Below, piece by piece: positions 1 through 64,000 of a DNA stretch of 64,000 nucleotides. How positions within the stretch are numbered: position 1 is the first letter of the stretch; each line of letters opens with the position of its first letter. The stretch spans positions 90,625-154,624 of the forward strand of contig JAZDLQ010000017.1 in assembly GCA_043801855.1 (NCBI GenBank). Direction: 5' to 3'. The notes beneath the pieces are model-generated. The model saw nothing but the letters and a program-made list of their open reading frames with translations, was not told the origin of the DNA and did no database searches. The stretch comes from an archaeon. GTDB lineage: Archaea > Nanobdellota > Nanobdellia > Woesearchaeales > GW2011-AR15. A program made the position numbers and the translations under genes.

Positions 1-3000
1 GATGCAACTGGTGTAGCAAGGATATGGGTGCAGATCAAGTGGCCTGGTACACTAACTTACTTGAACCTTACTTATTTTTCAGGCAACCAATATAATAATA
101 CTTTTAGCGGCATGTCAAATATCACAAGATATAATATTACAATATACGCTAATGATACGCTTGGAAACTATGGGACAAATACCACTTACTTTTTTTTGAC
201 AAACAATAATGGAGTAAATATAACAAGCCCTGTATTTAGCAGGACGTATCCTTATAGGAATATCAGTTTAAACTTTAATGTAATTGATAATAATACGCCA
301 TACCAGGAAGTGTATTACATATTGAACAATGGCGATAAAGTTTATTTCCCTGAGAACTATAACACAAATAATTCAATTGGCGGCGCTTTTTATTATTCAA
401 CAAATTATTCTAACCTATCGCAGTCATTTGTCTCTTTGATTAATTATAGCACAAATTTAATCAATCTTAAAATCAAGAAAAATTCAACTTCACTAACATT
501 TGCAAAAGCACAGATAAGGGCAGATAATAATGGGGTGCCTTCTGCAAATTCTCTTGCTGAAGGAGTCTTTAATTCGTCTAACATGACAACATCAAGTTAT
601 GATTGGTTTAATATAACTCTTAATTCAACTATATCTATTAGTTCAGGCGTGCGCTATTGGATTGTTGTAAATGAGACAAGAACAGATAATTTTTTTGAGC
701 TTGAAGCAAACAGCGATATATATAATTCAGGGAATGCATCAATTGGAACAAATACAATAAGCGATGATATATTATTCAAAGTATTTAGCCCGTATAGTTA
801 CTTTTACGCGCCATTTGAGGCGCAGGAAGGCTCAAATACAATTGATGCGTGCGCTCTTGATTCACTTGGATTTTTAGAATGCTCTTATTCTAATTTTAAG
901 GCAGATACAACTCCTCCTTATTCAACATCAATGACTCCAGCATCTAACCCATTTGAGATTGGAAACCCTTATCAATTCGTATACATAACGCTGCAGGATG
1001 CGACATCAACAATTGGAACAGTTCTTGCTGAAGCTAATTATACCAACTACACAACAGATGCTCTTGGAGGCGGGTCATATCAATATAGATGGGGAATAAG
1101 CCGGCTTGGGACATATTTTTATAGGTTTTATTTTAATGATACTGTAAATAATTATAATAATTCTATCATGAAAAATTTTACTGTTGTTGATACGACTGCT
1201 CCAGTATTGTCAAATATAATATATAGTCCTGAATTATCTTCTGACCTTGACCCAAACACGACTATTTTTGTAAATATTACAGTTGCAGACTACACAATTA
1301 TCAGCAACGTTACGCTGCAATACAAGCCTTTATCTTCTGCAATATGGGAAGAGGCTACAATGCATAACATAAGTTCAACGTTCATTGGAAATTTTACTCC
1401 TGACAGCGAGGAAGAATGGTACTTTAGGATATTTGCAGAAGACATTTATAATAATTCAGGCATTTCTGTGCAAACAGAACTATTGATTTCATATGACTTG
1501 ACTTGGGAATATTTTCCTGAAGCATTCACTGAACTGCTGGCAGCGCAAGGAGATACTGTTGCAATTGATGAGATTATTATAAATAATACTGGCGACCTCT
1601 TGCTTAATTTTAGCATCGCAAAGATTTCAGGAATACCGCTTATTACAATAAGCAATGCATCACTTCTTATCCAGAATAGGACAAGTGCAAGCATCAACTC
1701 AACAATTATTGCTCCTGAACAAAATATAGCTCCATATAGTTTCTCTGTTGTCATATCATGTGCCACTGAAAATTGCAGTGAGGCAAATGCAACACTGGAT
1801 GGAAGCATTGCAGTTGGCGAGGGCGGGGCTTATGTAAGCTTTCTTGATGTTCTCTATGACCCTTCAGTTATCCAGGGGCAAAGAAATGTAGGCCTGAATG
1901 CAACACTAAAAAACATAGGCAATGAGACTGCTGTTAATGCCTCTTTTTATTTTGACCTTCCAGAAGGCTGGGAAACAACAGGAAATGTTACAGTAGATTT
2001 TGGAAATATTACTCCTTATTCAACAACTTTTTTGACTAAGCAGCATGGGATTTTAGCGCTAGTTGGCCTTAATGCAACAACAGGGCTTGTAAACCTTTCA
2101 TTATATGTAGATTACCAAACTGTTGCTGGCCTTGCAAGGCAGAGGGAGCTTGTTAAAACAATTGAAGTTTCTGTTCTTGAAATTGAATCAGATGATCCGC
2201 CGGATGATGGTGGCGGTGGAGATGGCGGCTCTCCTCCTTCAGGCGGCGGAGGCGGAGCTGGAGGAGGATCATCAGGCGGTGGAGGCGGAGGCGGAGGCTA
2301 CTTTTACGAAGACTATAACTTAACTTTTGTTATTGCAGATACTGTTGAGATATTAAGAGGTGAAAACAAGACAATAAATTTTAGCATAACAAATGAAAAT
2401 AGCATTATCTTTGAAAATCTGACTTTTGGAATAATAGGATATCCGTTAACTAAGTACAAAATTTTGCCTTCTTTTATAGATGCATTAAAAGAAAACGAGT
2501 CAGTTCAGGTCTACATACAATTTACTGTCCCGCTTTATATGGGCTACTCTGTTAATGACTTAAAAATTTCAGTACATGGAAATTATGTTGAGCGAACAAA
2601 AGTTATTGATTATTTCCAGGAACATCCGTTTATACTTATCATCAGCGAAACAAATGAGAGCGAGGCATTAAATTGCCTTACTCTTTCTGAAGAAATAATT
2701 AGAGAGATGCAGGATCAAAATATTACTATCGGCAAATTTAATTCCCTTCTTTCTTTGGCAAGAGATTACTACAAGAAGTTCGATAATACAAAAGTCAAAG
2801 AATTATGCACACAAATTAAAGAATTAAAAGCAATTGCCATTGACACACAACAAAGGCTTGTTATACTTTCCAATGAAATAACAGAGTCGCAAAAAGAAGG
2901 ATATGATATGAGCAATGTGCAAAGCCTTCTTATGCTTGCAAATGAGAAATTTTTGTCAGGTGATTTTTTTGAGGCAAAAAGCATCCTTGAAAAAACAGAA

Positions 3001-3657
3001 GAGTCTTACGCTCTTCAAGTGCAATCAGAGAATGCAAAGCTAGGTAACAGATTAAGGATTTTTCTAAAAAATAACTGGCATTATACTCTTGCAGCACTAG
3101 TTATTTTTGCGATTTTCGCTTTTATTGCGTCAAAAAAGATTGAAGAGCTGAAAATAAAAAACAGGCTAGCGGCTCTTAAGAATGAGGAAAAGTATATCCA
3201 TGAACAGGTAAAAGATCTCCAAAAGAAATATTTTGTAGACGAAAAATATCATCAATCTTCTTACAGCGAAAAGATTACGTCGCATCAGGCAAGGCTTGCA
3301 GAAATAAAAGATGAGATAATTAGGCTTGAGGCTGCGAAAATAAAATTCTATAAGATTGCAGGGTCAAAAGAGGACTTGACTCGGCAAAAAGATGAAATAA
3401 CAAACATGATAAAAAGCCTTCAGACCAAGTATTTTGTTGAAGGTAGTGTTGACAAGGGCAATTACACGCATACGATTTCAATGTATAAAAAGCGGCTTAT
3501 TGAGATTGAAAAAAATATTGCGATTTTTGAGCAGAAGGAAAAAGAAAAGCAAATAAGCAAGGATAAAGGCAAAGAGAAATGGAAAGATGGCGCCAAAGTG
3601 GATATTAAAGAAAATAAAGAGACAGGAAATAATGATTTACATGAAAAGCCAAAATAA
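1..3657 (+). CDS. Large membrane-anchored surface (S-layer/adhesin-like) protein, 5'-truncated
   Basis: Frame open from base 1; many NxS/T sequons, Ig/CARDB-like segments (LKNIGNETAVN), Gly-rich linker, one TM helix (WHYTLAALVIFAIFAFIA), cytoplasmic coiled-coil tail. Confidence 0.75.
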   Translation, partial: DATGVARIWVQIKWPGTLTYLNLTYFSGNQYNNTFSGMSNITRYNITIYANDTLGNYGTNTTYFFLTNNNGVNITSPVFSRTYPYRNISLNFNVIDNNTPYQEVYYILNNGDKVYFPENYNTNNSIGGAFYYSTNYSNLSQSFVSLINYSTNLINLKIKKNSTSLTFAKAQIRADNNGVPSANSLAEGVFNSSNMTTSSYDWFNITLNSTISISSGVRYWIVVNETRTDNFFELEANSDIYNSGNASIGTNTISDDILFKVFSPYSYFYAPFEAQEGSNTIDACALDSLGFLECSYSNFKADTTPPYSTSMTPASNPFEIGNPYQFVYITLQDATSTIGTVLAEANYTNYTTDALGGGSYQYRWGISRLGTYFYRFYFNDTVNNYNNSIMKNFTVVDTTAPVLSNIIYSPELSSDLDPNTTIFVNITVADYTIISNVTLQYKPLSSAIWEEATMHNISSTFIGNFTPDSEEEWYFRIFAEDIYNNSGISVQTELLISYDLTWEYFPEAFTELLAAQGDTVAIDEIIINNTGDLLLNFSIAKISGIPLITISNASLLIQNRTSASINSTIIAPEQNIAPYSFSVVISCATENCSEANATLDGSIAVGEGGAYVSFLDVLYDPSVIQGQRNVGLNATLKNIGNETAVNASFYFDLPEGWETTGNVTVDFGNITPYSTTFLTKQHGILALVGLNATTGLVNLSLYVDYQTVAGLARQRELVKTIEVSVLEIESDDPPDDGGGGDGGSPPSGGGGGAGGGSSGGGGGGGGYFYEDYNLTFVIADTVEILRGENKTINFSITNENSIIFENLTFGIIGYPLTKYKILPSFIDALKENESVQVYIQFTVPLYMGYSVNDLKISVHGNYVERTKVIDYFQEHPFILIISETNESEALNCLTLSEEIIREMQDQNITIGKFNSLLSLARDYYKKFDNTKVKELCTQIKELKAIAIDTQQRLVILSNEITESQKEGYDMSNVQSLLMLANEKFLSGDFFEAKSILEKTEESYALQVQSENAKLGNRLRIFLKNNWHYTLAALVIFAIFAFIASKKIEELKIKNRLAALKNEEKYIHEQVKDLQKKYFVDEKYHQSSYSEKITSHQARLAEIKDEIIRLEAAKIKFYKIAGSKEDLTRQKDEITNMIKSLQTKYFVEGSVDKGNYTHTISMYKKRLIEIEKNIAIFEQKEKEKQISKDKGKEKWKDGAKVDIKENKETGNNDLHEKPK
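2194..2298 (+). repeat. GGC/GGA low-complexity tract encoding a Gly/Pro/Asp linker
   Basis: Encodes DPPDDGGGGDGGSPPSGGGGGAGGGSSGGGGGGG. Confidence 0.85.
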
Positions 3658-5857
3658 ACCTGCCTATTTCAAATATATTATAAAAGGCATTGTGCAGGGT
3701 GTTGGATTTCGTCCATATATTTACAGGAAAGCAAAAGAACTTTGCCTGACAGGTTATGTTAAAAACATCGGGAGCGGAGTAGAGGTCGTTGTAAACGACA
3801 GTGATTTTATAGAAAAATTATTTGATTTGCCTCCTCTTGCAAAAATAACAGAAACATTTTCTGAAAAATTGAATTTGGACCCTTGTAGCAGCATTTATAC
3901 CGAATTTAAGATATTATCAAGCTCAAATGAATCAGGAGAGACAATTATTCCTCCGGATATATTTATGTGTGAAGATTGTCTTAAGGAATTAAAGGATAAA
4001 AACAATAGGAGAAATTCATATTATTTTATTACATGCACTAACTGCGGACCGCGATTTTCAATGATAGAAGACTATCCATATGATCGGCCGTTAACTTCTA
4101 TGAAAGAATTTGCAATGTGCGATTTATGTAAAAGAGAATACACAAATCCTCTTGACAGAAGGTATCATGCGCAAACAATAGCATGCAAGGACTGCGGGCC
4201 TAGATTATATTTAATCGAGAATGAAATAAAGAAGACTTTTCATGATGATAAAGAAACTATTAGGGCTGCAGCAAGCCTAATCCATAAAGGAGAATTTATC
4301 TCCATTAAAGGTGTTGGCGGATTTCACATCTGCGCAAAAACAGGTCCAGTAACTGTAAAAAAAATAAGAGAATTCATAGGCAGAAAAGATAAGCCTTTTG
4401 CAGTTATGGTTAAAAATATTGATATGGCAAAACAGCTTGTAAACATATCTCCAAAAGAAGAGTCAATTCTTCTCTCGCCGCAAAGGCCGATTGTTGTTGC
4501 AAATAAAATAAATAAACATTTGTTAGAACACGTTTCAGAACTTGATTCAATTGGTGTTATGCTTCCATACACACCTTTGCATCATATGCTCTTTGATTTC
4601 ATTGATGAGCCTCTCGTGATGACATCAAGTAATATCTCGGGAGACCCGACCTGCCTTGATGAATCATTTGGAGAGTTTTTTCTTTCGCATGACAGAAAAA
4701 TAGTCAACAGATGTGATGATAGTGTAATTAAGGTGATTGGAAAAAATGATTCATTTTTGCGAAGATCTAGAGGATACGCTCCGCTTCCTGTTTCTCTTCC
4801 ATTAAAAGTGGAAGATACTCTTGCACTTGGTGCCGAACTTAACAATGTTGTATGCGTGGCAAAGGGAAATAGGTTTTTTTTTTCGCAATATATTGGAAAT
4901 ACAGCAAAACCTGCAACGTTTGATTTTATGAAAGAAGCAATAGATAGATTAGTAATACTAACAAGGCTAAGCCCAAAAATAATTGCAGCCGACATGCACC
5001 CGCAATTCAATTCATCTGCGCTAGCAAAAGATCTCTCTACTAAATATAATGCAAAGCTTATTTTAATCCAGCATCATGAGGCACATGTTGCATCAGTTGC
5101 AGCTGAGCATAATCTTAAAGATTATGTTGGGATAGCGATGGATGGTCTTGGCTATGGCAGAGATGGAAAATTATGGGGAGGAGAAGTGTTTAAAGTCACA
5201 GGTTCAGCTGGATTTGATAGGCTTGGCAGCCTTGAAGAGCAGCCGCAGATAGGTGGAGACAGCGCAGCACAATATCCGAAGAAGATGCTTTTTGGAATTT
5301 TATCAAATATTATGAACGAAGATGCTCTAATCTCGTATGGACTTTTTCCAAAAAATGAAAGCAGGCTGTATTACAATATGATTAAAGAAAATTTTAATTG
5401 CCCGCTTACAACCAGCGCAGGAAGAGTTCTTGATGCAGCAAGCGCTCTTCTTGGCTTTTGCGATGAAAGAACCTATGATGGAAGGCCAGCTATGCTTCTT
5501 GAAAGCTGTGCCTGCGGATTGCCTTTTGAGATTGATCCGGTGATTGAATTTCGTGAAGGAAAATATACTTTGATGACATCACATTTGTTTAAATATCTTC
5601 TGGCTAACCTAAATAAAGATAGGCACAGGCTTGCTGCAACAGCGCAGCATTACCTTGCAAATGGAATGTTTTTGATTGCAAAAAAAATTTCAAATAATTC
5701 TCCTATTGTTTTTAGCGGTGGGGTTGCATATAATAAAATGATTTCAGAGTACATGCTTTCTAATGGCGTATTATTAAATAAGGAAATTCCTGCAGGAGAC
5801 GGTGGGATATGTTATGGCCAGGCATATCTTGCAAACATGCTTGCAAATTCAAAATGA
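3641..5857 (+). CDS. hypF: [NiFe]-hydrogenase maturation carbamoyltransferase HypF
   Basis: GIVQGVGFRP acylphosphatase motif, CxxC zinc fingers (CEDC/CTNC/CDLC/CKDC), KGVGGFH, QHHEAH, PAGDGG; start uncertain (3587/3632/3641). Confidence 0.97.
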   Translation: MKSQNKPAYFKYIIKGIVQGVGFRPYIYRKAKELCLTGYVKNIGSGVEVVVNDSDFIEKLFDLPPLAKITETFSEKLNLDPCSSIYTEFKILSSSNESGETIIPPDIFMCEDCLKELKDKNNRRNSYYFITCTNCGPRFSMIEDYPYDRPLTSMKEFAMCDLCKREYTNPLDRRYHAQTIACKDCGPRLYLIENEIKKTFHDDKETIRAAASLIHKGEFISIKGVGGFHICAKTGPVTVKKIREFIGRKDKPFAVMVKNIDMAKQLVNISPKEESILLSPQRPIVVANKINKHLLEHVSELDSIGVMLPYTPLHHMLFDFIDEPLVMTSSNISGDPTCLDESFGEFFLSHDRKIVNRCDDSVIKVIGKNDSFLRRSRGYAPLPVSLPLKVEDTLALGAELNNVVCVAKGNRFFFSQYIGNTAKPATFDFMKEAIDRLVILTRLSPKIIAADMHPQFNSSALAKDLSTKYNAKLILIQHHEAHVASVAAEHNLKDYVGIAMDGLGYGRDGKLWGGEVFKVTGSAGFDRLGSLEEQPQIGGDSAAQYPKKMLFGILSNIMNEDALISYGLFPKNESRLYYNMIKENFNCPLTTSAGRVLDAASALLGFCDERTYDGRPAMLLESCACGLPFEIDPVIEFREGKYTLMTSHLFKYLLANLNKDRHRLAATAQHYLANGMFLIAKKISNNSPIVFSGGVAYNKMISEYMLSNGVLLNKEIPAGDGGICYGQAYLANMLANSK

Positions 5858-5993
5858 CGTGGAGTACGCTTCACTGCGTTCGCAGAGTTGTGTTCAAGTT
5901 CCAATCAATGGAGAGTTCGTTACATCAAAGCCGAATGCAATAGAGTTAAAGAAGAAAGGGGGAGTTCTGCCGCATTGGACACAGGACAAATGC

Positions 5994-6046
5994 TCATAAG
6001 CTTTATATATCTGTTACACTTAGTTACACTATGTAACGGGTGAATT
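5994..6046 (+). promoter_or_regulatory. TATA-box promoter with GTTACAC repeats and RBS
   Basis: ctttatatat at 6001-6010, gttacac at 6013 and 6023, inverted gtaac at 6033, ggtga before ATG 6047. Confidence 0.5.
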
Positions 6047-6088
6047 ATGGGTGTTGTTAGAATAGACGATATATTGGAGCGCATATAA
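6047..6088 (+). pseudogene. Truncated ribbon-helix-helix regulator remnant (MGVVRIDDILERI*)
   Basis: RBS+ATG, beta-strand/helix pattern like an RHH N-terminus; stop falls inside an 8-bp inverted repeat (ggagcgca 6076-6083 / tgcgctcc 6109-6116). Confidence 0.4.
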
Positions 6089-6137
6089 TTATTTTTACGA
6101 TTATTACGTGCGCTCCCTATAATGGACTATATCTCTA

Positions 6138-7712
6138 ATGGAGTCAATAATGAAAAGCATATCCAAGCTTGAAAATGAAAGCTTAACTGAATTTGCGAAT
6201 AGATTAGCTAGTGTATATAATGATTATAATACTAAATTAACAAAGAAAAATAAAGGACAATTCTTTACACCATCGAGCGTTGCTATATTTATGGCGGAAT
6301 TAAGTACTAATTCAAAAGAGAATATTTCTATTCTTGATCCTGGCGCAGGTATTGGAATTTTATCTGTGGCGCTTATTGAAAAGTTAGCAAAAGAAAAAAG
6401 CGTTAAGAAGATTAATCTTGTGTGTTACGAAACAGATAAACTAGTTTTGCCTTATTTGAGATTAATTCTAGAAGAAACTAAGAAAAATTTACATAAAAAA
6501 GCATCTTTCGATTACACAATTATTGAAGAGGATTTTGTAAAATCAAATGCCAATAAATTAACAGTTAATCTTGCTAATTATACTAATCCTGACGAAGAAT
6601 TATTTGACATTATAATCTCAAATCCACCATATTTTAAAGTCAATAAACAGGATTTACAGATTGCAAAGTTTAAAGATATTGTTTCTGGACAGCCAAATAT
6701 GTATTTCTTATTTATGGCAATTTCTGCAAAATTATTAAATTCAAGTGGCGAAATGATTTTTATTACCCCTAGAAGTTTCTGCTCTGGCCTTTACTACAGC
6801 AAGTTTAGAAAATGGCTCATGGAAAAAGCAAATTTTGAGAATATACACTTATTTGATTCAAGGAAAGAATTATTTTCCAGTGAGAATGTTCTTCAGGAAA
6901 ATATAATTACAAAATTTACTAAAAGAGAAATCGGCCAGATTACAATTTCCAAAACTTTTAATGGAGATTTCTCTGAAAGGCATATAATTACTGTTTCCAA
7001 AAAAGATGTTATTTACAGAAGTAACGGGCACATATTTTTCAGAATACCTTCAAATGAAGAAGAATTGAAGGCAATTAAGGAATTAGATAAGCTGCCTTAC
7101 AATTTTTACAAGCTTGGCGTAAAAATCTCAACTGGCAGAGTTGTAGCTTTTAGAAATAAGGAACATCTGCAAAATAGCCTATCTAAAGATTCTATACCTT
7201 TACTTTGGATGCATAACATAAAAAACGGAAGAATTGAATGGCCATTAAAAAACAAAGACAAAGCGTTAGCAATAAAAAACAGCAATTTGACCAAAAGGTT
7301 ATTTAATGAAGCAGGCAATTATTTAGTTCTAAAAAGGTTTACCACAAAAGAACAAAAAAAGAGATTTGTAACAGCTTGCATATTTAAGGAAGATTTTGAG
7401 AAATATGGCTATTTCGCATTAGACAATATGGTTAATTATATTCATCGCCCTAATCAACTATTAAATAAAAATCAAATAAAAGGGATTGCAAAATACCTGA
7501 ATTTGCCAATTGTTGATTTATACTTCAGAGTTTTGAACGGGCATACGCAAGTAAATGCTAATGAAGTTTACGCTTTGCCCTTTCCATCTTTAGAGCAATT
7601 AGAATCATTCGGTAAAAATTCAAATGAATCCATAAGTATATTGAATAAAAAGATAAGTGATATGAATGAAGAATTTCACGAAAAACAAACCATAGAGGTA
7701 ATTCACGCTTAA
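6138..7712 (+). CDS. Type II N6-adenine DNA methyltransferase (BsuBI/PstI/Eco57I-like)
   Basis: GQFFTP, LDPGAGIG, NPPY, C-terminal NGHTQVNA. Confidence 0.92.
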   Translation: MESIMKSISKLENESLTEFANRLASVYNDYNTKLTKKNKGQFFTPSSVAIFMAELSTNSKENISILDPGAGIGILSVALIEKLAKEKSVKKINLVCYETDKLVLPYLRLILEETKKNLHKKASFDYTIIEEDFVKSNANKLTVNLANYTNPDEELFDIIISNPPYFKVNKQDLQIAKFKDIVSGQPNMYFLFMAISAKLLNSSGEMIFITPRSFCSGLYYSKFRKWLMEKANFENIHLFDSRKELFSSENVLQENIITKFTKREIGQITISKTFNGDFSERHIITVSKKDVIYRSNGHIFFRIPSNEEELKAIKELDKLPYNFYKLGVKISTGRVVAFRNKEHLQNSLSKDSIPLLWMHNIKNGRIEWPLKNKDKALAIKNSNLTKRLFNEAGNYLVLKRFTTKEQKKRFVTACIFKEDFEKYGYFALDNMVNYIHRPNQLLNKNQIKGIAKYLNLPIVDLYFRVLNGHTQVNANEVYALPFPSLEQLESFGKNSNESISILNKKISDMNEEFHEKQTIEVIHA

Positions 7713-7723
7713 GAGGATATAAT

Positions 7724-8655
7724 ATGACTAAATAACAGAAGCATTAGATATTTTGAAACAGTTTAATGTTCCGAAAAAACAGCAAAATGAGCGTTCTGCG
7801 TTAGCATTATTATCATTGCTTGCATTAAGAGAAAAAGATTTATGGCATGACTCTAAAAAAATCCTAATTCGTGTGCATGACATGATGCAATTTATCAAGG
7901 CAGAGTATAACAGGGAATATGCCGAGAACAGCAGAGAAACTTTCAGAAGGCAAACCTTACATCAATTTGAAAAAGAAGTAGGTATCGTTGAGAGAAATGC
8001 TGATGATACAACCAGAGTAACTAACAGCCCAAACACAACATGGTCGGTTACTGATGATGTTCTTAAAATTATCAAAAAATATGGAACACCTGATTGGAAG
8101 AAAGAATTACCGAAATTCCTCAAGAAAATAAAGAGAACTGTCATAAGCTATAAAGTCAAAAGAGGAAAAAATACGCTTTCAGTAATTGTAGATTATAAAG
8201 AGATTACTTTCTCTCCAGGAAAGCACAATGAACTTCAAATTGAAGTCTTAAATAATTTCAGAAAAAATTTCTGTCCTGAAGCAGAAGTTTTGTATGTGGG
8301 AGATACGGCGCATAAAATGCTGTATTTGAATAAAGAATTGTTAGATGAAATAGGAATAGAAATAAAGAAACACGACATATTACCTGATCTTGTTCTGTTG
8401 GACAAGACAAAAAGTAGGTTGTATTTGATTGAGGCAGTTACATTTCATGGTCCAATTTCCAATAAAAGACATATAGAACTTACTGAATATTTCTCAAAAC
8501 TTGAATATAAAAAATTTTTTGTAAGTGCATTTCCTGATTTTAAGGAATTTAAGCGGCACGTTGATGATATTGCCTGGGAAACAGAAGTGTGGGTTTCAGA
8601 GATTCCTAATCACATGATACATTTTAATGGAGATAAGTTCTTGAAAATGGATTAA
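7724..8655 (+). pseudogene. BsuBI/PstI-family restriction endonuclease, frameshifted at codon 4
   Basis: QQNERSAL, NSRETFRRQTLHQF, SPGKHN, PD..EAV..HGP, AWETEVW, HMIHFNG; RBS+ATG 7724 reads MTK*, while the adjacent frame continues ITEALDILKQF. Confidence 0.8.
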
Positions 8656-8780
8656 CAGGAAGAGTATGAAATGTGGTTATCAAAAATGAGAATTCTGAAA
8701 AAGTAGATAACATTGAAATTCCTGTTAGTTGCGTCGCTAGCTTACGAGCGAAGCGAAGTTCTGGAAACTTGTGTCCGCAA

Positions 8781-8797
8781 AGTAAAATTTGAGTTCC
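8781..8797 (+). repeat. 17-bp inverted repeat, left copy (agtaaaatttgagttcc)
   Basis: Exact reverse complement at 12407-12423. Confidence 0.9.
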
Positions 8798-8959
8798 CAA
8801 TCAATTCTGCCAAAGGCAGGCTATATGTCCGAAGGACAGGGGGTTCCGTTCATTCAGAAATACGTAGCGGTACATCAAGAATATAAATCCAAGAGGTGAG
8901 AAAACATAAATCATAACATTTATATATATTTGTTAATATGTGTTATATGGGGGATAATT

Positions 8960-9109
8960 ATGACAACAAAAAATATAACTTTAAAGGTTGACTCTAAGAT
9001 ATATGATACTTATAGAAAATACTGCAAAAAAGAAGGGATTATTGCTTCAAGACAATTTGAGAAACTAATGGAAAAAGAATTGAAAAAATATTCTTTAGAG
9101 GTTGTATAA
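8960..9109 (+). CDS. Small ribbon-helix-helix (CopG/Arc-like) regulator, 49 aa, absent from the ORF track
   Basis: MTTKNITLKVDSKIYDTYRKYCKKEGIIASRQFEKLMEKELKKYSLEVV; upstream TATA and GGGGA RBS; stop 1 nt before next ATG. Confidence 0.8.
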   Translation: MTTKNITLKVDSKIYDTYRKYCKKEGIIASRQFEKLMEKELKKYSLEVV

Positions 9110-9110
9110 A

Positions 9111-10262
9111 ATGGCAGAATCAATATCAGGTATCGGAAAAAAAAGACCTTTAATTAATCTGTCAGTTACTAAATTAAAACTTGACAAAAATAATCCAAGG
9201 CTATCTGAATTTATTCAAGGAAAATCTGAAAAGGAGATTCAAGAAAATCTAGTCAATGAATTTGAACTTAGAGAACTAGCAGACTCATTTTCAAAAAATG
9301 GCTATTTTGATGAAGAACCGTTGGTTGCTATTCCCGATCATCTGCCTGAGAAATTCAAATCTAAAACATATTTAGAACTTAAATCTGATCCAGAATATTT
9401 ATCCTATATTGAAAAAAAAGAAACAACGTTTACTGTTGTTGAAGGCAATCGAAGGTTAGCAACTATAAAAATTCTTCTTTCAACTCAATTACAAGATGAA
9501 TTTAAAGTGAAAGATTGGCCTAAGCCTTCAGAAGAAAATATGGAAGATCTAAAAATTGTTCCAGTAATTATTTATCCTACACGAGATGAAATTGTTCCAT
9601 ATTTAGGTGTTAGACATATAGCCGGAATTAAAAAATGGGATCCGTATGCAAAAGCAAGATATATTGCATCAATAGTAGAAGAAAATAAAGATTTATATGA
9701 AGTTCAACAAAGAGTGGGAGATAGAGGTTTATCAACGATTAAAAGTTATATTTGTCTGAAGTTGATAGAATTAGTTGAGGAAGAGATGGAAGCTTCTGCT
9801 AAAAAAGCAAAAGAATTTTTCTCATATTTATTGCTTTCAACAGGTCAAAGATCTATTAAAGAATATATAGGATTACCTACTAATTGGAAAGAGGTTGATA
9901 TAAATAAAATAATTCCAGATGATAAATATGAATCTTTAAAAAATTTGTTTTCGTATTTATTTGGGGAAGGAAAAGATAAACTTGCAATAATAAAGGAATC
10001 TAGAGACATAACTGGAAAATTATCTAAAGTGTTAAGTATTAAACATTCAGCAGATTATCTTTATAAAACTAGAGATTTACAAACTGCTTTTGACCAAACC
10101 GACGGTGAGGAAGAAAACCTCTTATCATTGCTTACAAAAGCAAATAAACTATTAGAAAGTTCACTAAGTGTAGTCCATAAATACACCAAGAATGAACAGG
10201 TACATGATAAGATTGATGAATGCAGTGAAACAATAAAACAACTGAAAAAGCAGGCTAATTAG
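9111..10262 (+). CDS. ParB/Srx-like N-terminal domain protein
   Basis: LKLDKNNPRL ... VVEGNRRLATIKIL motifs. Confidence 0.75.
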   Translation: MAESISGIGKKRPLINLSVTKLKLDKNNPRLSEFIQGKSEKEIQENLVNEFELRELADSFSKNGYFDEEPLVAIPDHLPEKFKSKTYLELKSDPEYLSYIEKKETTFTVVEGNRRLATIKILLSTQLQDEFKVKDWPKPSEENMEDLKIVPVIIYPTRDEIVPYLGVRHIAGIKKWDPYAKARYIASIVEENKDLYEVQQRVGDRGLSTIKSYICLKLIELVEEEMEASAKKAKEFFSYLLLSTGQRSIKEYIGLPTNWKEVDINKIIPDDKYESLKNLFSYLFGEGKDKLAIIKESRDITGKLSKVLSIKHSADYLYKTRDLQTAFDQTDGEEENLLSLLTKANKLLESSLSVVHKYTKNEQVHDKIDECSETIKQLKKQAN

Positions 10263-10263
10263 A

Positions 10264-11097
10264 ATGATAATTCCTCCTTTAGATAATCCTGATGATGTTG
10301 ATTATGTTTCAGATTGGGTAGAATTATATGTTACTCTTAATAAAAATAGCATTTCAAAAGCAACATTAAAAAAAATAATTGAAGAAACTTCAGGGATGGA
10401 AACTGAAGATACATTTGTAGATTTTGTTTTTCAGAGGTTGCAAAATAGATCCTCCTTATATGGGAAGAATTCACCAATTGAAGCAGAAGGGAATTTAGTT
10501 GTTTCTAACATTAATTGGAAAAAGAACCCAGAATATGTTATGAATCTTTTGTTATCTTTATGGGGAAATAATGATGAAATAATAAAAACTGGTAAATTAT
10601 TTGAAAAATTTTCAGCAGAAGCAATAAAAAAATATACTAGCGGAGAGGTGATAATTTATGGACATCCCTCAAAACAGACAATAAAAGAAATATGTGACGA
10701 AATAAAAGAGGATTTTTGTAAAGAGCCCCCTCCACAAAGCAAAGATTCAGGAGTTGATGTTATTGCTTGGAAAAGTTTTGGTGATAATAAACCGAGTCAA
10801 CTAATAGTGCTATTTCAGTGTGCATCAGGTTTTAACTGGGATCAAAAGTTATTGGAAATTCCATTAAAAAGATGGTCAACGTATATTACATGGGTATGTG
10901 ACCCAGTTAAAGGATTTACTTTTCCAAAAATAATTCCTTATGAAAAATTTAAGCAGAAAGCTTATGATTGTGGTATATTATTTGATAGGGCAAGATTATA
11001 CAGATATACTTTTGATAGTGATATTCCTGATTTAAGAAGCGAAATTTTGGAATGGTGTAATGTACGATTAGAGGGTATAAAAAATGAAGTTTGTTGA
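10264..11097 (+). CDS. Putative PD-(D/E)xK restriction-endonuclease-fold protein
   Basis: FE...KDSGVDVIAWK...QCASG.NW pattern; coupled to neighbours. Confidence 0.55.
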   Translation: MIIPPLDNPDDVDYVSDWVELYVTLNKNSISKATLKKIIEETSGMETEDTFVDFVFQRLQNRSSLYGKNSPIEAEGNLVVSNINWKKNPEYVMNLLLSLWGNNDEIIKTGKLFEKFSAEAIKKYTSGEVIIYGHPSKQTIKEICDEIKEDFCKEPPPQSKDSGVDVIAWKSFGDNKPSQLIVLFQCASGFNWDQKLLEIPLKRWSTYITWVCDPVKGFTFPKIIPYEKFKQKAYDCGILFDRARLYRYTFDSDIPDLRSEILEWCNVRLEGIKNEVC

Positions 11098-12340
11098 TTT
11101 ATTTGCAGGATTAGGAGGATTTCATGTGGCCTTATCTTCATTAGGACATGAGTGTGTGTTTGCTTCAGAGATAAATAATTCATTAGCCAAGACCTATGAA
11201 AGAAATTTTGGGATTAAAGTTTACGGAGACATTACAAAAATTAAGGCTGATGAGATTCCAAAACATGATATACTCTGTGCAGGTTTTCCATGTCAACCTT
11301 TTTCAAAAGCAGGGAGGCAAAAAGGATTAAAAGATAAAAAAAATGGTAGTTTTTTTATAAAGGATGTTGCAAGAATTTTAGAATATCATAGGCCTAAATA
11401 TTTTATTTTAGAAAATGTGCCGCATCTTAAAAAACATGATCGTGAAAAAACATGGAAAATTATATTAGGAAAATTACAAGACCTTAATTATGATGTAAAA
11501 GAAACAATTTTATCCCCTCACGAGTTTGGCATTCCCCAAATAAGGAAAAGAATATTTATTGTAGGTTCATCAAAAAAATTAAATGATTTTGAATTCCCTA
11601 CACCCAAAATAGATGCGGAGTTAGATATTAGAAATATATTACTAAAATCAGAAAATAATAATAGGAAATTAAACGAAAAACAACTAAATTGTCTTGATTT
11701 GTGGCAACAAATAATCGATAAGATTCCAAAGGAAGATTCTTTACCTTCTTTTCCAATTTGGTCTATGGAATTTAGTGCAACCTATCCTTTTGAAGATAAA
11801 ACACCCCATAGCTCGAGTATTAAGGAATTACAAAAATCACGGGGAATATTTGGAAAATCTCTTAAAAACTTAAATAGAGAACAGATTTATTCTTACTTGC
11901 CTAGTTATGCAAAAATAGAACAAGACAAATTTCCTCAGTGGAAAATAAATTACATTAAACAAAATAGAGAATTTTATGATAAATATAAGGGTGTATTAAA
12001 GCCTTTCTTGAAAGAGTTAAATAAATTGTCTTCAAGTTGGCAAAAACTAGAGTGGAATTGTCAGAATGGAGAAAGAACAATTAAAAATTATATTTTGCAG
12101 TTTAGGGCATCAGGCATTAGAATAAAAAAAACAAATTATGCCCCCACTTTGGTTTTAACATCTACTCAGAGACCAATAATTGGTTGGGAAGAAAGATATA
12201 TTTCTCCTAGAGAAGCTGCAAAACTTCAAGCATTGGATGATATTGAGTTGCCTGATACAGAGTCTACTGCTTTTAGATCATTAGGAAATGCGGTTAATTC
12301 CAAAATTGTAAAAGTTATAGCTCTAAATTTAATCAAATAG
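11084..12340 (+). CDS. dcm: DNA (cytosine-5)-methyltransferase
   Basis: DLFAGLGG, GFPCQPFS, ENV, PQIRKRIF, GNAV. Confidence 0.96.
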   Translation: MKFVDLFAGLGGFHVALSSLGHECVFASEINNSLAKTYERNFGIKVYGDITKIKADEIPKHDILCAGFPCQPFSKAGRQKGLKDKKNGSFFIKDVARILEYHRPKYFILENVPHLKKHDREKTWKIILGKLQDLNYDVKETILSPHEFGIPQIRKRIFIVGSSKKLNDFEFPTPKIDAELDIRNILLKSENNNRKLNEKQLNCLDLWQQIIDKIPKEDSLPSFPIWSMEFSATYPFEDKTPHSSSIKELQKSRGIFGKSLKNLNREQIYSYLPSYAKIEQDKFPQWKINYIKQNREFYDKYKGVLKPFLKELNKLSSSWQKLEWNCQNGERTIKNYILQFRASGIRIKKTNYAPTLVLTSTQRPIIGWEERYISPREAAKLQALDDIELPDTESTAFRSLGNAVNSKIVKVIALNLIK

Positions 12341-12406
12341 TTTTTTCACCCCATTTAAATGTAATACTTTTCCGAAGGACTAGGAACCACCTCGTTTTAG
12401 TCAAAA

Positions 12407-12423
12407 GGAACTCAAATTTTACT
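12407..12423 (-). repeat. 17-bp inverted repeat, right copy (ggaactcaaattttact)
   Basis: Exact reverse complement of 8781-8797. Confidence 0.9.
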
Positions 12424-12635
12424 GAACTTATCGGAATTAAGCGAAATTTTATTACGCTTAATACTGGAATTTACTATAGGATATGCAATTTAATCTAATT
12501 GAAGGTAGTCTCATATTTCATGAATGAAGTACATTATGTCAAAATTGAAATATAGTGAAGGCGCAAAATAATTGAGCATAAGTATTATCAATAGCACCTT
12601 CACTTATTACGAAAAGCGCTCAGTTTTTTTGCGCT

Positions 12636-12746
12636 TTGAGTATAGATGCTATTGTAGATCAAGAGTGTAAACTCAAAGAATATTCACAAAAGACAAGAGA
12701 TACTTATCTACGTCACATTAAGAAATTTGCCATACACTTTTTTTAA
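12636..12746 (+). pseudogene. Tyrosine recombinase (Xer/integron-integrase type) N-terminal SAM-domain remnant
   Basis: Translates LSIDAIVDQECKLKEYSQKTRDTYLRHIKKFAIHFF*, matching the L+xYSxxTxxxYxxxIxxF pattern. Confidence 0.6.
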
Positions 12747-12760
12747 GTAAAGCCTGTCTT

Positions 12761-13165
12761 TCAAATCCCTGTCATTACTAACTTTCCGTGCTTTACGCCC
12801 TTTGTTGCAAGTATTGAATCTGAGAATTTGGTGATATCCTTCACCTTTCCTTCAAGTATTAATACCTCCATGCAGTTATCATCATCTATATGAACATGGA
12901 GCGTGCTCCTTATTATATTAGAATATTCGTGTTGCTTATGAGTTAATTCATGTTGTAAGTCATGTTTGTGGTGGTCAAATACCATAGTCAATGTCGCAAC
13001 CATTTTCTTATCAGGATCTTTTTGCTTTTCATAAATTAATGAATCCCTAATTAAATCCCTTATTGCCTCAGATCTATTCTTGTATCCTTTTGTTTTTGTC
13101 AATCTGTCAAATTCTTTAAGCTGCTCCGGATCAAATGCTATTCCTTTCCTTACTATTTTTTCCAT
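12761..13165 (-). CDS. nikR: Nickel-responsive regulator NikR
   Basis: RHH (GYKNRSEAIRDLIR) plus Ni-binding HxH..C (QHEY, LHVHIDDDNCME); AGGTGA RBS before ATG 13165. Confidence 0.95.
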   Translation of the reverse strand: MEKIVRKGIAFDPEQLKEFDRLTKTKGYKNRSEAIRDLIRDSLIYEKQKDPDKKMVATLTMVFDHHKHDLQHELTHKQHEYSNIIRSTLHVHIDDDNCMEVLILEGKVKDITKFSDSILATKGVKHGKLVMTGI

Positions 13166-13184
13166 TATTATCACCTGCATATTA

Positions 13185-13233
13185 GTAGCACGTATTTAAT
13201 ATAAAAGTGTTACGATTTTTTTATTCGTAGCAA
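13185..13233. promoter_or_regulatory. Putative NikR operator(s)
   Basis: GTAGCAC-N15-GTGTTAC-N13-GTAGCAA pseudo-palindromes between nikR and the divergent gene; extra GTAGCAA at 13267. Confidence 0.55.
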
Positions 13234-13297
13234 AAAGTTTATTAAGCCGCAATTTTTAATGGGATTGTAGCAATAGCGAAAGCATATAGCAGCAAAA

Positions 13298-13837
13298 ATG
13301 ATTAATAAGGAGTTTTTTAAAAAGAGGTTTAGTATATCTTATGCGTTGATATTTGCAATTATTTTGATTTTACTTATTCTTTTTTTCAGGAAAACGGCGA
13401 TTTATTTCATCCTTGTGCTTTTAACATCTGCTTTTGTTTATTTGAATTATTATATACACCTGCCTTTTGATCTTAGCCCTGTTCTTTTTTTATCACTGAT
13501 TATTACAAGAGAATATAATTTTTTTATGTCAATCCTCTATATTTTTGTGGCAGGAATACTTCCAATGGTTTTTGCAGGAGGAAGTTTTGACCATACAACC
13601 ATTTTTTACTTATCAATTATTATTGCAGTTAATTTTATTTCAATTTTTTTTATTTCTGTAAGCTTTATTATTGCAGCTCTAATATTAATCATTATCCACC
13701 ATATAATATGCGCTTTTGGAAGCATTTCATTTGGGACAAACCCTGCAAAAGAAGTAGTAAATATGATAACTAAGATTGCTGTAGATGGGTTTTATATCCT
13801 GAATTTTTCAGTTATAGTAATAAGTATTATTCATTAA
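13298..13837 (+). CDS. Multi-pass membrane protein (ECF S-component-sized; candidate Ni uptake)
   Basis: 179 aa, ~5-6 hydrophobic helices, divergent from nikR. Confidence 0.55.
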   Translation: MINKEFFKKRFSISYALIFAIILILLILFFRKTAIYFILVLLTSAFVYLNYYIHLPFDLSPVLFLSLIITREYNFFMSILYIFVAGILPMVFAGGSFDHTTIFYLSIIIAVNFISIFFISVSFIIAALILIIIHHIICAFGSISFGTNPAKEVVNMITKIAVDGFYILNFSVIVISIIH

Positions 13838-13862
13838 CAGAAAAAATAGTCAATAGTAGCTA

Positions 13863-14612
13863 CTAATGATTGTGTGCATGCTTCAGCAGATGCTCTCTTT
13901 CATGCATTAAATAATGGGCGGCGTTTCCGAACGACTCTTGATTTTTCGAGGAGACTCTGATAATATTTGCTTTCCCATTGATATTCCTTAAATCCCTTAG
14001 ATATATTTTCTCGTTAAAATTTACATATTTTGCAAGATCAGATTTTGATATAACTATAATATTAGCATCCATGAATATGTAAGGATATTTTTTTGGCTTG
14101 TCAAATCCTTCAGTAGTGCTGCTGATGACTATATTTATGTGCTGCCCTATTTTTACTCCGGCAGGGCATACAAGATTGCCTACATTTTCTATTATTAGGT
14201 AATTTTTTCCTGAAAGGTCCATTTCCTGAATTGCTTGATTAATCATCATTGAATTGAGATGGCAGCCGCTGTGGGTGTTAATCTGATATGTGTAAATATT
14301 ACTTGCTTCAAGCCTTTTTTTGTCAATGTCAGATTCCAAATCTCCTTGTATTACAGCAATTTCAGCAGAAGGAATATGTTTGCTTATTCCTTCTATAAAG
14401 CTTGTTTTTCCGCAGCCGGGCGAGCCCATTAGGTTAATGCATAATATATTTTTTGCTTTCAGCCTGGATTTTATTTGATCTGAAAGAAAATCATTCATTT
14501 CTGTGACAGATTCATTGATTAAAAAGCTTTTTTCATTCTTAGAAACTTTTCTCACCTTTTTTTTTACATTATTTTTATGCTTTTTTTCTTCACATCCGCA
14601 TTCTTTGCACAT
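13863..14612 (-). CDS. hypB: Hydrogenase nickel-insertion GTPase HypB
   Basis: MCKECGC, GSPGCGKT, GCHL, ENVGNLVCPA, DKPKKYP; His-rich C-terminus. Confidence 0.96.
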   Translation of the reverse strand: MCKECGCEEKKHKNNVKKKVRKVSKNEKSFLINESVTEMNDFLSDQIKSRLKAKNILCINLMGSPGCGKTSFIEGISKHIPSAEIAVIQGDLESDIDKKRLEASNIYTYQINTHSGCHLNSMMINQAIQEMDLSGKNYLIIENVGNLVCPAGVKIGQHINIVISSTTEGFDKPKKYPYIFMDANIIVISKSDLAKYVNFNEKIYLRDLRNINGKANIIRVSSKNQESFGNAAHYLMHEREHLLKHAHNH

Positions 14613-14614
14613 AA

Positions 14615-14962
14615 TTATCCCTCTATGATTTTTTTTATTATAAAATTTCTTCCCTGAATTATCTTGACATTACCTGACTTGCACTCTTTGCAATAGACAA
14701 GTATTGGCTCATTGACAAGGTTTATCTTTTTGCATTCGTTGCATCTGATTTTGCCTTTTATCTCTTTAAATTGTAATTCTGTTTCTTTAAGTAAAGTTTC
14801 CTCTTTTTTCATTATGCCATAATAAAATACAATTGGTTCTTTCTTATAATTTGTAAGCATGCCAAGTTCAAGCATAATTTTTTTAGGTTTTTTTATTTTT
14901 TTTTCTTTACATTCTCTAATTATCTTTGTTACAAGCGCTTTAGTTATTGACAATTCATGCAT
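14615..14962 (-). CDS. hypA: Hydrogenase nickel chaperone HypA
   Basis: MHE start, CNEC and CKEC zinc motifs. Confidence 0.95.
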   Translation of the reverse strand: MHELSITKALVTKIIRECKEKKIKKPKKIMLELGMLTNYKKEPIVFYYGIMKKEETLLKETELQFKEIKGKIRCNECKKINLVNEPILVYCKECKSGNVKIIQGRNFIIKKIIEG

Positions 14963-14996
14963 TTTATTTTTCAAATTGTTTTTATATCAATTCTAT

Positions 14997-15974
14997 TTAG
15001 CATATTCTAGGAACAATTCTTCCGGTTGGCTTTGGAAGGATGCTTTTTCCAATGGCAGTATTTAAAATAACTTTTTTGCTATTGTCTATTTTGCCTATTA
15101 TTGCAGCGTACTTATTGTATTTTTGCAGAAGTTCAAGAATTTTTTTTGCATTCTCCTGCGATGCTACAACTATTGCTCTTCCCTCGCACGCAAGATTAAA
15201 TAAGTTAATGCCGAGCATCTCTGCAACTTTTTTAACCTGCGGCAATGCAGGAATTGAATCTTCATCTAATGATATGCCTACGTTATTTTGCTCGCAAATC
15301 TCATTTAGTGACGCTGCTATTCCTCCGCGTGTAGGGTCTTTTGCAATTTTTACATATTTTCTTATATCATTGAATTCCATAATTAATGGCTTTGAATCAG
15401 TTATCACATTTGTCTCGTAATCAAACCTTTTGCTTAGGAGTGCAATTGCATGCTCGCCTATTCCTCCGCTGATAATTACTGCATCGCCATTGTTTAATAC
15501 ATCTGAAAAAATTCTGTCTGATATTCCTACAGCTGCTGTGTTAATTATAATCTTATCGATTTTTCCCTTTGGCATAACTTTTGTGTCTCCTGTCACAATC
15601 GGCACATTATACCTGGCTGATAGCTCTTTTATAGTGTTGATAATAACTGATAGGTTTTCGGTCGAGAAACCCTCTTCAATCACTAAAGACAGCGCAATTC
15701 CTATTGGAATACCTCCCTTAACCAGTATGTCATTTACTGTTCCGCAAAATGCAAGATGCCCAATATTGCCGCCAGGAAAAAAAATTGGGTCAACAACATA
15801 AGAATCTGTTGTAAAAAATAATTTTTTTTTGTTTTCCAGTTCATATGTTGCAGAATCGCTGTCGCAGTTTTTCCAGTTGCTCCGAAATGAGAAGCCAAAT
15901 GAATTTATCAATTGGTCCATCTCGCTTCCTCCTGCTCCTTCTGCAAGTGTGATTACTTTTTTTTCTTCTTTCAT
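14997..15974 (-). CDS. hypE: HypE carbamoyl dehydratase
   Basis: TDSYVVDPIFFPGGNIG, GDTKV, DPTRGG, C-terminal PRIC. Confidence 0.97.
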   Translation of the reverse strand: MKEEKKVITLAEGAGGSEMDQLINSFGFSFRSNWKNCDSDSATYELENKKKLFFTTDSYVVDPIFFPGGNIGHLAFCGTVNDILVKGGIPIGIALSLVIEEGFSTENLSVIINTIKELSARYNVPIVTGDTKVMPKGKIDKIIINTAAVGISDRIFSDVLNNGDAVIISGGIGEHAIALLSKRFDYETNVITDSKPLIMEFNDIRKYVKIAKDPTRGGIAASLNEICEQNNVGISLDEDSIPALPQVKKVAEMLGINLFNLACEGRAIVVASQENAKKILELLQKYNKYAAIIGKIDNSKKVILNTAIGKSILPKPTGRIVPRIC

Positions 15975-15990
15975 CTTTTTTATTTAGTTC

Positions 15991-17019
15991 TCATTTTCCG
16001 TGCCTATAATAAATTGAGCATGTCCCTTCTTCTGATACCATGCATGCGCCTTGTGGATTACTTGGTGTGCAGACTTTTTTATAAAGAGGACATGATACAG
16101 GTTCAATTGTTCCCTTTAATATATCTCCACATCTGCATCCGGCGCTTTTTTTTGTGACAACTTTTGACAATATTTCTTTGTATTTAACTTTCGCATTCAA
16201 TTTATCATCTTTTACTTCAAGGCCGGAATTTTGTATTGTACCAAGGCCTCTCCAAACACTATCTGCAACATAAAATTTTTCAGCAAGAAGCTTTTGCGCA
16301 TTAACATTTCCATCTTCCTGGACAATTTCAGGATATGCATTTATTGTTTTTTTTCTCCCTTGAATGATTAATTCAAGAAGTGCGCTGATTCCCCTTAATA
16401 TTTTTTCAGGTGTGAATCCGCTTATCGCTGATGCGATATTTAACTTATCGTATGCCTTCCTGCCAATTATTGCAGAGACGTGGCCTGGCGATATGAATCC
16501 ATCAATTGCATCGTTTTCGCAAACAAGGGCAGATATAGCAGGCGGAACAAGCTTATGGACTGAATAAACACAAATGCCTTTGTTCAATAAATAGGCAGTC
16601 ATCGGAGCTGTTGTCTCAAATCCAACTCCAAAAAAAACAATATTTGGATACCTTTCAACAAGTGCTAACACTTCAGAAGCAGAATACACTTCAAAGACAT
16701 TTCCTTGCATTGCTTTTGCATCTTCAAGAGAATACTCACTTCCGGGAACACGCATCATGTCACCATACGTTGCAATAGGGATAGAGCTCATTGCAAGGCT
16801 TATCATACAGTCAATATCATGCTGGGAAGAAACACAGACAGGGCATCCTGGCCCGGATATAAGCCTTATATTTTTAGGGAGAATATCTCTTATTCCGTAT
16901 TTTACAATAACATTTGTATGGCCGCCGCATATTTCCATAATCGTAATATTTTTTTTTGCCTTTTTGGCAAGAATATTTATTTTTTCAATATGTTTTTTAA
17001 TAATAGCAGCGTCTTCCAT
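15991..17019 (-). CDS. hypD: HypD
   Basis: CGGHT, GPGCPVC, GFETT, PGHVS, CMVSEEGTC. Confidence 0.97.
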   Translation of the reverse strand: MEDAAIIKKHIEKINILAKKAKKNITIMEICGGHTNVIVKYGIRDILPKNIRLISGPGCPVCVSSQHDIDCMISLAMSSIPIATYGDMMRVPGSEYSLEDAKAMQGNVFEVYSASEVLALVERYPNIVFFGVGFETTAPMTAYLLNKGICVYSVHKLVPPAISALVCENDAIDGFISPGHVSAIIGRKAYDKLNIASAISGFTPEKILRGISALLELIIQGRKKTINAYPEIVQEDGNVNAQKLLAEKFYVADSVWRGLGTIQNSGLEVKDDKLNAKVKYKEILSKVVTKKSAGCRCGDILKGTIEPVSCPLYKKVCTPSNPQGACMVSEEGTCSIYYRHGK

Positions 17020-17020
17020 C

Positions 17021-17257
17021 TTATTTAAATTTGTTTTTTTTTATCCTCTCGATATCGTGCCTGATGATCTCAATTGACTCTTCTGCACTTTTTTTGTCAA
17101 GCTTTTCAATAGCAAATCCGGCATGGATAAGGATATAATCTCCGAGTTTTGGATTGTCTATTAATGATAAATTTATTTTTTTGGTGACACCGCCATAATC
17201 TACATTGGCAGTATCAGATTGAATGCTTATTATTTTTGCAGGTATTGCGTAGCACAT
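17021..17257 (-). CDS. hypC: HypC
   Basis: MCYAIPA start, LIHAGFAI. Confidence 0.96.
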   Translation of the reverse strand: MCYAIPAKIISIQSDTANVDYGGVTKKINLSLIDNPKLGDYILIHAGFAIEKLDKKSAEESIEIIRHDIERIKKNKFK

Positions 17258-17258
17258 A

Positions 17259-17729
17259 TTAGTTTCCGGATGAAGCTCCAAGTTTGATTATATTATTTAC
17301 TACATTATCTTTAATGTTTTCAAATTTTAACAATATCTCATCAGATAATTTGTTATAAAAAGGCTTTGTATCTTTTACATTAATTCCTATAAGGAATACT
17401 CCCTTAATATTCGGCTTGTATGCTTTTATTAGCTGTGCAGTTTCTTCAACACCAAAGTCGTGGATTGAGCCAATATTCATACTTGATTTTAGGTTTTCTG
17501 CTCTTATTACTTTAACAGTTCCTATTTTGCCTTTTTCTTTCATTGAGTCTACTATAATGACTGTATCGTTATCTTCGATATAAGAAATTATGTCAAATCC
17601 AAGAACACCTGCTTCCAAAAGTTCAAATCCAGTAAGCCGCTCGTCTTTTTCAAGCTCCGAATATAGCTTAGGCCCAATGCCATCATCTCCTCCAAAAGTG
17701 TTACCGACAAAAAAGACCTTAACAACCAT
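17259..17729 (-). CDS. Hydrogenase maturation endopeptidase (HybD/HycI family)
   Basis: GN..GDDGIG, IIVDS, SIHD. Confidence 0.9.
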   Translation of the reverse strand: MVVKVFFVGNTFGGDDGIGPKLYSELEKDERLTGFELLEAGVLGFDIISYIEDNDTVIIVDSMKEKGKIGTVKVIRAENLKSSMNIGSIHDFGVEETAQLIKAYKPNIKGVFLIGINVKDTKPFYNKLSDEILLKFENIKDNVVNNIIKLGASSGN

Positions 17730-17812
17730 ACTAAACCCAAAAAGGAATTAATGCTTAAATAAGCTTTGTTTTTAAGGAGTTAAAAAGCGCGCCAATAATT
17801 AATGCATAACTG

Positions 17813-18439
17813 CTAATTGCCAAGAGCTTTGCTTATCGCTTTTTTAAATCTGTCAAGAGATTTAAGCCCAAAAATTATTGCAAACTCTCCAACCAAAGAA
17901 TATTTTTTTACATTGAACTTGGTCTGGAGTATAAGCATATCTTCTGAAGCATAAGGAGAAATTCCTTTAGCAAGAAACCTAAAGACAAGCTCTTTTTTAT
18001 TAATCTGCACAAGCGGATCTGTTTGGATAAAGTTCATATTTAAGAAAGTTCCAAGCGCATTAATATAAGACTCAGATAAGCTAATCCCTATAGCCTTAAA
18101 TTTTTCTTCGCATTCAAGCGTAATTGTTTTTGTTGTGCCTATTGGGTTTTTTTCAATTAAATCAAGCAGCACAGTTGAAAATTTTCTGTCAAATACTGTA
18201 ATTATGCTTCCGAGAGCATCACCTTTCACTCTGAGAAAAACAGAAACAACAGGATCGTTACTCTGCTGCTTGTATTCATTGACAAGGTTTTTAGAGTCAA
18301 TTATTTTTATTTCGGTTAAGTTCATTTCGACCTTTTCATTGACCATCTGAGACAATCTTATTGCTGCGTTGCCTGAGCCGATATTTCCTACTTCTTTCAT
18401 TGCATCAATTTCAAAATCACTTAGCTTATTTTGGTCCAT
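17813..18439 (-). CDS. cheC: CheC-family protein (paralogue 1; second site degenerate)
   Basis: DAMKEVGNIGSGNAA; second ExxN site absent. Confidence 0.85.
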   Translation of the reverse strand: MDQNKLSDFEIDAMKEVGNIGSGNAAIRLSQMVNEKVEMNLTEIKIIDSKNLVNEYKQQSNDPVVSVFLRVKGDALGSIITVFDRKFSTVLLDLIEKNPIGTTKTITLECEEKFKAIGISLSESYINALGTFLNMNFIQTDPLVQINKKELVFRFLAKGISPYASEDMLILQTKFNVKKYSLVGEFAIIFGLKSLDRFKKAISKALGN

Positions 18440-18982
18440 TTATTCACTCCATGTTTTCATTTCATCTGCAATTTTTGATATTTCGGAAACCAGCAGCAGG
18501 TTTTCACTTCCTGTAAATACAATTACAGAGAACTTTTTTTTCTGGCTTTCGGTTTTAAGATATAACAGTGATTTCACTATTTTCTCAATAGAATTATAAT
18601 ATAATGCAATATCAATAATATCTATTGCAACAAAGCTTGGGCTGTATTTCAAAAAGATAGAATCAAGGCTTTCAATTATTCCGTCAAGGTCATTTGGATT
18701 CATAAGGTAGAATATGCTATCATCATCAGGCATTTCATCAGCTCTCACACAAACAGCGTCAATAAATGCAAGATTTGATGTGTCAATGCCTTTTGAGGCT
18801 ATTTTTTTTTTATCATTAAAAGATGGATTTCGAAAGTTAATTATCACACCGCTTGAAACTTTGCTAATAGCAGAAATCAGGCTTAAGTAACAATTAGTAA
18901 GCTGCGAAGGTTTTGCTTTCACTAAATAAAAACCAGGTGTTTCAGTGATATTTTTTATTAATTTATCCTCAAAACTTGTCAT
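18440..18982 (-). CDS. Degenerate RecA/KaiC-fold protein lacking Walker A (DUF835/DUF7504-like)
   Basis: FIDA, FVAID..ALYYN pattern; paralogous to 34628-35164. Confidence 0.6.
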   Translation of the reverse strand: MTSFEDKLIKNITETPGFYLVKAKPSQLTNCYLSLISAISKVSSGVIINFRNPSFNDKKKIASKGIDTSNLAFIDAVCVRADEMPDDDSIFYLMNPNDLDGIIESLDSIFLKYSPSFVAIDIIDIALYYNSIEKIVKSLLYLKTESQKKKFSVIVFTGSENLLLVSEISKIADEMKTWSE

Positions 18983-19082
18983 TGCGTTATTTCTATTTAT
19001 TTGTTACTATATAAATATTTTGACTTTAAAAATTTGTTTAATAAGATAATAAGAATTTGATAAAAAAATAAAAAATATTTTT

Positions 19083-20594
19083 TTATTGCGTAGGCTCAAT
19101 TACTATTTGCTTTCCCTTGTTTTTTCCAACAGAATGGATTGAGCAGGAAATGCACGGGTCAAATCCTCTTACTATGTGCGCAGCTTCAAGAATGCTGTCG
19201 CTTTTGCTTAATTTAGTTCCAATTAGCGCAGCTTCAATTGCAGAGTGATGCCCTTTTGAATCAATAGGAGACGCATTCCATGTTGTTGGGGTGATTATCT
19301 GGTATGATGTGACTTTGGAATCTTTGATATTGATCCAGTGACTAACCGCTCCCCTTGGGGCTTCAGCTAGTCCAACTCCAGAGCCATTTTTCACTTCTTC
19401 AAATGGGTAATAGAATGGCTTTTGAAGATCAATCTCAGAAACCCACTCAATTAATTTTGGCATGATTAATAAGATTTCATGCAGCCTGGCAATAGTTCTT
19501 GTGAATGTGTTTATCCCAAATGCGCCAACAAGGTCTTTTATTAACGGATCTTCATTAACAATCTGCCTTGCAAGAGGGCCGCATTCTACTGCGTGACCAA
19601 AATACCTGGGTGTTTTTATCCATGAATAAGCTCCATTTTTCTTAGGATGCGGTTTTGTCTTTCCGTTTAATGGATGTCTCCATTCATTTTCTGATTCATA
19701 GTACGATGAAGCCGTATCTTCAAAAATTAATTTGCTGTCAACTGGATGAAATATTCCTCCTTCGACATATCCTGGCTTAAAAAGATAGCTTCCGTTGCTG
19801 TTTTTGCCATATCCGAATGAAAGGAAATTATTAGGTGATCCTTCTCCATATTTATGAAGGCCGATGTCCTGTGCATACCTAATAAATACTCCAACATCAG
19901 AATCAGCAAAAGCTTTATTTTCCATAAGCTTTAGGAGGTCTTTAACTGTTTTTACTTTTTGCCAGTCTTCAATTGTTACTCCTCCCAGAATTTCCTGCTC
20001 GATAAATGCCTTTACTTCTTTAAGCATAGTATCTGTTTTTATCAGTTCGATGAATTTAGGTATGCTGCATACTCCACCTGGAACTGCATGCATTGGATGA
20101 GGGAATTTTCCGCCAAATGTTGCAACAACGCTGTGCAGAGGAATTCTTGCCTTGACTAAAACATCTTTTAAGTGAGGGCTTTTTAGCGGGTCAAATCTTT
20201 TTAAGACTTCTTTATACAATGGCTGGTTTTTATAAGCATCATTGACTAAATCAGGGCCCCACATAAAATAAAAATGTGTTGCATGGCTTACGCATATATT
20301 TGATCCAAGAACAACATCTCTGACAAGCTGCGCATTTCTTGGAATCTTAAAATTTGCTGCAGCTTCAATTGCAATAGCGCCTGCTGTTCCGTGCGAAACA
20401 GGGCATACTCCGCATGTTCTTTGAGACATTCTCATGGCGTCAAATGGCTTTTGGCCGATAAAAATATTTTCAAATCCTCTATATACAAAGCCAAGAGATT
20501 TTGCATTAGTAATTACGTTTTTGTCATCAACGCTTATTTCAATAGCCATGTCTCCTTCAATTCTGTTTAATGGGTCAATTGTTAATTTTTTCAT
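19083..20594 (-). CDS. [NiFe]-hydrogenase large subunit, group 2 (HupV/HoxC-like)
   Basis: PLNRIEGD, L1 RTCGVC, L2 DPCISCSIH followed by a 16-aa extension. Confidence 0.93.
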   Translation of the reverse strand: MKKLTIDPLNRIEGDMAIEISVDDKNVITNAKSLGFVYRGFENIFIGQKPFDAMRMSQRTCGVCPVSHGTAGAIAIEAAANFKIPRNAQLVRDVVLGSNICVSHATHFYFMWGPDLVNDAYKNQPLYKEVLKRFDPLKSPHLKDVLVKARIPLHSVVATFGGKFPHPMHAVPGGVCSIPKFIELIKTDTMLKEVKAFIEQEILGGVTIEDWQKVKTVKDLLKLMENKAFADSDVGVFIRYAQDIGLHKYGEGSPNNFLSFGYGKNSNGSYLFKPGYVEGGIFHPVDSKLIFEDTASSYYESENEWRHPLNGKTKPHPKKNGAYSWIKTPRYFGHAVECGPLARQIVNEDPLIKDLVGAFGINTFTRTIARLHEILLIMPKLIEWVSEIDLQKPFYYPFEEVKNGSGVGLAEAPRGAVSHWINIKDSKVTSYQIITPTTWNASPIDSKGHHSAIEAALIGTKLSKSDSILEAAHIVRGFDPCISCSIHSVGKNKGKQIVIEPTQ

Positions 20595-21484
20595 TGTGAG
20601 TCACCTCCGTAGAGGACTTTTTTCTTCGCTTTAACCATGTCTTCAACTTCCTTTGGAAGGCTTAGTGTTTCCTCACTAAATGGTGTCATTGTCACTGGAA
20701 ACCCAGGGTCACAGCAGCCAATGCATGGAGCGCCTGATCTTGTACAGGATGAAACACCGTTCCATAATCGTACATTGCAGTCTGCGTTTGTTGTTCTGCC
20801 TTTGCATCCAAGAGTTGCTGCGTAGCATCCAACTTCAGTATAATTCTTTGCCCAAAGTCCTCTTTCATGGAATTCGCAGTGCTTGCATCCTCTATGGACT
20901 TTCTCCTCAAAATAATCTTTTGGCCTGTTGTATTCATCAAGAACTACTGGCCTTCCAAGCCTAAACGACTGGATTGTATTAATGACCCAGTCAGGATGAG
21001 TTGGGCACCCAGGAATATTTATTACTGGAAACCCAAGGCCTGAAATATAATCTTTTCCAAGAAAGCCACCCTTTGTATGACCATGAAACTGCAGGCCAGT
21101 TGCTCCTGATTCATTAGGCGGAGCAGCAGGGATTCCTCCGAATGCTGCGCAGGTTCCGACTGCAATAGTTAAGTTTGATTTTGAAGCAAAATTTTTTACC
21201 ATATTTTTAACGTCTTCTCCTCCGAAAAAATCTCCAAACCCTTCTTTCATAGGAACACTTCCCTCAAATACAAATAAGTCAATCCTTATTTTTCCACCTA
21301 AACAGTCATTAAACAATTTTTTTGCTTCTGCTCCAAAAACAGGGCTAATTGTTGGGTGATACAATAAATTAATATTATTTCTCTTAAGAAAAGTCAGGAA
21401 ATCCGGTCTCTCTGCGTCAAATACAGACATTGAATCTCCGTCGCATGTCTGACCCTGCATCCAAATAAGATTTAGCTCTTGCAT
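20591..21484 (-). CDS. [NiFe]-hydrogenase small subunit, cytoplasmic (HupU/HoxB-like)
   Basis: No Tat signal; TCDGDSMS, GTCAAFGG, GCPTHP, VHRGC, LGCKG, DCNVRLWNG, CIGC. Confidence 0.93.
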   Translation of the reverse strand: MQELNLIWMQGQTCDGDSMSVFDAERPDFLTFLKRNNINLLYHPTISPVFGAEAKKLFNDCLGGKIRIDLFVFEGSVPMKEGFGDFFGGEDVKNMVKNFASKSNLTIAVGTCAAFGGIPAAPPNESGATGLQFHGHTKGGFLGKDYISGLGFPVINIPGCPTHPDWVINTIQSFRLGRPVVLDEYNRPKDYFEEKVHRGCKHCEFHERGLWAKNYTEVGCYAATLGCKGRTTNADCNVRLWNGVSSCTRSGAPCIGCCDPGFPVTMTPFSEETLSLPKEVEDMVKAKKKVLYGGDSQ

Positions 21485-21572
21485 TAAACTCCACCTCTTT
21501 TAAGCTCTCTATTTTTATTTAAAATATTTAGTTTATTTAAATAAAATATTAACTCTAAATAATTATTATCAA

Positions 21573-21629
21573 TTAAGTATATAAATATTTAGTTAAGTAT
21601 ATAAATATTAACTACACAATTATGTAGTT
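21573..21629. promoter_or_regulatory. Duplicated TATA unit plus palindromic operator
   Basis: ttaagtatataaatatt at 21573 and 21593; aactaca-N6-tgtagtt at 21610-21629 just before ATG 21631. Confidence 0.6.
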
Positions 21630-21630
21630 T

Positions 21631-21987
21631 ATGAAAAAATGTGAATTTAGAAAAATGCTATTATTTCTTGGAAAAAAATATAGTCTTACTTTATTATATG
21701 TTATGTCTGATGAGCCAATAAGATATAATCAGCTTTTTTCGCTCTTTAAGTCAAATATCAATCCTACATTACTATCCAGGCGCCTCAAAACTATGCAAGA
21801 GCTCAGATTAATAAAAAGGATAATTGTTGATAACACTGTTTTTTATGTCCAGACAAAAAATGCAAAAAGTCTAAAAAACACGCTTGATTTGCTAAAGAAA
21901 TTAATGGCACAAGAAAACTATTTTGTGCCTGCAATATGCCGAAACGTAAATAGCAGATGCACTTGCGATTTACTAAAAAAAGCCTGA
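21631..21987 (+). CDS. HxlR/MarR-type winged-helix regulator with Cys residues
   Basis: LGKKYSL..L, IRYNQL, INPTLLSRRLK; N-terminal Cys and C-terminal CRNVNSRCTC. Confidence 0.85.
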   Translation: MKKCEFRKMLLFLGKKYSLTLLYVMSDEPIRYNQLFSLFKSNINPTLLSRRLKTMQELRLIKRIIVDNTVFYVQTKNAKSLKNTLDLLKKLMAQENYFVPAICRNVNSRCTCDLLKKA

Positions 21988-22119
21988 GCACCATTTTTTA
22001 CAGATTTAGTTTTTCTAACCTTTTTTCCTATTTTATCATCTATCTTTTTTAAACTCTTACTACTTTAAAGTGCTACAATATAAATATAAACTCTTTGTGA
22101 ATATTTAATTTTGTATATT

Positions 22120-22177
22120 TATTCGAAGTAGTATATTATTCGAAGTAGTATATTATTGAGTTGTATATTATTGGAAG
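22120..22177 (+). repeat. 15-17-bp tandem repeat upstream of the chemosensory genes
   Basis: tattcgaagtagtatat x2 exact, then tattgagttgtatat, tattggaag. Confidence 0.85.
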
Positions 22178-22185
22178 GTGATTAT

Positions 22186-22350
22186 ATGTCAAAGAAAGAG
22201 AAATGCAAAGAGTTAATGACAAAATTCTTTGGCCCTGCCTCTGCTGCGCTGGTTGATACAATGAGTGAAGAAGAATGTGTTGCTAAATGCAAGGCAAAAG
22301 TCTTAGGTTTTTTAGGTGCAGAAAAAGCAAAGGAGTTTGATAGTATCTGA
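22186..22350 (+). CDS. Small helical hypothetical protein (54 aa)
   Basis: GGAAGGTGA RBS before ATG; three Cys. Confidence 0.7.
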   Translation: MSKKEKCKELMTKFFGPASAALVDTMSEEECVAKCKAKVLGFLGAEKAKEFDSI

Positions 22351-22400
22351 TTAAATAAACAATTAATTAAAAAACTACAAAAAAAAGAGGTGGGGACTAA

Positions 22401-23792
22401 ATGAAAATTAGGGATTTAATATTCACGATGTTTATTGTAAGTATAATTGTTAATTCTGCTATTATTGTTGCTTTTGCGTCAGGCAAAGTCAACCAGATTA
22501 GTGAAGTAACTTCTAAATCCAGTTCAGATACTTTAAAAAATAACGCAGCAAAAAGCTTAATTGATACGGCAATTGGACTTAAGGATTCGCTGGACAGCCA
22601 ATTAACAAACCATTACACTCTTGTAAAAACATGGGCAAGCAACCCTCTATTACAGCAGACTTCAAAAGAAGCGCAAAAATACTCAAAAGAAGCACTTTAT
22701 GAGATGTGGAGCGCGCAAAGCACAAGAGTATATGATGAAGGAGAGGCTACAGGAGACGGAAATCCTGACAATGATTTAAGTTCAACAGCATCAAAGTATT
22801 TAATAACACTTTCTACAATGACTGGAGTTTACCCTGAAATATTCACAACAGATAATAGAGGCTATGCTATTGCAGCTAATGTTGCAACAGGTGATTTTGA
22901 TCAGGGGCCAGATGACTGGAGAGTTTTTTTAAATGAAGCCGGACAACCTTATTTTAAGCAAAATAAACCTGGAGTTGACCAGGAGCCATGGTATTATGCA
23001 GCAAATCAGGCAGTTGACGGGTTCTATATAAGCAAAACTATTTATGATGAAAGCTCTGGTACTTGGGGATTGGAATTAGTCAGCCAGATGAGAGATCCTA
23101 CTAGTTTGGAATACCTTGGCCAGATAAAAGCAGTTTTTGATTTTAGCAAGTTTGTAGGCCAGCTTGTTAATGTAGAGGATCTTGCTGTTGATGAAATCCA
23201 GGTAATTGATGCAAGCGGCAAGGTAATTGCTGATTCAGACGGCAAAGCAGTATCAGGAGATCTTGCAACAATAGATTCAGCTTTTATGAGCGAGATTAAC
23301 AAAGGTAAAAATTCAGGCTACGTTGCCAGAGTAGATGAAGAAGGAAATAAAGTAATAACTGCTTATGCAAGGTCAAATGATAAAAATAAATATGTTGTTG
23401 CAGTATCTAAAAGAGAAAGTGATATTGATATGCCTATTAATAGTTTTGTTGACGGTTTGACCGGAAACATTAAAAAAGTTGGCAGTGAGTTGCAGATGAA
23501 TATAATAATAATTGCAGCAGTTGTTGGTCTTCTTACGCTATTAGTTGCATTTGTTGTAATAAATGCGCAAATAGTAGATCCTGTAAACAGGCTTTCAGAA
23601 GTAGCAGATAAATTAACAGATGGCGACTTTTCAGTAAGCATGCCGGAAATAAAAACCAGAAATGAGATTCAGAAATTCTCTGCGTTGACTGCGTTGTTAG
23701 TTTCGATTATTAAACAGGGCAGAGAAGGCAAGAAAGAAGAGCATAAAGAAGAGAAAAAAGAAGAACATAAAGAAGAGCATAAAAAGAAATAA
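22401..23792 (+). CDS. Membrane sensor: TM-dCache-like-TM-HAMP, no signalling domain
   Basis: EIFTTDNRG, PWY, VIDASGKVIADS Cache-like motifs; HAMP PVNRLSEVADKLTDGDFS..NEIQKF; ends in KEEHKEE repeats. Confidence 0.8.
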   Translation: MKIRDLIFTMFIVSIIVNSAIIVAFASGKVNQISEVTSKSSSDTLKNNAAKSLIDTAIGLKDSLDSQLTNHYTLVKTWASNPLLQQTSKEAQKYSKEALYEMWSAQSTRVYDEGEATGDGNPDNDLSSTASKYLITLSTMTGVYPEIFTTDNRGYAIAANVATGDFDQGPDDWRVFLNEAGQPYFKQNKPGVDQEPWYYAANQAVDGFYISKTIYDESSGTWGLELVSQMRDPTSLEYLGQIKAVFDFSKFVGQLVNVEDLAVDEIQVIDASGKVIADSDGKAVSGDLATIDSAFMSEINKGKNSGYVARVDEEGNKVITAYARSNDKNKYVVAVSKRESDIDMPINSFVDGLTGNIKKVGSELQMNIIIIAAVVGLLTLLVAFVVINAQIVDPVNRLSEVADKLTDGDFSVSMPEIKTRNEIQKFSALTALLVSIIKQGREGKKEEHKEEKKEEHKEEHKKK

Positions 23793-23875
23793 TTAACACT
23801 AATTTTTTCTTTTTTTCTTTCGATACATTTATATACTTGCTTCTCAGTTAATTTTATAAAAAAGAGGTGTGGGAT

Positions 23876-26281
23876 ATGAGGCTAAATGACATTAGCATTA
23901 GATGGCAGTTACTGATTATCTGTGTTCTATTGGTCAGCGTTCCGTCGATTATACTTGGTGTGATAAGCTATAATACTATAAAAGCTGAAACTGAAATTCA
24001 GGTTGAGCAAAACCTGATTCTGCAAAATAAAATTATCATGAATAATGTTAGGGATTATTATGATCTGTCAATGAAAAATCTCGAATCTAATCTTGCAACA
24101 GCTGAAGTTATTGCAACAAAAGGTGTCCTTACACCCAGAAACTATGCTCTTGATTATCAACATAAGTTAAAAGTGAATGCTGTTAACCAGATAACAAAAC
24201 AGTCAAAGCAATTAGATATACCTACAATGACGGTTAATGATGATTCTGCATATCATGATTTTATCTATGTAGATAGAATTAAAGAAGCAGTTGGAGGGAC
24301 AGCAACAATTTTCCAGCTTATCCCTGACGGATTATTCAGGATATCTACAAATGTCATTAATGAAGACGGATCGCGTGCTGTTGATACTTATATTCCTACT
24401 GATTCTCCTGTATACAAATCTATAATTTCCGGTCAGACTTACTATGGAAATGCTTTTGTTGTAACTGCCTGGTATGTTGCTGCATATACACCTATCCGGG
24501 ATTCTTCTGGTCAAGTTATCGGTGCATTATATGTAGGTATTCCTGAAAAAGATTTTAAAGAACCAGTCCTTCAGTCACTATCTGAAATAACTGTCGGTAA
24601 AACCGGATACTTATGGATACTAAATGAAAAAGGCGAATACGTGCTTTCTCTTAGCAGAAAAAGGGATGGCGAAAGCATATATGATTCACAGGATTCAAAT
24701 GGAAGAAAGTTTGTTCAGGAATGGCTCGCAAAGGCGCCTTCCATGAAGCATGGAGAAGCAGTAATTGATTATTATCCTTGGAAAAATACAGGAGAGACAC
24801 ATGAAAGATTAAAAATTGCGTCATATTCTTATTTTCCTGAATGGAAATGGACAGTCGGCTCAAGCATTTATATGGATGATTATTATGATAATCTTAATGC
24901 AATAAAAAACCAGACTATTCTGACAGTAATTTTCTTTATTGTAATTGGCTCATTTGCTGCTTATCTTGTTGCATTGAATATCAGAAAAATGCTTAAGCCT
25001 CTATCTGACGTTATGAAAAAGCTTGCTGATGGCGATTTGTCGGCAAGAGTTGATATGCATAATGTAGGAAAAAATGAGTTTGGAGAGCTTGCTTGCGGAA
25101 TTAATGCAATGCTTGATAATACCGCAACACCAATTAAAGAATTAAGCTTAGTTGCAAAATCAATTACAGATGGCGACCTTAATGTAAAAGTTGAAGTCAA
25201 TGCAAAGGGCGACATGGTAGTTCTTGTACAGGCAATTAGGACAATGGTTGAAAGCCTAAGAGATTTTGTAGTTTTAGTTTCAAAAAACGCAAATATGGCA
25301 GCAACATCTGCTGAAGAGCTTTCAGCATCGGCTGAAGAAGTAAATGCCTCAACAGAGCAGGTGAACGCAACAATTCAGGAATTATCTAAAGGAGGGCAAA
25401 ATCTGGCGACAATTGCTGCCAATACTAAACAAATAGTTGAATCAGTCGGAATGGCGGCAAGGCTTGTTTCAGAAAGCAGCAAAAAGGCAACAGAAGGTGC
25501 AACAAAAGCCGGAAAGATTGCACAGGAAGGAACTGATGCTGGAAAAAAAGCAGATCTTGTGATGAAAAATATTTTAGAAAGCACTCAGGCAACAACTAAA
25601 AATATTAGCCAGCTTGATGATAAAAGCAAAGAAATTGGAAAAATTATCGATGTCATAAATAGCATTAGCGAGCAGACAAACCTTCTTGCGCTAAATGCGG
25701 CAATAGAAGCAGCAAGGGCAGGAGATGCAGGAAGAGGATTTGCAGTTGTTGCAGATGAAGTAAGAAAGCTTGCTGAAGAGTCAAAGAAAGCAACAGCCCA
25801 GATAGCTGAGATGATAACTTCAATACAGAGCGGAACAAAAGAAAGTGTTGAAGATATGTCCAAAGCAAGTAAGGTTGTTCAGGAAGGAACTGCTGTTGTT
25901 ATGTCTGCTCTTGCTTCGCTTGAAGAAATTTCCATAATTTCAAAAGATGTGGGAATGCAGGTTCTCGAGGTTAATGCAGCAGCTGAACAGGCATCAGTTG
26001 GAATTGATCAGGTAAATAAATCAATCCATGAGGTAAGCGCAGTTGCAGAGGAGAGCGCTGCTGCAACAGAGGAAGTATCAGCATCAATGGAAGAGACTGG
26101 AAGCTCAATGCAGCAGGTTAGTTCAGAAGCGCAAAATCTTGCAAAGGGGGCTGATGAGCTTCGGCATTTATTATTAAGGTTTAAGGTTAATTCAGATGAA
26201 GAGATTCCTATGCCAAAACCGTTCCCAGCTAAGAATGCCTTCCCTGACGATAGTCATAAGCTGAAGAAAGATAAGCATTAG
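23876..26281 (+). CDS. Methyl-accepting chemotaxis protein (Cache_3-Cache_2-like sensor, two HAMP domains)
   Basis: [23 protein letters not shown]; [38 protein letters not shown]; GAGGTG RBS. Confidence 0.96.
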
Positions 26282-26307
26282 CAAAAAAAAACTTATGCCT
26301 GTGAAAA

Positions 26308-26799
26308 ATGCCTGAAAACAAAGAAAAATCACTTGGAATCGAAAAGCAGTTAGTAATCTTTAAGCTTGGTAAAGAAGAATTTGGCGTTGACATCAATCAA
26401 GTTAGGGAAATTATTAAGATGGAAGCGATAACCAAAATCCCTAACACTGAAGAATACATTCAGGGAGTAATTAACCTAAGAGGTAAGATAATTGTAATTG
26501 TCGAATTATCAAAAAAGCTTAACATGATTTCAGGTGAAAAAAACAAGGATACCAGGATAATTGTAACAGAAATTGGTGATAGCACTATTGGAATGATTGT
26601 TGATAATTGCAACGAGGTCCTAAGATTATCAAGCAGCCAGATTGAGGCTGCTCCTGAGATTATTACTAAAAAAATAAACTCAGAATATATTGTAGGAGTT
26701 GGTGTCATTAAAGAGAGGCTTATTATCCTGCTTAATCTAGGAAAAGTGCTAGGCGATAGTGACATGCAAAAACTTGAAGCGCTAAAAGAGACCGTCTAA
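26308..26799 (+). CDS. cheW: CheW coupling protein
   Basis: EEFGVDINQVREII, GVINLRGKII. Confidence 0.95.
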   Translation: MPENKEKSLGIEKQLVIFKLGKEEFGVDINQVREIIKMEAITKIPNTEEYIQGVINLRGKIIVIVELSKKLNMISGEKNKDTRIIVTEIGDSTIGMIVDNCNEVLRLSSSQIEAAPEIITKKINSEYIVGVGVIKERLIILLNLGKVLGDSDMQKLEALKETV

Positions 26800-26816
26800 G
26801 CTTTGTTAAGCCAGAT

Positions 26817-27443
26817 TTATTTTTTTGCTTCAGACAAAATAATATTTATAGATTCTGTATTAAAATTTACTATCAAATCAGAATATAATGGCACTTCACA
26901 ATTATCTGCGTATAATACTGTATGTATGTTGATTAGATAAGTTGTTGACTCATCGAAGTTCTTGAAGAAAACTTTTTCTATAAATTCAGATGAGTTCACC
27001 TTGAAAAAAGTGGGTGGTGACAAGTCCATCCTAAACTTAACCATTTTTGAAATTGCAGAGATATATGAGCTTATGATTATGTTTGAATACTCTTTTAAGA
27101 TGTCTATGCTGTAACTATCCAGCTCCTTATCTGAATTTTTCTCTTGAGGATTTAGGCAATTAACAATGCTGCGCGATGTTTCTTCACCCAACAGATTGAA
27201 TAAACAGCCACTGATATTTCCTGAAATTTTTTCAAACACAGTTATTATTTGCTGCTCCCCGCCGACATGTGTGAGAATTTTTTCTTTTTCAATAAGGCTT
27301 ATATCTGTAATTTTCACTAGAATATCTTTGTTTATTAGTTTACCAAGCGCTCTAGAGGATTTGCCAAGACCAATATTTGTTAATTCCTTTATAATATCAA
27401 TATCGAATTCACTTAATTTTAGCTCTTTTACAATGTTTGCCAT
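26817..27443 (-). CDS. cheC: CheC-family protein (paralogue 2, antisense to the cluster)
   Basis: DIIKELTNIG and DILKEYSNII sites. Confidence 0.85.
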   Translation of the reverse strand: MANIVKELKLSEFDIDIIKELTNIGLGKSSRALGKLINKDILVKITDISLIEKEKILTHVGGEQQIITVFEKISGNISGCLFNLLGEETSRSIVNCLNPQEKNSDKELDSYSIDILKEYSNIIISSYISAISKMVKFRMDLSPPTFFKVNSSEFIEKVFFKNFDESTTYLINIHTVLYADNCEVPLYSDLIVNFNTESINIILSEAKK

Positions 27444-27575
27444 ATTATTTTTTCATTTATGATAAGTATAAATATCTATCTTTTTTAAGATATTGATTGA
27501 ATTTTCAAATAATTTTCAATATAAAAATTTATAAACTGCAGCTACATTTACCAGATTAATAAATGAGGTGATCAG

Positions 27576-27941
27576 ATGAGTAAGAAAGTAATGATAGTTG
27601 AAGATTCAAATCTTATGGTTTCTGTCATAACAAATTTCATAAAAAAATCAGGCATGGATATAAACATTGTAGTTGCCCATTCAGGAGAAGAATCGATTGA
27701 GCTTTATCAAAAAGACAGGCCAAACCTTGTTTTTATGGATATAAAGATGCCCGGAATGGATGGAATAACTGCTCTTGAAAATATTAAGAAAATAGATAAT
27801 TATGCTAAAGTTGTGATGTGTACTTCATTAAAGGACCCTGACAGCGAGGAGCGATCTAAAAAGTGCGGCTGCGTCGGTTATATAATGAAGCCATTTGGCA
27901 GCAAAGATATTATTGATGCGCTTGAAAAGAACCTGAGGTGA
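27576..27941 (+). CDS. cheY: Stand-alone response regulator (CheY-like 1)
   Basis: VED, MDIKMP, CTS, KPF; GAGGTGA RBS. Confidence 0.88.
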   Translation: MSKKVMIVEDSNLMVSVITNFIKKSGMDINIVVAHSGEESIELYQKDRPNLVFMDIKMPGMDGITALENIKKIDNYAKVVMCTSLKDPDSEERSKKCGCVGYIMKPFGSKDIIDALEKNLR

Positions 27942-27949
27942 AGTTAAGC

Positions 27950-28312
27950 ATGGCCCTAAAAGTATTAATAGTTGATGATTCACTTTTTATGAGAACTATG
28001 CTTAAGAAGATAATCACAGAAGCTGGTGCAGAAATTGTTGCTGAAGCAGGTGACGGCGCAGAAGCTCTTATAAAATATAATGAAGTAAAGCCTGACCTCG
28101 TGTTTCTTGATGTTGTGATGCCAAATGTTGATGGAATTCAGGCTCTGAAAAATATTAAAGCCTCAAATCCGGATTCTACAGTTATCATGTGCACATCAAC
28201 CGGCCAGGATATGATAGTCAAAGAAGCCGTTGACTCAGGCGCTGCAGACTTTGTGGTTAAGCCATTCTCAAAAGAAGATATTCAAGGAATAATCCAAAAA
28301 TACCAGGGATGA
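27950..28312 (+). CDS. cheY: Stand-alone response regulator (CheY-like 2)
   Basis: VDDSLFMR, LDVVMP, GAADFVVKPF. Confidence 0.92.
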   Translation: MALKVLIVDDSLFMRTMLKKIITEAGAEIVAEAGDGAEALIKYNEVKPDLVFLDVVMPNVDGIQALKNIKASNPDSTVIMCTSTGQDMIVKEAVDSGAADFVVKPFSKEDIQGIIQKYQG

Positions 28313-29367
28313 ATTTCCCTACTAGGAATATTATGATAAATGTTTTAGTAGTTGATGATTCTGCATTTATGAGAAAAGTAATTTGTGATATTTTGACCGT
28401 TGATAATGAAGTAAAAATTGTCGGTGTTGCAAACAATGGTGCCGGCGCTCTTAAAAAAATTACTGAGCTTCATCCTGATGTTGTTACTATAGACCTTCAT
28501 CTTCCTGATATTGATGGGACTGATTTGATTAAGCAGATTATGAAAGAAAATCCTGTTCCTATTGTTGTTGTAAGTGCATTTACAAAAAATGACTCTGCGC
28601 AGATAATAGAAGCTCTGCAGTCAGGAGCAGTTGACTTTGTTAAGAAGCCATCCGGTGAAATATCACTTAATATTAGGGAGATTGGAGCAGATATTATTAA
28701 TAAAGTAAAGGCAGCTTTCATATCGAAACTTAAGACAGGGTCGCAGGAAAAGAAACATGTCATTGTAAGAAAATTTAACCCGTCTAGAAAAAAAATTGTT
28801 GTGATTGGCGCTTCAGCCGGTGGGCCGCCTACACTAGAGGCGCTTTTAACTTTGCTTCCTAAAAATATTCCTGTGCCTATCCTTATTGTCCAACATATGC
28901 CGCCAGGTGATTTTACAGCAACTCTTGCAAATAGGCTTGACTCAATTTGTGAAATTCGAGTAAGAGAAGCAAAAGAAGGAGATGAGTTGCAAAACGGAGT
29001 TGCACTAATTGCTCCAGGGGGCTTTCATATGGAATTAAAGACAGATAATCCTCTATTTGAAGGAAAAATTGCGCTTAATACCGAGCCCAGAGAGCTTGGA
29101 GTAAGGCCTTGTGTAAATCGGCTTTTTGCTTCAGCTGCAAAAATATTTCAGGAAAACACTATTGGAATAGTCCTCACAGGAATGGGTTCTGACGGCAAAA
29201 ATGGTGCCGGTGAAATTAAAAAATATAACGGAACAATTCTGGCTGAATCTGAAGAATCATGCGTCATTTTTGGCATGCCAAAAGAAGTAATTAAAGCAGG
29301 CCTAGCTGATGAGATTGTGCCTATAGATAAAATGGCAGTAGCGCTAGTGCAGCTTGTTGAAGTGTAA
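28309..29367 (+). CDS. cheB: CheB methylesterase (REC + esterase)
   Basis: VDDSAFMR, GASAGG, VQHMP, LTGMGSDG; true start may be 28333. Confidence 0.96.
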   Translation: MNFPTRNIMINVLVVDDSAFMRKVICDILTVDNEVKIVGVANNGAGALKKITELHPDVVTIDLHLPDIDGTDLIKQIMKENPVPIVVVSAFTKNDSAQIIEALQSGAVDFVKKPSGEISLNIREIGADIINKVKAAFISKLKTGSQEKKHVIVRKFNPSRKKIVVIGASAGGPPTLEALLTLLPKNIPVPILIVQHMPPGDFTATLANRLDSICEIRVREAKEGDELQNGVALIAPGGFHMELKTDNPLFEGKIALNTEPRELGVRPCVNRLFASAAKIFQENTIGIVLTGMGSDGKNGAGEIKKYNGTILAESEESCVIFGMPKEVIKAGLADEIVPIDKMAVALVQLVEV

Positions 29368-29370
29368 AAA

Positions 29371-31332
29371 ATGGATATGTCTGGCTATCTTAATGAATTT
29401 GTATCAGAAGCTAAAGATCATTTGGATGAATTAAACAATGCTATACTTGATCTGGAAAAAGAGCCGGAAAATAAAGATATTATTAACAGGATGTTTCGCT
29501 CAAGCCATACTCTAAAGGGAAATGGGGCAGCAATGGGTTTTTTAAAATTTGCAGAGCTTGCACATTCTATCGAAGATGTGATGTCAAAAATAAGAGACGG
29601 AAAAATTGCTGCTGATAGTGGCATCATTAATATTATCCTTCAGGGATGCGATATAATGGAAAAAAGCCTTGAAAATATTGCACTTGGCAAGGAAGATACA
29701 ACTGAATCTGAAAACCTAATTGAAGAGTTTAAAAACATTACCAATATAAAACCTGAAAAAAGCACAGCGCAAAATGTCTGTGCAAAGACGATTCTTACAG
29801 AAATTGAAAAAAAAGAGATAGATGATGAAACTGCCAAAGGAAATAATGTATTTAGGATTGTCCTTGTTTTTGAAAAAAATAACAATCTAAAGAGCGCAAA
29901 GGCAAGCGTATTGCTAAGAGAATTACGCAAAAATGGCAAAATTATCAAAACAACGCCAGATGCAGAAAAAATTAGTAAAGGCGAAATAGGTTTAGAGCTG
30001 GAAATAATTGTTTGCACAAATATGCAAAAAGAAAGCTTAATATCAGCTATTGATAAAGTATCTGGAATATCAAGCATTTTTGTTTTATCACTGGATGAAG
30101 AATATGTAAAAAGCACCCAGCAAAAAAACGAGGAAAAAGAGGCCGCTAAAGCGCAAATTATTAACGAGCACAAGAATTATGCAGTAGGTAAAGTTCAAAA
30201 CATTAAGGTGAGCATGGAAAAACTTGACAAACTTATGAATCTTGTTGGCGAACTTCTAATAAGCAACATCAGGCTTCAGGATATTGCCCATAAGAAGGAT
30301 TATGACCGGTTAAAGCTTGTTTTGAATGATGTAGATAGGCTTGTTCTTGACCTGCAATCAGATATAATGGAAGTGAGGATGGTGCCGATAGGAAGCATTT
30401 TCAATAGATTCCCAAGAATGGTTAGGGATATTGCAAATCATGAGAAAAAAAATGTGAATCTGATTATTGAAGGAGAAGATATTGAGTTTGACAGAACTGT
30501 TTTGGATAAAATAGGCGATCCTCTTGTTCATCTTCTGAGAAATTCAGTCGACCATGGCATAGAGCTGCCTGATATTAGGTTAAAAAAGGGAAAGCCGGAA
30601 GAAGGAATAATTAAGCTTATTGCAAAAAGGGAGAAGAGCAAAGCAATAATTGAAGTATCAGATGACGGCGATGGAATAGACCCAAAAGCAGTCGCAGAAA
30701 CCTGTATAAGAAAGGGTACTTTGACCAAAGAGCAGGTTGAAAAAATGAGTGATAAAGAACTTCAGATGCAGATTTTTGTTCCTGGAACAACCACCAGTAA
30801 AGTGATTACAGAACTATCCGGCAGGGGCGTTGGCATGGACACTGTAAAAAGCATGATTACTAGTCTGAGAGGAACTGTCCGGCTAAGCAGTACTGTTGGA
30901 ATAGGCACTAGTGTTACAATTGAGCTTCCTTTAACTGTTGCAATAGTTACAGCTCTACTGGTTGAAGTGGGCGGCGATTTATATGCAATTCCACTATCAA
31001 ATGTCGACCAAACTGTTGATATTAAATCTGAAGATATTAAAACAGGCATAGGCCATGATGTTTTTTTGCTGAGAGGAAAAGTAATTCCTTTGTTTTGGCT
31101 AGATGAGTTACTTAGATATGGCAATAAAAAAGTAAGCAAAAAAGTAACTGTTATAATTGTAAATAAAGAGGGTGAGGAATGCGGTTTTGCAGTTGACTCA
31201 ATATTTTCAAAGCAGCAAGTATTAATTAAGTCTTTTTCAGATACGCTAAAAAGTGTTACATCGTTTTCAGGTGCAACTATTCTGGGTGACGGAAAAGTTG
31301 CGCTAATCCTTGATGTGAACTCGTTAATATAA
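29371..31332 (+). CDS. cheA: CheA histidine kinase
   Basis: HPt HTLKG, P2 domain, HLLRNSVDHGIE, SGRGVGMD, C-terminal CheW domain. Confidence 0.97.
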   Translation: MDMSGYLNEFVSEAKDHLDELNNAILDLEKEPENKDIINRMFRSSHTLKGNGAAMGFLKFAELAHSIEDVMSKIRDGKIAADSGIINIILQGCDIMEKSLENIALGKEDTTESENLIEEFKNITNIKPEKSTAQNVCAKTILTEIEKKEIDDETAKGNNVFRIVLVFEKNNNLKSAKASVLLRELRKNGKIIKTTPDAEKISKGEIGLELEIIVCTNMQKESLISAIDKVSGISSIFVLSLDEEYVKSTQQKNEEKEAAKAQIINEHKNYAVGKVQNIKVSMEKLDKLMNLVGELLISNIRLQDIAHKKDYDRLKLVLNDVDRLVLDLQSDIMEVRMVPIGSIFNRFPRMVRDIANHEKKNVNLIIEGEDIEFDRTVLDKIGDPLVHLLRNSVDHGIELPDIRLKKGKPEEGIIKLIAKREKSKAIIEVSDDGDGIDPKAVAETCIRKGTLTKEQVEKMSDKELQMQIFVPGTTTSKVITELSGRGVGMDTVKSMITSLRGTVRLSSTVGIGTSVTIELPLTVAIVTALLVEVGGDLYAIPLSNVDQTVDIKSEDIKTGIGHDVFLLRGKVIPLFWLDELLRYGNKKVSKKVTVIIVNKEGEECGFAVDSIFSKQQVLIKSFSDTLKSVTSFSGATILGDGKVALILDVNSLI

Positions 31333-31349
31333 TGAGGTGTTATTATAAA

Positions 31350-31964
31350 ATGGATGGTGTGAAGCTTACAGAAATGGAGCAGGATGCGCTAAGGGAGTGC
31401 GCAAATGTAGGCATTGGAAATGCTGCTACATCACTTTCAATATTGCTAAAAAAGAGAATTAATATAAAAATCCCTGAAGTGAAATTTATTCCAATTGAGA
31501 AGTTTTCTCTTGAAATAGGAGGGCCTGAGACAGTTGTTTCAGGAATATATCTTACTGTCCAGGGTGATCTGCAGGGAGAGGTAATATTTATCTTTCCTAA
31601 AAATGATGCGCTTGAGCTTGTCTGCCTTCTCCTGGGAAACGCACAAACAGAATTGACTCCGGAACTGTCAGAATCCGGCTTCAAGGAAATGTCAAATATT
31701 GTTACAGGCTCTTACCTAAACGCGCTTGCAAATATGCTTGACCTTAAAATTCTTCCTTCAATACCGCACACAGCAACAGATATGGCTGGTGCATTGATTG
31801 ATTTTCTCTTAAGTAAAGTTGCTCTGTATTCAGATAATATCTTAGCAATTAAAACAGAAATATATATAGATGAACATAGTATTACAGGAACCTTTATTAT
31901 AATATTTTCAATTGAGAGCTTAAATAAAATTATGGATATGTTGCATGATAAATATGGCGTATGA
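31350..31964 (+). CDS. cheC: CheC phosphatase (paralogue 3)
   Basis: DALRECANVG and FKEMSNIV sites; start uncertain (31332/31350). Confidence 0.92.
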   Translation: MDGVKLTEMEQDALRECANVGIGNAATSLSILLKKRINIKIPEVKFIPIEKFSLEIGGPETVVSGIYLTVQGDLQGEVIFIFPKNDALELVCLLLGNAQTELTPELSESGFKEMSNIVTGSYLNALANMLDLKILPSIPHTATDMAGALIDFLLSKVALYSDNILAIKTEIYIDEHSITGTFIIIFSIESLNKIMDMLHDKYGV

Positions 31965-32568
31965 ACTGACTAAATCACAGCTTGATGCAATTAATGAAAT
32001 GTGTAATATAGGCGTAGGAAGAGCTGCAACGTCACTCTCAAAAATACTTAATAGAAAAATTGAAGTGACTGTCCCAAGTTTTTCTTTTCTTCCAATTTCA
32101 GAATGCCTTAATAAGTCTGGGAACGAATCGCTTTGCGGGCTTCGCCTTGCTATGGAAGGAGATATAAAAGGTGAAACAGTGCTTCTGTTTGAAGAAAGCG
32201 CAGCACAGACACTTTCAAGAATGGTATGCAACAGTGCAGGTATAGAAAGCGCATGGAGCCGTGAAGAGGAAAATGGGGCATTTTGTGAATTTGCAAATAT
32301 TTTTATTGGCAATTTCCTTAACGCAATATCTGATATGCTTTGCTTTAGAATTACTCCCGGGCTACCGCAGGAAACTGCAACAAGCTTAAGGTTAGTTCTT
32401 GAAAATTTGATGCATATGGAATCAATGAGTAGCGTATCCAATTATTTACTGCTTATAAATTCAGCTTTTTTTGTGTCTGAAAAAAATATTGAGGGTGAGA
32501 TACTTTTGTTTTTTACTGATGATTCTTTGCAATTGCTATTAGGGAGGCTGCAAAATAAAATAATATAA
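31954..32568 (+). CDS. cheC: CheC phosphatase (paralogue 4)
   Basis: DAINEMCNIG and FCEFANIF sites. Confidence 0.88.
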   Translation: MAYELTKSQLDAINEMCNIGVGRAATSLSKILNRKIEVTVPSFSFLPISECLNKSGNESLCGLRLAMEGDIKGETVLLFEESAAQTLSRMVCNSAGIESAWSREEENGAFCEFANIFIGNFLNAISDMLCFRITPGLPQETATSLRLVLENLMHMESMSSVSNYLLLINSAFFVSEKNIEGEILLFFTDDSLQLLLGRLQNKII

Positions 32569-32574
32569 AGTAAA

Positions 32575-33075
32575 ATGGAACTAAGCAACCAATTAATAGT
32601 TGACATGGGAAAATTTGTAATTGCGCATAATCCTGATACTCTTTGCGTGCTTGGAATTGGAAGCTGTATAGCGGTAGTTTTATATGATTTAGAGCAGCAT
32701 ATTGGCGGCCTTGCCCATGTGATGCTGCCTGACAGCAAATCCATGGGAAGGGACACCACCAAGGAATTAAACCTTAATAAGTTTGCAGACGTGGCAATAC
32801 CAAATATGCTATCTGAAATGCAAAAAAAAGGCTGCAAAAAAGAGCGTATAAAAGCAAAAATTGCTGGCGGAGCGCATATGTTTAAGACAATAGTTGAAAC
32901 TGAGATTCTTGAGATTGGAAAAAGAAATATAGAGGCAGTAAAAAGCGCATTGGATCAATTTAGTATTCCTCTTATTGGCGAAGACACAGGTGGGTCTTGC
33001 GGAAGGACAGTGAGATTTGATATTTCAACAGGAGTTGTGACGGTTAGGACTATAAATGGAATCTTTAAAATCTAG
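32575..33075 (+). CDS. cheD: CheD deamidase
   Basis: LGIGSCIAV, GLAHVMLP, KIAGGA, IGKRN, EDTGG..GRT. Confidence 0.96.
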   Translation: MELSNQLIVDMGKFVIAHNPDTLCVLGIGSCIAVVLYDLEQHIGGLAHVMLPDSKSMGRDTTKELNLNKFADVAIPNMLSEMQKKGCKKERIKAKIAGGAHMFKTIVETEILEIGKRNIEAVKSALDQFSIPLIGEDTGGSCGRTVRFDISTGVVTVRTINGIFKI

Positions 33076-33937
33076 TGAGCAAGCTCAGCAAATAAAATCA
33101 GCTGACATGGAGGAATTAAGAAGGCTGATTGCAAGCCTGCTGAAATTTAACACCAGCCAGTATACAGACAGTTTCATTTTACGTAGAGTTAATATACGCC
33201 TAAGAGTTAAGAATATCTCTTCTATTTCAGAGTATAACTTGCTTCTTGCTAAAGATATTGCTGAAAGGGATTTGTTAAAAAAAGAATTGACAATCCATGT
33301 TACCCATTTTTTCAGGGACTTTTCAGCATATTCTGCATTTGCAAAAGATGCAATACCAATAATTTTTGAAGCTAAAAAAAATAGTTCAAAAAAAACTATC
33401 AAAATTTTATCTGCAGGCGGATCAACCGGCGAAGAGGCATATTCAATTGCAATTTGCTTTGCTGAAGCGATGAGAGAATCCAATTTTAAATTCAATGTTA
33501 ATATCATTTCATGCGATCGTGATGATGCAACAATTGAAAAGGCAAAAATCAGCGTTTATGAGGAAAGCCAATTCAAAGAGACGCCTCCGGAATACGTTGC
33601 CAGATATTTTTCAAAGTTCAATGATGAAAAGACCTATTATCCTATTGATTTGATACGAAAAATGGTGCAGTTTGTCAAATGCGATCTTCTCCTTTATGAT
33701 ATTGAATCCGGATATGATGCAATTTTTTGCAGAAACACAGTAATATATTTTAACAGGCATGCAAAAGAAATTCTTTACTCTCATTTCTATGATTGCCTAA
33801 ATGAGCCGGGGTTTCTCATACTTGGAAAAACAGAGCTATTGGCTGGCAGGGCAAAGGAGCAATTTAGCATATTTAATTCAGTTGAAAGAATATACAAAAA
33901 AGAGAATATTCAGGCAGCCGCCAATAACAATCTATAA
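33056..33937 (+). CDS. cheR: CheR methyltransferase
   Basis: TIHVTHFFRD, SAGGSTGEEAYS, IFCRNTVIYF. Confidence 0.95.
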   Translation: MESLKSSEQAQQIKSADMEELRRLIASLLKFNTSQYTDSFILRRVNIRLRVKNISSISEYNLLLAKDIAERDLLKKELTIHVTHFFRDFSAYSAFAKDAIPIIFEAKKNSSKKTIKILSAGGSTGEEAYSIAICFAEAMRESNFKFNVNIISCDRDDATIEKAKISVYEESQFKETPPEYVARYFSKFNDEKTYYPIDLIRKMVQFVKCDLLLYDIESGYDAIFCRNTVIYFNRHAKEILYSHFYDCLNEPGFLILGKTELLAGRAKEQFSIFNSVERIYKKENIQAAANNNL

Positions 33938-33953
33938 ATAGTCTTTAGTTATA

Positions 33954-34631
33954 TTGATTTTCATGGGCGCCATGGGTAAAAAAGAGGCAATTGGCGAAAA
34001 GCAAAAAGAGCCAGGCAAATTTGAAGGCATTACAATACTTGAGCTTGATACTCTTAGAGAGCTTGCAAACATTGGTACAGGAAACGCAAGCATTGCCCTT
34101 TCTTCGCTGCTGAATACTCGGGTTAATATTAGTATTCCTACAACAGCTCTTGTGAATATCAAAGAAGTTGCTGGCTACATAAAAAGCAGCAATGAAATGA
34201 CAATTGGCTTGTACAGCAGCATTACGCAAGGCATAAGCGGAAATTTAATTGCTATGTTTCCGGTAGACAGTGGAATAATTCTTGCAAACAGCCTTGCTTT
34301 TAATGAGTCAAGCGGAGCAGATGTGCTTTCAAAGAAACATGCGGAAATACTCAAGAAACTTGGCAGTGTGCTGTATGCAATTTACCTATCGAGTATTGCC
34401 GGTTTTTTACGCTCAAATATTACTTTTCAGCCACCAAATATAATTTCTACTATGGGCAGCTCAATTATTGATTTTATTCTTGTTGATATTGACCAAAATG
34501 AAAAATGCTTGCTGATAAACCTTGGTTTTGACGCAATGAATAAGGCAATTAAAGGAGATTTTATTTTGATTTTTACAGTATCTTCGCTTATGCCGATGCT
34601 TGAAAAACTTAGAAAAGAGGATGCTAAATGA
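33954..34631 (+). CDS. cheC: CheC-family protein (paralogue 5; second site degenerate)
   Basis: DTLRELANIG; second site reads LKKLGS; start uncertain. Confidence 0.85.
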   Translation: MIFMGAMGKKEAIGEKQKEPGKFEGITILELDTLRELANIGTGNASIALSSLLNTRVNISIPTTALVNIKEVAGYIKSSNEMTIGLYSSITQGISGNLIAMFPVDSGIILANSLAFNESSGADVLSKKHAEILKKLGSVLYAIYLSSIAGFLRSNITFQPPNIISTMGSSIIDFILVDIDQNEKCLLINLGFDAMNKAIKGDFILIFTVSSLMPMLEKLRKEDAK

Positions 34632-35164
34632 ACATTAATCTTGAATCCGAATTAAAAGAAAAAAAAACTATTCTTGTTGTAATACCAAATGTCGAATACC
34701 AGGAGACAATATTAAGCTTATGCAGACAGCTTAATACCAACTATAACAGAATTGCCTATATTAGCCTGAATAAATTAATAACCCCTCTTCGCCGCACACT
34801 TGAAGATAATAAAATTAATACTGAAAAGTTCTTTTTTATTGACGGAATCACAAAAACAGCGATACCAAATCCGCCATCTTCATCTAATATTATCTATGTT
34901 CCAGCGCCAAATGACCTAACAAAACTTAGCATTGCAATAACAAAGGTTTTGCAGACATTTGACCCGGACTGCCTGTTTTTTGAGAGCATGTCAACACTTC
35001 TTATCTATGAAGAAGAAAAAGTCATCAGCCAATTCATGTATTCGGTTGTAAATAAAGTAAACGCATTTGGCATCCGCTGCATCTTAACATGCCTTGATGG
35101 CAGAAAAGAAGAGATATTAATAAATGACTTAAGCTTAGTACTTGATAAGATTGTGAAGAGATAG
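34628..35164 (+). CDS. Degenerate RecA/KaiC-fold protein lacking Walker A (DUF835/DUF7504-like)
   Basis: YISLNK, FFIDGI, LFFESMSTLLIY. Confidence 0.65.
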   Translation: MNINLESELKEKKTILVVIPNVEYQETILSLCRQLNTNYNRIAYISLNKLITPLRRTLEDNKINTEKFFFIDGITKTAIPNPPSSSNIIYVPAPNDLTKLSIAITKVLQTFDPDCLFFESMSTLLIYEEEKVISQFMYSVVNKVNAFGIRCILTCLDGRKEEILINDLSLVLDKIVKR

Positions 35165-35222
35165 ATATTAATAGTAAAATTTAATTCATTTATTTATTAA
35201 TAATCTGTTTGGAGAAAATTAA

Positions 35223-37733
35223 ATGAAAAGAAAAGTTAAACTTATAACTTTTTTTCATATCTTTTTATTGTTTGTTTGCCTGATATTTTTTCAATCTTGT
35301 TTGCTGAAAAACACTGTAGTATACGCTGGCTATGATCAGTGCACTGACAAGCCAGAAGGCGAATGTACAGGAAAATGTGTATTTATTAACAGCAAATGCG
35401 AGAAAATGACGAAACCTGTTTCAGAATGGATAGATATTCCTTTTGAGGATTATTCAAAAGAGTTATCTTCGTTAGTAAGTGCAGCAAAACAGGAAAAAAA
35501 AGATATTTCTTTGGGAAAAAATATAGGAAAGCAGCAGGCAATTGAAAGAAACGCCTTATTAGAGTCGTCAATTACATCACTTTCTAAATACACAGATGAT
35601 GCAAATATTAAAAATTATGAACTTAAAGAAGGAAAAAAAGTAATAACATATAAAATATTTAATGAAAATACTGCTGCAATTTCAAATGCTGTATACAATA
35701 TTCGCCATACTTCTTATTCTGGCAATGTTGAAAAATACCGGGAAAACAACAAACTGATTGCTATTGAAGAAAGCAGTACACCAAGCACTAATGGAATTAC
35801 TGGCAAGGCAAGCAGAATAGTTATTCCAGCAAATACTGAGGTTGTTGGAAGCGCGACGCCAGCAAAAAAACTAATTGTTGTTGTTGAGGGTGGAATCTAT
35901 GACGCAATTAGTAATAGCCTTAAGCAATATGAGCACGACCTTGAATCATGCAATGAATATGATGTAGAGTTTTACTTATGCAATCAATGCAGCCATATAC
36001 AGATAAAAACTATGCTGCAAAATAAATATGATAACGGAAACGGAAATCTTGCGGGAGCGGTTTTTGTAGGTGATTTGCCAAGCGCATGGTTTACCGTAGG
36101 TTGCTGGGGATATGAAGTCTTTCCAACAGAGTTATTTTTCATGGATTTAAATGGGGATTGGAGTGGTGGGACAGGCTATTCAAACTTACCTTTTACACAA
36201 CATGAAGGAAACAGACAGCCTGAAATATTTGCTGCAAGAATAACTGCTCCAGAAGAAAACAGTGAGATAGTGATGATAATAAATTACTTTGAAAAAGTCC
36301 ATAATTTTAAAACAGGTAAGATTAGTTTCAATAAAAAAGCGCTGCTCTATAACGAAGATGACTTTGTTTCATGGACAGGCACTTATATTAATCAAATGAA
36401 GCAATTATACTCTAATTATGAAGCAATTGACGATCCTTATGTTACAACTGCCCAGGATTATATTAATAGGATAAGAAACCAATATGATCATGTATGGATA
36501 TCTACACATGCCGGGCATTCACCCTCGCGCCATGCCTTTAAAATACCTGGTATTCCTGACTATGGAGGAGGCTATACTACTTATGAAGATATAATGAATA
36601 CTAAACCAAAACAGCTTTTTTACAATGTTGATTCTTGCACTTCAGGAAGATACACAGAGAATCATTATTTAGCAGGCGGATATGCATTTCAAGCGGACTA
36701 TGGTCTAATATCTTATGCATATTCTAAATTAGGTGGTTTTTATTCATTGGGTTCATATTATGTCTCATTATCAAAAAACGAAAATTTTGGTACAGCATTT
36801 AAAACATGGTTTTCTAATAATTTGAATTATTGTTGGGATTATGGAAATGTTCTTATTGGTGATCCTACTTTAAGGGCACGGCCCCCCTATGATTATCTTC
36901 CAGATGATGATGGCGACAAATTTGCCAATTGCATGGACAATTGTGTAATTATGAATAACCCTGATCAATCTGATTTTGACAAAGACGGATTAGGCGATGC
37001 ATGCGACACAGACATTGATGGTGATGGCTTTTTAAACGGTGTTGATAATTGCCCATTAATGCCAAACCCAAACCAGGTAGACGGCGACTTAGACTTAGAC
37101 GGATATACATCAAAGTGTAAAAAGACAGATGGAACACCCTTTATTGGCTTTTGGGATTGCGAAGAAGATACTACGGGAGATCCACAGCATTGGTGCGAAT
37201 CAGGAACACGTGCTGGATTTGCCTGCGATTGCCCAGGCGGCGGAAAAGCACCACTACAAGGCTATAATGTTTGCTATGGCGGAGATAGGAACGGAAAAAT
37301 AAGTGAATGCCCAGGACAAGTTGATACTACTTGCCCTTCTAGTACAGGTATATGTGCTGAAGGATTAAGAAAAGGCATGAAATGCGATTGCCCTAATCCT
37401 GGGCCAGGTATTGGTCAGCCAAGGAACCTATGTGCTGGCGGAAGAAGAGACAGTCTTGAATACGATTGTGGTGGCAATGATTTTGTTGTAGATTGTATAC
37501 CTGTGCCTCTATGCAGCAAAGCGAAAGGCAGATGCAATTATAACCCTATTACTACATCAAAGAACCCAATTGAAAAGTTCTATATGGGCGAATGCGCAGT
37601 ATGCACTAACCCAAACAAAGTGTTGGAAAATGACAAAAGTAAAGTAGTATGCAACGACAATATAGATAACAACTGCAATGGAATTGTCAATGAGTGCAAT
37701 CAAGTATCTTTGCCTATAATCATAAGGCAGTGA
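35223..37733 (+). CDS. Secreted C25 (gingipain-like) cysteine peptidase with TSP3-like and Cys-rich repeats
   Basis: Signal peptide; AVFVGDLP, PEIFAARI, THA/DSC putative dyad, IGDP; DxDxDGxGDACD repeats. Confidence 0.75.
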   Translation: MKRKVKLITFFHIFLLFVCLIFFQSCLLKNTVVYAGYDQCTDKPEGECTGKCVFINSKCEKMTKPVSEWIDIPFEDYSKELSSLVSAAKQEKKDISLGKNIGKQQAIERNALLESSITSLSKYTDDANIKNYELKEGKKVITYKIFNENTAAISNAVYNIRHTSYSGNVEKYRENNKLIAIEESSTPSTNGITGKASRIVIPANTEVVGSATPAKKLIVVVEGGIYDAISNSLKQYEHDLESCNEYDVEFYLCNQCSHIQIKTMLQNKYDNGNGNLAGAVFVGDLPSAWFTVGCWGYEVFPTELFFMDLNGDWSGGTGYSNLPFTQHEGNRQPEIFAARITAPEENSEIVMIINYFEKVHNFKTGKISFNKKALLYNEDDFVSWTGTYINQMKQLYSNYEAIDDPYVTTAQDYINRIRNQYDHVWISTHAGHSPSRHAFKIPGIPDYGGGYTTYEDIMNTKPKQLFYNVDSCTSGRYTENHYLAGGYAFQADYGLISYAYSKLGGFYSLGSYYVSLSKNENFGTAFKTWFSNNLNYCWDYGNVLIGDPTLRARPPYDYLPDDDGDKFANCMDNCVIMNNPDQSDFDKDGLGDACDTDIDGDGFLNGVDNCPLMPNPNQVDGDLDLDGYTSKCKKTDGTPFIGFWDCEEDTTGDPQHWCESGTRAGFACDCPGGGKAPLQGYNVCYGGDRNGKISECPGQVDTTCPSSTGICAEGLRKGMKCDCPNPGPGIGQPRNLCAGGRRDSLEYDCGGNDFVVDCIPVPLCSKAKGRCNYNPITTSKNPIEKFYMGECAVCTNPNKVLENDKSKVVCNDNIDNNCNGIVNECNQVSLPIIIRQ

Positions 37734-37927
37734 TTTTCAATTGTGACTAAATTCAATGATAACTAAAATAATAATTGCTACAGTTTATTAACTCTATAAT
37801 ATACACGCAGCAATTGTGTTGCAATAGATCTGTTTATAATATATTTTGAAGTAATTTCTTTGCCATACTATTTCTTTTAATCTAATTTATCTTTCAAAAA
37901 AAGCAAATGTTTATATATAACTATTTC

Positions 37928-37995
37928 AATTATGATAACATAACTCAGTATTTTAGTTAACATTAATAGTATATTAGTAGTATGTTATCGTAATT
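37928..37995. promoter_or_regulatory. 15-bp imperfect inverted repeat directly upstream of the wHTH gene
   Basis: aattatgataacata 37928-37942 vs tatgttatcgtaatt 37981-37995 (14/15). Confidence 0.5.
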
Positions 37996-38517
37996 ATGAT
38001 AAGCGAACAACTTGAAATAATTAATCTCCTTTCTGATGGCTTTAATAGCGAGCGAACCATCAACCAAATTTCTAAGTCGATAAATAAGTCATATGCTTTT
38101 ACAAACAAATATGTAAGAGAGCTAATTCATGATGGCATATTATCAAAAAAGATTGTCGGAAGCGCAATACTTTGCTCGCTAAATCTAAAAAACGAGCTTA
38201 CCCGCTCCCTTCTTGCATACAACTCAATTGTTGAAAAAAACAAATTTTTTGAAACGCTTAAGCCAGGCAAAAAGGAGACTTTGCAAAATCTTGCGGCAAG
38301 CCTCGAGTCAAAAGCATTCTATACATGCTATCTGGAAAATTCAAATGTATTTATTGTTGCTGATAATGATGTTCAAATTGAAAAAATAGACGGATTCAAT
38401 GTTAAGCTGCAGACAAAAACCGAATTTAAGCTATCAGTAAACAAAGTCAACTTTTCAAATATTATTGTCCTAAAAAATAACGAGCTATTTTGGGAATTAG
38501 TGGAGAAGATGGTGTAA
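37996..38517 (+). CDS. Winged-helix transcriptional regulator with degenerate C-terminal domain
   Basis: TINQISKSINKSYAFTNKYVRELIHDGIL..KIVGS. Confidence 0.75.
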   Translation: MISEQLEIINLLSDGFNSERTINQISKSINKSYAFTNKYVRELIHDGILSKKIVGSAILCSLNLKNELTRSLLAYNSIVEKNKFFETLKPGKKETLQNLAASLESKAFYTCYLENSNVFIVADNDVQIEKIDGFNVKLQTKTEFKLSVNKVNFSNIIVLKNNELFWELVEKMV

Positions 38518-38521
38518 AGCT

Positions 38522-40936
38522 TTGGAAAACAGCCAAAAAATAAAGTTATTGGAAGTGTTTGGCAAGTCACTTACTAATATGTCTCCTCTTAATTTCCAGA
38601 ACCATATTGTAAATGGAAAAAATGACTTTTCAGCGTGGGTTCTTCGTTCAACCGGTGATGTTGAATTATCAAAAGTAATCGATTCATGCATAACAAAAGA
38701 AAGCACTATTGATGCTATTAATAAATCACTTGCTTTGCTACGCGATGGTCAAGTTGAGAAAACAGCTCTTCAAACTCAAGCTGCGGTTCCACAACAAAGT
38801 CCAATTCCTAATGAATCACCTGCAGTATTGCAGCAGCCTTCAGTTTCTATACCGCAGCAAGTAAATGTGCAAAAGGCAAAGCTCCTTGAAATATTTGTAA
38901 AGTCACTTACTAACATGAATGATACCGCATTTGCAAATCACATTACAAATGGAAAAAATGATTTTGGTGCCTGGGTAAATAGGTCAATTGCAGATAAAGC
39001 ACTTGCTGACTTAATAGAGCCAGTTACAGATAAAGTAGGAATAATTAATGCGCTAAACGTAAAAATAAATGAATACAGAAGAACACCAGAAATGCCTGCT
39101 ATCGCAATGAAGCCACAAAATGAAACTCCAATCGCACAGGTGTCTCCGGCATCTCCGCCAGAAATCAAACCACTGCAAGCACCAGCTCAACTCCAGCCAG
39201 AATCCGCCATACAAAAGCCGCAGCAAACACAGCCAATGCAGCCTCCAGTGCAGCCTCAGACAATTTTGCCGCTAAAAACAGAGCAGATAAGTAAGCCAAT
39301 TGTTCATGCTGCTAATGCTACGCAAACTACGCAATCTCAAACAGTAGGCATAGTAGCTCCTCCGGTTGCCCAGCCTTTGGAAAAGCCGACTATTTCACCA
39401 GTTGAAAAACCTAAATCCGATGATCGCAGAAATTATTATCTGCGTGAGCTTGCCCCTGATAAGTATTTCAGATTTGCAAACGGACAGATAATAAAATCAC
39501 TGCCTGAACTTCCGAGAATACTACTGCATATTGATGATAATATCTATTACAATCATGTAAATCAATACAAGAATGATTTTGCTGCATGGATATTTCATGC
39601 AATAGATGACAAAGAGCTTGCAGAGTCAATTGGAAATGTAAAAGATAAAATTACATTAATTGATAAGATTGCATCCAGGATTTCATCGTTAAAATATGAT
39701 GTTAATAAAATTGCAGGTAATGCAGAAAATCCTGCTTTGCAAATGCAAAAAGTGAATGGGGCTCAAAAGCCAATTGCTCAATCAGCCATTCCATCAACAG
39801 CTCCAATTGTCTCTACAGCAGTAAAATTTAGCCCCGAAGTTAATTTGAAAGATAAAGTCCATGAGGATGTTGCGAAAAAAGAGGAATTATCGCCAAAAGA
39901 TTTATTTTACAGGCTTAAAGCGCAAAAAGAAGGAAAACCTGCAAGCGCATCTTTGCAGGATACAGCAGTTTCAGCGCATCTATCTCAAGGGAAAGCTGAT
40001 GAGATTTCTGCAAAAGATTTATTCAATAAATTAAAAGCGCAAAAAGAGGGAAAGCTAGTTGACAGCAAGATAGTTGACAGTGGCAAGCCTGTTCTTGATA
40101 TTCTTTCAATGGAAGTAAGTGAGATACTTAAGCACCTGAAATTGTTTGATGCTAATTCAAAGTATAGCGCAAAAGAAGAAGTTGTTATAACAGAAAAAAC
40201 AGCTAAAAAAAGAATATTTACAGGTGTTTCCGGTTTTGATGAGATGATATCAAATGGCATTCCTTGCGGCAACTGCATTTTGTTAAGCGGAGGCCCGGGA
40301 AGCGGAAAAACTACTTTTACTATCCAGATGATGGGATGGGCTGCTGAAAGAGGAGAAAAATGCCTATTTATGACATTTGAGGAGTCAGAAGAAAATCTTA
40401 TTATGCACATGGAAGAATATGGCCTTAACCCACGGAAATACATTGAAGATGGGACACTCATGATTGTAAGGAAAGACCCATTTAAGATTTCAAGAAAAGT
40501 AGAAGCTCTTCTTGCGCATGCAAGAGGAGAACTTATGATTAATATTGATGATGTTATTGATATAATCCCAAAAGGGTTTAATCCTGACAGGGTAATAATT
40601 GATTCGCTTTCAGCAATCTCAGCTGCATTTTCTGACTCAAGTACCGCATATAGGGTGTATGTAACCCAGCTGATTGACATCCTTCAAAAAACCGGTGCGA
40701 CATCATTCCTGATTACAGAAGTCCAGGGTATCGAGAACATAGGGCATGGGCTGGTTGAAGAGTTCCTGGCTGATGGAGTGATTGTCTTTTACAATCTTCA
40801 GAAGGGAAACATAAAGCAAAGCGCTCTTGAAATACTTAAGATGAGAGCGACAAGCCACGAAAAGAAGATTGTCCCATTCGAGTTTGTTTCAGGAAGGGGC
40901 TTGGTTGTTTATCCTCTTGAAAAAATATTTATGTAA
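38522..40936 (+). CDS. KaiC/RAD55-like ATPase with three N-terminal DUF5752-like domains and a Pro/Gln linker
   Basis: GGPGSGKT, FEE, VIIDS, EEFLADG, KMR; three H-x4-KNDFxAW repeats. Confidence 0.85.
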   Translation: MENSQKIKLLEVFGKSLTNMSPLNFQNHIVNGKNDFSAWVLRSTGDVELSKVIDSCITKESTIDAINKSLALLRDGQVEKTALQTQAAVPQQSPIPNESPAVLQQPSVSIPQQVNVQKAKLLEIFVKSLTNMNDTAFANHITNGKNDFGAWVNRSIADKALADLIEPVTDKVGIINALNVKINEYRRTPEMPAIAMKPQNETPIAQVSPASPPEIKPLQAPAQLQPESAIQKPQQTQPMQPPVQPQTILPLKTEQISKPIVHAANATQTTQSQTVGIVAPPVAQPLEKPTISPVEKPKSDDRRNYYLRELAPDKYFRFANGQIIKSLPELPRILLHIDDNIYYNHVNQYKNDFAAWIFHAIDDKELAESIGNVKDKITLIDKIASRISSLKYDVNKIAGNAENPALQMQKVNGAQKPIAQSAIPSTAPIVSTAVKFSPEVNLKDKVHEDVAKKEELSPKDLFYRLKAQKEGKPASASLQDTAVSAHLSQGKADEISAKDLFNKLKAQKEGKLVDSKIVDSGKPVLDILSMEVSEILKHLKLFDANSKYSAKEEVVITEKTAKKRIFTGVSGFDEMISNGIPCGNCILLSGGPGSGKTTFTIQMMGWAAERGEKCLFMTFEESEENLIMHMEEYGLNPRKYIEDGTLMIVRKDPFKISRKVEALLAHARGELMINIDDVIDIIPKGFNPDRVIIDSLSAISAAFSDSSTAYRVYVTQLIDILQKTGATSFLITEVQGIENIGHGLVEEFLADGVIVFYNLQKGNIKQSALEILKMRATSHEKKIVPFEFVSGRGLVVYPLEKIFM

Positions 40937-40953
40937 ACTATATAAACTTTAAA

Positions 40954-42375
40954 ATGAGACAAACAAAATTACTTGGATTGCTGGTTTTATTCCTAATTAT
41001 ATTGCAGTCTGCGCTGGCAGAAAATATAACAAAAGAAAAGGCTGAGAGCCTGCAGGCCTATTTTGAAAAAAACGTTACAAGGTTAGTGAAAGCAGGTTAT
41101 CCTGCTGAACAATTTTCTGACACAGTTGTTGAATCTTCACTTTTGTTTTCAAAAGCGGATTATGCACAGCAGATAGCGCTCATTGAAAAAACCGAAAAAG
41201 ACATCTCAGAAATGGTATATCTTGGCAATTTCATTAATCAGACGGCTATTTTGCTAATGGAAGCAAGCGTTAGAAAAATCAATATTGAGGATTTACAGCT
41301 TGCTTATAATGCAGGAATAATAGAATACAGCAGAGGAAATTTTAAGGGAGCGAAAGAGCCTCTTGTAAAAACCCAGTCTGATGTATTGGCTTTGCTTGAA
41401 AATGAATCTATAATGGTGCTTGAAAGCCTAAATCATTTCATTATAAGCATGGAAGAAAGCGGAATTTCATGTGAGATTCTGAACAGCTCGCTTAAAGATG
41501 CAACAGACGCGGCAAAAGAAAAAAACTATGCAAAAATATTCGTATTGTCAAGCAAATTCGGAAATATTAACCAATCAATTAGCCTAATTGCTGACCTGAA
41601 AAACAGGTCGCTTGCGCTAAAAGATGCCAACCTAAATGTAGCTAGGATAAATGATCTCATTATTGAAGCTGAAACGAAGCTAAGCTCTGGGAATTATCAA
41701 ACTGTGTTATTGATATATAATACGAGTGTTTTACAAATCAATAATATCTACGAATTGCAAAAAGAAATAAATAATACAAAACAAAAGTTAAGCTCAGGTG
41801 ATTTGAAAAACATTGATTTATTGCAGGCAGAATTCTATTTAAACCAGAGCATTGCAGAGTTTGAGCTTGAAAATTATGAAAAGGCAAAGCAGCACCTAAA
41901 TTCATCAAACAGGATGATTGAAGAGCTAACCCAAAAATATTTTTTTACAAGAGTTTTAAATAGTGCAAATGAAAGATTTAACTCTGTTTCTTTTTTTAAA
42001 AAATACTATTTGCAAATGCTATTTTTTTGCGCATTTAGCGCTTTATTTTTTTATGTTTCAACACAATTTGTGAGCTTCTTCATGGCGAAAGGAAAACTAG
42101 CGCTGCTTAAAAAAGAAAACAATGTAGTGAATGATATGATGGTTAAGCTCCAGGAAGACTACTTTAAGGATGCGGTAATCGATAAGGACACATACCTTGA
42201 CAAGTTTCATGAGCTTGAGAAGAGAAGAGCGCATATCGAAGAAGAAGTTCCAAGGCTTGAAGAGTATATTATGGAAAAAGAATCAAAATTCAATTCTTTA
42301 AAAATAATAACTGCAAAAAAAAGCGCCGATAAGAAAAAGGACGGAAAAAATAGTTCTAAAAAAATTATCATATAA
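40954..42375 (+). CDS. Secreted helical protein with TM anchor and cytoplasmic coiled-coil tail
   Basis: Signal peptide, helical ectodomain, TM, LQEDYF..I...Y tail like that of ORF 1-3657. Confidence 0.65.
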   Translation: MRQTKLLGLLVLFLIILQSALAENITKEKAESLQAYFEKNVTRLVKAGYPAEQFSDTVVESSLLFSKADYAQQIALIEKTEKDISEMVYLGNFINQTAILLMEASVRKINIEDLQLAYNAGIIEYSRGNFKGAKEPLVKTQSDVLALLENESIMVLESLNHFIISMEESGISCEILNSSLKDATDAAKEKNYAKIFVLSSKFGNINQSISLIADLKNRSLALKDANLNVARINDLIIEAETKLSSGNYQTVLLIYNTSVLQINNIYELQKEINNTKQKLSSGDLKNIDLLQAEFYLNQSIAEFELENYEKAKQHLNSSNRMIEELTQKYFFTRVLNSANERFNSVSFFKKYYLQMLFFCAFSALFFYVSTQFVSFFMAKGKLALLKKENNVVNDMMVKLQEDYFKDAVIDKDTYLDKFHELEKRRAHIEEEVPRLEEYIMEKESKFNSLKIITAKKSADKKKDGKNSSKKIII

Positions 42376-42376
42376 G

Positions 42377-44515
42377 ATGAAAAATTACAACAATATGAAA
42401 AAAAAAAAAACTATTTTTTTTTATTGCTTAATTTTATTAGCAGAAGCTACGCTAATATTTGGGACTGAATGCGAACATAAGCCTATTATTGATATGCCAT
42501 CTTATCTTACAATGTATGAAGGAAAAGGTTATTACGATAAGATAAATCTTGAAAACAATTTATCACCAGTTTTTTTTTCATGGGCGCCGATTAATTCAAC
42601 ACTTATTGGGTTTAATGTTAATGAGACAACTGGAGTTATTAATTTTACTCCAAAAAATACTGAAATTGGATTGCATAAAATTATTATTATTGCAGTAGAC
42701 AATAATGACTGCGCAGGAACAGAATTAGTCAATATAAGAGTTTTAGGAAAGCCAATAATTACTGATTTTTTTCCAACAAGTAAGAAACTTTTTGTTAATG
42801 AGGGCTCATTTATTGCATTTTATGTAAATACCTCGCATGATTCGACCAAAAATAACCTGTTTTCTTATACCTGGTATGCAGATAGTTTGTTGATTTCAAA
42901 AAATCAAAAATACACTTATTTTCCAAACTTCTCAAATTCAGGAGAGCATATTATTAAAGCTGTAATAAAAGACACCAATGATCTAAACACGAGTATTGAA
43001 TGGGAAGTGGTTGTGAGAAATGTGAACCTCGCTCCTTATTTAAAGGCAAACCTGCCAAATATCATATTAAGTCCAAACCAGAAAATTGCACTGTACAATC
43101 TTAATGATTATTTTGCTGATGATGGTGCTTTTTTTTTAGATTATTACCCTTTTTTTATCAAGGGAAGTGAAGTAACAAATATATCTCCTTTTTTTGACAT
43201 TAATATTAGTGAATATGGTGAAACGACTTTTGCATCAAAAACAAGCATACTATTTAAGGAAAGGGCAATGATTATTGCTTTTGATAGAGATGGAAAAAAC
43301 AAGTCAAGCAATATTTTTGAAATTAGCATAGCATATAATTCAACAGCGACAAAGCCTTATCAGGAATCTAAAAAAGAAGAATGCATCGCTAAAATCGTAT
43401 GCGCCGAATGGTCTTTGTGCCTTCCGACAGGGATAATGGTGAGGGATTGTCTTGATTCTAATAATTGCAATAAGGAAAACGAGACCGTCACTGAAAGCAA
43501 GGCCTGTGAATATAATGCAAGTTGCCTTGATAATATAAAAAACCAGGATGAAATAGGAGTTGATTGCGGAGGAATATGCCCTCCATGCGCTACTTGCTTT
43601 GATGAATTTCAAAATCAGGGCGAGGATGGGGTTGATTGCGGTGGTCCATGTAAACCCTGTCCAAGTTGCAATGACTTATTAAAAAATCAGGATGAGACAG
43701 ATATTGATTGCGGAGGAAATATCTGCATGCCATGCGAGCCTGGCAAGATGTGCTTATCTCATATGGATTGCATAAGCGAAAATTGTGTAAATGAGTCATG
43801 TGCTAGGCCTACTTGCATTGATAATATAATAAATCAAAATGAAACATGGATTGATTGCGGCGGCGAATGTAAGCAGTGCATCACTTGTGTTGACAAAATA
43901 CAGAATCAGGGCGAAACAGGCATTGACTGCGGTGGTCCATGTGGTCCATGTGAAACTTGTTTTGACGGAATAAAAAACCAAAGGGAATCAGAAGTTGATT
44001 GTGGAGGCAGTTGTAAAAAATGTACGGCAAAATTTGCTGTATCCCCTATTGCATTGTCTATTTTGATTGTATTTTTATTGATAGCAGCATCATTGTTTAT
44101 AACATATAAAATTTCCAATATTTTTTTTTTATCAACTCTAAATGAAAAATTATTTTTTTTCATGAAGACGAACAACAGCGAAAATGAACATAAAGCAGAG
44201 CAGACTGTTTCTGAACTATCTGCTTTAAAATCAAGCCAAGCGACGTATGGGAAGGATAAGCAATCAACAGAGCAATACAATAAAGTTATGCAGACCTTTT
44301 TTAAAAATGTATTTTTGCTTGATGAAAAAGACAGTATAGACTATTTTAAAAAAATTTTAAACTTAAAAGTTAAGAATCCCATAACACAAAAAATACTAAT
44401 TTTTCTTTACAAAGAAATGCATAAAAATGAAATGGAATTTTTTTACTCTCTTGAATTAAGCAGCAAGATAGATGACACAATTAAACTGATTAATCAAATA
44501 AAAAAATACATATAA
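42377..44515 (+). CDS. Membrane-anchored surface protein with Ig/cadherin-like domains and Cys-rich DCGG repeats
   Basis: Six C.D..KNQ.E..(V/I)DCGG.C..C repeats, TM helix; A13 tract in the signal peptide. Confidence 0.75.
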   Translation: MKNYNNMKKKKTIFFYCLILLAEATLIFGTECEHKPIIDMPSYLTMYEGKGYYDKINLENNLSPVFFSWAPINSTLIGFNVNETTGVINFTPKNTEIGLHKIIIIAVDNNDCAGTELVNIRVLGKPIITDFFPTSKKLFVNEGSFIAFYVNTSHDSTKNNLFSYTWYADSLLISKNQKYTYFPNFSNSGEHIIKAVIKDTNDLNTSIEWEVVVRNVNLAPYLKANLPNIILSPNQKIALYNLNDYFADDGAFFLDYYPFFIKGSEVTNISPFFDINISEYGETTFASKTSILFKERAMIIAFDRDGKNKSSNIFEISIAYNSTATKPYQESKKEECIAKIVCAEWSLCLPTGIMVRDCLDSNNCNKENETVTESKACEYNASCLDNIKNQDEIGVDCGGICPPCATCFDEFQNQGEDGVDCGGPCKPCPSCNDLLKNQDETDIDCGGNICMPCEPGKMCLSHMDCISENCVNESCARPTCIDNIINQNETWIDCGGECKQCITCVDKIQNQGETGIDCGGPCGPCETCFDGIKNQRESEVDCGGSCKKCTAKFAVSPIALSILIVFLLIAASLFITYKISNIFFLSTLNEKLFFFMKTNNSENEHKAEQTVSELSALKSSQATYGKDKQSTEQYNKVMQTFFKNVFLLDEKDSIDYFKKILNLKVKNPITQKILIFLYKEMHKNEMEFFYSLELSSKIDDTIKLINQIKKYI

Positions 44516-44517
44516 GA

Positions 44518-47500
44518 ATGAATCAAAAAAATTATCTAATATTTTACTTGCTTTTTCTATTTATAAGTATATCCTTTGCTCATGCAAATAATAGTTTTTT
44601 TCAAACTGATAAAGAAAGCTATTTTGTAGGTGAAATTGTTCATATTAATATAACAGGAATAAGCGATAATTATGAACTTACAATACATGAAGCAGGGAAT
44701 GTTTATAAATTTCTTGGTGGAATCGGAAGTGTTGTTTCTTTCATACCTAAACAGATTGGAATTTACACAGTTGTTCTTACAAAGGCAGATACTGTTCTTC
44801 AAGAAACAAACTTTGTTGTCGTTGGTAAACCTGCAAAAGAAAATAAGACCGGGCAAATAATTTCTAATTATGTTGAATTGCTGCCTGCGCCAGTAAGTTT
44901 TAACCTATCTTCAGATAAAAAAGAATACTTGTTGGGAGAACCAGTATTTATTGATATTGATGGAGAAATAAGTGATGCTAGCTTATTGATAAAATCTGAT
45001 AAAAATTCTTATTCTTATGTTGGAAGGCTAATTTCACCAATAAAATTTATACCAAAAGACGCTGGCAATTATTCTGTGGTTCTTCTTGATAAAAATTCAA
45101 TTAGTCTGATGCAGATTAGTTTTATTGTTACAGACACTCTTTCGGCTTTGCCATCTGATGAACTGAATATTACTCCAATAAAGGAAAATATATCAGACAA
45201 TGCTTTGCAGGATAATTTTTCATTTAAGAATTTTATAGATATATCTGATATTCCTTCTCAAATGGCTGAAAATGATTTATTATACAATATGACAGATGCT
45301 GAGCAATTTCAGGAGGACAAGTATATTTATAATAAGTCCGTTTTTGTTGAATTAAGCCAGAAGAATTTTAATGTCAAGGATAGAAATGGTAATATTATTA
45401 GCACTACTATTAATTTCGAATCGCGATTTCTAAATAGGAGCTTTGGATTTACTGACAGGATTAACCCTGGAAAGTATTCTGTTGAAATGAATCTGGATAA
45501 TTCACTTGGAGCAAAAAGGATAAACCTTGAGGGCTTGAATTTTACAGGCAATTTTTCAATTATTCTAAGTGATGCAAAAGTAAAAAGCATCAATGGCAAA
45601 AAAGCGCTGGATTCAATAATTATTGACGGAAAAAATGAAGCTTTTGAATCTGGATATACAACTGTTGCTGCGAAAGGATCTCAAGTTTTGCAATGCACAA
45701 ATATAGATGAAGCATCAGGCTCATGTATTGGTGATTGGGAAAAAGTAAGAGACATCTGGCCAGGCATGGAGTATAAGCTTCCAGTTACAAATGCACCTGT
45801 TATTTATGCTGAGATTGGAGTTGCAGCAATCAATTCAATCAAGCCAATATATAAAGTAAATGAAACTGCAGAACTTTTGATTGCAGTTCTTGATATTGAC
45901 GGATATCCTGCAAATGCAGATATTACATTAACTATTACAAATCCGGCAGGCGCAGCGCAATCATTTACAAATGGATTCATTAATGAAAAAAAAGGGGTAT
46001 ATTCTTTTACATATTCTGATACATTTGAAGAAGGCGAATATCAGATTGAGGTTTTTGCAACAGGGCAAAATGTCAGGAGCAACTTAAGTTCAACATTTAC
46101 TATAAAAAACGATTATCCCTTTGATATATTTAGAGAAACACAGATATCAATCGATCCATTTAGCGGCCCAACAAGTTCAAAAATTAAAATAGTGTCAAAT
46201 AGTTATGAAGATTTTTTTACCTTAATTGAGTATGTGCCAAATGAGTTTGCAATAACAAATAATGGTGGCGCAATAATTACTAATGATAGCGATAAAACAA
46301 TACTTACATGGCACAATTTAATGAATAACAGTGCTGTTGAATATTCTTACCAGGCTCCGCTTACAACACCCTATCTTTATTATCTTGGGCAAGCAAGGAT
46401 AAATTATGGCAATTCTTTTTTTATAGAAGCAAGGCCATGGTATGTGGCAGCTGATCCGCAAAGTAAGTATGGGTATTTTGTCTACAAAGATACAACAAAT
46501 GCAGGATATGTTAAATATAGGGTTTGGAATAGCTCTGATAATACTGTTGGCGCTGAAGTAAGCGGAGCTAATATAGTTGGTGTTCCAGTATGGCAGAAAT
46601 TTGTGTGCCTTGAAAATAGGCCTGAGTGCCTTTTACTTTCAAAGTTTTCAAATACAAGCCTTTATTTTAGCATTTTTTACGAGAAAAATCTATCCTGGTC
46701 AGATCCGATTTTTTTATCAAACACTGACGATGATTATATCCAATTTGATATAGGGTGTGAGGGATTATCCGGAGACTGCCTCATCGCCTATGAGACATCA
46801 ACTGCCGGAAACAACCAGTTTGATTATAGGATTTATAATGGGACATCAGGTGTTTTATCTGGCGCAGCGACAATAACAGTCACTGCAGCAACTGCTAATG
46901 CATTTAGGTTCATCAATATGTATCCAAAATACAATTCCAACAATATCGCAATAGTCCTTCAAAACCAGCTTGGTACAGGCGGTGAATATGAAGCTGCGAT
47001 CTGGAATGGGACAGCATTTGACAAGTGGCAGGAATTATACAATGATAATCCTGATATAACAAGATCAACAAGCAGCTGCGCATGGGAAGGCGCAAGCGGA
47101 CAATTGATTTGCTTTTACGGAAGGGATGCAGCAGACGGAATGTGGGCATGGCAGTTTGACAGCTCGTCATGGAGTGATTTAGGAGAGGTATGGACTGCTC
47201 TAGACCTTGGCGCTGAAGCCTTTCAGATAGATACATGCGCAGAGACTCCGCAGACTGGTGATTTATCCCATGATTATATTGTAGTTATATCAGCTGACGG
47301 AGATTCAGATAGGGACGGAACTTATTGGAATGGTACGGCGCTTAGATATGACATTGCTCCTGCTCAGGATGGCTCAACAAACAGAGGCTTTGACTCTACT
47401 GCTGCCTGCAGTTGGGAGCATGACGGAAATTTAGCTGTTGTAGTGTGGGTTGACAGCGGCGCAATAATTCCTGAATGGGGAACTTTTGACTATGCATCCG

Positions 47501-50500
47501 GAACATTCAGCCACGCTAACTGGGCGACAGGCTCAACAATTGGGATGTCAAATTTTGTAAGAAGTGTTTTTTCAATAAAATTATCATTAAGTTCAGTAAG
47601 TGACCAGATGCTACTTATCGGCTCAAGCACAACTGGCGGAGCTGCAACTCCATCAATAGTTAATGCATCAAGATGGTCTGGCTCATCTTTTGATGGCACA
47701 GGAATAGTTACACTTGATACAACAGGTGCAACCGATACAACAGGAAACAGGGAATATTTTGGCTATACTGCAGTTGACTGGAGCAGGTTCATTGACTTAA
47801 ATACGCCAAATATTACTCTAATTAACCCAGGAAACGATTCTGTATCAAAAAACATTTCATATAACTTTACATGGAATGCAACTGATGACTGGGAACCAAG
47901 GCTTATATGCAATATTACTATTGATGATAGGGTAAATACAACTGACATAATATCTATTAATGGAAATTATTCAAATTTTTCAATAAATGATTTACAGCCA
48001 GGCGAGCATAATTGGAGCGTTAAGTGCACTGATGATTTTGGGTTTGGATTATCTGAAATGTTTAATTTTGTAGTTGCAGGCCTTCCTGATATTTATATTA
48101 ACTCAGTAGGCGGAGATACAACAGAAACTTTTTCTTTTTCTGATCAAACTCCAATAATAAATGCGCATATTCACCTGAATTCAACATGCTATTTGAGTAC
48201 TGTTGATGAAAGCTACGCTGACATGGTTTCAAATGGAAGAGTAAATTGCGGGTTTTACGAAAGAAACGTTGCAAAAGATTGCGAATACACAGAATCGCTA
48301 ACAATTGGCAATGGCAATTTGTATATGGCATGCAATTCAACATATGGTGATGAGCACACATCGTCTAACAACAAAAACATAGCAATAGATGTTCTTTGCG
48401 ATTCGCATGCAGATTGCTCCTTGACAAACCAATATTGCGATTATAATTTTGATTGTACATCAGATATTCTTCCTGGATTTAAATGTGCTAACCTTTCTTT
48501 TAATAATAATCCTGATGATGAAGTATGCGCAACTGGTGCTGGTGCCTCTGCAAAATGTGTAAGCGATGCATCTTTTAGTTTTACAGACTGGTATTGCACA
48601 TCAGATTCTGACGACTGCGTATATAATAATGGTGGTAATTCTTATGATTTAAATTATCGGCTTTGTATTCCGGCAACCAATAATTTCAGGCAATGCTCTG
48701 CAAATAATCTTTGGGGAAATATTAATTATTGTTTTAATCAGTATGATCCTGCTAATCAAAGCGCAACAGCATCAACACATGTTGGTTACAACTGCAGTTA
48801 TTACGCAGATTCACAGACCTGTTCAAGCGGTGACTTTGACCTTGGCAGCTACGGATGCAGCGGAGAGCCAACAGATTGTGGAAGCTATGTTTATGTTTCA
48901 GCAGGGTCATGTGGCAGCGCTCTAGCTGACTGCGATTTTGGCTGCGAAGCAGATTGCGATATTGATAATTCAACAATGCCAGCTATTGTTGATGATGTTT
49001 GCTATTACAATAAGGCATGCAGCGATGTATGCACTTGGTTGCAAAACGATGAAATTGCACCTCTTTTCTGCATAAATGATTATGATGGAGGAGAATGCGC
49101 TAATTTTGATCGCCAAAGGCCAACCTATAATGAAACGTGTTATTGGAGTCCAACATGCCATAATTCATTTGGGGCAAACATGACTCAGGAGGGAATATTA
49201 CGAGAAGACTATTGCGACTTTTGCAACGCAACCGGAAACCAGATTGGAGATTACTCACCTCTCCCGAATTCAAGTTGCCTTTCGTTTTGCCCGGACAGCG
49301 GCATCATCTATTATGATTCAGAAGGCACCCCTGCTGAAAGGAGGGACGACTGTGCTAATGGGACAACAAAAATATTTACAGATACTCTATCAATAGGAGA
49401 TATATGGGATGGCTCAAACCCTGCAATTTGCAACAATGCAGAGTGCGAGATTGACTGCGGAGAATACTTAAACGGAACATGCAATGTTGGTGTATGCAGC
49501 TGCTATGATACAGAGCCACCTTTTATTGAAATATCCTATCCGCAAAACAATACATGGCTAAATACAAATGTAGTTATTTTTGTATACAATGTTACAGATC
49601 TTGGAACAAACGTGTCCAACTGCTCGCTTGTAATTAACGGGACAGTGCGAAATGTAAGCACCGTTATTTTTGAAGGAGATTATATTAATTTTTCAAGGGA
49701 ATTTTCCAATGAGTCTTTAAGGTGGCACATTAACTGCTCTGATAATTCCAGTAACACAGCAATATCTGAAGAAAGGAATAATGGAGTTGACACAACTAAA
49801 CCCATTGTAATTAATGCATCAACACAAGGCTCAGTTTTTGATGTCAATGAGCAGATATGCCTAAACGTTACTGCAAACGATACTTTTTCAGGAATTGACG
49901 TGATTTATGCAAATATTTACAGGCCAGGCCAGGGTGAAGCTAATTTTACGCTTTACGATAATGCAGCAACATCTTGCGATCCAGTCATTGGAGATGGAAT
50001 ATATTCACTTGAATATAACCTGCAGTATGCTGGAAGGTATAACTGGACATATGCATTTGCAATTGATAATGCAGGCAATGAAAATTATCTGGCAGTTTCA
50101 TACTCATGGCTTACAAATGCAGGCGGCAACATGACAGTAAACATGACAAGACCAACTCAAAATATTGTGGTCAACGAATCTTTAAATGATATAAACCAAT
50201 CATACATCCAGTCGTGTAATGTAACTTGTTTATCCGGAGAAGAAAACTGCCGTATTGTGAATTTAAGCGTACAGTATGAAAAAGACAGCTCATGGATTGA
50301 TATTTCAAGAACAACTGAAGATTTTTTTGTTGATGAAAATAAATTCTCATGCGGCAATTTGACATCAGTAAATGCCTCTTGGTGGAATTCAGGATATTCT
50401 TATAGAAAGCCAATAATAATTTCGACAAGAGACTATATTCCAAAAAATTACACTATAAGCATAACTGAAGATACAACAGCAATCAGCGTGCTTGGGAGCG

Positions 50501-53500
50501 GGAATGATTACAGAATAGTATATTGGAACGGCACAGACAATATTGAAATAGACAGGATTAATGAATCAGCATGGCAATCAACCCAGACAGTAATAAGCTT
50601 TGGGCTTCAAGCACCGATTAATGCTTCATCTTTAAGCTATTCATATTATGCATATTACGGTAATTCGGGGGCAGGAACTCCACCCGCAAATGGATCAAAA
50701 GCCTATCTTTTTTATGATAATTTTGAGTCTTATTCAGTAGGTGGAAGCGCATCACCTAATTGGAATGCATTCGCTGGCACATGGAGTGTCCAAAGCGTTT
50801 CAGGAAACAAGGTATACAGAGGGTATACAACTGCGTATGGTGTGTCATACATAAATAATATACGTTTCACAAATGTTTCGATAACAATGCGCTATTATGT
50901 GTATAACAGTTCTCCATCAACAGGATTTTCCGGGTTATACACCAGAGTTGCAGATATGGCATCAACATGGAATACAGGCTCAACTTCAGGTTATCTGGTT
51001 TTCAAAAGAATGCAGGCAGCAAATGATGTAGAGATTTATCGGAAAGGCGGTGGAATAACAAATACTTTAAGTTCTGGCTATACGGGCTTACAGACATGGA
51101 TTACTTTCAGGCATGATGCTCTTGCAAACAATCTTGTGCAGTACTTAAATGGAGTAAGATATAACAATGTGACAGATGGCACTCCTTATTTATCAGGCTA
51201 TACATCTCTTCATCCTGCAAGAGTCACCGCTGATTATGATGATGTAAAAGTAAGAACTTTAGTTGCTAATGAACCTACTGTTACAATAGGTGCTGAATCA
51301 TACTATGGAATGAATAACACTTGCGCCCATAATTTTACTGTTTATGCAGGTGTTGATAAGGGAAATGCAAAATATCCAGTTAGATGCAGGGCAGTATCGC
51401 AAAACAGCGCAACACAATTATCAGATAGCTTTAATGTGACAATCAACAGGCATCCTTTTTCAATTATTGGGTATCCTGCTGATAACAGCTATGTTGGAAA
51501 AACAATAAACATAAGCGCACAGAATTCCTATGATATTGACGGGAGCATAGTTACCTATCTATATCAGTTGGATGATAATATTGTCTTCTCATCACCGCAA
51601 ACACTTTGCAGCACGCCAGATTCTAACTGCACATTTAATACACTATTGCAAAGCCAATGTAACAATAATACTATTTCATGCTTTCTTAGAGTATCAGTTT
51701 ATGACAATTACCTTTGGTTTGGAAACTCAACAGTAAGGATTGGCTTTGACACTCTTGGCCCTAATGTTACAATGACTGCACCAGCCAATTTTTCAAATTA
51801 TTCAGCTGATTTTATTGTGTCAGCAGAAGCAATCGATGGAGAATCATTGGTTGACAGTGTTTTTTTCGAATACAGGGAAAATGAAACTGAAGCCTGGAAA
51901 CTTATTGGAGTTGATGCAGAATTTCCTTACTCAATGCTTTTTGATATCTCATTACTTGAGGACAAAGACTCTTATGAGTTTCGCGCAGTTGCAAATGACA
52001 CATTTGGTACTCTTGGTAATTATGATATGCGCACAAATATTACAATTGATAGAAATGGTGCTTCAATTATTCTTCTACAGCCTCTAAACCAAAATTATTC
52101 AAAAGAACAGGATATGTCCCTTTATTTTTCAGCAACCGATACGCTTTCACAGATTAAGAATTGCACACTAATTTTTGACAGTTCAGTTAACCAGACATTA
52201 TTTTTTTCATCAAAATCAGTTTTATCTCAGTATTATGTGGATGATATTAGTGAGGGCGCCCACACATGGAAAGTTTCATGCTATGATTCTCTTGGCAATT
52301 ACAATGAATCTTTAGAAAAGGTACTTACAATCGATACAACAGGGCCAATTGCAGTGCTTGATATGCCTCCTGATTTTGAAAACCTTACTGGAACTTATAC
52401 AATAAACGCAACAGCTACCGATGCAGGAATTGGAGTCAATGCAACAGTTTTTGAATACCGCAAGGATTCACTCGACACATGGCATATAATATGCGAAGAT
52501 TATTCTGCTCCCTATGGATGCAACTGGAATACTGCATTGCTTGATGAATCCGATACATACGAGGTTCGTGCTTATGCAAATGATTCTCTTGGAAATATTG
52601 GCAGTTATAGTACTCATGCAAATATGAAAGTAGACAGAAGCGGCCCGGCAATTATCTTAGAGCAGCCATCTGATAACAGCATTGACGGTGATGGAGATGT
52701 CATCTTTATCTTTCAGGCAAACGATTCATTATCAGAACTTGCCAGCTGCTCATTATACATTAATAATATTCTTAACCAGACAATTAGCACAGGGTTATTG
52801 GAAGAATCAACATTACAATTTAGTGTAGAAAACATGACTAATGGGGATTATTTCTGGAATATAACCTGCAGCGATAATTTTGATAATAGCCATAATTCAA
52901 ATTGGTCAACGACTAAAAAAGTTACAATTGACATTAAGTTTATCATGAATGCATCTGTCATAACTGATAAGTCATCTTATGGTATAGGAAATCAGGAATC
53001 TGATTTTGCAAAATTTACTGCAAATATTACTGACTATTATGGGCAATCGCTTGATGCAGGATACAAACTAGATATCTTCAAAGGCAACGGAACAATGCCT
53101 TGGTGGAATTTATCATGGCAAAAAAGAGTCCCAATTTTTATATCTGAAACTCTTGGAAAAAACAGGGTCAATGAGACAATTTTTGTAAATCTCACTGGCC
53201 TTGCAAATAACATTTCGGATTGCGCAAAAGAGATAAGGATAATTGATTCAGATACGTTTGAGGAAGTGCCGATAAATGTTACAGGAGGAAATAACAGGAC
53301 ATATTGTGATGTTATCTTCAAGGGAAGCGTTAGCGCTAATGCTGTTACTGAAAACAGGTATTATGCTTATTATAATTATACTCTAGCTACAGCAAAAACT
53401 TATTCGTTAAGCTATGTCCTATATCCTTATCCTGTACAATATGACAGTTTTGAAGATGGCTCAGGAACTAATTTTGTGCTGTCAAACACCACTTGCGTTA

Positions 53501-55440
53501 TAACTGGGGCAGCTGAATGCGTTGACTCAAGTCCGTGGGATGGATTTGATGAGTGTATTGAGGGAGAAGCAGCGACAGCTTACGGCGTGTGCTCTTCTCA
53601 ATATGGGGCAATTGTCGGCGCAAGAGCATTGCATGCAAGAGGCGGTCTTGACAGGGAAACTGACAACAGAGATGGGCTGTATAGAATGATTAATTCTACA
53701 CCTTGCGGAGGTAAATCATGCGCAATGCTTAACATCAGCTATTATCAAGTTGTGTATTCTATGGATACAGCAACAGAAGGAAGCGCTGTATTTGTAAACG
53801 ATTCAGACGCAACACTAAGGCTACTATCACAATGCATGGATGCAACAGGATGCGAAGCAGGCTCGTTTGCAGCAATGGCAACTTCTGCTCAATATTTTGG
53901 CGCAGATATATGCGCTGTTGCTGGCATTAGCTGCCTTGAAACAATAACAGTTAGGTTCACTTCAAGAAATGTCAGGACACACACAACTAATGATTATTTC
54001 GGGTGGGATGAAATAAATATTACTGGTTATAATGAAATTACTTCAGGAGTTGTTGCAACTAATGGCGACACAGATATTTGGATAAATAGGACTGTATCAA
54101 ATACAAATTCATCAGGCTATGATGATTATATCTTTTGGCTTAATAACCTACAGCTAGGAAATTATACTGCAGCAATTCTTTCTTCAAAAGTGTTGTTCAC
54201 TAATGATACAGGATATAAATATTTTGAAGTGCGTCATGATTTTATAGGCCCAAACGTTACATTGCTATATCCGAGAAATGGAACTGAAATAAACAGCTCA
54301 GTTATTTTTCAATACATGGTTAATGATTCGCTAAGCACAGTTTCTAATTGCTCTTTGTATATAGATGGCAATTATATTGAGACTGATACTTCAATACAGG
54401 AAGATGATACACAGTTTCTCTATCCGATACTTCCTCAGGGAGGCTGGCACAACTGGAGCGTAAGATGCGCTGATTATTATAATAACATAGGCATAAGTGA
54501 AGTGAACTGGATTTTTGTCAGGCCTCCTGATTTTTATGTTCAGCAATCAAGCATCATGTTTAATATCTCAAATCCAATTGAAGGCAAAAACATTACGATA
54601 AATGCAACTATATTTAATCTTGGCGGAAGCTATGGTTATAATGTAACTGTTCAGTTCTGGCATGGAAATCCTAATACTACCGGAGAAAAAATAAATGGAA
54701 ATATCACAATTCCGCTGCTTACAGATGTCAATGGAAACCAATCAAATATTACTGTGAATATGACTTACATATTAAGGTCAGGTGGCTCTCATGACTTTTA
54801 TGTTTTTGCAGACCCAAATGTAAGCATCGGCGGAAATGTTTTAGAGTCAAATGAGACAAATAATTTTGCGTATGCAACCATGTTTGTCAGCGGCTGGCAC
54901 ACATATTTTGGGAATTTTTCTTCACTTGTTGTTCTGGATACATCTGACAATAAAACACAGATTTCATGGAATGCAACACAGTCTGCAAACATTTTTGTAA
55001 CCGAAACAGGATCAAGCATTGAATGGCAGGCTCTTCAGGCTTTGGGGCGGGACATTTCTAATATGGTATCATTTAATGATTTTTATGACCTTGATATTGT
55101 GCTTAATATGACTCTCTTTAATGACTCGATAAATAAGAGTTTCACAATAAATCAGGCACCAAAAAAACTGGAATCTTATTATGTTTATAATACTTATATA
55201 CCAAATGTTCCGGTAATTAATTCTTCTAATACAACTACCTTTCAGACGGGTATTCTATGGGATACTAGCGATGGAAATTTTGATTATAATGGAACCCAGG
55301 ATGTTGTTTTTACGACAAATACGTCATCAGCAAAAGAGGGAAAATACGGCATATATGATTATGAGATTGCGGTGCCTGCGTCGCTTAAAAACTACAGGTA
55401 TGGGGCAGGAAGAGTCACATTTTATATTGAGATAGTATAA
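44518..55440 (+). CDS. Giant (3640 aa) secreted multidomain adhesin-like protein
   Basis: Signal peptide; Ig-like repeats (W.V.C.D..GN), Cys-rich block, two DUF2341-like segments (WWN...R.PI.I), CARDB-like domain, C-terminal domain shared with 58736 and 59721. Confidence 0.8.
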   Translation: MNQKNYLIFYLLFLFISISFAHANNSFFQTDKESYFVGEIVHINITGISDNYELTIHEAGNVYKFLGGIGSVVSFIPKQIGIYTVVLTKADTVLQETNFVVVGKPAKENKTGQIISNYVELLPAPVSFNLSSDKKEYLLGEPVFIDIDGEISDASLLIKSDKNSYSYVGRLISPIKFIPKDAGNYSVVLLDKNSISLMQISFIVTDTLSALPSDELNITPIKENISDNALQDNFSFKNFIDISDIPSQMAENDLLYNMTDAEQFQEDKYIYNKSVFVELSQKNFNVKDRNGNIISTTINFESRFLNRSFGFTDRINPGKYSVEMNLDNSLGAKRINLEGLNFTGNFSIILSDAKVKSINGKKALDSIIIDGKNEAFESGYTTVAAKGSQVLQCTNIDEASGSCIGDWEKVRDIWPGMEYKLPVTNAPVIYAEIGVAAINSIKPIYKVNETAELLIAVLDIDGYPANADITLTITNPAGAAQSFTNGFINEKKGVYSFTYSDTFEEGEYQIEVFATGQNVRSNLSSTFTIKNDYPFDIFRETQISIDPFSGPTSSKIKIVSNSYEDFFTLIEYVPNEFAITNNGGAIITNDSDKTILTWHNLMNNSAVEYSYQAPLTTPYLYYLGQARINYGNSFFIEARPWYVAADPQSKYGYFVYKDTTNAGYVKYRVWNSSDNTVGAEVSGANIVGVPVWQKFVCLENRPECLLLSKFSNTSLYFSIFYEKNLSWSDPIFLSNTDDDYIQFDIGCEGLSGDCLIAYETSTAGNNQFDYRIYNGTSGVLSGAATITVTAATANAFRFINMYPKYNSNNIAIVLQNQLGTGGEYEAAIWNGTAFDKWQELYNDNPDITRSTSSCAWEGASGQLICFYGRDAADGMWAWQFDSSSWSDLGEVWTALDLGAEAFQIDTCAETPQTGDLSHDYIVVISADGDSDRDGTYWNGTALRYDIAPAQDGSTNRGFDSTAACSWEHDGNLAVVVWVDSGAIIPEWGTFDYASGTFSHANWATGSTIGMSNFVRSVFSIKLSLSSVSDQMLLIGSSTTGGAATPSIVNASRWSGSSFDGTGIVTLDTTGATDTTGNREYFGYTAVDWSRFIDLNTPNITLINPGNDSVSKNISYNFTWNATDDWEPRLICNITIDDRVNTTDIISINGNYSNFSINDLQPGEHNWSVKCTDDFGFGLSEMFNFVVAGLPDIYINSVGGDTTETFSFSDQTPIINAHIHLNSTCYLSTVDESYADMVSNGRVNCGFYERNVAKDCEYTESLTIGNGNLYMACNSTYGDEHTSSNNKNIAIDVLCDSHADCSLTNQYCDYNFDCTSDILPGFKCANLSFNNNPDDEVCATGAGASAKCVSDASFSFTDWYCTSDSDDCVYNNGGNSYDLNYRLCIPATNNFRQCSANNLWGNINYCFNQYDPANQSATASTHVGYNCSYYADSQTCSSGDFDLGSYGCSGEPTDCGSYVYVSAGSCGSALADCDFGCEADCDIDNSTMPAIVDDVCYYNKACSDVCTWLQNDEIAPLFCINDYDGGECANFDRQRPTYNETCYWSPTCHNSFGANMTQEGILREDYCDFCNATGNQIGDYSPLPNSSCLSFCPDSGIIYYDSEGTPAERRDDCANGTTKIFTDTLSIGDIWDGSNPAICNNAECEIDCGEYLNGTCNVGVCSCYDTEPPFIEISYPQNNTWLNTNVVIFVYNVTDLGTNVSNCSLVINGTVRNVSTVIFEGDYINFSREFSNESLRWHINCSDNSSNTAISEERNNGVDTTKPIVINASTQGSVFDVNEQICLNVTANDTFSGIDVIYANIYRPGQGEANFTLYDNAATSCDPVIGDGIYSLEYNLQYAGRYNWTYAFAIDNAGNENYLAVSYSWLTNAGGNMTVNMTRPTQNIVVNESLNDINQSYIQSCNVTCLSGEENCRIVNLSVQYEKDSSWIDISRTTEDFFVDENKFSCGNLTSVNASWWNSGYSYRKPIIISTRDYIPKNYTISITEDTTAISVLGSGNDYRIVYWNGTDNIEIDRINESAWQSTQTVISFGLQAPINASSLSYSYYAYYGNSGAGTPPANGSKAYLFYDNFESYSVGGSASPNWNAFAGTWSVQSVSGNKVYRGYTTAYGVSYINNIRFTNVSITMRYYVYNSSPSTGFSGLYTRVADMASTWNTGSTSGYLVFKRMQAANDVEIYRKGGGITNTLSSGYTGLQTWITFRHDALANNLVQYLNGVRYNNVTDGTPYLSGYTSLHPARVTADYDDVKVRTLVANEPTVTIGAESYYGMNNTCAHNFTVYAGVDKGNAKYPVRCRAVSQNSATQLSDSFNVTINRHPFSIIGYPADNSYVGKTINISAQNSYDIDGSIVTYLYQLDDNIVFSSPQTLCSTPDSNCTFNTLLQSQCNNNTISCFLRVSVYDNYLWFGNSTVRIGFDTLGPNVTMTAPANFSNYSADFIVSAEAIDGESLVDSVFFEYRENETEAWKLIGVDAEFPYSMLFDISLLEDKDSYEFRAVANDTFGTLGNYDMRTNITIDRNGASIILLQPLNQNYSKEQDMSLYFSATDTLSQIKNCTLIFDSSVNQTLFFSSKSVLSQYYVDDISEGAHTWKVSCYDSLGNYNESLEKVLTIDTTGPIAVLDMPPDFENLTGTYTINATATDAGIGVNATVFEYRKDSLDTWHIICEDYSAPYGCNWNTALLDESDTYEVRAYANDSLGNIGSYSTHANMKVDRSGPAIILEQPSDNSIDGDGDVIFIFQANDSLSELASCSLYINNILNQTISTGLLEESTLQFSVENMTNGDYFWNITCSDNFDNSHNSNWSTTKKVTIDIKFIMNASVITDKSSYGIGNQESDFAKFTANITDYYGQSLDAGYKLDIFKGNGTMPWWNLSWQKRVPIFISETLGKNRVNETIFVNLTGLANNISDCAKEIRIIDSDTFEEVPINVTGGNNRTYCDVIFKGSVSANAVTENRYYAYYNYTLATAKTYSLSYVLYPYPVQYDSFEDGSGTNFVLSNTTCVITGAAECVDSSPWDGFDECIEGEAATAYGVCSSQYGAIVGARALHARGGLDRETDNRDGLYRMINSTPCGGKSCAMLNISYYQVVYSMDTATEGSAVFVNDSDATLRLLSQCMDATGCEAGSFAAMATSAQYFGADICAVAGISCLETITVRFTSRNVRTHTTNDYFGWDEINITGYNEITSGVVATNGDTDIWINRTVSNTNSSGYDDYIFWLNNLQLGNYTAAILSSKVLFTNDTGYKYFEVRHDFIGPNVTLLYPRNGTEINSSVIFQYMVNDSLSTVSNCSLYIDGNYIETDTSIQEDDTQFLYPILPQGGWHNWSVRCADYYNNIGISEVNWIFVRPPDFYVQQSSIMFNISNPIEGKNITINATIFNLGGSYGYNVTVQFWHGNPNTTGEKINGNITIPLLTDVNGNQSNITVNMTYILRSGGSHDFYVFADPNVSIGGNVLESNETNNFAYATMFVSGWHTYFGNFSSLVVLDTSDNKTQISWNATQSANIFVTETGSSIEWQALQALGRDISNMVSFNDFYDLDIVLNMTLFNDSINKSFTINQAPKKLESYYVYNTYIPNVPVINSSNTTTFQTGILWDTSDGNFDYNGTQDVVFTTNTSSAKEGKYGIYDYEIAVPASLKNYRYGAGRVTFYIEIV

Positions 55441-55543
55441 GAAATTAATAAGAAAATAGTTGCTTATTTTTTTATTTGCTAAGTTTGTACTATTTTCTTT
55501 TACACGGAACGATATCTTACATCCTGACTTCGCAGTGGCGAAG

Positions 55544-56300
55544 TCAGGTTTTAGCTATTCTTTCTCTTACAACCAACACCAGCAGAATCAGAATTATTAT
55601 TGCAGCGGCGATAATTACGTAATAAAAATTATGATCAAATATATAGCTGAAAAGACTGATATTTTCGAATATTCTTTTTTTTGACACTATTGTTTTATAT
55701 TTTGTTATTTGCTTTTGCTCTGTTAAGTTGGAATATATTTTTTTTTCAATGCATTGTTCGTACTCAGGCGCAGAGATTGTGGCAAGAGCCCAATAAGTTG
55801 CGCTTCTATTTTTCTTGTCAGTCTGGGCAGATATTATTTTTGATTCTCCTGGGCCAAACACTTCTCCAATAAATTTAGATTCCATATCAGCCATTTCCCT
55901 TGACAATTCATCTTTAAAATCATCGTACTCCCTGCCGTAATATCTCTCGTGTGGGTGTGTTTCATTATTGAAAAAATAGAACTTGAAGTTAAATACGCCA
56001 TACCTGTTTTCCTGGTTCTGTATATATATTCTTGGCGTTGAATACCTTCCATCATTTGAAATTGCCCTCCATTCACGAAAATAATCAAATGTCTTATTCT
56101 GGCAGATGACAACATCTTTCTCAAAAGTTGTTGTTACGTTCTCAATGCTTGTATAAGGGATTTCTTCAACAACAGTTTTATCAGTTGGCAATTTTAAGTA
56201 TATATTTTGCAGCAGAAATATAAAAAAAATTATAAATATAGCGAATAGAAGCAGGACAAGGGCCCGTGTTTTTTTTTTTTTGCTCTTTGTATTTTTTCAT
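55544..56300 (-). pseudogene. Two-TM membrane protein frameshifted in an A13 tract
   Basis: ATG 56300 frame stops early; with A12 it reads MKKYKEQKKKTRALVLLLFAIFIIFFIFLLQNIYLKL into the 215-aa ORF. Confidence 0.75.
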
Positions 56301-56370
56301 TTAACGCTAATAACTAATATAAATAGGCTAAAAGAGCAGCAGAGATATTATATTTATTATTATTTTTTCT

Positions 56371-56934
56371 CTACCACTTAACCCCATAATTCATTATAGG
56401 GACATTATTAAGGTAAGTGTTTTGCGTTTTTGCACCGTTAAGTATCTTTAAGAAATTCTCGTAATCGTTTACTCCTACAAAATAGATCTGGTCTTTTGTG
56501 GTTTCTAATATCAGCATGTTTGAATATAATGCTGATGCAAAAAATAAAGTGTAGGATAGGTCTTTTTTAATCCTTTTCCACCTCATGTAGCTTTTTGGGT
56601 TCCATGAGCTAAGGATATTTATCCTTTTTATGTTATGCCAGCCAAACATCTCATAATGCTTGCCTGTTTCAGGAGCCCACTTAATGACTATCCCGTTCTG
56701 GTTAAAGTAAAGCCATCTGTTTCTCTCATTAAGGAGCTGCATTAACAAAAATAAAAAAAGGGTTAAGTTAATAGTGTAAAATCCTGTGATATAATATTTT
56801 ACCACGTTGAATCTCCAAAAAGCCAGCGGTATGAGGGGCGTTAAAACCAAGAGAAACATAGTTGAAGTTATTATAAACGTATTAATAAAAGAAAGGCCGC
56901 AATCTTTCCAAAGGACTTTTTGGCTCTCCATCAT
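56371..56934 (-). CDS. Membrane protein, two TMs plus PH-like beta domain
   Basis: Two hydrophobic helices, then LYFNQNGIVI..W.NIKRI. Confidence 0.55.
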   Translation of the reverse strand: MMESQKVLWKDCGLSFINTFIITSTMFLLVLTPLIPLAFWRFNVVKYYITGFYTINLTLFLFLLMQLLNERNRWLYFNQNGIVIKWAPETGKHYEMFGWHNIKRINILSSWNPKSYMRWKRIKKDLSYTLFFASALYSNMLILETTKDQIYFVGVNDYENFLKILNGAKTQNTYLNNVPIMNYGVKW

Positions 56935-57041
56935 TAATTTTATAGGGCTTCTCTTTATATAATTTACTCTCTATTACACAGCAAAAGGCAATTACAAAAA
57001 TATTTAAATACTTCCTTTTTATAGTTCATATTGAGGGGACA

Positions 57042-58166
57042 ATGGGACTGTTAAAAAATGTATACCTGGATTTTGGCTTTTTAAATCCTCTTAATCTTGT
57101 AAAAAAAAAGAAGAAGAGTACTGTTGAAAATGAGAATGTTGTACCAGTAGGCTTGTATTCAAGCAGCATTTCTCCTGGCAATAGTTATCTTAATAACTCA
57201 ATTTCTGAAGCTTCAGGAGAGGCAATAGGCGGCTCGGGCAGCATAGGATACAATTTGCCAAATATTCCAAAAAAGCTTGTTGAGAAAAGTGAGTCAATTT
57301 CTCCTCCTGCAAAGATTCCAAGAGAGCTTCCTAAGCTTTCTTACGGCAATACTAAAAAAAGCATAATTATTGAAAAAAATATTGCTAAGCCTGATTCTTT
57401 ATCTTCAATAAGCTCTACAGAGATACCTGGCGCTCCTATTGCGGATGCAAATTTTTCTATTAGCGAAACAAGCAAGCAAAGCTCAATAACACAGGAAACG
57501 CAGGGCATAATTGAAAAACAGCCTGAAAAAAAATTTAACATACAGCCGTCCGTCGCAACTGACAGTTTTTCTGCGGATATGCACAGCGACTCAACATTTT
57601 TTAACTCGCTTTTATCATCGATGGAAAAAGAAAAAGCAATACTTTACAGCAGCGGGTCGAAAGATATTTTGATGAAAGATGTTTTTTCTGAAGTAAAGGC
57701 ATTTTGGGGCAATAAGCATTATTCATACAAGCAGGAAATTGCAGCCAAAATTGCAGAAGATGAGCTTTCTTCAAGGATAAGAGAGCTGCACGATCTTGAG
57801 CTTGATTGGCAAAAAAGCCAGCTTATGCACGAGCGGCTTAAGGATGATGTTCATAAAAAGGAAATTGCAATAAATGCAAAAATCGCCCAGCTTAAATGCC
57901 TTTTTTTCAAGTATCACAGTGAGACGAATGTGGCTCCGCAGTTCTTCTTTATTTTAAGCAATGGCAGTAAAATTAGAAATCTTCTCGAGTTAAAAAATAT
58001 GCTTCATCATCTGCCTGATGATATATTTAGATATCATGTCAATAACAAAAAAAACGACTTCTCGTCTTGGATTAACGATGTGATTGGCCTTGATGAGCTT
58101 GCGTCTGAGCTTCGATATGCACGTGAAAAAGAAACCTTTATAAAAATTATTGACTCTTATTTTTAA
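57042..58166 (+). CDS. Coiled-coil protein with C-terminal DUF5752-like domain
   Basis: FILSNG..IRNLLEL...FRYHVNNKKNDFSSWINDV; GAGGGG RBS. Confidence 0.7.
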   Translation: MGLLKNVYLDFGFLNPLNLVKKKKKSTVENENVVPVGLYSSSISPGNSYLNNSISEASGEAIGGSGSIGYNLPNIPKKLVEKSESISPPAKIPRELPKLSYGNTKKSIIIEKNIAKPDSLSSISSTEIPGAPIADANFSISETSKQSSITQETQGIIEKQPEKKFNIQPSVATDSFSADMHSDSTFFNSLLSSMEKEKAILYSSGSKDILMKDVFSEVKAFWGNKHYSYKQEIAAKIAEDELSSRIRELHDLELDWQKSQLMHERLKDDVHKKEIAINAKIAQLKCLFFKYHSETNVAPQFFFILSNGSKIRNLLELKNMLHHLPDDIFRYHVNNKKNDFSSWINDVIGLDELASELRYAREKETFIKIIDSYF

Positions 58167-58345
58167 CATACATGAAATCTTTACAATTTTATTTATAAAT
58201 ATATTTTTTTTGTATTATAATTCGGTTATTTTTATGTTATTTTTTTAAAATTAATCTAAATTATTCTTATTTTAATTTAATACATCTTTTTTATTCTTAT
58301 TTTCTTATTTTAGGTTTAAATAATATCTTTATTTTTTCAATCTAA

Positions 58346-58442
58346 TCGATACATTTATATATAACTTAGTATACATATATGTATACCAAGATACAATATA
58401 TAAAATATTGTATATTAAAATACAAAAAAAGATATTTTGTAT
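58346..58442 (+). promoter_or_regulatory. TATA promoter followed by three ATACA...TGTAT palindromes
   Basis: tttatatata near 58354; perfect 18-bp palindrome 58369-58386; ATACA-N13-TGTAT at 58391 and 58420. Confidence 0.6.
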
Positions 58443-58536
58443 ATTAACATACGAAACAAGCAAGTAAGTTAGGGAAAAGTGAATTAATTTCCAAATAAAT
58501 AAGCAAATTACGCAAGTGCGCGAGGTAGATGAAAGA

Positions 58537-58743
58537 ATGTCAAGCTCTGCTGACTGGGTAAAGCTGGTTTTCAATGAAACACCAGCAAAAGCAATTGTAA
58601 AGCAGGGATTCCTCTTTGATGAGGGTGATTTCTATCGTGTTGTCGGAGATTCTTCTGAAACACTTGTTCGCAAAATGACTGTCATTAGCATTACTAAAAA
58701 AAAAGCAAATAATGATACTATAAGAGGTGAAAAAAATGAATAA
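58537..58743 (+). CDS. Small beta-rich protein, possibly Sm/LSm-like fold
   Basis: WVKLVF..QGFLFDEGDFYRVV..TLVRKMTVISI; GAGGT upstream. Confidence 0.45.
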   Translation: MSSSADWVKLVFNETPAKAIVKQGFLFDEGDFYRVVGDSSETLVRKMTVISITKKKANNDTIRGEKNE

Positions 58744-59515
58744 GATGTACAAAACACTATTTTTAGCACTTATTTGTGCTATTGCTGCATTAAATGTTGT
58801 TTATGCAGCAGACGATGATATTCCAACACCATTGGAATCACTGATAGTAACAGAAAATGAAAGAATGAACATGACGCAATTTACTGCGGCAACTGAAACT
58901 GCAGAAGCTGGAAACGTGACACGCCTATCGCTTTATTCGCGATCACAGACCAAGCACTGGCAGGGCTATTATGGCGAGATAACAGGTACAATCACACTTG
59001 ATGATGCTCAGAACTGGACAATGTATGATTGGAACAACCAGGAACCAAAAGGCGAGATATATGCAACTTGCAACACATCTGGAATAACTCCTGACTGGGC
59101 AACAGTTGAATGCTTTGATTTTGAAACAAACCTTCGCCAATGGGAAATATTTTACAATATGACAACAGATGGTAGAGATAATATAAATAACACTTTTAAT
59201 ATGACTGACCACCCAAGCTTTGGTGTCGGAAGATATACTATTGCTGAAGATGCATGCCAATCAACATTTACTTATGTGAATGATTCATGGCAGGAGCAGG
59301 AATTCAGGGAAGTTTTGCTTCAGGCAGATGGAAACGAGCTTATCTATATGACAATAATCGAGCAGAATGACTGGAACAACGATACAGATCCAAATGGATT
59401 TGATAACGCTGCGCATGATTTCCAGCTGATTGTTGCTGAAGACGGCTCAAGCTATGATGAAGGTGAAGTCAACCAGAATCCTACTGTATATTATTTTTAT
59501 GTGGATCTGGAATAA
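58736..59515 (+). CDS. Secreted beta-rich subunit A (putative filament subunit)
   Basis: Signal peptide; WQGYYGEITG..L.D....MYDW; C-terminal YYFYVDLE. Confidence 0.65.
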   Translation: MNKMYKTLFLALICAIAALNVVYAADDDIPTPLESLIVTENERMNMTQFTAATETAEAGNVTRLSLYSRSQTKHWQGYYGEITGTITLDDAQNWTMYDWNNQEPKGEIYATCNTSGITPDWATVECFDFETNLRQWEIFYNMTTDGRDNINNTFNMTDHPSFGVGRYTIAEDACQSTFTYVNDSWQEQEFREVLLQADGNELIYMTIIEQNDWNNDTDPNGFDNAAHDFQLIVAEDGSSYDEGEVNQNPTVYYFYVDLE

Positions 59516-59532
59516 ACAAGCTTTATTCATTG

Positions 59533-59570
59533 CCGAAGAAATATCTTCGGTTTTCACCTCTTTTATTTTC
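59533..59570 (+). terminator. Hairpin plus T-rich tract after subunit A
   Basis: ccgaaga-aata-tcttcgg followed by tttt and ttttatttt. Confidence 0.6.
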
Positions 59571-59720
59571 CTAAAAAAGGAAAAAACAGTATAAAAAAAT
59601 AACAAAAAAACCAAAGACAATCATAATCCTAAAAACAAATAATCCTGATAATCACAATTAGCGTTACAAACAATAACATAATCCAAAAACAATTCAAACA
59701 AAACATTTGAGAAAAAACAA

Positions 59721-60470
59721 ATGAAACTTGCACCAACAAAAATAAACATGTATGCCATTCTTGCAATGGTTGTCTGCTTCGCTGCAATAATTAGCGCAGT
59801 TATGGCAGTTGAGCCTGAAGGTGCATCCATTACCTATATTTCAAATTCAACAAAAAACGCTACAGCACCAAGCTCAAGAAATGACAGCAAAGGAACAATA
59901 ACTACTCTAACTTTGTCTGCAATCCAGCAAAATTACAAATGGAAAGCCTATGTCGGAAATGTAACAGGTACTCTTGTTTTGCAGGATTCATCGTCATATA
60001 GCATTTATGAATGGACAGCGCTTTCTAATCCATCTGGTATGATTTACATTACTAGGGACAATTCGATAACCTGGCCTCAGGTAAAATGTGCCAATCAGAC
60101 AACAATAGCACTCGAACAAGAAAATTTAAACCATTCTGTAACTGCATCAGACAATATTAATCACACTTTTTCATATACAGCCCATCAGTCTTTTTATGTA
60201 GGAGACGTACACATTGATAATAGCACTTGCAAAAGTGTTGCCACATGGATAAATAACTCACTTCAATCTGTTAATGAAGATTCAAATTTCCAGGAAATAC
60301 TGCTGCAGGATGACAGTAATTTAGTCTATGCAGCAGTAGTTGAGCAGAATTCATTCAGCTATAGGAATGACAACTCTACTTATGATTTCCAGGCACTAGT
60401 TGCAGACAGCGCATTGCCAGGCGTTACAGGCCAATCAACATATTATTTTTACATCGAGATATCAGCATAA
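59721..60470 (+). CDS. Secreted beta-rich subunit B (paralogue of A)
   Basis: Signal peptide; WKAYVGNVTG..L.D....IYEW; C-terminal YYFYIEISA. Confidence 0.65.
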   Translation: MKLAPTKINMYAILAMVVCFAAIISAVMAVEPEGASITYISNSTKNATAPSSRNDSKGTITTLTLSAIQQNYKWKAYVGNVTGTLVLQDSSSYSIYEWTALSNPSGMIYITRDNSITWPQVKCANQTTIALEQENLNHSVTASDNINHTFSYTAHQSFYVGDVHIDNSTCKSVATWINNSLQSVNEDSNFQEILLQDDSNLVYAAVVEQNSFSYRNDNSTYDFQALVADSALPGVTGQSTYYFYIEISA

Positions 60471-60480
60471 GGCAAGCAAA

Positions 60481-61425
60481 ATGAACCAGAATATTAGATT
60501 GCAAAAAAAGAACTTGCTTTCGGCAGGTCTTGCCATAGCCATATTTTCGCTTGCGCTATGGATATTGGTGCTTGAGGCGCCAACGCTTAGCCAGGGATAT
60601 CTCGGAGCTGCTGTAAACCAGTCATTAAATACAACTGTAAATATAACAAACGCAGCTCCTGAAGTTAGGAGTGCAGTATTGGATTCAAGCATTTTCCTTG
60701 AAGCATATGGTGAAGTAGCAGTAAATTGTACCGCAGTTGTCTTTGACTGGGATAATGATACTTTAACAGTTAATGCATCCCTATATCTTAATGGAAGAGC
60801 CATGCCTGATGGCACCCTTGATAATAATACATTATATAAAAATACATCATGCACAAGAATGACAGAGCAGGATAGGACAATGAACTACACCTGTGCATTC
60901 CCTGTCCAGTATTATGCTGATAACTCAACAAACTGGAGATGCAATGTAACTGCTGAAGATGATGAAAGGGCATATAACAGCAATATATCAAACGCTGGCA
61001 ATATTAACGCACTTGTTGCAATATATGTTCCTGGCGTATTAAATTTTGGAGAACTAGCTGTAAATGATATTTCAGAAGATAAGCTTGCAAATATTACAAA
61101 CGCCGGAAACAGAAACATAAGCATTGCAGCTGAAGGCTGGGGTGCAGTAAAAGGCGACGGCCTTGCTATGAACTGTTCATATGGAAGTATTGCAGTAGGA
61201 TATGAAAGATATAACTTAACAACAGGAAGATTATGGGATACTCAGATGGTCCAGTTGACAAACCAGTCTTTATCCATAAACGGCCTGCGGGTTTTCCATA
61301 GGTTTGCTGATACTGAAATTGCAACATCAACAAATACAACCTACTGGAAGCTTAAAATCCCTGCTCTCGCAGGCGGAATATGCACTGGTAAAATCCTATT
61401 TACTGCTTCAGACAGCGGCTCATAA
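60481..61425 (+). CDS. Secreted/anchored two-domain beta-sandwich protein
   Basis: N-terminal hydrophobic helix; LNFGEL..NITNAGNRNISI; C-terminal CTGKILFTA. Confidence 0.6.
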   Translation: MNQNIRLQKKNLLSAGLAIAIFSLALWILVLEAPTLSQGYLGAAVNQSLNTTVNITNAAPEVRSAVLDSSIFLEAYGEVAVNCTAVVFDWDNDTLTVNASLYLNGRAMPDGTLDNNTLYKNTSCTRMTEQDRTMNYTCAFPVQYYADNSTNWRCNVTAEDDERAYNSNISNAGNINALVAIYVPGVLNFGELAVNDISEDKLANITNAGNRNISIAAEGWGAVKGDGLAMNCSYGSIAVGYERYNLTTGRLWDTQMVQLTNQSLSINGLRVFHRFADTEIATSTNTTYWKLKIPALAGGICTGKILFTASDSGS

Positions 61426-61522
61426 GGCTAATCTTGTTGCATATCTTATAGAGATGTTTGCAAAAAACCATGTAAACCTATAAAAAAGATTATAAGCTTT
61501 TTCTTTTTCTTAAATTATATAA

Positions 61523-63268
61523 ATGAAAGATACGATTTTAAAGCATATACTTGATAAAAAGCTTGCTTGTTTTGGAAAAAATGAAGCCAAGATTGAGCTT
61601 GACAAGTCTATTCTTAAAACAAAAGAAGCAAGAGAGATATATGACAAAACATTAAGGAAAATAGGATTTTATTTTGCATTTGAAGATACTTTTAGGATTT
61701 TTTCCTTGTTTAGCCTGACAAATGATTCTTCTAAAATAATAGAGAGGCATGATTTTTTTAATAATGCGATAAAACAAAAATTCTCAAAATCCTTCTTAAA
61801 AAAGCTAACCTTCCCAAAGCAAGAATGGCGCCCGATGTATTCTGTTGTAATTGTTACAGAAGATGAAAAATCATTTATGGAATTAAAAAAAGAATCAGTC
61901 CCAGTAATCTTGCTGCAAAGCGAGTTTGACCTTGATGGGCTTGATAATTATGACCTTATACAAGCAGTTGAAATTGATAAGTTCTATTCAGCAATAGAAT
62001 CGCTTCCGCAGGCTGTATTTGTGTCAAAAGAAGAAGCATACCTTGAAAAATACTTAGTTGCGCTTTCTGGCTGGAAAAAAAATATTGCTATACTTAAGGA
62101 AAACATTAATTCTTTTGATCCAGATTCAAAAATTAAATTATCTGAAGTATTAGAATCCTTAAGTCCAATTCTTGCATTACTGGAAGCAGGCATGGCTAAA
62201 AAACTAAGTAAGGAAGATGTTTGTATTGCAAGAGATGAAATAAATAGAAAAGTTGCAGAAAAAATTAGGCCAATGACAATAAAAGGAGAATTTCTTTATG
62301 CGATGCTTTCAGCAAAATCAATGCCTGGTGAAATCCGTGAAATAATAATGGCAGAAATTGTGAATTCCGGCATTCCAAGAAACATATTTACAATTGGAAT
62401 TCCTGTTGCAGTTGATGAGCTTGCCCTAAATGCCTTATTAAAAAGCCAGGATTCAGATAGCTTTTCTTCATTTGCAAATAAGATAAAAAAAAACTCAACT
62501 GTAATTAGAAGCATTCCGCAGATGCTTTCTGTTCTTTCATCAAGCCTATTATATTTTGATTTTATATCATCAGTAAGTAATTTTTCTACAGAAAACAATC
62601 TGGTTTTGCCGCATATAGATAAGGGAATTAAGCTAATTAATTCCAAAAGCCTGCTTATAAATGACCCTAAGCCTGTTTCATTTTTTCTTGATAATAGCAT
62701 CAAATGCTCTATATTGACCGGAGCAAACAGCGGCGGAAAAACAACTCTTCTTGAGCATGCACTGCAAGTTATTATACTTGGCCAGATGGGCTTTCCTGTT
62801 AGCGGAAAAGTTTCTGTTGGACTATTTAGCGATATATATTATTTTGCAAAGACAAAGGGTGGTGCAAGCAAGGGAGCATTTGAAACACTGCTAACCCAGA
62901 TGTCAAAAGTTAAGCCAGGCAACAATACCTTAATACTGGCTGACGAAATAGAAGCAGTCACTGAACCTGGAGTTGCCTCCATGATAATTGCATCAACTGC
63001 AGACTATTTTATAAAAAAAGGATGTTTTTTAATTATTGCAACGCATCTTGGTCATGAGATAGTGAAGTATCTGCCAGAACATGCAAGAGTTGATGGCATT
63101 GAAGCAAAGGGCCTTGATGATAATGATAACCTGATAATTGACCATTCACCTGTTCTTGGAAGGCTTGCTAATTCAACACCAGAATTGATTATTGAAAAAA
63201 TGGCAAGAAAAAATAAAGAAGAGTTTTTTTTGTATTTGAATGAGAAAGTGAAAAATAATATAGTGTAA
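61523..63268 (+). CDS. Archaeal short MutS-family ATPase (MutS2/MutS5-like, no Smr domain)
   Basis: TGANSGGKTT, GAFE, LADEIEAVTEPG, IATH. Confidence 0.85.
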   Translation: MKDTILKHILDKKLACFGKNEAKIELDKSILKTKEAREIYDKTLRKIGFYFAFEDTFRIFSLFSLTNDSSKIIERHDFFNNAIKQKFSKSFLKKLTFPKQEWRPMYSVVIVTEDEKSFMELKKESVPVILLQSEFDLDGLDNYDLIQAVEIDKFYSAIESLPQAVFVSKEEAYLEKYLVALSGWKKNIAILKENINSFDPDSKIKLSEVLESLSPILALLEAGMAKKLSKEDVCIARDEINRKVAEKIRPMTIKGEFLYAMLSAKSMPGEIREIIMAEIVNSGIPRNIFTIGIPVAVDELALNALLKSQDSDSFSSFANKIKKNSTVIRSIPQMLSVLSSSLLYFDFISSVSNFSTENNLVLPHIDKGIKLINSKSLLINDPKPVSFFLDNSIKCSILTGANSGGKTTLLEHALQVIILGQMGFPVSGKVSVGLFSDIYYFAKTKGGASKGAFETLLTQMSKVKPGNNTLILADEIEAVTEPGVASMIIASTADYFIKKGCFLIIATHLGHEIVKYLPEHARVDGIEAKGLDDNDNLIIDHSPVLGRLANSTPELIIEKMARKNKEEFFLYLNEKVKNNIV

Positions 63269-63371
63269 TTAATGGATAAAAAATAAAAAACAGTGATTAG
63301 AATTATTAAGAAAAACAATCCTTCACAGTATAAAACACTACATTTATATTTCTATTAATAATTCAATAAGT

Positions 63372-63572
63372 ATGAAATTGACTGTTGTACTTGAACCTCA
63401 AGAAGAAGGAGGATATACAATATATGTTCCTTCACTGCCAGGATGCATCTCGCAAGGAGATACAAGAGAAAATGCTTTGGAAAATATTAAAGAAGCAATT
63501 GAATTGTATCTTGAAGCAGATACTAATGATTTAATTATATATACTGGAGAAAAAGCAGTTGTTTCTTTATGA
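63372..63572 (+). CDS. hicB: HicB-family antitoxin (short form)
   Basis: EEGGYTIYVPSLPGCISQGDTREN ALENIKEAIELY. Confidence 0.93.
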   Translation: MKLTVVLEPQEEGGYTIYVPSLPGCISQGDTRENALENIKEAIELYLEADTNDLIIYTGEKAVVSL

Positions 63573-63796
63573 GCAGTCTTCCAATAGTATCAGGAATCGA
63601 AGTTATTAAGCGTCTTAAGAAAGCTGGATTTGTTGCTACCAGGCAAAAGGGATCACATGTTCGGCTCGAAAAGTCGAATAAAAACAATTCTATTAAAATT
63701 ACTGTCCCATTACATCACGAGCTAAAAAAAGGAACACTTATCAGAATTATTAAGGATTCAGGTCTAACTGTTGATGAATTCAATGAATTAAAATAA
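63569..63796 (+). CDS. hicA: HicA-family toxin
   Basis: GF...RQKGSH, TVPLH.ELKKGTL. Confidence 0.93.
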   Translation: MSSLPIVSGIEVIKRLKKAGFVATRQKGSHVRLEKSNKNNSIKITVPLHHELKKGTLIRIIKDSGLTVDEFNELK

Positions 63797-63813
63797 ATTA
63801 ATAGTATTTCTAC

Positions 63814-64000
63814 TCAAATCTCCTTCCCGCACTTCTTGCATCGCTTTGCCCGTAGATTATTGATTTCCTTGCAGTCAGGGCACTTCTTTTTCATACCAAG
63901 TATAAGCAGCAATAGTATTAATATAATTAAAACAGGTGCATAAGTCAATGCAAGGCTACCAGCATCAGATAATGCGCTGCCTAAGTCAAATCCTGCTTCC
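63814..64000 (-). CDS. C-terminal end of a membrane protein with a zinc ribbon (runs off the window)
   Basis: Reverse strand reads ...APVLIILILLLLILGMKKKCPDCKEINNLRAKRCKKCGKEI*. Confidence 0.7.
   Translation of the reverse strand, partial: EAGFDLGSALSDAGSLALTYAPVLIILILLLLILGMKKKCPDCKEINNLRAKRCKKCGKEI

Follow-up and report, generated by a model that had tools for sequence, protein, structure and literature searches.

Does a hydrogenase encoded beside chemotaxis genes inform an archaeal cell of H2, or is it an ordinary metabolic enzyme with signalling genes as neighbours? This question is raised by a 64,000-nucleotide stretch of a Woesearchaeales contig (hereafter, the window), in which a [NiFe]-hydrogenase operon is divergent from a complete che cluster ending at 35164. 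A preliminary description had read the locus as a candidate H2-sensing system of the HupUV/HoxBC type linked to a chemosensory pathway in a DPANN-like archaeon. All genes that it named were recovered where it had placed them, and the host is borne out by the close homologues (59–76% identity), which are named Woesearchaeota, Pacearchaeota or Nanobdellota. Genetically, the hydrogenase is tied to the one chemosensory pathway that the organism has, and its place beside che genes suggests, short of proof, that cells steer by H2.

One minus-strand operon comprises the genes for the small subunit (P0002; 20591–21484; Pfam Oxidored_q6 and NiFe_hyd_SSU_C, and alignment), the large subunit (P0001; 19083–20594; Pfam NiFeSe_Hases, E 6.7e-87, and trees), a KaiC-fold protein, a CheC-like protein, a hydrogenase maturation endopeptidase (17259–17729; Pfam HycI, 7.9e-16; NCBIfam hydrog_prot, 88.5 bits, cut-off 47) and HypCDEAB, i.e. 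hypC (17021–17281; Pfam HupF_HypC, 6.9e-26), hypD (15991–17019; Pfam HypD, 1.7e-114), hypE (14997–15974; Pfam AIRS and AIRS_C; relatives keep its position), hypA (14615–14974; Pfam HypA, 1.6e-22) and hypB (13863–14612; Pfam cobW/HypB/UreG, 3.6e-15). Beyond these lie a gene for a NikR-like nickel regulator (12761–13180, minus strand), whose orthologue at L069:7295–7696 (63% identical) carries NikR_C and RHH_1 and which is also close to the hydrogenase in L001/L066, L005 and L069, and hypF, encoding the carbamoyltransferase (3587–5857, plus strand; Pfam HypF_C_2, zf-HYPF, Sua5, HypF_C and Acylphosphatase). In the alignment, P0002 begins right at the conserved core, where the membrane-bound HoxK reference has a leader of ~45 residues with RRSFLK, confirming that the small subunit lacks a Tat leader. 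Active-site and Fe–S motifs are intact: P0001 has its CxxC pairs, a 16-residue C-terminal extension, the normal L1 His and V/M at the gas-channel positions, and P0002 has a short C-terminal tail, Cys at the medial cluster position, the distal His and Asp as second proximal ligand. Both CxxC pairs and an extension of 6–19 residues are retained in 38 of 39 full-length clade members; the large subunit of genome G398 is degenerate, with an L1 motif without its first Cys and Arg for the final His. Judged from these features, the hydrogenase is a cytoplasmic, catalytically competent heterodimer with its own full maturation set. Because every tested hallmark of proven sensors is absent (given the L1 His, the extension with its dedicated protease, V/M and the short tail), it resembles a working catalyst.

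Trees place the large subunit within the group 2 radiation and outside groups 1, 3 and 4, and not in one of the metabolic groups that the preliminary description had named as telling against its reading. There it belongs to a separate Woesearchaeal clade, outside the clade joining the 2a and 2b references. The top solved structure is PDB 7UTD/7UUS, "Hydrogenase-2" (1.1e-83 for the large and 6e-71 for the small subunit), which we take to be M. smegmatis Huc of group 2a. The narrower assignment to the 2b sensors did not survive: the four motifs quoted in its favour are all present, but they are common to group 2a and partly to group 1, while the traits by which HoxC/HupV and HoxB/HupU can be told from other enzymes are missing here in the alignments. 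With none of the four tested 2b hallmarks found, and a clade with 2b rejected by the AU test (p 0.010), we rejected a HupUV/HoxBC-like identity. We conclude from sequence comparison that the enzyme is a distinct, apparently catalytically intact lineage specific to Woesearchaeales inside the group 2 radiation.

The main rival to an H2 or redox input to taxis is that a metabolic enzyme was inherited together with che genes. It would take up or evolve H2 through a soluble carrier, e.g. a ferredoxin-like protein, encoded elsewhere, and the che genes would be island or co-regulated neighbours without a signalling link. The catalytic and maturation features kept across the clade, the adjoining protease and hyp genes, and the distal-cluster His, also retained in enzymes that pass electrons to a partner, all fit this explanation. 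Moreover, soluble redox carriers exist in this genome (G000), because its contig C72 encodes HdrA-MvhD/HdrBC and an aldehyde:ferredoxin oxidoreductase. However, HdrA-MvhD accompanies the hydrogenase in only 2 of 10 hydrogenase genomes, no electron-transfer partner or acceptor candidate is a conserved neighbour across the 14 loci, and G000, which is 88.8% complete, yielded no respiratory sink, be it a hydrogenase cytochrome b, a molybdopterin oxidoreductase or a subunit of complex I/Mrp antiporters. Pfam scans of the window detected neither a cytochrome b or diaphorase nor a kinase of the HoxJ type or a regulator of the NtrC type, in line with the earlier portrayal of a cytosolic enzyme with no redox or membrane partner, HoxJ/HupT kinase or HoxA regulator nearby. 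Likewise, no known transducer domain (PAS, kinase or GGDEF) is fused to the hydrogenase or conserved beside it, whereas [FeFe]-hydrogenases of group C2 are fused to PAS-type domains.

The divergent cluster is a full chemosensory set, as previously described, with all genes on the plus strand except one. Next to the small subunit gene lie genes for an HxlR-like regulator (21631–21987; Pfam HxlR, 4.4e-7) and a Cache-HAMP membrane protein that has no MCP signalling domain (22401–23792; Pfam dCache_1 and HAMP only), the architecture of which recurs in proteins adjoining the hydrogenase in L068, L004/L099 and L067. They are followed by an MCP (23867–26281; Pfam Cache_3-Cache_2, HAMP and MCPsignal), which is the single MCPsignal match in G000 and is encoded 2.4 kb away from the gene for the small subunit, CheW (26308–26799; Pfam CheW, 6.5e-37), a CheC/CheX-like protein (26817–27443, minus strand; Pfam CheC, CheX), two CheY-type receivers (27576–27941 and 27938–28312; Pfam Response_reg), CheB (28309–29367; Pfam CheB_methylest and Response_reg), CheA (29371–31332; Pfam Hpt, P2, H-kinase_dim, HATPase_c and CheW), two CheC proteins (31332–31964 and 31945–32568; Pfam CheC, CheX), CheD (32575–33075; Pfam CheD, 6e-35) and CheR (33056–33937; Pfam CheR, CheR_N). 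The cluster closes with a conserved member, the CheC-like P0005 (33954–34631; Pfam CheC, 1.2e-8), and its partner P0006, a KaiC-fold/DUF7504 protein (34628–35164; weak Pfam DUF7504; Atlas TM 0.91). A search for an output of the che system found neither CheF nor a Pfam archaellin. Contigs from an RNA library match the large subunit gene at 19558–19792, with 1 difference over 235 positions, and the Cache-HAMP gene at 22909–23085, with 1 over 177; these matches document presence in the RNA library only and fall short of proving transcription.

We compared 14 distinct hydrogenase loci, counting che genes up to 10 kb away from the two subunit genes. Core che genes are this close in seven (this window, G362, G504/L004, G300/L003, L005, L079 and L081), in three arrangements relative to the hydrogenase (divergent, co-directional upstream and downstream); the hydrogenase–hyp block of L005 has che genes on one side and a CheC-like/KaiC-fold pair on the other. 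No che core gene is nearby in the other seven loci, and in G019, G041, G163, G285 and G335 CheA is on a separate contig from the hydrogenase. Among 401 genomes of the order, both traits are rare: the hydrogenase occurs in 10, spread over seven families, and CheA in 27. CheA is present in 9 of the 10 hydrogenase genomes versus 18 of the 391 without hydrogenase, for which the odds ratio of 186 and Fisher p of 7e-11 overstate the association because kin are not independent. Within family f1, two of the eight sampled genomes have both traits and six (96–99% complete) have neither. The one exception among the ten hydrogenase genomes is G398, with its degenerate large subunit, in which neither CheA nor CheW was found; an eleventh hydrogenase genome, G504 of family f1, carries CheW-domain genes. 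The linkage noted in the preliminary description is thus conserved in part, that is, in genome content and in half of the loci. The loci without che genes nearby speak for the metabolic explanation, and the patchy spread over families fits island transfer. Against it stand the asymmetry of the association (che components in 10 of 11 hydrogenase genomes, che without hydrogenase in 18 genomes) and an adjacency that survives three different gene orders. We regard the metabolic explanation as a serious possibility, if one that we lean away from.

The most frequent non-maturation neighbour of the hydrogenase is the HxlR-like gene, which adjoins it in 6 of 14 loci, four of them without che genes nearby. 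In the alignment of its orthologues, an N-terminal Cys and C103 in the C-terminal Cys cluster are invariant, and the CxC that follows is kept by most. HxlR/DUF24 regulators include thiol-based redox sensors. The enzyme could be a transcriptional H2 sensor unrelated to taxis, in which electrons from H2 would determine the thiol or metal status of this Cys-rich regulator of the hydrogenase, hyp and neighbouring genes, much as in the circuits of regulatory hydrogenases, except that the redox regulator would be a one-component protein. Yet a divergent local regulator requires no contact with the enzyme, the gene is absent from 8 of 14 loci, the co-occurrence with che is left unexplained, and hydrogenases are not known to reduce transcription factors. 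We consider this alternative improbable.

The preliminary description had given weight to the two genes between the large subunit gene and the hyp genes. Both are there: P0003 (18440–18982, minus strand) matches KaiC/DUF7504 clusters structurally (Atlas TM 0.87–0.88), with weak Pfam matches to DUF835 and DUF7090 and no Walker A motif seen by eye in the sequence, and P0004 (17813–18439, minus strand) is CheC-like (Pfam CheC, 1.4e-5; NCBIfam CheC, 4.4e-23, under the family cut-off). They are related to the pair that closes the che cluster, P0004 to P0005 (24% identity, E 4e-16) and P0003, as a distant paralogue, to P0006 (E 1e-5). P0005 has orthologues in L005 (32%) and G504/L099 (42%), each adjoined by a KaiC-fold gene, and P0006 in L005 (33%) and L099 (40%). 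By comparison, no close orthologue of the P0003/P0004 pair was found in five relatives, and none of the other hydrogenase loci that we compared, among them those of G362 and G504 from the same family, has such a pair between the large subunit and protease genes. The embedded pair is thus unique to G000 among these loci, which does not support the weight placed on it.

We infer both a signalling link and its route: the hydrogenase would report H2 availability, or a redox state set by H2, to the Che pathway, and the cell would bias movement or attachment along H2 gradients. The signal might enter through the lone MCP or through the array of CheW and CheA; other candidates are the Cache-HAMP protein, which lacks an output, the HxlR-like regulator, which is rich in Cys, and, in G000 only, the embedded pair acting on CheY-P or CheD. 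We rank this reading, in which H2 or redox state feeds into chemotaxis, first, at slightly less than an even prospect. Co-occurrence, adjacency, the proximity of the MCP, the lack of a conserved redox partner, a precedent in HydDB and the matches in the RNA library count for it; the seven loci without che, the lack of a transducer domain and of 2b sensor hallmarks, the restriction of the embedded pair to G000 and the failure to find CheF or a Pfam archaellin count against it. Co-occurrence could also have arisen because both gene sets were inherited on one island or because their hosts have a lifestyle in common. Of the H2-sensing system first proposed, the group 2 placement, the cytosolic location and a recurrent che association stand, but not the 2b type.

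In the literature searched, we found no description of this hydrogenase–che pairing. HoxBC/HupUV (33–35% identity) are likewise cytoplasmic, Tat-less heterodimers of the group 2 radiation, without a membrane or diaphorase partner and tied genetically to signal-transduction genes, and HoxB/HupU share the medial Cys and distal His. However, HoxC/HupV have Gln in L1, I/F in the gas channel and end at the His without an extension, HoxB/HupU have a C-terminal tail of ~50 residues and Cys as second proximal ligand, hoxBC on pHG1 is adjoined by genes for a HoxJ-type kinase and a sigma-54 regulator, and the clades are separate. The Huc-type 2a enzymes resemble the hydrogenase in lacking a Tat leader and in having the L1 His and an extension with a protease, besides the best-scoring structure; their small subunit has Lys at the medial, Gln at the distal and Asn at the proximal position, their NifU, DUF1641 and TPR-type neighbours are missing here, and they group with the 2b references to the exclusion of our enzyme. 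HydDB lists kinase-linked 2b and, as putative, cyclase-linked 2c [NiFe] sensors. The 2c enzymes also belong to group 2, with a putative sensor role inferred from neighbouring signalling genes, but gene neighbourhood sets our enzyme apart, no GGDEF or PAS neighbour being present in any protein scanned. The only class in the HydDB table that may signal through chemotaxis is [FeFe] group C2, "chemotactic (putative)" and linked to MCPs; the proposed logic from H2 to a Che pathway is the same, in a bacterial enzyme of an unrelated superfamily that differs from ours, which has neither fusion nor PAS domain. Finally, hydrogenotaxis in Methanococcus maripaludis, a physiological observation in a non-DPANN methanogen for which the opening of the abstract names no sensor, documents H2-directed swimming in an archaeon.

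The hydrogenase operon lies on the minus strand of the window, where the ORF listing and Pfam/NCBIfam scans place the small subunit gene first as transcribed (20591-21484), followed by the genes for the large subunit (19083-20594), a KaiC-fold protein of 180 residues (P0003; 18440-18982), a CheC-like protein (P0004; 17813-18439) and a maturation endopeptidase (17259-17729), and finally by hypC, hypD, hypE, hypA and hypB in that order, down to 13863. Beyond the operon are a NikR-like gene (12761-13180) and hypF (3587-5857), and between these two lies a restriction-modification insert (6138-12340) that encodes an Eco57I-type methylase, a BsuBI/PstI-type endonuclease, two unannotated ORFs and a C5 cytosine methylase. 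Divergently from the operon, a plus-strand gene set begins 147 bp from the small subunit gene. By Pfam, it comprises an HxlR-like regulator, a Cache-HAMP protein without a signalling domain and an MCP of 804 residues, followed by CheW, a minus-strand CheC, two CheY, CheB, CheA, two CheC, CheD and CheR, and it closes with a second CheC-like protein (P0005) and a second KaiC-fold protein (P0006), ending at 35164. Because MCP, CheW, CheA, CheY, CheB, CheR, CheC and CheD were all found, the archaeal/Bacillus-type che set is complete. The gene order in the preliminary description, with KaiC-fold and CheC-like genes between the large subunit and the maturation genes and a full che cluster diverging beyond the small subunit, is therefore correct, as is its statement that a HoxJ/HupT kinase and a HoxA regulator are lacking: in Pfam scans of the window, CheA was the only kinase and no NtrC-type gene was found. 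The region past the che cluster (35223-55440) probably carries cell-surface and signalling genes; it encodes proteins of 836 aa (thrombospondin type 3 repeats), 804 aa (a KaiC ATPase domain at the C-terminus and a piece of DUF5752) and 3640 aa (Big_7 and CARDB domains), besides two ORFs, of 473 and 712 aa, that had no Pfam match.

The enzyme had been described as a candidate H2 sensor with HupUV/HoxBC-like (group 2b) signatures, a class that our comparisons do not uphold: none of the C-terminal, L1, gas-channel or small-subunit-tail hallmarks is present and the AU test speaks against it (p 0.010). The best solved relatives are the 'Hydrogenase-2' structures 7UTD/7UUS (large subunit, 1.1e-83; small subunit, 6e-71), which we take to be M. 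smegmatis Huc. Huc is assigned to group 2a in a passage of PMC11023054. Among matches in plasmid records, the best were HupV and HoxC (33-35% identity), with 2a-type enzymes at 31-33%. References were taken from annotated plasmids, namely HoxB/HoxC and HoxK/HoxG (pHG1), HupU/HupV (a Rhizobium plasmid) and 2a-type enzymes (Mycobacterium, Runella and Thermus), and three large-subunit trees were computed (a quick tree of 62 rows, a quick mixture-model tree of 38 rows and a careful, finished tree), in which the labelled references cover groups 1, 2a and 2b but not 2c, 2d or 2e. The window's clade is fully supported in all three (100/100), and its sister is a single protein, P0047 (99/98). In the careful tree the clade lies outside a clade, supported at 99/97, in which the 2a and 2b references are united with a Desulfobacterales-type clade. 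The four rows that clearly belong to group 1 separate at 100/99, and the window's clade stays with the rows of 2a and 2b, joined to them at an inner node of 87/87 with two long-branch group-1-labelled rows in between; where the nearest outside rows have names, these are archaeal (Ca. Syntrophoarchaeum, for one). By its place in the tree, with the 2a and 2b references and not with group 1, and by the lack of a Tat signal on its small subunit, we class the enzyme as probably of the [NiFe] group 2 type. Two narrower assignments were rejected. Monophyly with HoxC/HupV, which would make it group 2b, was rejected by the AU test (lnL difference 33.2, p 0.010) on a group of window plus 2b lineages chosen after the tree had been seen, and monophyly with group 2a fails in that the Mycobacterium, Runella and Thermus 2a-type rows fall within the 99/97 clade, from which the window's lineage is absent.

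In sequence alignments, the large subunit has the N-terminal RxCGxCxxxH and C-terminal DPCxxCxxH motifs of the group 1/2 architecture, both of which are kept in 38 of 39 full-length clade members, and the two CxxC pairs are intact, as are the Glu of the proton relay and the Arg of the active site. The N-terminal L1 motif reads ...CGVCPVSH... in the window, whereas it reads ...CGICSVSQ... in HoxC, and Gln replaces the final His in HupV also. At the gas-channel positions, for which we assume the residue numbering, the window has Val and Met (HFYFM) and HoxC has Ile and Phe (HFYLF). The Ile/Phe pair is presented as an H2-sensor feature in part of PMC11023054. The window's large subunit extends 16 residues past the His of the C-terminal motif, in keeping with the dedicated endopeptidase gene at 17259-17729, whereas HoxC and HupV stop at ...CTVH. 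The small subunit contains three Fe-S cluster motifs and the NiFe_hyd_SSU_C domain. It has neither a long C-terminal tail nor a Tat leader, the latter as originally described: aligned with the membrane-bound HoxK, which has an RRSFLK leader, it starts at the core. It stops ~45 residues short of the ends of HoxB and HupU. The distal-cluster His is kept; Cys occupies the medial position on which the choice of a 3Fe or a 4Fe cluster depends, as in HoxB and unlike the 2a references; and the second proximal-cluster ligand, usually Cys and so in HoxB, is Asn in 2a and Asp in the window. On pHG1 a histidine kinase and a response regulator adjoin hoxBC, whereas the window has no kinase or NtrC-type gene besides CheA. 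Thus, the motifs quoted in the preliminary description are present but are not signatures of HupUV/HoxBC, and the enzyme has the appearance of a competent catalyst whose electron-transfer chain is unusual.

The lineage is archaeal and DPANN. The closest large subunits (59-76% identity) form ~40 clusters, the named ones being Woesearchaeota, Pacearchaeota or Nanobdellota, and identity then falls to 44%; because of these names and this drop, the original placement in a DPANN-like archaeon was right. Two clade members that are 67-68% identical to the window's large subunit (contig L006 and protein P0031) stand in records labelled Methanosarcinales or ANME-2, and because L006 is just 2.7 kb long, mis-binned DPANN DNA and gene transfer are equally likely in its case.

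We then consider the distribution of the hydrogenase and che genes. Among 401 genomes evenly drawn from the order, 10 have the hydrogenase and 27 have CheA, and the two occur together in 9 of the 10 (odds ratio 186, Fisher p 7e-11), a test that ignores kinship and overstates the association because relatives are not independent. The hydrogenase is almost never found without che, while che is often found without the hydrogenase. The 10 genomes are spread over seven families; in one family, f1, both traits occur in two of the eight sampled genomes and neither in the other six. In a sample of the phylum (n=391), five genomes including that of the window gave a match, none of them from another order; the one addition (G504, family f1) has CheW-domain genes. 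The exception is G398, in which neither CheA nor CheW was found in the genome and no protease or hyp genes lie near the large subunit gene. With the first L1 Cys and the C-terminal His both gone, this large subunit has probably ceased to be a Ni-Fe enzyme.

Gene neighbourhoods were compared across 14 distinct clade loci from named MAG contigs, sampled genomes and metagenome contigs (a metagenome scan gave 11 loci, four of them in the clade), using tblastn with window proteins, family clustering of ORFs and Pfam scans of representatives; L006 and L082 were left out as too short and L080 as a repeat of the L079 arrangement. In 7 of the 14 loci the hydrogenase has core che genes within 10 kb, in three arrangements: divergent (the window, G362 and L079), co-directional upstream (G300, the G504 locus L004, and L005, where a CheC-like/KaiC-fold pair lies on the far side of the hyp genes) and downstream (L081). 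The G335 locus has a Cache-HAMP gene only, at the contig end, and no core che genes lie nearby in G019, G041, G163, G184, G285 and G398, with little upstream sequence in G163 and G184. The proposed linkage is thus borne out in half of the loci but not in the other half, and the CheC/KaiC-like pair inside the hydrogenase operon is unique to the window's genome. Further recurrent neighbours are NikR, HypF and an ABC transporter, and neither ORF clustering nor Pfam revealed recurrent ferredoxin, cytochrome, diaphorase or Hdr-type genes among the 14 loci. In two genomes (L004:2392-6528 in G504; L075:1929-6103 in G362), a second signalling module stands beside the hydrogenase-hyp block, consisting of a small zinc-ribbon-like ORF, a CheW-REC (CheV-like) protein, HATPase_c plus a DUF5752 piece, and a HAMP protein. 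In two genomes of family f95 (L073 of G398, contig C69; L067 of G335, contig C3), genes for BatA/VWA, VWA, DUF7502, MoxR and DUF58 proteins follow the large subunit in place of the protease and hyp genes.

Two other kinds of neighbour recur. Output-less Cache-HAMP proteins adjoin the hydrogenase in four loci (window 22401-23792, L068:13850-15133, L004:7190-8458 and L067:1-1161); they have extracellular Cache domains, a HAMP domain and a short Lys-rich tail without an output domain, and the window's protein is just 21-25% identical to the other three. An HxlR-like regulator adjoins in 6 of the 14 loci; one N-terminal and one C-terminal Cys of it are invariant, the latter followed by a CxC kept in most orthologues. 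These cysteines would suit a transcriptional sensor based on the HxlR-like protein, an explanation that we regard as improbable.

The two CheC-like/KaiC-fold pairs of the window are distant paralogues (CheC-like, E 4e-16; KaiC-fold, E 1e-5). Active KaiC-like/DUF7504 members have a Walker A motif. The predicted structures of P0003 and P0006 match archaeal DUF7504/KaiC-like clusters with TM 0.87-0.92, and no Walker A (GxxxxGK[ST]) was seen on reading either sequence. Because of this combination of fold and missing motif, both are, on these models, of the 'inactivated KaiC' kind, which a section of PMC5847659 describes among archaeal signalling proteins. Matches of P0004 to CheC families fall under the curated NCBIfam cut-offs for equivalogs. 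The CheC phosphatase active site consists of two D/S-x3-E-x2-N-x22-P motifs; by eye, P0005 keeps the first whole, and P0004 has the D, E and N of the first site with no Pro at +23, and no second site was recognised in it. The two hydrogenase subunits (with alignments) were modelled as a complex with P0003; the score, obtained without controls, was 0.00 where the mark is 0.32, and speaks neither for nor against an interaction. In three genomes (window 33954-35164, L005:20167-21370 and L099:5141-6297) the che cluster has a conserved end piece, in which a Walker-less KaiC-fold (DUF7504) gene comes after a CheC-like gene.

The assembly of the window's genome (2.25 Mb, 111 contigs, 88.8% complete) contains one [NiFe] large subunit, one MCPsignal match, which is the MCP of the window, and five T2SSE-type ATPases. 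In contrast to euryarchaeal che systems with a CheF adaptor and archaellin, this 88.8% complete genome gave no Pfam match to CheF (PF04283) or archaellin (PF01917). The CheC-like/KaiC-fold pair at the che end may be an alternative adaptor from CheY-P to a type IV filament motor. Contigs from an RNA library match the large subunit and Cache-HAMP genes near exactly, which documents presence in the library only and comes from one RNA run, a small share of words and short contigs.

Searches of the 88.8% complete assembly yielded no hydrogenase cytochrome b, no molybdopterin oxidoreductase and no antiporter-type subunit. One contig (C72) carries a trimeric [FeFe] HydABC set (A3-type) and, divergent from it (L098:9974-17393), genes for a polyferredoxin, an HdrA-MvhD fusion (781 aa), HdrC-like and HdrB-like (CCG) proteins and an aldehyde:ferredoxin oxidoreductase. 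HdrA-MvhD was considered as a general missing partner and rejected: it occurs in 9 of the 401 genomes and, among the 10 hydrogenase genomes, only in G000 (that of the window) and G362. The hydA gene (L098:6100-7590, minus strand) has an in-frame TAG at a conserved Glu directly before the ...VMAC... H-cluster motif, and the frame resumes with the expected motif past it; this could reflect a pseudogene, an assembly or strain variant, or read-through. Were hydA broken, no intact hydrogenase other than the [NiFe] enzyme would be left among those found here.

How, then, is the hydrogenase related to chemotaxis? Because of the asymmetry between hydrogenase and che, the adjacency in half of the loci despite rearrangement, and the lack of a conserved redox partner, the pattern is that expected of an accessory input to chemotaxis, and we tentatively favour an H2-to-chemotaxis input, to which we give not quite an even chance. 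Several observations speak against it: no hallmark of the proven sensor type and no transducer domain linked to the enzyme is present, half of the loci lack che neighbours, and the CheC/KaiC-like pair is confined to one genome. The main rival, a metabolic enzyme that was co-inherited with che, we consider possible but somewhat less likely. A more specific form of the H2-to-chemotaxis input would have the active [NiFe] enzyme dock on the chemosensory array or on accessory proteins, and the docked hydrogenase would modulate CheA/CheY-P. The hydrogenase would then be a cytoplasmic, array-docked H2 chemoreceptor that confers hydrogenotaxis to H2 producers or consumers, which we view as rather unlikely.

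Full-text literature searches returned no description of a [NiFe] hydrogenase-che link in DPANN archaea; supplements and key reviews were outside the literature searched, which limits the claim of novelty, and the HydDB classes that PMC8421398 lists for Woesearchaeota (Supplementary Fig. 7 and Data 3) may be relevant to it. Sections of a comparative Woesearchaeota paper name only group 3b [NiFe] and [FeFe] enzymes, portions of a lake study name only [FeFe] group A3, neither with a hydrogenase-che link in those parts, and a search of a 2024 survey of archaeal hydrogenases gave no mention of 'group 2'.

In anoxic habitats, H2 is the principal currency that links fermenters with their partners, and DPANN archaea are regarded as partner-dependent. 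If the hydrogenase is wired to chemotaxis, this would provide a concrete, testable mechanism by which cells locate H2 sources or sinks, and hydrogenotaxis would gain a candidate sensor. Should the enzyme prove metabolic instead, the locus still defines a lineage of archaeal group-2-type [NiFe]-hydrogenases that is undescribed in the papers searched, notable for its unusual Fe-S ligands (Asp proximal, Cys medial) and for having no obvious acceptor. Should the chemoreceptor model be true, genome-reduced DPANN archaea would perform true hydrogenotaxis toward H2-producing or H2-consuming partners, and the enzyme would be the first molecular sensor for H2 taxis. That hydrogenases can be tied to signalling pathways by their gene neighbourhood is already known, and we rate the locus as a further variant of this theme; entries of the HydDB table provide precedent for sensor roles given to hydrogenases on the basis of signalling neighbours. 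If the model is true, the hydrogenase described here would be the third independent origin of a hydrogenase-based sensor, after the kinase-linked group 2b and the [FeFe] group C types.

Follow-up and report, generated by a model that had tools for sequence, protein, structure and literature searches.

A coupled gene pair for a CheC-like and a P-loop-less KaiC-fold protein, a candidate adaptor between phospho-signalling and KaiC ATPases in archaea

The window, the whole 64,000-nucleotide stretch analysed here, belongs to a Woesearchaeales genome (G000; assembly 88.8% complete) and carries two gene pairs, each consisting of a half-site CheC-like protein and a Walker A-less, KaiC-like protein (iKaiC). 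Pair 1, of type A, lies on the minus strand, where a 180-aa iKaiC with a KaiC/RecA fold (18440..18982) is the upstream member and a 208-aa half-site CheC-like protein (17813..18439) the downstream member; the junction is coupled, the TAA stop of 18440 being followed at once by the ATG of 17813 (18442/18439). Pair 2, of type B, lies on the plus strand, where a 225-aa half-site CheC-like protein (33954..34631), the last gene on the che-operon side, precedes a 178-aa iKaiC (34628..35164) that overlaps its stop by 4 nt within a coupling ATGA (34628-34631). By Pfam annotation, pair 1 sits in a minus-strand block (13863..21484) with the gene order [NiFe] hydrogenase small and large subunits, pair 1, HycI, HypC, HypD, HypE, HypA, and HypB. 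Pair 2 follows a che cluster (22401..33937; plus strand, with one CheC on the minus strand), annotated by Pfam as a Cache/HAMP protein, MCP, CheW, CheC (minus), CheY at 27576, CheY at 27938, CheB, CheA, CheC, CheC, CheD, and CheR. The organism is a DPANN archaeon with chemotaxis genes and no detectable swimming motor.

Downstream of pair 2, on the same strand, a Cys-rich 836-aa protein with thrombospondin type 3 repeats and a hydrophobic N-terminus (35223..37733; TSP_3 44 bits; NF047638) separates the pair from a winged-helix gene and a KaiC gene, although in most relatives the winged-helix gene comes directly after iKaiC. The winged-helix (wHTH) protein (37996..38517, 173 aa) has a C-terminal alpha/beta domain, and its AlphaFold2 model (pLDDT 87.5) gives weak Foldseek matches of the MarR/ArsR type (E about 1e-3). 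The 804-aa KaiC ATPase (38522..40936) comprises N-terminal repeats with a DUF5752 motif (42.7 bits), Pro/Gln-rich linkers, and an intact C-terminal KaiC domain (PF06745, 155 bits, residues 567-800), with the Walker A sequence GGPGSGKT at about residue 590. It is followed on the plus strand by a 473-aa protein (40954..42375), read by eye as hydrophobic near its N-terminus and as containing long helix-like stretches of low complexity, by a 712-aa protein (42377..44515), both without a Pfam family, and by a giant surface protein of 3640 aa with Big_7, CARDB, and MG2-like domains in Pfam (44518..55440).

CheC proper carries two D/S-x3-E-x2-N active sites, one per pseudo-symmetric half, and the first D-x3-E-x2-N is catalytic in CheC, CheX, and FliY. 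A genome-wide HMM search of G000 returned exactly five CheC genes, all in the window; besides the paired ones these are 26817-27443 (-), 31332-31964 (+), and 31945-32568 (+), canonical copies with both sites kept. In an alignment of the five, the first D-x3-E-x2-N is kept throughout, and the three canonical copies also keep the second E..N. With each site written as its S/D, E, and N residues, 17813 reads DEN in the first site and EAI in the second, A..I replacing the second E..N, while 33954 reads DEN and EKS, with K..S in its place. Both exceed the PF04509 cut-off of 22 bits with a single CheC motif in Pfam (25.4 bits for 17813 and 35.2 for 33954); 17813 aligns full-length to NF041093 CheC (E 4.4e-23), and both remain below the equivalog cut-off of 250 (82 and 88 bits, respectively). 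Judged by sequence, the two are members of the CheC-like family PF04509 that fall outside the two-site definition of CheC proper (NF041093 equivalog). Across genomes, the second E-x2-N is missing in 20 of 22 evaluable iKaiC-linked CheC-like genes, compared with 10 of 70 unlinked CheC, and the first-site Glu is kept in every evaluable linked gene, with DEN in 16/23. An exception is genome G118, whose pair-linked CheC has both sites intact.

The partner proteins were characterized through structure, profiles, and phylogeny. The AlphaFold2 model of 18440 (pLDDT 93.3) has its best Foldseek matches in KaiC (E 1.2e-5), PH0284 (TMq 0.71), and FlaH (4yds, TMq 0.60), and the iKaiC family profile matches KaiC (E 3.4e-7) and FlaH (E 1.8e-3) among PDB sequences. 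The ESM Atlas neighbours of 34628, which shares 24% identity with 18440, are KaiC/DUF7504 clusters (structural TM 0.85-0.92). Neither protein has a PF06745 match at E 0.1 or better in Pfam; 18440 stays below the cut-offs of DUF835 (20.9 bits, cut-off 33.1) and DUF7090 (19.3, cut-off 27), as does 34628 for DUF7504 (PF24336; 24.1 bits, cut-off 27), and relatives in the iKaiC alignment exceed cut-offs of the DUF7504/DUF835/DUF7090 type, for example with 52.9, 40.1, and 37.9 bits. The Walker A pattern [AG]x4GK[ST] occurs in none of 22 aligned family members, in neither window partner, and in 1 of 63 short iKaiC ORFs versus 45 of 46 true KaiC ORFs. Both are KaiC/RecA-fold proteins without Walker A and probably belong to the 'iKaiC' proteins of the DUF7504/DUF835 type, whose stand-alone forms are very common in archaea. 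According to the iKaiC tree, 18440 groups with L124, L125, and three fusions in a clade with an SH-aLRT of 100, type A forming a very long branch, and 34628 falls in the type B group, so that the two window pairs occupy two separate, conserved clades. The earlier note had claimed that, among five CheC paralogues, only 17813 and 33954 had lost the second ExxN, that each abuts a gene of about 180 aa, and that these partners have a RecA/KaiC fold without Walker A; alignment, coordinates, structural comparison (model matches for 18440, Atlas neighbours for 34628), and motif count all agree.

The pairing extends far beyond the window. Counting CheC-like and iKaiC genes that are adjacent (same strand, gap of at most 150 bp) or fused, 23 distinct genes were found in 19 genomes and 2 metagenome contigs, covering Woesearchaeota, other Nanoarchaeota, Altiarchaeota, and Hadesarchaea; orthologues of the pair proteins share 17-69% identity across four phyla, and those of 33954 have an identical layout in 16 other genomes. 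Natural fusions occur in the order iKaiC-CheC (P0002, P0003, P0004, and G420) and CheC-iKaiC (P0008), with conservation at 42% identity for fusions of either order; CheX-like-iKaiC (P0021) and REC-iKaiC (P0144) fusions were also identified. These relatives came from genome and profile searches, a word-based protein search with 18440 having returned the query alone and being too insensitive. A metagenome scan with type A gave 2 loci only, while a combined iKaiC and CheC-like profile gave 2,755 cluster representatives with E no higher than 1e-3, some of them CheC-only. Because of the conserved adjacency, the translational coupling, and the natural fusions in both orders, the CheC-like protein and iKaiC are supported as a functional unit of two genes. 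Chance adjacency was rejected on the conservation, the fusions, and the second-site contrast between linked and unlinked genes. The fusions further suggest that the two proteins may bind each other physically; the predicted complex of 17813 with 18440, built from purpose-made alignments, counts neither way (score 0.01, mark 0.32).

The genomic surroundings of the two types were then compared. A KaiC ATPase lies 3' of the pair in 11 of 17 type B (che-type) loci, with a wHTH homologue between iKaiC and the ATPase in 9 of 17, an arrangement usual in Woesearchaeota; at the remaining 6/17 loci no KaiC ATPase is present in the fetched stretch, and these six include the four loci of Altiarchaeota, Hadesarchaea, and an unclassified archaeon. 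In a type B profile search, a true KaiC ATPase lies within 2.5 kb of an iKaiC family member at 31 of 52 loci, and a stand-alone REC gene adjoins one at 6 of 52. In G324, G311, G190, and G325 the KaiC gene is followed by a protein weakly resembling 40954 (23% identity, E 1e-6), and G002 has a 42377 homologue downstream of the module. In G000, G311, G016, G190, and G325 the module has giant surface-protein genes beside it, those of the four other genomes being homologous to 44518 of G000 (for G311, 30% identity across 659 aa with E 7e-74). REC-CheC-iKaiC-KaiC stands at the head of a type IV pilus operon in G118, with T2SSE and two T2SSF genes on the same strand. For type A, no KaiC ATPase was found near the pair at any of the 6 loci with context, and the neighbourhoods differ: the hydrogenase operon in G000, housekeeping genes at two loci, and a pilus ATPase at one (G359), where genes for a PilB3_C-bearing T2SSE ATPase and for T2SSF come immediately after a type A fusion gene. 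Hydrogenase genes occur at none of the 5 further type A loci for which context is available, and the idea that pair 1 serves the hydrogenase specifically was therefore rejected.

Searches for the known archaeal motility output were extended to related genomes. CheF (PF04283) and archaellin have no match in the window, as the earlier note had stated, nor in the whole G000 assembly. CheF is missing from all 71 genomes searched, namely 61 Woesearchaeales relatives and 10 other pair-bearing genomes, while control searches with the profile gave matches in 3 archaea. Three of the 61 relatives have che and archaellin genes and no pair. Since CheF is undetectable across the order sample, archaellated che-bearing genomes included, its absence does not single out the pair, and the proposal that the pair replaces CheF was not upheld in that specific form. 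Archaellin (PF01917) occurs in 1 of 19 pair-bearing genomes (G118, which has both the pair and archaellins) versus 10 of 17 CheC-positive Woesearchaeales without the pair, a contrast of raw counts among related, non-independent genomes, most of them incomplete MAGs. This comparison of pair-bearing with pair-less che-positive genomes is the sole informative one, the frequency among pair-bearing genomes of the order sample (1/11) being no different from the order base rate (65/401). In G001, a relative of the same genus, archaellin genes adjoin the che operon, and no pair is adjacent. A CheW domain was not found in 4 of 5 tested pair-bearing genomes, one of them with a classical histidine kinase and receivers encoded upstream, and the module is therefore not che-specific. 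The interpretation in the earlier note stands in part, the pair not being strictly chemosensory. Its suggested links to the intact ATPase at 38522 and to surface structures were strengthened by the recurrent KaiC and wHTH genes, by the giant surface-protein genes, and by type IV pilus genes beside the module in two other genomes.

Several known systems resemble the pair in part. KaiC 'signal transduction hubs' were reportedly proposed for archaea by Makarova, Galperin and Koonin (mBio, 2017). Regulators of the REC-iKaiC and REC-DUF835 kind, like the pair, combine an inactivated KaiC-like domain with a phospho-signalling input and are tied to true KaiC ATPases, and the iKaiC family of the pair itself partners stand-alone REC genes and occurs fused to REC; the input partner in the pair, however, is a CheC-fold protein rather than a receiver domain. 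REC-iKaiC fusions have been published as response-regulator architectures (Galperin et al. 2018, PMC5847659), and the iKaiC partners named in the accessible portion of that paper are REC, PAS, and HalOD1, with CheC not among them. With CheC, CheX, and FliY (PF04509, PF13690, NF041093) the CheC-like subunit shares full-length alignment to the CheC fold and the first D-x3-E-x2-N, but it has an obligate iKaiC partner instead of CheD or a switch complex, and its second site is mostly lost. ArlH/FlaH regulates the ATPase ArlI of the archaellum; like iKaiC it is a single KaiC-like domain of about 200 aa, it partners a larger ATPase, and the structures match. A review (PMC10117864) describes ATP binding by ArlH via Walker A as needed for function. 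iKaiC, in contrast, lacks Walker A and any arlI, arlJ, or archaellin context, in a genome without archaellin. CheF is the archaeal adaptor from CheY-P to the archaellum switch ArlCDE and, as is proposed here for the pair, brings CheY-P to an archaeal output machine; the pair is nevertheless unrelated to it in sequence, with no PF04283 match, and occurs in archaellin-less genomes. The bacterial Wsp, Frz/Dif, and Pil-Chp systems are chemosensory pathways with alternative cellular functions, and the proposed module would likewise connect a Che-type pathway to surface behaviour or gene expression, though through different output proteins. No archaeal Che-type pathway with a non-swimming output was described in the literature searched.

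The pair is best read as a two-protein adaptor, responsive to phospho-CheY or phospho-REC, that feeds a KaiC hub controlling surface structures, a reading to which a probability of about one half is assigned. It is based on the pairing and fusions, the loss of the second site, the P-loop-less fold, the synteny with KaiC, wHTH, and surface-protein genes, and the archaellin contrast. The CheC-like subunit would keep one site for docking, and possibly dephosphorylating, CheY-P or REC-P and would have given up the second, pseudo-symmetric one, while iKaiC, presumably unable to bind ATP, would provide a true ATPase of the KaiC family with a subunit for docking or regulation. At pair 2, CheY-P made by CheA would bind the CheC-like/iKaiC complex, which would alter how the ATPase 38522 assembles or how active it is; together with the wHTH protein 37996, this ATPase would in turn govern the surface-protein genes nearby or what they encode. 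Through the module, a chemosensory or two-component pathway would thereby gain a non-archaellum output. CheY-P binding by the pair, the direction of signal flow, and its target are what we infer from these arrangements, and the signal could run in the opposite direction. Against the adaptor stand the type A loci without a KaiC ATPase, the type B loci that likewise lack one, the CheW-less genomes, and G118. A more specific and tentative version, which may well not hold, is that such non-swimming pathways control host attachment in episymbiotic DPANN archaea and their relatives: the pair would read phospho-CheY and gate the KaiC ATPase, so that giant adhesin-like proteins or adhesion pili would be deployed or regulated.

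Reverse wiring, which is considered unlikely, would make the KaiC hub the input, with iKaiC toggling the phosphatase site of the CheC-like protein to set the level of CheY-P or REC-P, the pair acting as a signal terminator. The mostly intact first site of the linked proteins would fit such a role, as would the position of type B pairs among adaptation genes (CheD, CheR), including G016, where the pair lies between other genes and CheD-CheR; a partner-regulated precedent exists in B. subtilis, whose CheC is itself regulated by CheD. However, canonical two-site CheC genes in the same operons would render an additional phosphatase redundant, some pair-bearing genomes have no CheW domain at all, and the recurrent downstream giant surface-protein and pilus genes suggest an output.

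A still more doubtful alternative places the adaptor at a pilus motor, where iKaiC, in the manner of ArlH/FlaH, would dock on a PilB/ArlI-type (T2SSE) ATPase and the CheC-like protein would deliver CheY-P, the pair directing a type IV pilus much as CheF and ArlCDE direct the archaellum. FlaH is among the best structural and profile matches, G000 has five T2SSE genes genome-wide, and pilus genes accompany the pair in G359 and G118; yet neither window pair has a T2SSE gene nearby, homologues of it stand beside the pair or module in those two genomes only across all fetched loci, and the recurrent immediate neighbour, G118 included, is the KaiC ATPase. That the pairs are degenerating duplicates, adjacent by chance, is scarcely credible: catalytic motifs have gone from both proteins and the type A branch is very long, but such decay was rejected as contradicted by the intact frames and coupled junctions, the orthologues in four phyla, the conserved fusions, the high-confidence model of 18440, and the two distinct conserved clades.

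Read as an output adaptor, the pair bears on the many archaea that possess che operons without an archaellum, for which it offers a candidate output. Through the conserved, sometimes fused CheC-like/iKaiC unit, a connection of the archaeal KaiC 'hub' to phospho-signalling of the bacterial type becomes open to testing; both proteins are small and soluble, which puts binding and phosphatase assays within reach even without a culture of the organism. For DPANN archaea, the module suggests that pili and surface proteins are the regulated output.

The window carries two CheC-like genes that are each joined to a small gene for a KaiC/RecA-fold protein. In pair 1, the CheC-like gene (17813-18439, minus strand) lies downstream of a 180-aa gene (18440-18982), and in pair 2 the CheC-like gene (33954-34631) follows the che cluster and precedes a 178-aa gene (34628-35164). 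Both junctions are translationally coupled, through TAA-ATG at 18442/18439 and ATGA at 34628. The che cluster itself, delimited by ORF listing and Pfam (22401-33937), comprises a Cache/HAMP protein, an MCP, CheW, a CheC on the opposite strand, two CheY, CheB, CheA, two further CheC, CheD and CheR. Close homologues are labelled Candidatus Woesearchaeota. The host assembly G000 (2.25 Mb, 111 contigs, 88.8% complete), in which the window spans C18:90625-154624, was searched throughout with custom HMMs; these identified exactly five CheC genes, all inside the window. The small-protein family has four members there: besides the two window genes, two more lie on this contig, about 28-33 kb further upstream. 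The window also holds a restriction-modification cluster (6138-12340) with an Eco57I/N6-type methylase, a BsuBI/PstI-type endonuclease, two unknown genes and a C5 cytosine methylase.

The two small proteins share 24% identity, and Pfam returned only sub-threshold matches to DUF835, DUF7090 and DUF7504. The AlphaFold2 model of 18440, built from a 22-sequence family alignment (pLDDT 93.3), matched in Foldseek KaiC, the KaiC-like PH0284 (TMq 0.71), FlaH/ArlH (TMq 0.60) and Elongator Elp456 at the top, and the family profile recovered KaiC (E 3.4e-7) and FlaH (E 1.8e-3) among PDB sequences. The ESM Atlas neighbours of 34628 are archaeal 'KaiC/DUF7504' clusters. The Walker A pattern occurs in none of the 22 aligned family members and in one of 63 short family ORFs, against 45 of 46 true KaiC ORFs at the same loci, including the 804-aa KaiC ATPase 38522. 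The fold matches, the missing Walker A and the Atlas placement therefore identify the small proteins as inactivated KaiC-like proteins, termed iKaiC.

All five window CheC paralogues keep the first D-x3-E-x2-N site in the alignment; the second E..N is replaced in 17813 and 33954 and kept in the three canonical paralogues. For the survey, 18440 and the CheC family each served as query against 61 related genomes, after which che loci were fetched; with 52 loci from named MAGs, two metagenome contigs and the CheC loci of a 401-genome order sample, this DNA yielded 94 distinct CheC-family ORFs. Those fused to iKaiC, or directly beside a same-strand iKaiC gene with a gap of 150 bp or less, were counted as linked. 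Of 23 linked ORFs, 20 have lost the second E-x2-N, two keep it (in one of these, a Hadesarchaeon ORF, it is the first site that is missing) and one is not evaluable; among the 71 unlinked ORFs, it is kept in 60, lost in 10 and not evaluable in one. The motif alignment, Foldseek and Walker A counts thus bear out in every point the earlier note's observation that half-site CheC genes are paired with Walker-A-less KaiC-fold genes.

The co-occurrence that the note wished to see checked across archaea also holds: linked or fused CheC genes come from 19 genomes of Woesearchaeota, other Nanoarchaeota, Altiarchaeota, Hadesarchaea and one unclassified archaeon, with single-gene fusions in both domain orders. 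The iKaiC-CheC fusions (P0002 in G005, P0003, P0004 in G359, and one in G420) are about 400 aa long and mutually 42% identical, P0008 has the CheC-iKaiC order, and P0021 joins a CheX-like domain that keeps the second site alone to iKaiC. Fusions, coupling and conservation together argue that the CheC-like protein and iKaiC probably act as one unit. Another possible fusion, in this case with a highly divergent iKaiC, is a 387-aa CheC-like protein at L147 (G211:C31, 2660-3823), which has sites DEN / IRQ, a C-terminal half without assignment and a KaiC ATPase nearby. A distant match to the fusion query, P0005 (637 aa), combines a CheW domain with two subsequent CheC-like modules.

A rapidly built maximum-likelihood tree of 103 iKaiC domains (support from SH-aLRT only, midpoint rooting, all rows kept) placed 18440 in a long-stemmed clade with support of 100, together with two unfused metagenome copies and three iKaiC-CheC fusions; this clade, with the order iKaiC then CheC, is called type A. 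The separate group containing 34628 (18 rows, support 85), in which a CheC-like gene precedes iKaiC in 15, is type B. In this tree the window's two pairs thus belong to separate, old lineages, and neither is a recent copy of the other. Pair 1 is located inside a [NiFe]-hydrogenase/hyp cluster (13863-21484) on the same strand, between the large subunit and the HycI protease with gaps of 83 and 100 bp, and looks like a local insertion because other type A loci have no hydrogenase context.

Across the 52 named-MAG loci, a true KaiC ATPase lies within 2.5 kb of iKaiC in 31, a CheC-like gene adjoins it in 12 and a stand-alone receiver (REC) in six; at 14 loci iKaiC is one domain within a long protein, and none of these arrangements is found in 10. 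Upstream of the window (L071, G000:C18:57223-62936), there are two further iKaiC paralogues. Behind one come a 101-aa gene and then a 236-aa KaiC ATPase; the other is arranged tail to tail with the gene of a PAS/GAF protein, ahead of which stand a receiver and a HAMP histidine kinase. The protein library also contains a REC-iKaiC fusion (P0144), and Galperin et al. 2018 (PMC5847659) list REC-iKaiC and REC-DUF835 response regulators.

In type B, a KaiC ATPase follows the pair at 11 of 17 loci, with a homologue of the 173-aa gene 37996 in between at nine of the 17. The model of 37996 (pLDDT 87.5) shows an N-terminal winged helix and a small alpha/beta domain, with weak structural matches of MarR/ArsR type only. 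Past the KaiC gene lie giant surface-protein genes and a gene whose product has weak similarity to 40954. Among the giant proteins, the 3640-aa one of the window and the 2549-aa one of G311 are 30% identical across 659 residues (E 7e-74), and G016, G190 and G325 also have such genes next to the module. The window KaiC ATPase (38522-40936) begins with three copies of a short DUF5752-matching motif (…GKNDF.AW…) separated by Pro/Gln-rich linkers. A Cys-rich 836-aa protein with thrombospondin type 3 repeats (35223-37733) is inserted between pair 2 and the winged-helix and KaiC genes; the equivalent position in G359 is taken by an unrelated protein of 927 aa. At type A loci no KaiC gene neighbours the pair, and the surroundings differ from locus to locus.

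The earlier note had suggested that the pair could be a CheY-P-binding adaptor replacing CheF. Neither CheF (PF04283) nor archaellin (PF01917) was matched in the 88.8% complete host assembly, and the CheF profile, positive in three control archaea, also found nothing in the 61 relatives or in 10 further pair-bearing genomes. Archaellin is present in 12 of the 61 relatives, and che operons coexist with archaellin genes without Pfam-detectable CheF in G001 (C3, about 150-183 kb, L053), G038 and G049; in G001, of the same genus as the host, the archaellin genes lie directly beside a che operon with no adjacent pair. The absence of CheF therefore says nothing specific about the pair, and the CheY-to-archaellum adaptor of Woesearchaeales is very divergent or not yet recognised. 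Among 28 of the 31 CheC-positive genomes in the order sample (all but G237, G369 and G416), archaellin occurs in one of 11 with a pair or fusion (G118) and in 10 of 17 without, a contrast among non-independent relatives and incomplete MAGs; 1/11 is no different from the order base rate (65/401), so that the informative comparison is solely the one with che genomes that have no pair. Of the 11, four (G190, G256, G324, G420) have no CheW domain and are therefore CheC-positive solely through the pair; excluding them leaves 1/7. Adding to the full 11 G005, G016 and six named-MAG-locus genomes outside the order sample (G062, G066-G070) gives archaellin in 1/19 pair-bearing genomes. The note's functional reading is partly right: the conserved pair, its link to a KaiC ATPase and a tie to surface structures are supported, and a specific replacement of CheF is not.

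The pair is best read, with a probability of roughly 0.5, as a phospho-signal adaptor between CheA/CheY and a KaiC ATPase, probably directed at surface-protein genes. That the first site is kept points to continued binding of phospho-CheY or some other phospho-receiver, and the systematic loss of the second would free that half for other use, possibly iKaiC contact. Since iKaiC is unable to bind ATP and a KaiC ATPase is the commonest neighbour of the family, iKaiC most likely docks on, or co-assembles with, the true KaiC ATPase. Pair 2 would thereby link CheA/CheY to KaiC ATPase 38522 and the winged-helix protein 37996, with the adjoining surface-protein genes as likely target, and pair 1, having no fixed neighbours, may work in trans, either on that ATPase or on a different one. 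The same parts could be wired in reverse, with the state of KaiC controlling a one-site phosphatase, a possible but clearly less probable arrangement.

An ArlH-like role, with the pair docking directly on the ATPase of a pilus, is doubtful, even with two loci in pilus contexts. At L170 (G118:C4, 2875-17131), one strand encodes REC, a CheC with both sites intact, iKaiC, a 161-aa protein, a KaiC ATPase, a 1504-aa protein, five small proteins, T2SSE and two T2SSF, which looks like a chemotaxis-style module heading a type IV pilus operon; archaellins are encoded in this genome as well. At L167 (G359:C4, 794-6004), type A may likewise be tied to pili: a 387-aa coiled-coil protein with a wHTH-like N-terminal segment, an iKaiC-CheC fusion, a T2SSE ATPase of PilB3 type and a T2SSF protein are encoded in one same-strand run. 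Decay or chance is highly improbable for a pairing found in 19 genomes and fused in both orders.

The kinds of part behind the adaptor reading are familiar: the CheC/CheX/FliY fold, iKaiC domains as partners of receivers, and KaiC ATPases, for which a role as signalling hubs of archaea has been proposed. The searchable texts compared (including PMC5847659, PMC4858521, PMC10117864, PMC13705601, PMC11606122 and PMC13747009) yielded no description of CheC-iKaiC coupling and fusions, nor of their placement between che/two-component genes and KaiC/surface-protein genes, and a prior mention elsewhere is possible. The CheC-iKaiC pair, not found described in those texts, is a real, conserved wiring variant of archaeal phospho-signalling.

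Follow-up and report, generated by a model that had tools for sequence, protein, structure and literature searches.

In its gene logic, the archaeal locus described here matches, by analogy, strand-donation systems that have been described before, as these are presented in the available parts of two sources (PMC11821415, PMC9245690). For the Tat-fimbriae (tafi) of Haloarcula hispanica, and for the DUF1102 clusters of Sec type that occur in Thermococcus and Archaeoglobus, assembly through N-terminal donor strands with neither chaperone nor usher has been proposed, with tafi subunits differentiated into tip, adapter, major and anchor roles and the tip protein TafC donating the first strand (PMC11821415, available portions). 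In the TasA-TapA-SipW system of Bacillus subtilis and in the archaeal bundling pili AbpA/AbpB, Sec-exported subunits place an N-terminal strand into the neighbouring subunit, glycosylation lies on or near the donor strand, and an accessory beta-sandwich protein adjoins the subunit gene, according to the accessible sections of one account (PMC9245690); TasA/AbpA-type filaments are also the subject of two further papers, each available in part (PMC9674648, PMC10151520). The threads of Sulfolobus acidocaldarius and the cannulae of Pyrodictium are non-type-IV structures built by donor strand complementation with no chaperone, as far as the available excerpts of the reports go (PMC9715654; bioRxiv 10.1101/2024.12.30.630787). 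The adhesins FimH and PapG of type 1 and P pili end in a subunit-like domain, which has no extension of its own and accepts that of the next subunit (PMC11821415, available portions).

We analysed a window of 64,000 nt from a Woesearchaeales archaeon of the GW2011-AR15 lineage (assembly GCA_043801855.1, contig JAZDLQ010000017.1, forward strand, 90,625-154,624); coordinates below are those of this whole stretch unless a contig is named. An earlier note on the same DNA had interpreted part of it as a filament system of non-type-IV character with a giant adhesin at its tip. Its reading frames were borne out: a 3640-aa protein (44518-55440), two smaller secreted proteins, here called subunits A (58727/58736-59515) and B (59721-60470), and a third, p341 (60400/60481-61425). 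As a whole, the interpretation is partly supported, in that the homology between the small proteins and the giant and the absence of type IV parts both stand, and the notion of p341 as a membrane base does not. A conserved 68-aa ORF (58537-58743) whose end overlaps the start of A had been overlooked. A second giant, of 8659 aa, lies directly upstream of the window and ends in the same terminal domain.

The domain common to A, B and the C-terminal ~180 residues of the 3640-aa protein, initially aligned by eye, is confirmed by pairwise as well as profile-profile comparison. A and B are paralogues with 84 identical residues of 258 (33%, E 3e-36). The C-terminus of the giant (199 aa) aligns with B from end to end of both sequences, at 26% identity in 195 columns (E 9e-4), and with A at 24% identity over 100 aa (E 7e-6). 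A profile of 44 family members matches this single C-terminus with an hhalign probability of 96.2% (E 2.4e-9, 163 columns), and matches a profile of 25 giant C-termini with 98.4% (E 5.2e-15, 164 columns). The similarity of giants and subunits is thus far beyond chance. B has 124 relatives; a word search for longer, fused ones found none among 1683 candidates, which is weak evidence; the fused forms emerged by profile.

What kind of domain is it? A, B and p341 are all without a Pfam match, and no sequence match to any PDB chain was obtained for the subunit family or p341 at E<=1. The AF2 model of the B monomer (pLDDT 84.2, pTM 0.74) found no fold match with Foldseek in the PDB (best E 0.31), reached a best E of 0.034 in BFVD, and outside the family a best TM of 0.24 in the ESM Atlas; these searches used the B model and not the core alone, so we do not claim a new fold as demonstrated. 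The TasA family PF12389 (Peptidase_M73/TasA) is absent from the 44 members at E<=1 and from this genome, the control being positive in B. subtilis. DUF1102 (PF06510) was hit neither by A, B or p341 in hmmscan nor by the 44 members at E<=1; a genome-wide search for it gave no match, but this is uninformative, the control being silent everywhere.

Subunit A (58736-59515, plus strand; motif W-Q-G-Y-Y-G) is predicted from its translation to consist of a Sec signal peptide, an N-terminal extension and the family core, and it contains nine sequons. The ribosome-binding site previously noticed before A is present, GAGGTG lying 7 nt 5' of the ATG at 58736. The terminator suggested for A is less clear-cut: sequence and predicted folding reveal a terminator-like hairpin followed by a U-rich run after the stop (59532-59570, plus strand), but a simple terminator and consensus scan gave no flag. 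The 68-aa ORF on the same strand has no signal peptide and no Pfam family; its relatives (17 tblastn hits in 15 of 72 related loci, 47-82% identity) each lie just 5' of an A-type gene. Subunit B (plus strand, motif W-K-A-Y-V-G-N) divides into a signal peptide (residues 1-28), an extension (29-73) and a core (74-249). Its extension (59805-59939, plus strand) is, on the strength of alignment and models, the candidate donor strand region; in the monomer model it has no regular structure and a pLDDT of 55-75. P32, G34, G58 and Q70 are nearly invariant there, each shared by 90% or more of the 44 aligned sequences, and a strand motif, G-x-[IVF]-T-x-[LI]-x-[LI], recurs in the extensions of all three classes A, B and C. 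These classes are old paralogues, the B+C clade holding 73 of 76 B and 43 of 43 C sequences and no A. Of the 78 pairs of adjacent genes, 69 have the A-type gene before the B-type one, and six stand-alone copies occur in this genome.

The extension of ~45 aa belongs to the stand-alone subunits only; by profile alignment, the giants have no counterpart of it. The 3640-aa protein (plus strand), a secreted surface protein and putative adhesin judging from its translation and Pfam content, contains Big_7 in three stretches (E 6.7e-25), Big_13, a weak MG2 and a CARDB domain at residues 3337-3450, directly after which follows the bare family core (54889-55437, plus strand). A signal-peptide-like stretch is visible at its N-terminus, though no hydrophobic 19-mer exceeds the scan threshold. 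The terminal position of the domain is strict. All of 23 large ORFs in the related loci end in it, and in each of the 150 listed matches (218-6414 aa), out of 839 representative proteins found at E<=0.001, it ends no more than four residues from the C-terminus. The giant bears 149 N-x-S/T sequons, or 4.1 per 100 aa; sequon density is 3.3-5.3 per 100 aa across A, B, C, p341 and giants, against at most ~1.2 in cytoplasmic neighbours, which gives all of them the sequence signature of extracellular glycoproteins.

Gene order around the subunits is conserved: a giant is accompanied by an A gene followed by a B gene, by the gene of a tandem-Ig protein, by an HTH regulator together with a third paralogue, and by an additional signal peptidase I. 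Across the 72 related loci, p341 is present in 45, the regulator HTH178 in 43, p863 in 41, giants in 26-28 and the signal-peptidase-like gene in 12, and each module carries a transcription regulator of its own, either HTH178 or an ArsR-type gene. The peptidase of the cluster scores 20.8 bits, while two further signal peptidase I genes of archaeal type in the genome score 78 and 44 bits; by sequence it is an additional, divergent paralogue. The tandem-Ig protein p341 (60481-61425, plus strand) is secreted and combines two Ig-like beta-sandwiches with a conserved N-terminal strand motif of its own, N-x-T-V-N-I-T-N-x-x-P-E-V. Its N-terminal hydrophobic stretch, which might be taken for a membrane anchor, resembles a cleavable signal peptide in homologues, and in place of the membrane base proposed earlier we regard p341 as a candidate initiator, cap or accessory adhesin.

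Among the remaining neighbours, the cytoplasmic p374 (57042-58166, plus strand) usually stands directly before the A-B pair and has relatives in 34 loci; it lacks a hydrophobic segment, and its DUF5752-like C-terminus rests on a weak hit below the cut-off (E 0.002). Immediately upstream of the giant, p712 (42377-44515, plus strand) encodes a signal peptide, an ectodomain of Ig-like and Cys-rich repeats, a TM helix (549-567) and a cytoplasmic tail; it matches no Pfam or NCBIfam family, has blastp relatives in 18 loci, and is flanked by giants on both sides in loci L011, L013, L016 and L018. The minus-strand gene p594, only the C-terminal end of which falls within the window (63814-64000; full gene at 154438-156222 of the contig, G000:C18), specifies a signal peptide, a large ectodomain, a C-terminal TM helix and a cytoplasmic zinc ribbon; it is a conserved component of the cluster, with relatives in 28 loci and sub-threshold family hits only. 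We leave a KaiC-type ATPase (38522-40936) out of the core set, its matches in 33 loci being weak (at most 94 bits) and running mostly through DUF5752-like repeats. The MutS-like gene at 61523-63268 recurs in a single locus of 72, which places it outside the system. Chemosensory and KaiC-like genes lie directly upstream of the cluster, and the genome is unusually large.

How does this locus relate to the described filaments? Its non-type-IV character, proposed earlier, agrees with Pfam scans of the window and downstream proteins, among which no PilB/ArlI ATPase or PilC/ArlJ platform protein was found; the five T2SSE ATPase genes of the genome all reside on other contigs (C29, C36, C72, C93 and C53). 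A class III prepilin motif is indeed lacking, as A, B and p341 match no archaeal pilin family in Pfam, neither Pilin_N nor archaellin, Pilin_N appears in one of 44 members at an E of 0.15, and the signal peptides read as being of the Sec type with A-x-A-like sites. A hydrophobicity scan also upheld the absence of a C-terminal TM anchor from A, B, p341 and the giant. Gene order across the related loci reveals no conserved chaperone, usher or assembly ATPase beside the subunits, a point that weighs against the fibre proposed below.

A close parallel is with tafi. Two to three subunit paralogues, a two-domain secreted protein of ~300 aa (here p341, ~310 aa) and a signal peptidase I together amount to a gene organisation of the tafi/DUF1102 type, in a likeness of organisation only. 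The sequences are unrelated, the Woesearchaeal subunits are longer (~250 aa, compared with 150-200 aa in tafi), export appears to proceed by Sec rather than Tat, no match to DUF5305 (TafG) occurs among the cluster proteins scanned, and, set against the available portions of the tafi paper, the subunit core without donor strand at the C-terminus of giants is a distinguishing trait. With TasA and Abp the locus has in common Sec export, signal peptidase I cleavage and a beta-sandwich accessory protein whose gene neighbours the subunits, the bacterial operon including a dedicated SipW-type peptidase according to the accessible sections of the source; it differs in maintaining three subunit classes, conserved together, where those systems have one, and in giants fused to the subunit core, which have no counterpart there. 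The threads and cannulae differ from it by the lack of any sequence hit to a PDB chain and of any fold match. As to chaperone-usher pili, the giants have the architecture of their tip adhesins, an analogy of logic and not homology: this archaeon has no outer membrane, scans of window and downstream proteins turned up neither a PapD-like chaperone nor an usher, none of the searches run identifies the core as an Ig-like pilin, and the adhesin part of the giants spans 3400-8400 aa, unlike the one lectin domain of FimH or PapG.

A structural model of the giant's terminal domain (window positions 54793-55437) with two copies of mature B, run alongside three controls, bears on the contact itself. 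Giant domain and B reach an ipSAE of 0.66, the best control 0.00. Among 157 solved complexes, 116 attain this mark, and among 215 mismatched pairs 2 do, a benchmark that applies here only roughly, since the model has three chains and was built on our own alignments. Agreement between the runs is 93% of contacts or higher, with a partner pLDDT of at least 87, and as no similar complex has been solved, the result is not due to memory of one. The predicted interface joins B residues 43-46, 50-55 and 57-71, together with core patches, to residues 34-63 and 206-214 of the giant's domain, in the numbering of the modelled segment; the model thus supports the placement of B's extension on the homologous domain of the giant. 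The giant was truncated between CARDB and core for this model; should the final CARDB strand pack on the core in cis, that truncation could in part have created the docking site.

The reading that we favour, and consider slightly more likely than not, is a Sec-dependent, non-type-IV strand-donation fibre equipped with acceptor-only giant adhesins, analogous to the TasA/Abp, tafi and chaperone-usher systems and not a member of any of them. The locus would encode a surface polymer of Woesearchaeota made of ~250-aa N-glycosylated subunits without known relatives. Classes A, B and C would be exported and cleaved by signal peptidase I, possibly by the extra divergent peptidase of the cluster, and cleavage would bare the conserved ~45-aa extension ahead of the beta-rich core. 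The extension would then settle on the core of the next subunit, along its first and last strands, by strand donation or beta-sheet augmentation, yielding a head-to-tail chain. Giants, possessing a core and no extension, could accept a strand and could not donate one, and would hence be restricted to one chain end, like FimH in type 1 pili; in this way an adhesin of several thousand residues would be fixed to the fibre. With its N-terminal strand and no family core, p341 would cap or initiate the opposite end. We infer that the modelled contact is repeated between stand-alone subunits and that a filament rather than a sheet results; the part given to p341, the anchoring to the cell, for which no membrane anchor was identified in this genome, and the target of the adhesin are likewise putative.

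A patchy distribution speaks against a two-dimensional coat. Of the 401 genomes sampled from the phylum, 107 have the family, as do 72 of 281 genera, counts that divergent copies could have escaped and incomplete genomes could have lowered, and it occurs in 4 of 42 genomes of one family versus 10 of 11 of another, which seems unlike a basic wall component; a separate regulator in every module, moreover, is in keeping with a structure that is accessory and under regulation. A lattice of the S-layer or sheath type, with the giants plugged in by their C-terminal copy and the N-terminal extension acting as an inter-subunit arm instead of a fibre donor strand, would nevertheless accommodate the several co-conserved paralogues per genome (at least six in many relatives), the dense N-glycosylation sequons and the missing membrane anchors, and the supported domain-domain contact might be repeated in such a geometry. 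A single long N-terminal arm paired with one acceptor site per domain, on the other hand, is the pattern of linear strand donation, as drawn in the available portions of the literature. We hold a lattice to be unlikely.

The modelled complex raises a different alternative, in which no polymer is formed and the family domain is a one-to-one docking module of the cohesin-dockerin kind that tethers or chaperones giants at the surface. The scored contacts, between giant and B, support that pair only, and the second copy of B touches the giant at residues 58 and 60 alone, so that a 1:1 pair is as compatible with the model as a polymer, and giants adjoin A-B pairs in many loci. Such a role sits poorly with stand-alone subunits that retain both extension and acceptor core and could in principle bind one another, with the many two- to three-subunit modules in which the 10 kb retrieved contain no giant (for instance L021, L024, L037, L040), with three subunit classes maintained across the whole order, and with small proteins that have no membrane anchor to tether with; we think it rather improbable. 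A contact score of 0.66 beside controls at 0.00 also argues against an artefact between paralogous domains, which is what the contact would be if the shared domain were a ligand-binding, for instance glycan-binding, module. Beta-rich secreted domains are frequently lectins, and the searches run assigned the domain no known fold or function, yet this explanation accounts neither for the strict C-terminal position in the listed matches, nor for the confinement of the extension to stand-alone forms, nor for the fixed A-B-p341 gene order, and strikes us as very improbable.

Turning back to the strand-donation fibre, we advance one broader reading tentatively, giving it clearly less than an even chance: that the locus represents a kind of adhesive fibre not described before, whose subunit fold has no equal among solved or catalogued structures, assembled by N-terminal strand donation without chaperone, usher or ATPase, to which proteins of 2000-8600 residues are joined through an acceptor-only C-terminal domain in convergence with the FimH principle, and which might serve as an attachment organelle to partners or surfaces and might obey the upstream chemosensory/KaiC-like genes. 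Woesearchaeota are abundant, uncultivated DPANN archaea, mostly symbiotic, and to our knowledge their mode of attachment to partners has not been established. We found no paper that joins Woesearchaeota with donor strands; the available portions of the tafi and AbpA papers make no mention of DPANN or Woesearchaeota (PMC11821415, PMC9245690), and a 2026 preprint on Nanobdellota genomes does not use the terms giant, adhesin, pili or S-layer.

The locus offers a concrete and testable candidate, in which secreted glycoproteins of ~250 aa, a matching module on giants and fixed accessory genes come together. The C-terminal module is present on hundreds of surface proteins (the 839 representative clusters) and provides a practical marker for such adhesins in metagenomes. 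Should strand donation hold true, the subunits would form a structurally new family among the few non-type-IV archaeal filaments, and the giants would be the first adhesins in archaea to be attached to a fibre through an acceptor domain that resembles its subunits, which would explain how giant DPANN surface proteins devoid of an anchor remain on the cell.

The small secreted proteins A and B and the C-terminus of the giant surface protein (3640 aa, 44518-55440, forward strand) share one domain. Translation bears out the ORF positions of the earlier note: A has 262 aa if it starts at GTG 58727, though its likely start is ATG 58736, with GAGGTG 7 nt before, and B has 249 aa (59721-60470). The two are clear paralogues (33% identity, E 3e-36), and the last 199 aa of the giant give a full-length alignment with B (26%, E 9e-4) and also match the first half of A (E 7e-6). 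A profile of 44 family members matches the single giant C-terminus with a probability of 96.2% (E 2.4e-9); compared with a profile of 25 giant C-termini, taken from the same genome and related loci, it reaches 98.4% (E 5.2e-15, 164 columns), so that the likeness first seen by eye holds at the profile level. In addition, a C-terminal hydrophobic segment is missing from all of the proteins, and none matches a pilin or archaellin family.

Stand-alone members consist of a Sec-type signal peptide, an extension of about 45 aa and a beta-rich core, the first residue of which is an invariant Trp (W74 in B) and the last strand of which, rich in aromatic residues, lies at the extreme C-terminus. In the profile comparison only residues ~70-249 of B align with the giants, which show no counterpart of the extension. 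Within the extension P32, G34, G58 and Q70 are kept in at least 90% of sequences, and all three paralogue classes (A, B and the downstream copy C) carry a strand-like motif, G-x-[IVF]-T-x-[LI]-x-[LI], 8-16 residues N-terminal of the Trp. An AlphaFold2 model of B (pLDDT 84.2, pTM 0.74) leaves the extension irregular (pLDDT 55-75); its core lies mostly at pLDDT 85-97, with dips to ~75-80 at three points. N-glycosylation sequons number 3.3-5.3 per 100 aa in A, B, C, the tandem-Ig protein p341 and both giants of the genome, and about 1.2 or fewer in cytoplasmic neighbours.

In the giant the core directly follows a CARDB domain (Pfam 3337-3450). The second giant (8659 aa, G000:C18:63969-89948, on the same contig just upstream of the window) has the same terminal domain after CARDB, and 350 sequons. 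After it comes a protein of 1448 aa, encoded by a gene that reaches into the window (1-3657). This protein has a hydrophobic signal-peptide-like start, Ig-like repeats, a linker rich in Gly, a hydrophobic segment near the C-terminus that by eye looks like a membrane helix, and a C-terminal tail in which charged residues are frequent. The giant-type domain forms the end of all 23 large ORFs in related loci. Among 1.84 billion representatives it matches 839 proteins at E<=0.001 (684 at E<=1e-30); in each of the 150 matches listed of these 839, the match ends at most 4 residues from the C-terminus, and those proteins span 218 to 6414 aa, the short ones being probably truncated by contig ends. Class A, B and C profiles each match all 25 giant C-termini, class A most strongly: the median score is 29.0 bits for A, 21.6 for B and 18.9 for C.

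A collection of 5.8 billion proteins contains 124 relatives of B (156-272 aa), every one annotated 'hypothetical', and those with an organism named by the source all come from Woesearchaeota or Nanoarchaeota MAGs. When each species is represented by a single genome, 346 stretches code for a relative, and 72 of these loci were fetched. In an even sample of the phylum, which takes in the window's genome and one unpublished genome (G243), the family profile matches 107 of 401 genomes and 72 of 281 genera, nearly all within the window's own order, including 6 of 8 genomes of its own family. The window's genome (2.25 Mb, 111 contigs, 88.8% complete) encodes six stand-alone copies besides the two giants. 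One copy (L084, G000:C105, 6087-7344) directly follows a 184-aa phage-integrase-family gene (Pfam E 1.3e-13), which may indicate a mobile or invertible context.

At E<=1, no Pfam family is hit by more than one of the 44 members, and the family profile finds no PDB chain; the ESM Atlas clusters listed contain the same family only. Searches with the full-length B model gave a best E of 0.31 against PDB (Foldseek) and 0.034 against BFVD. AbpA, which the earlier note had named for comparison together with TasA and CanA, appears at rank 14 of the PDB search (7ueg_A, E 1.2, TM 0.10-0.13), a result that leaves fold likeness unsupported. The core fold may be new, or a known sandwich left incomplete.

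The surrounding genes recur in the order giant - p712 - giant - p374 - (68-aa ORF) - A - B - p341, continuing HTH178 - C - signal-peptidase-like - ... - p111 - p594 - p226 - p863, where p712, p594 and p863 are membrane proteins, p374 is cytoplasmic and HTH178 is a regulator. Blastp of window proteins against the ORFs of the 72 loci, whose counts are lower bounds because contig ends cut many loci short, finds p341 in at least 45, HTH178 in at least 43, p863 in at least 41, p374 in at least 34, p594 in at least 28, the giants in at least 26-28, p226 in at least 23, p712 in at least 18 and the peptidase-like gene in at least 12. Further modules read 'ArsR-type regulator - A - B - p341'. Adjacent same-strand family genes place an A-motif before a B-motif in 69 of 78 pairs (the reverse in 1). 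In a tree of 203 members one clade unites 73 of 76 B and 43 of 43 C with no A, and C, the copy after the HTH gene, has its own clade with 42 of its 43 members. The 68-aa ORF (58537-58743, forward strand), without signal peptide or Pfam family, is found by tblastn in 15 of the 72 loci at 47-82% identity, always right before an A-type gene; its 8-nt overlap with the start of A suggests translational coupling.

The signal-peptidase-like protein (G000:C18:156943-157446) weakly matches archaeal signal peptidase I (E 2.7e-5) and SipW (8e-4), and is extra to two better-scoring genes of the genome (20.8 against 78 and 44 bits). The p341 protein (60481-61425) is secreted, to judge from signal-peptide-like N-termini in 44 relatives, and combines a conserved N-terminal strand motif with two Ig-like sandwiches, modelled at pLDDT 91.5. 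The structures most like it are those of generic tandem-Ig proteins, and it is unrelated to the family. Among the proteins scanned in the window and downstream of it, the cluster shows neither a type-IV ATPase or platform protein nor a chaperone or usher, and the five T2SSE genes of the genome all lie on other contigs.

How might these proteins be joined? A complex of the giant core (residues 33-215 of window 54793-55437) with two copies of mature B (29-249), modelled with the alignment of 25 giant C-termini for the former and that of the 44 family members for the latter, passed with a score of 0.66 (runs 0.65-0.69; best of three controls 0.00). As a benchmark, 116 of 157 solved complexes attain that score, as do 2 of 215 mismatched pairs; both counts apply only roughly here because our own alignments and three chains were used. 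Since related complexes are unsolved, the pass does not stem from a known structure. At least 93% of contacts agree between runs, and partner pLDDT is at least 87. The confident interface comprises B extension residues 43-46, 50-55 and 57-71, B core patches 74-78, 142-149, 173-181 and 214-234, and, on the giant, the first three strands (34-63), 132-134, 185-199 and the last strand (206-214). The model thus supports binding of the giant core by the extension and one face of B. That B is instead a ligand-binding module and this contact spurious seems to us very improbable. The reported contacts are those between B and the giant, the pair that the model addresses, and the second B copy meets the giant at no more than two residues. 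A one-to-one docking pair with no polymer is rather unlikely in our judgement, and a planar coat in place of a fibre is an alternative to which we give a minor but appreciable chance.

For a fibre, we propose that, once a subunit has been exported by Sec and cleaved, its extension would bind along the core of the next subunit, at that core's first and last strands, producing a polar chain in which A, B and C would hold distinct places (adapter, major, variant). The giants, being acceptor-only, would terminate the chain on one side and so be held on the fibre, and p341, provided that its N-terminal strand can occupy the same site, would act only as a donor, capping or starting the other side. 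TapA, AbpB and TafC are proposed as cap or starter of strand-donation fibres (PMC11821415, PMC9245690). Candidates for tethering the fibre to the cell are three membrane proteins with a single pass, p594, p712 and p863. Large proteins of two related loci, L029:1435-5706 (reverse strand, 1423 aa) and L051:7459-11202 (reverse strand, 1247 aa), bear the family domain close to the N-terminus with a donor-like strand; a membrane-spanning helix at about residue 590 then leads into a long tail on the cytoplasmic side. In those genomes they may serve as membrane anchors of the structure; the search of the window's genome detected no such protein.

Such a system would operate in the manner of filaments assembled by strand donation without a chaperone (TasA/TapA/SipW, AbpA/AbpB, tafi and the DUF1102 clusters, threads and cannulae); the joining of the adhesin would resemble chaperone-usher pili with FimH, whose chaperone and usher are absent here. 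The woesearchaeal system is a member of none of these: the family falls outside the PF12389 and PF06510 profiles, and the searches do not support likeness of fold to the compared filaments. We found no literature linking Woesearchaeota with donor strands.

Other genes of the region deserve mention. A complete archaeal-type chemotaxis operon (22401-35164) encodes two Cache/HAMP MCPs, CheW, two CheY, CheB, CheA, CheD, CheR and three CheC/CheX-like proteins, its last gene being a translationally coupled KaiC-like DUF7504 (34628-35164); it leads directly into the region with the KaiC-type ATPase and the giant-adhesin cluster. Archaellin (PF01917) has no match in the genome at its estimated completeness. 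A DUF5752-like module (N-D-F-x-x-W-[IV]) occurs in four proteins of one 40-kb region: as three copies, recognised by eye, within the N-terminal half of the 804-aa KaiC-type ATPase (38522-40936), at the C-terminus of p374 (57042-58166), at the cytoplasmic C-terminus of p863 (G000:C18:160421-163012) and in a 110-aa ORF (G000:C18:164630-164962; Pfam E 2.3e-7); it may join cytoplasmic and membrane parts of the cluster. The ectodomains of p712 (42377-44515) and p863 share Cys-rich repeats (N-Q-x-E-T-D-[IV]-D-C-G-G), followed by membrane helices and cytoplasmic tails. Elsewhere lie the large and small subunits of a [NiFe] hydrogenase with HypB/D/E/F, HycI protease and NikR (12761-21484 and 3587-5857), and restriction-modification genes (6138-12340: Eco57I/N6 methylase, BsuBI/PstI-type endonuclease, C5 cytosine methylase). 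The lineage is known for reduced genomes; sampled relatives span 0.6-2.1 Mb, and the genome studied here is an unusually large, metabolically equipped member.

The likeness described in the earlier note is confirmed, and its interpretation of a polymer carrying a giant adhesin gains partial support; the polymer itself, which we infer, is well motivated. The locus is a real, conserved and previously undescribed surface-structure locus.
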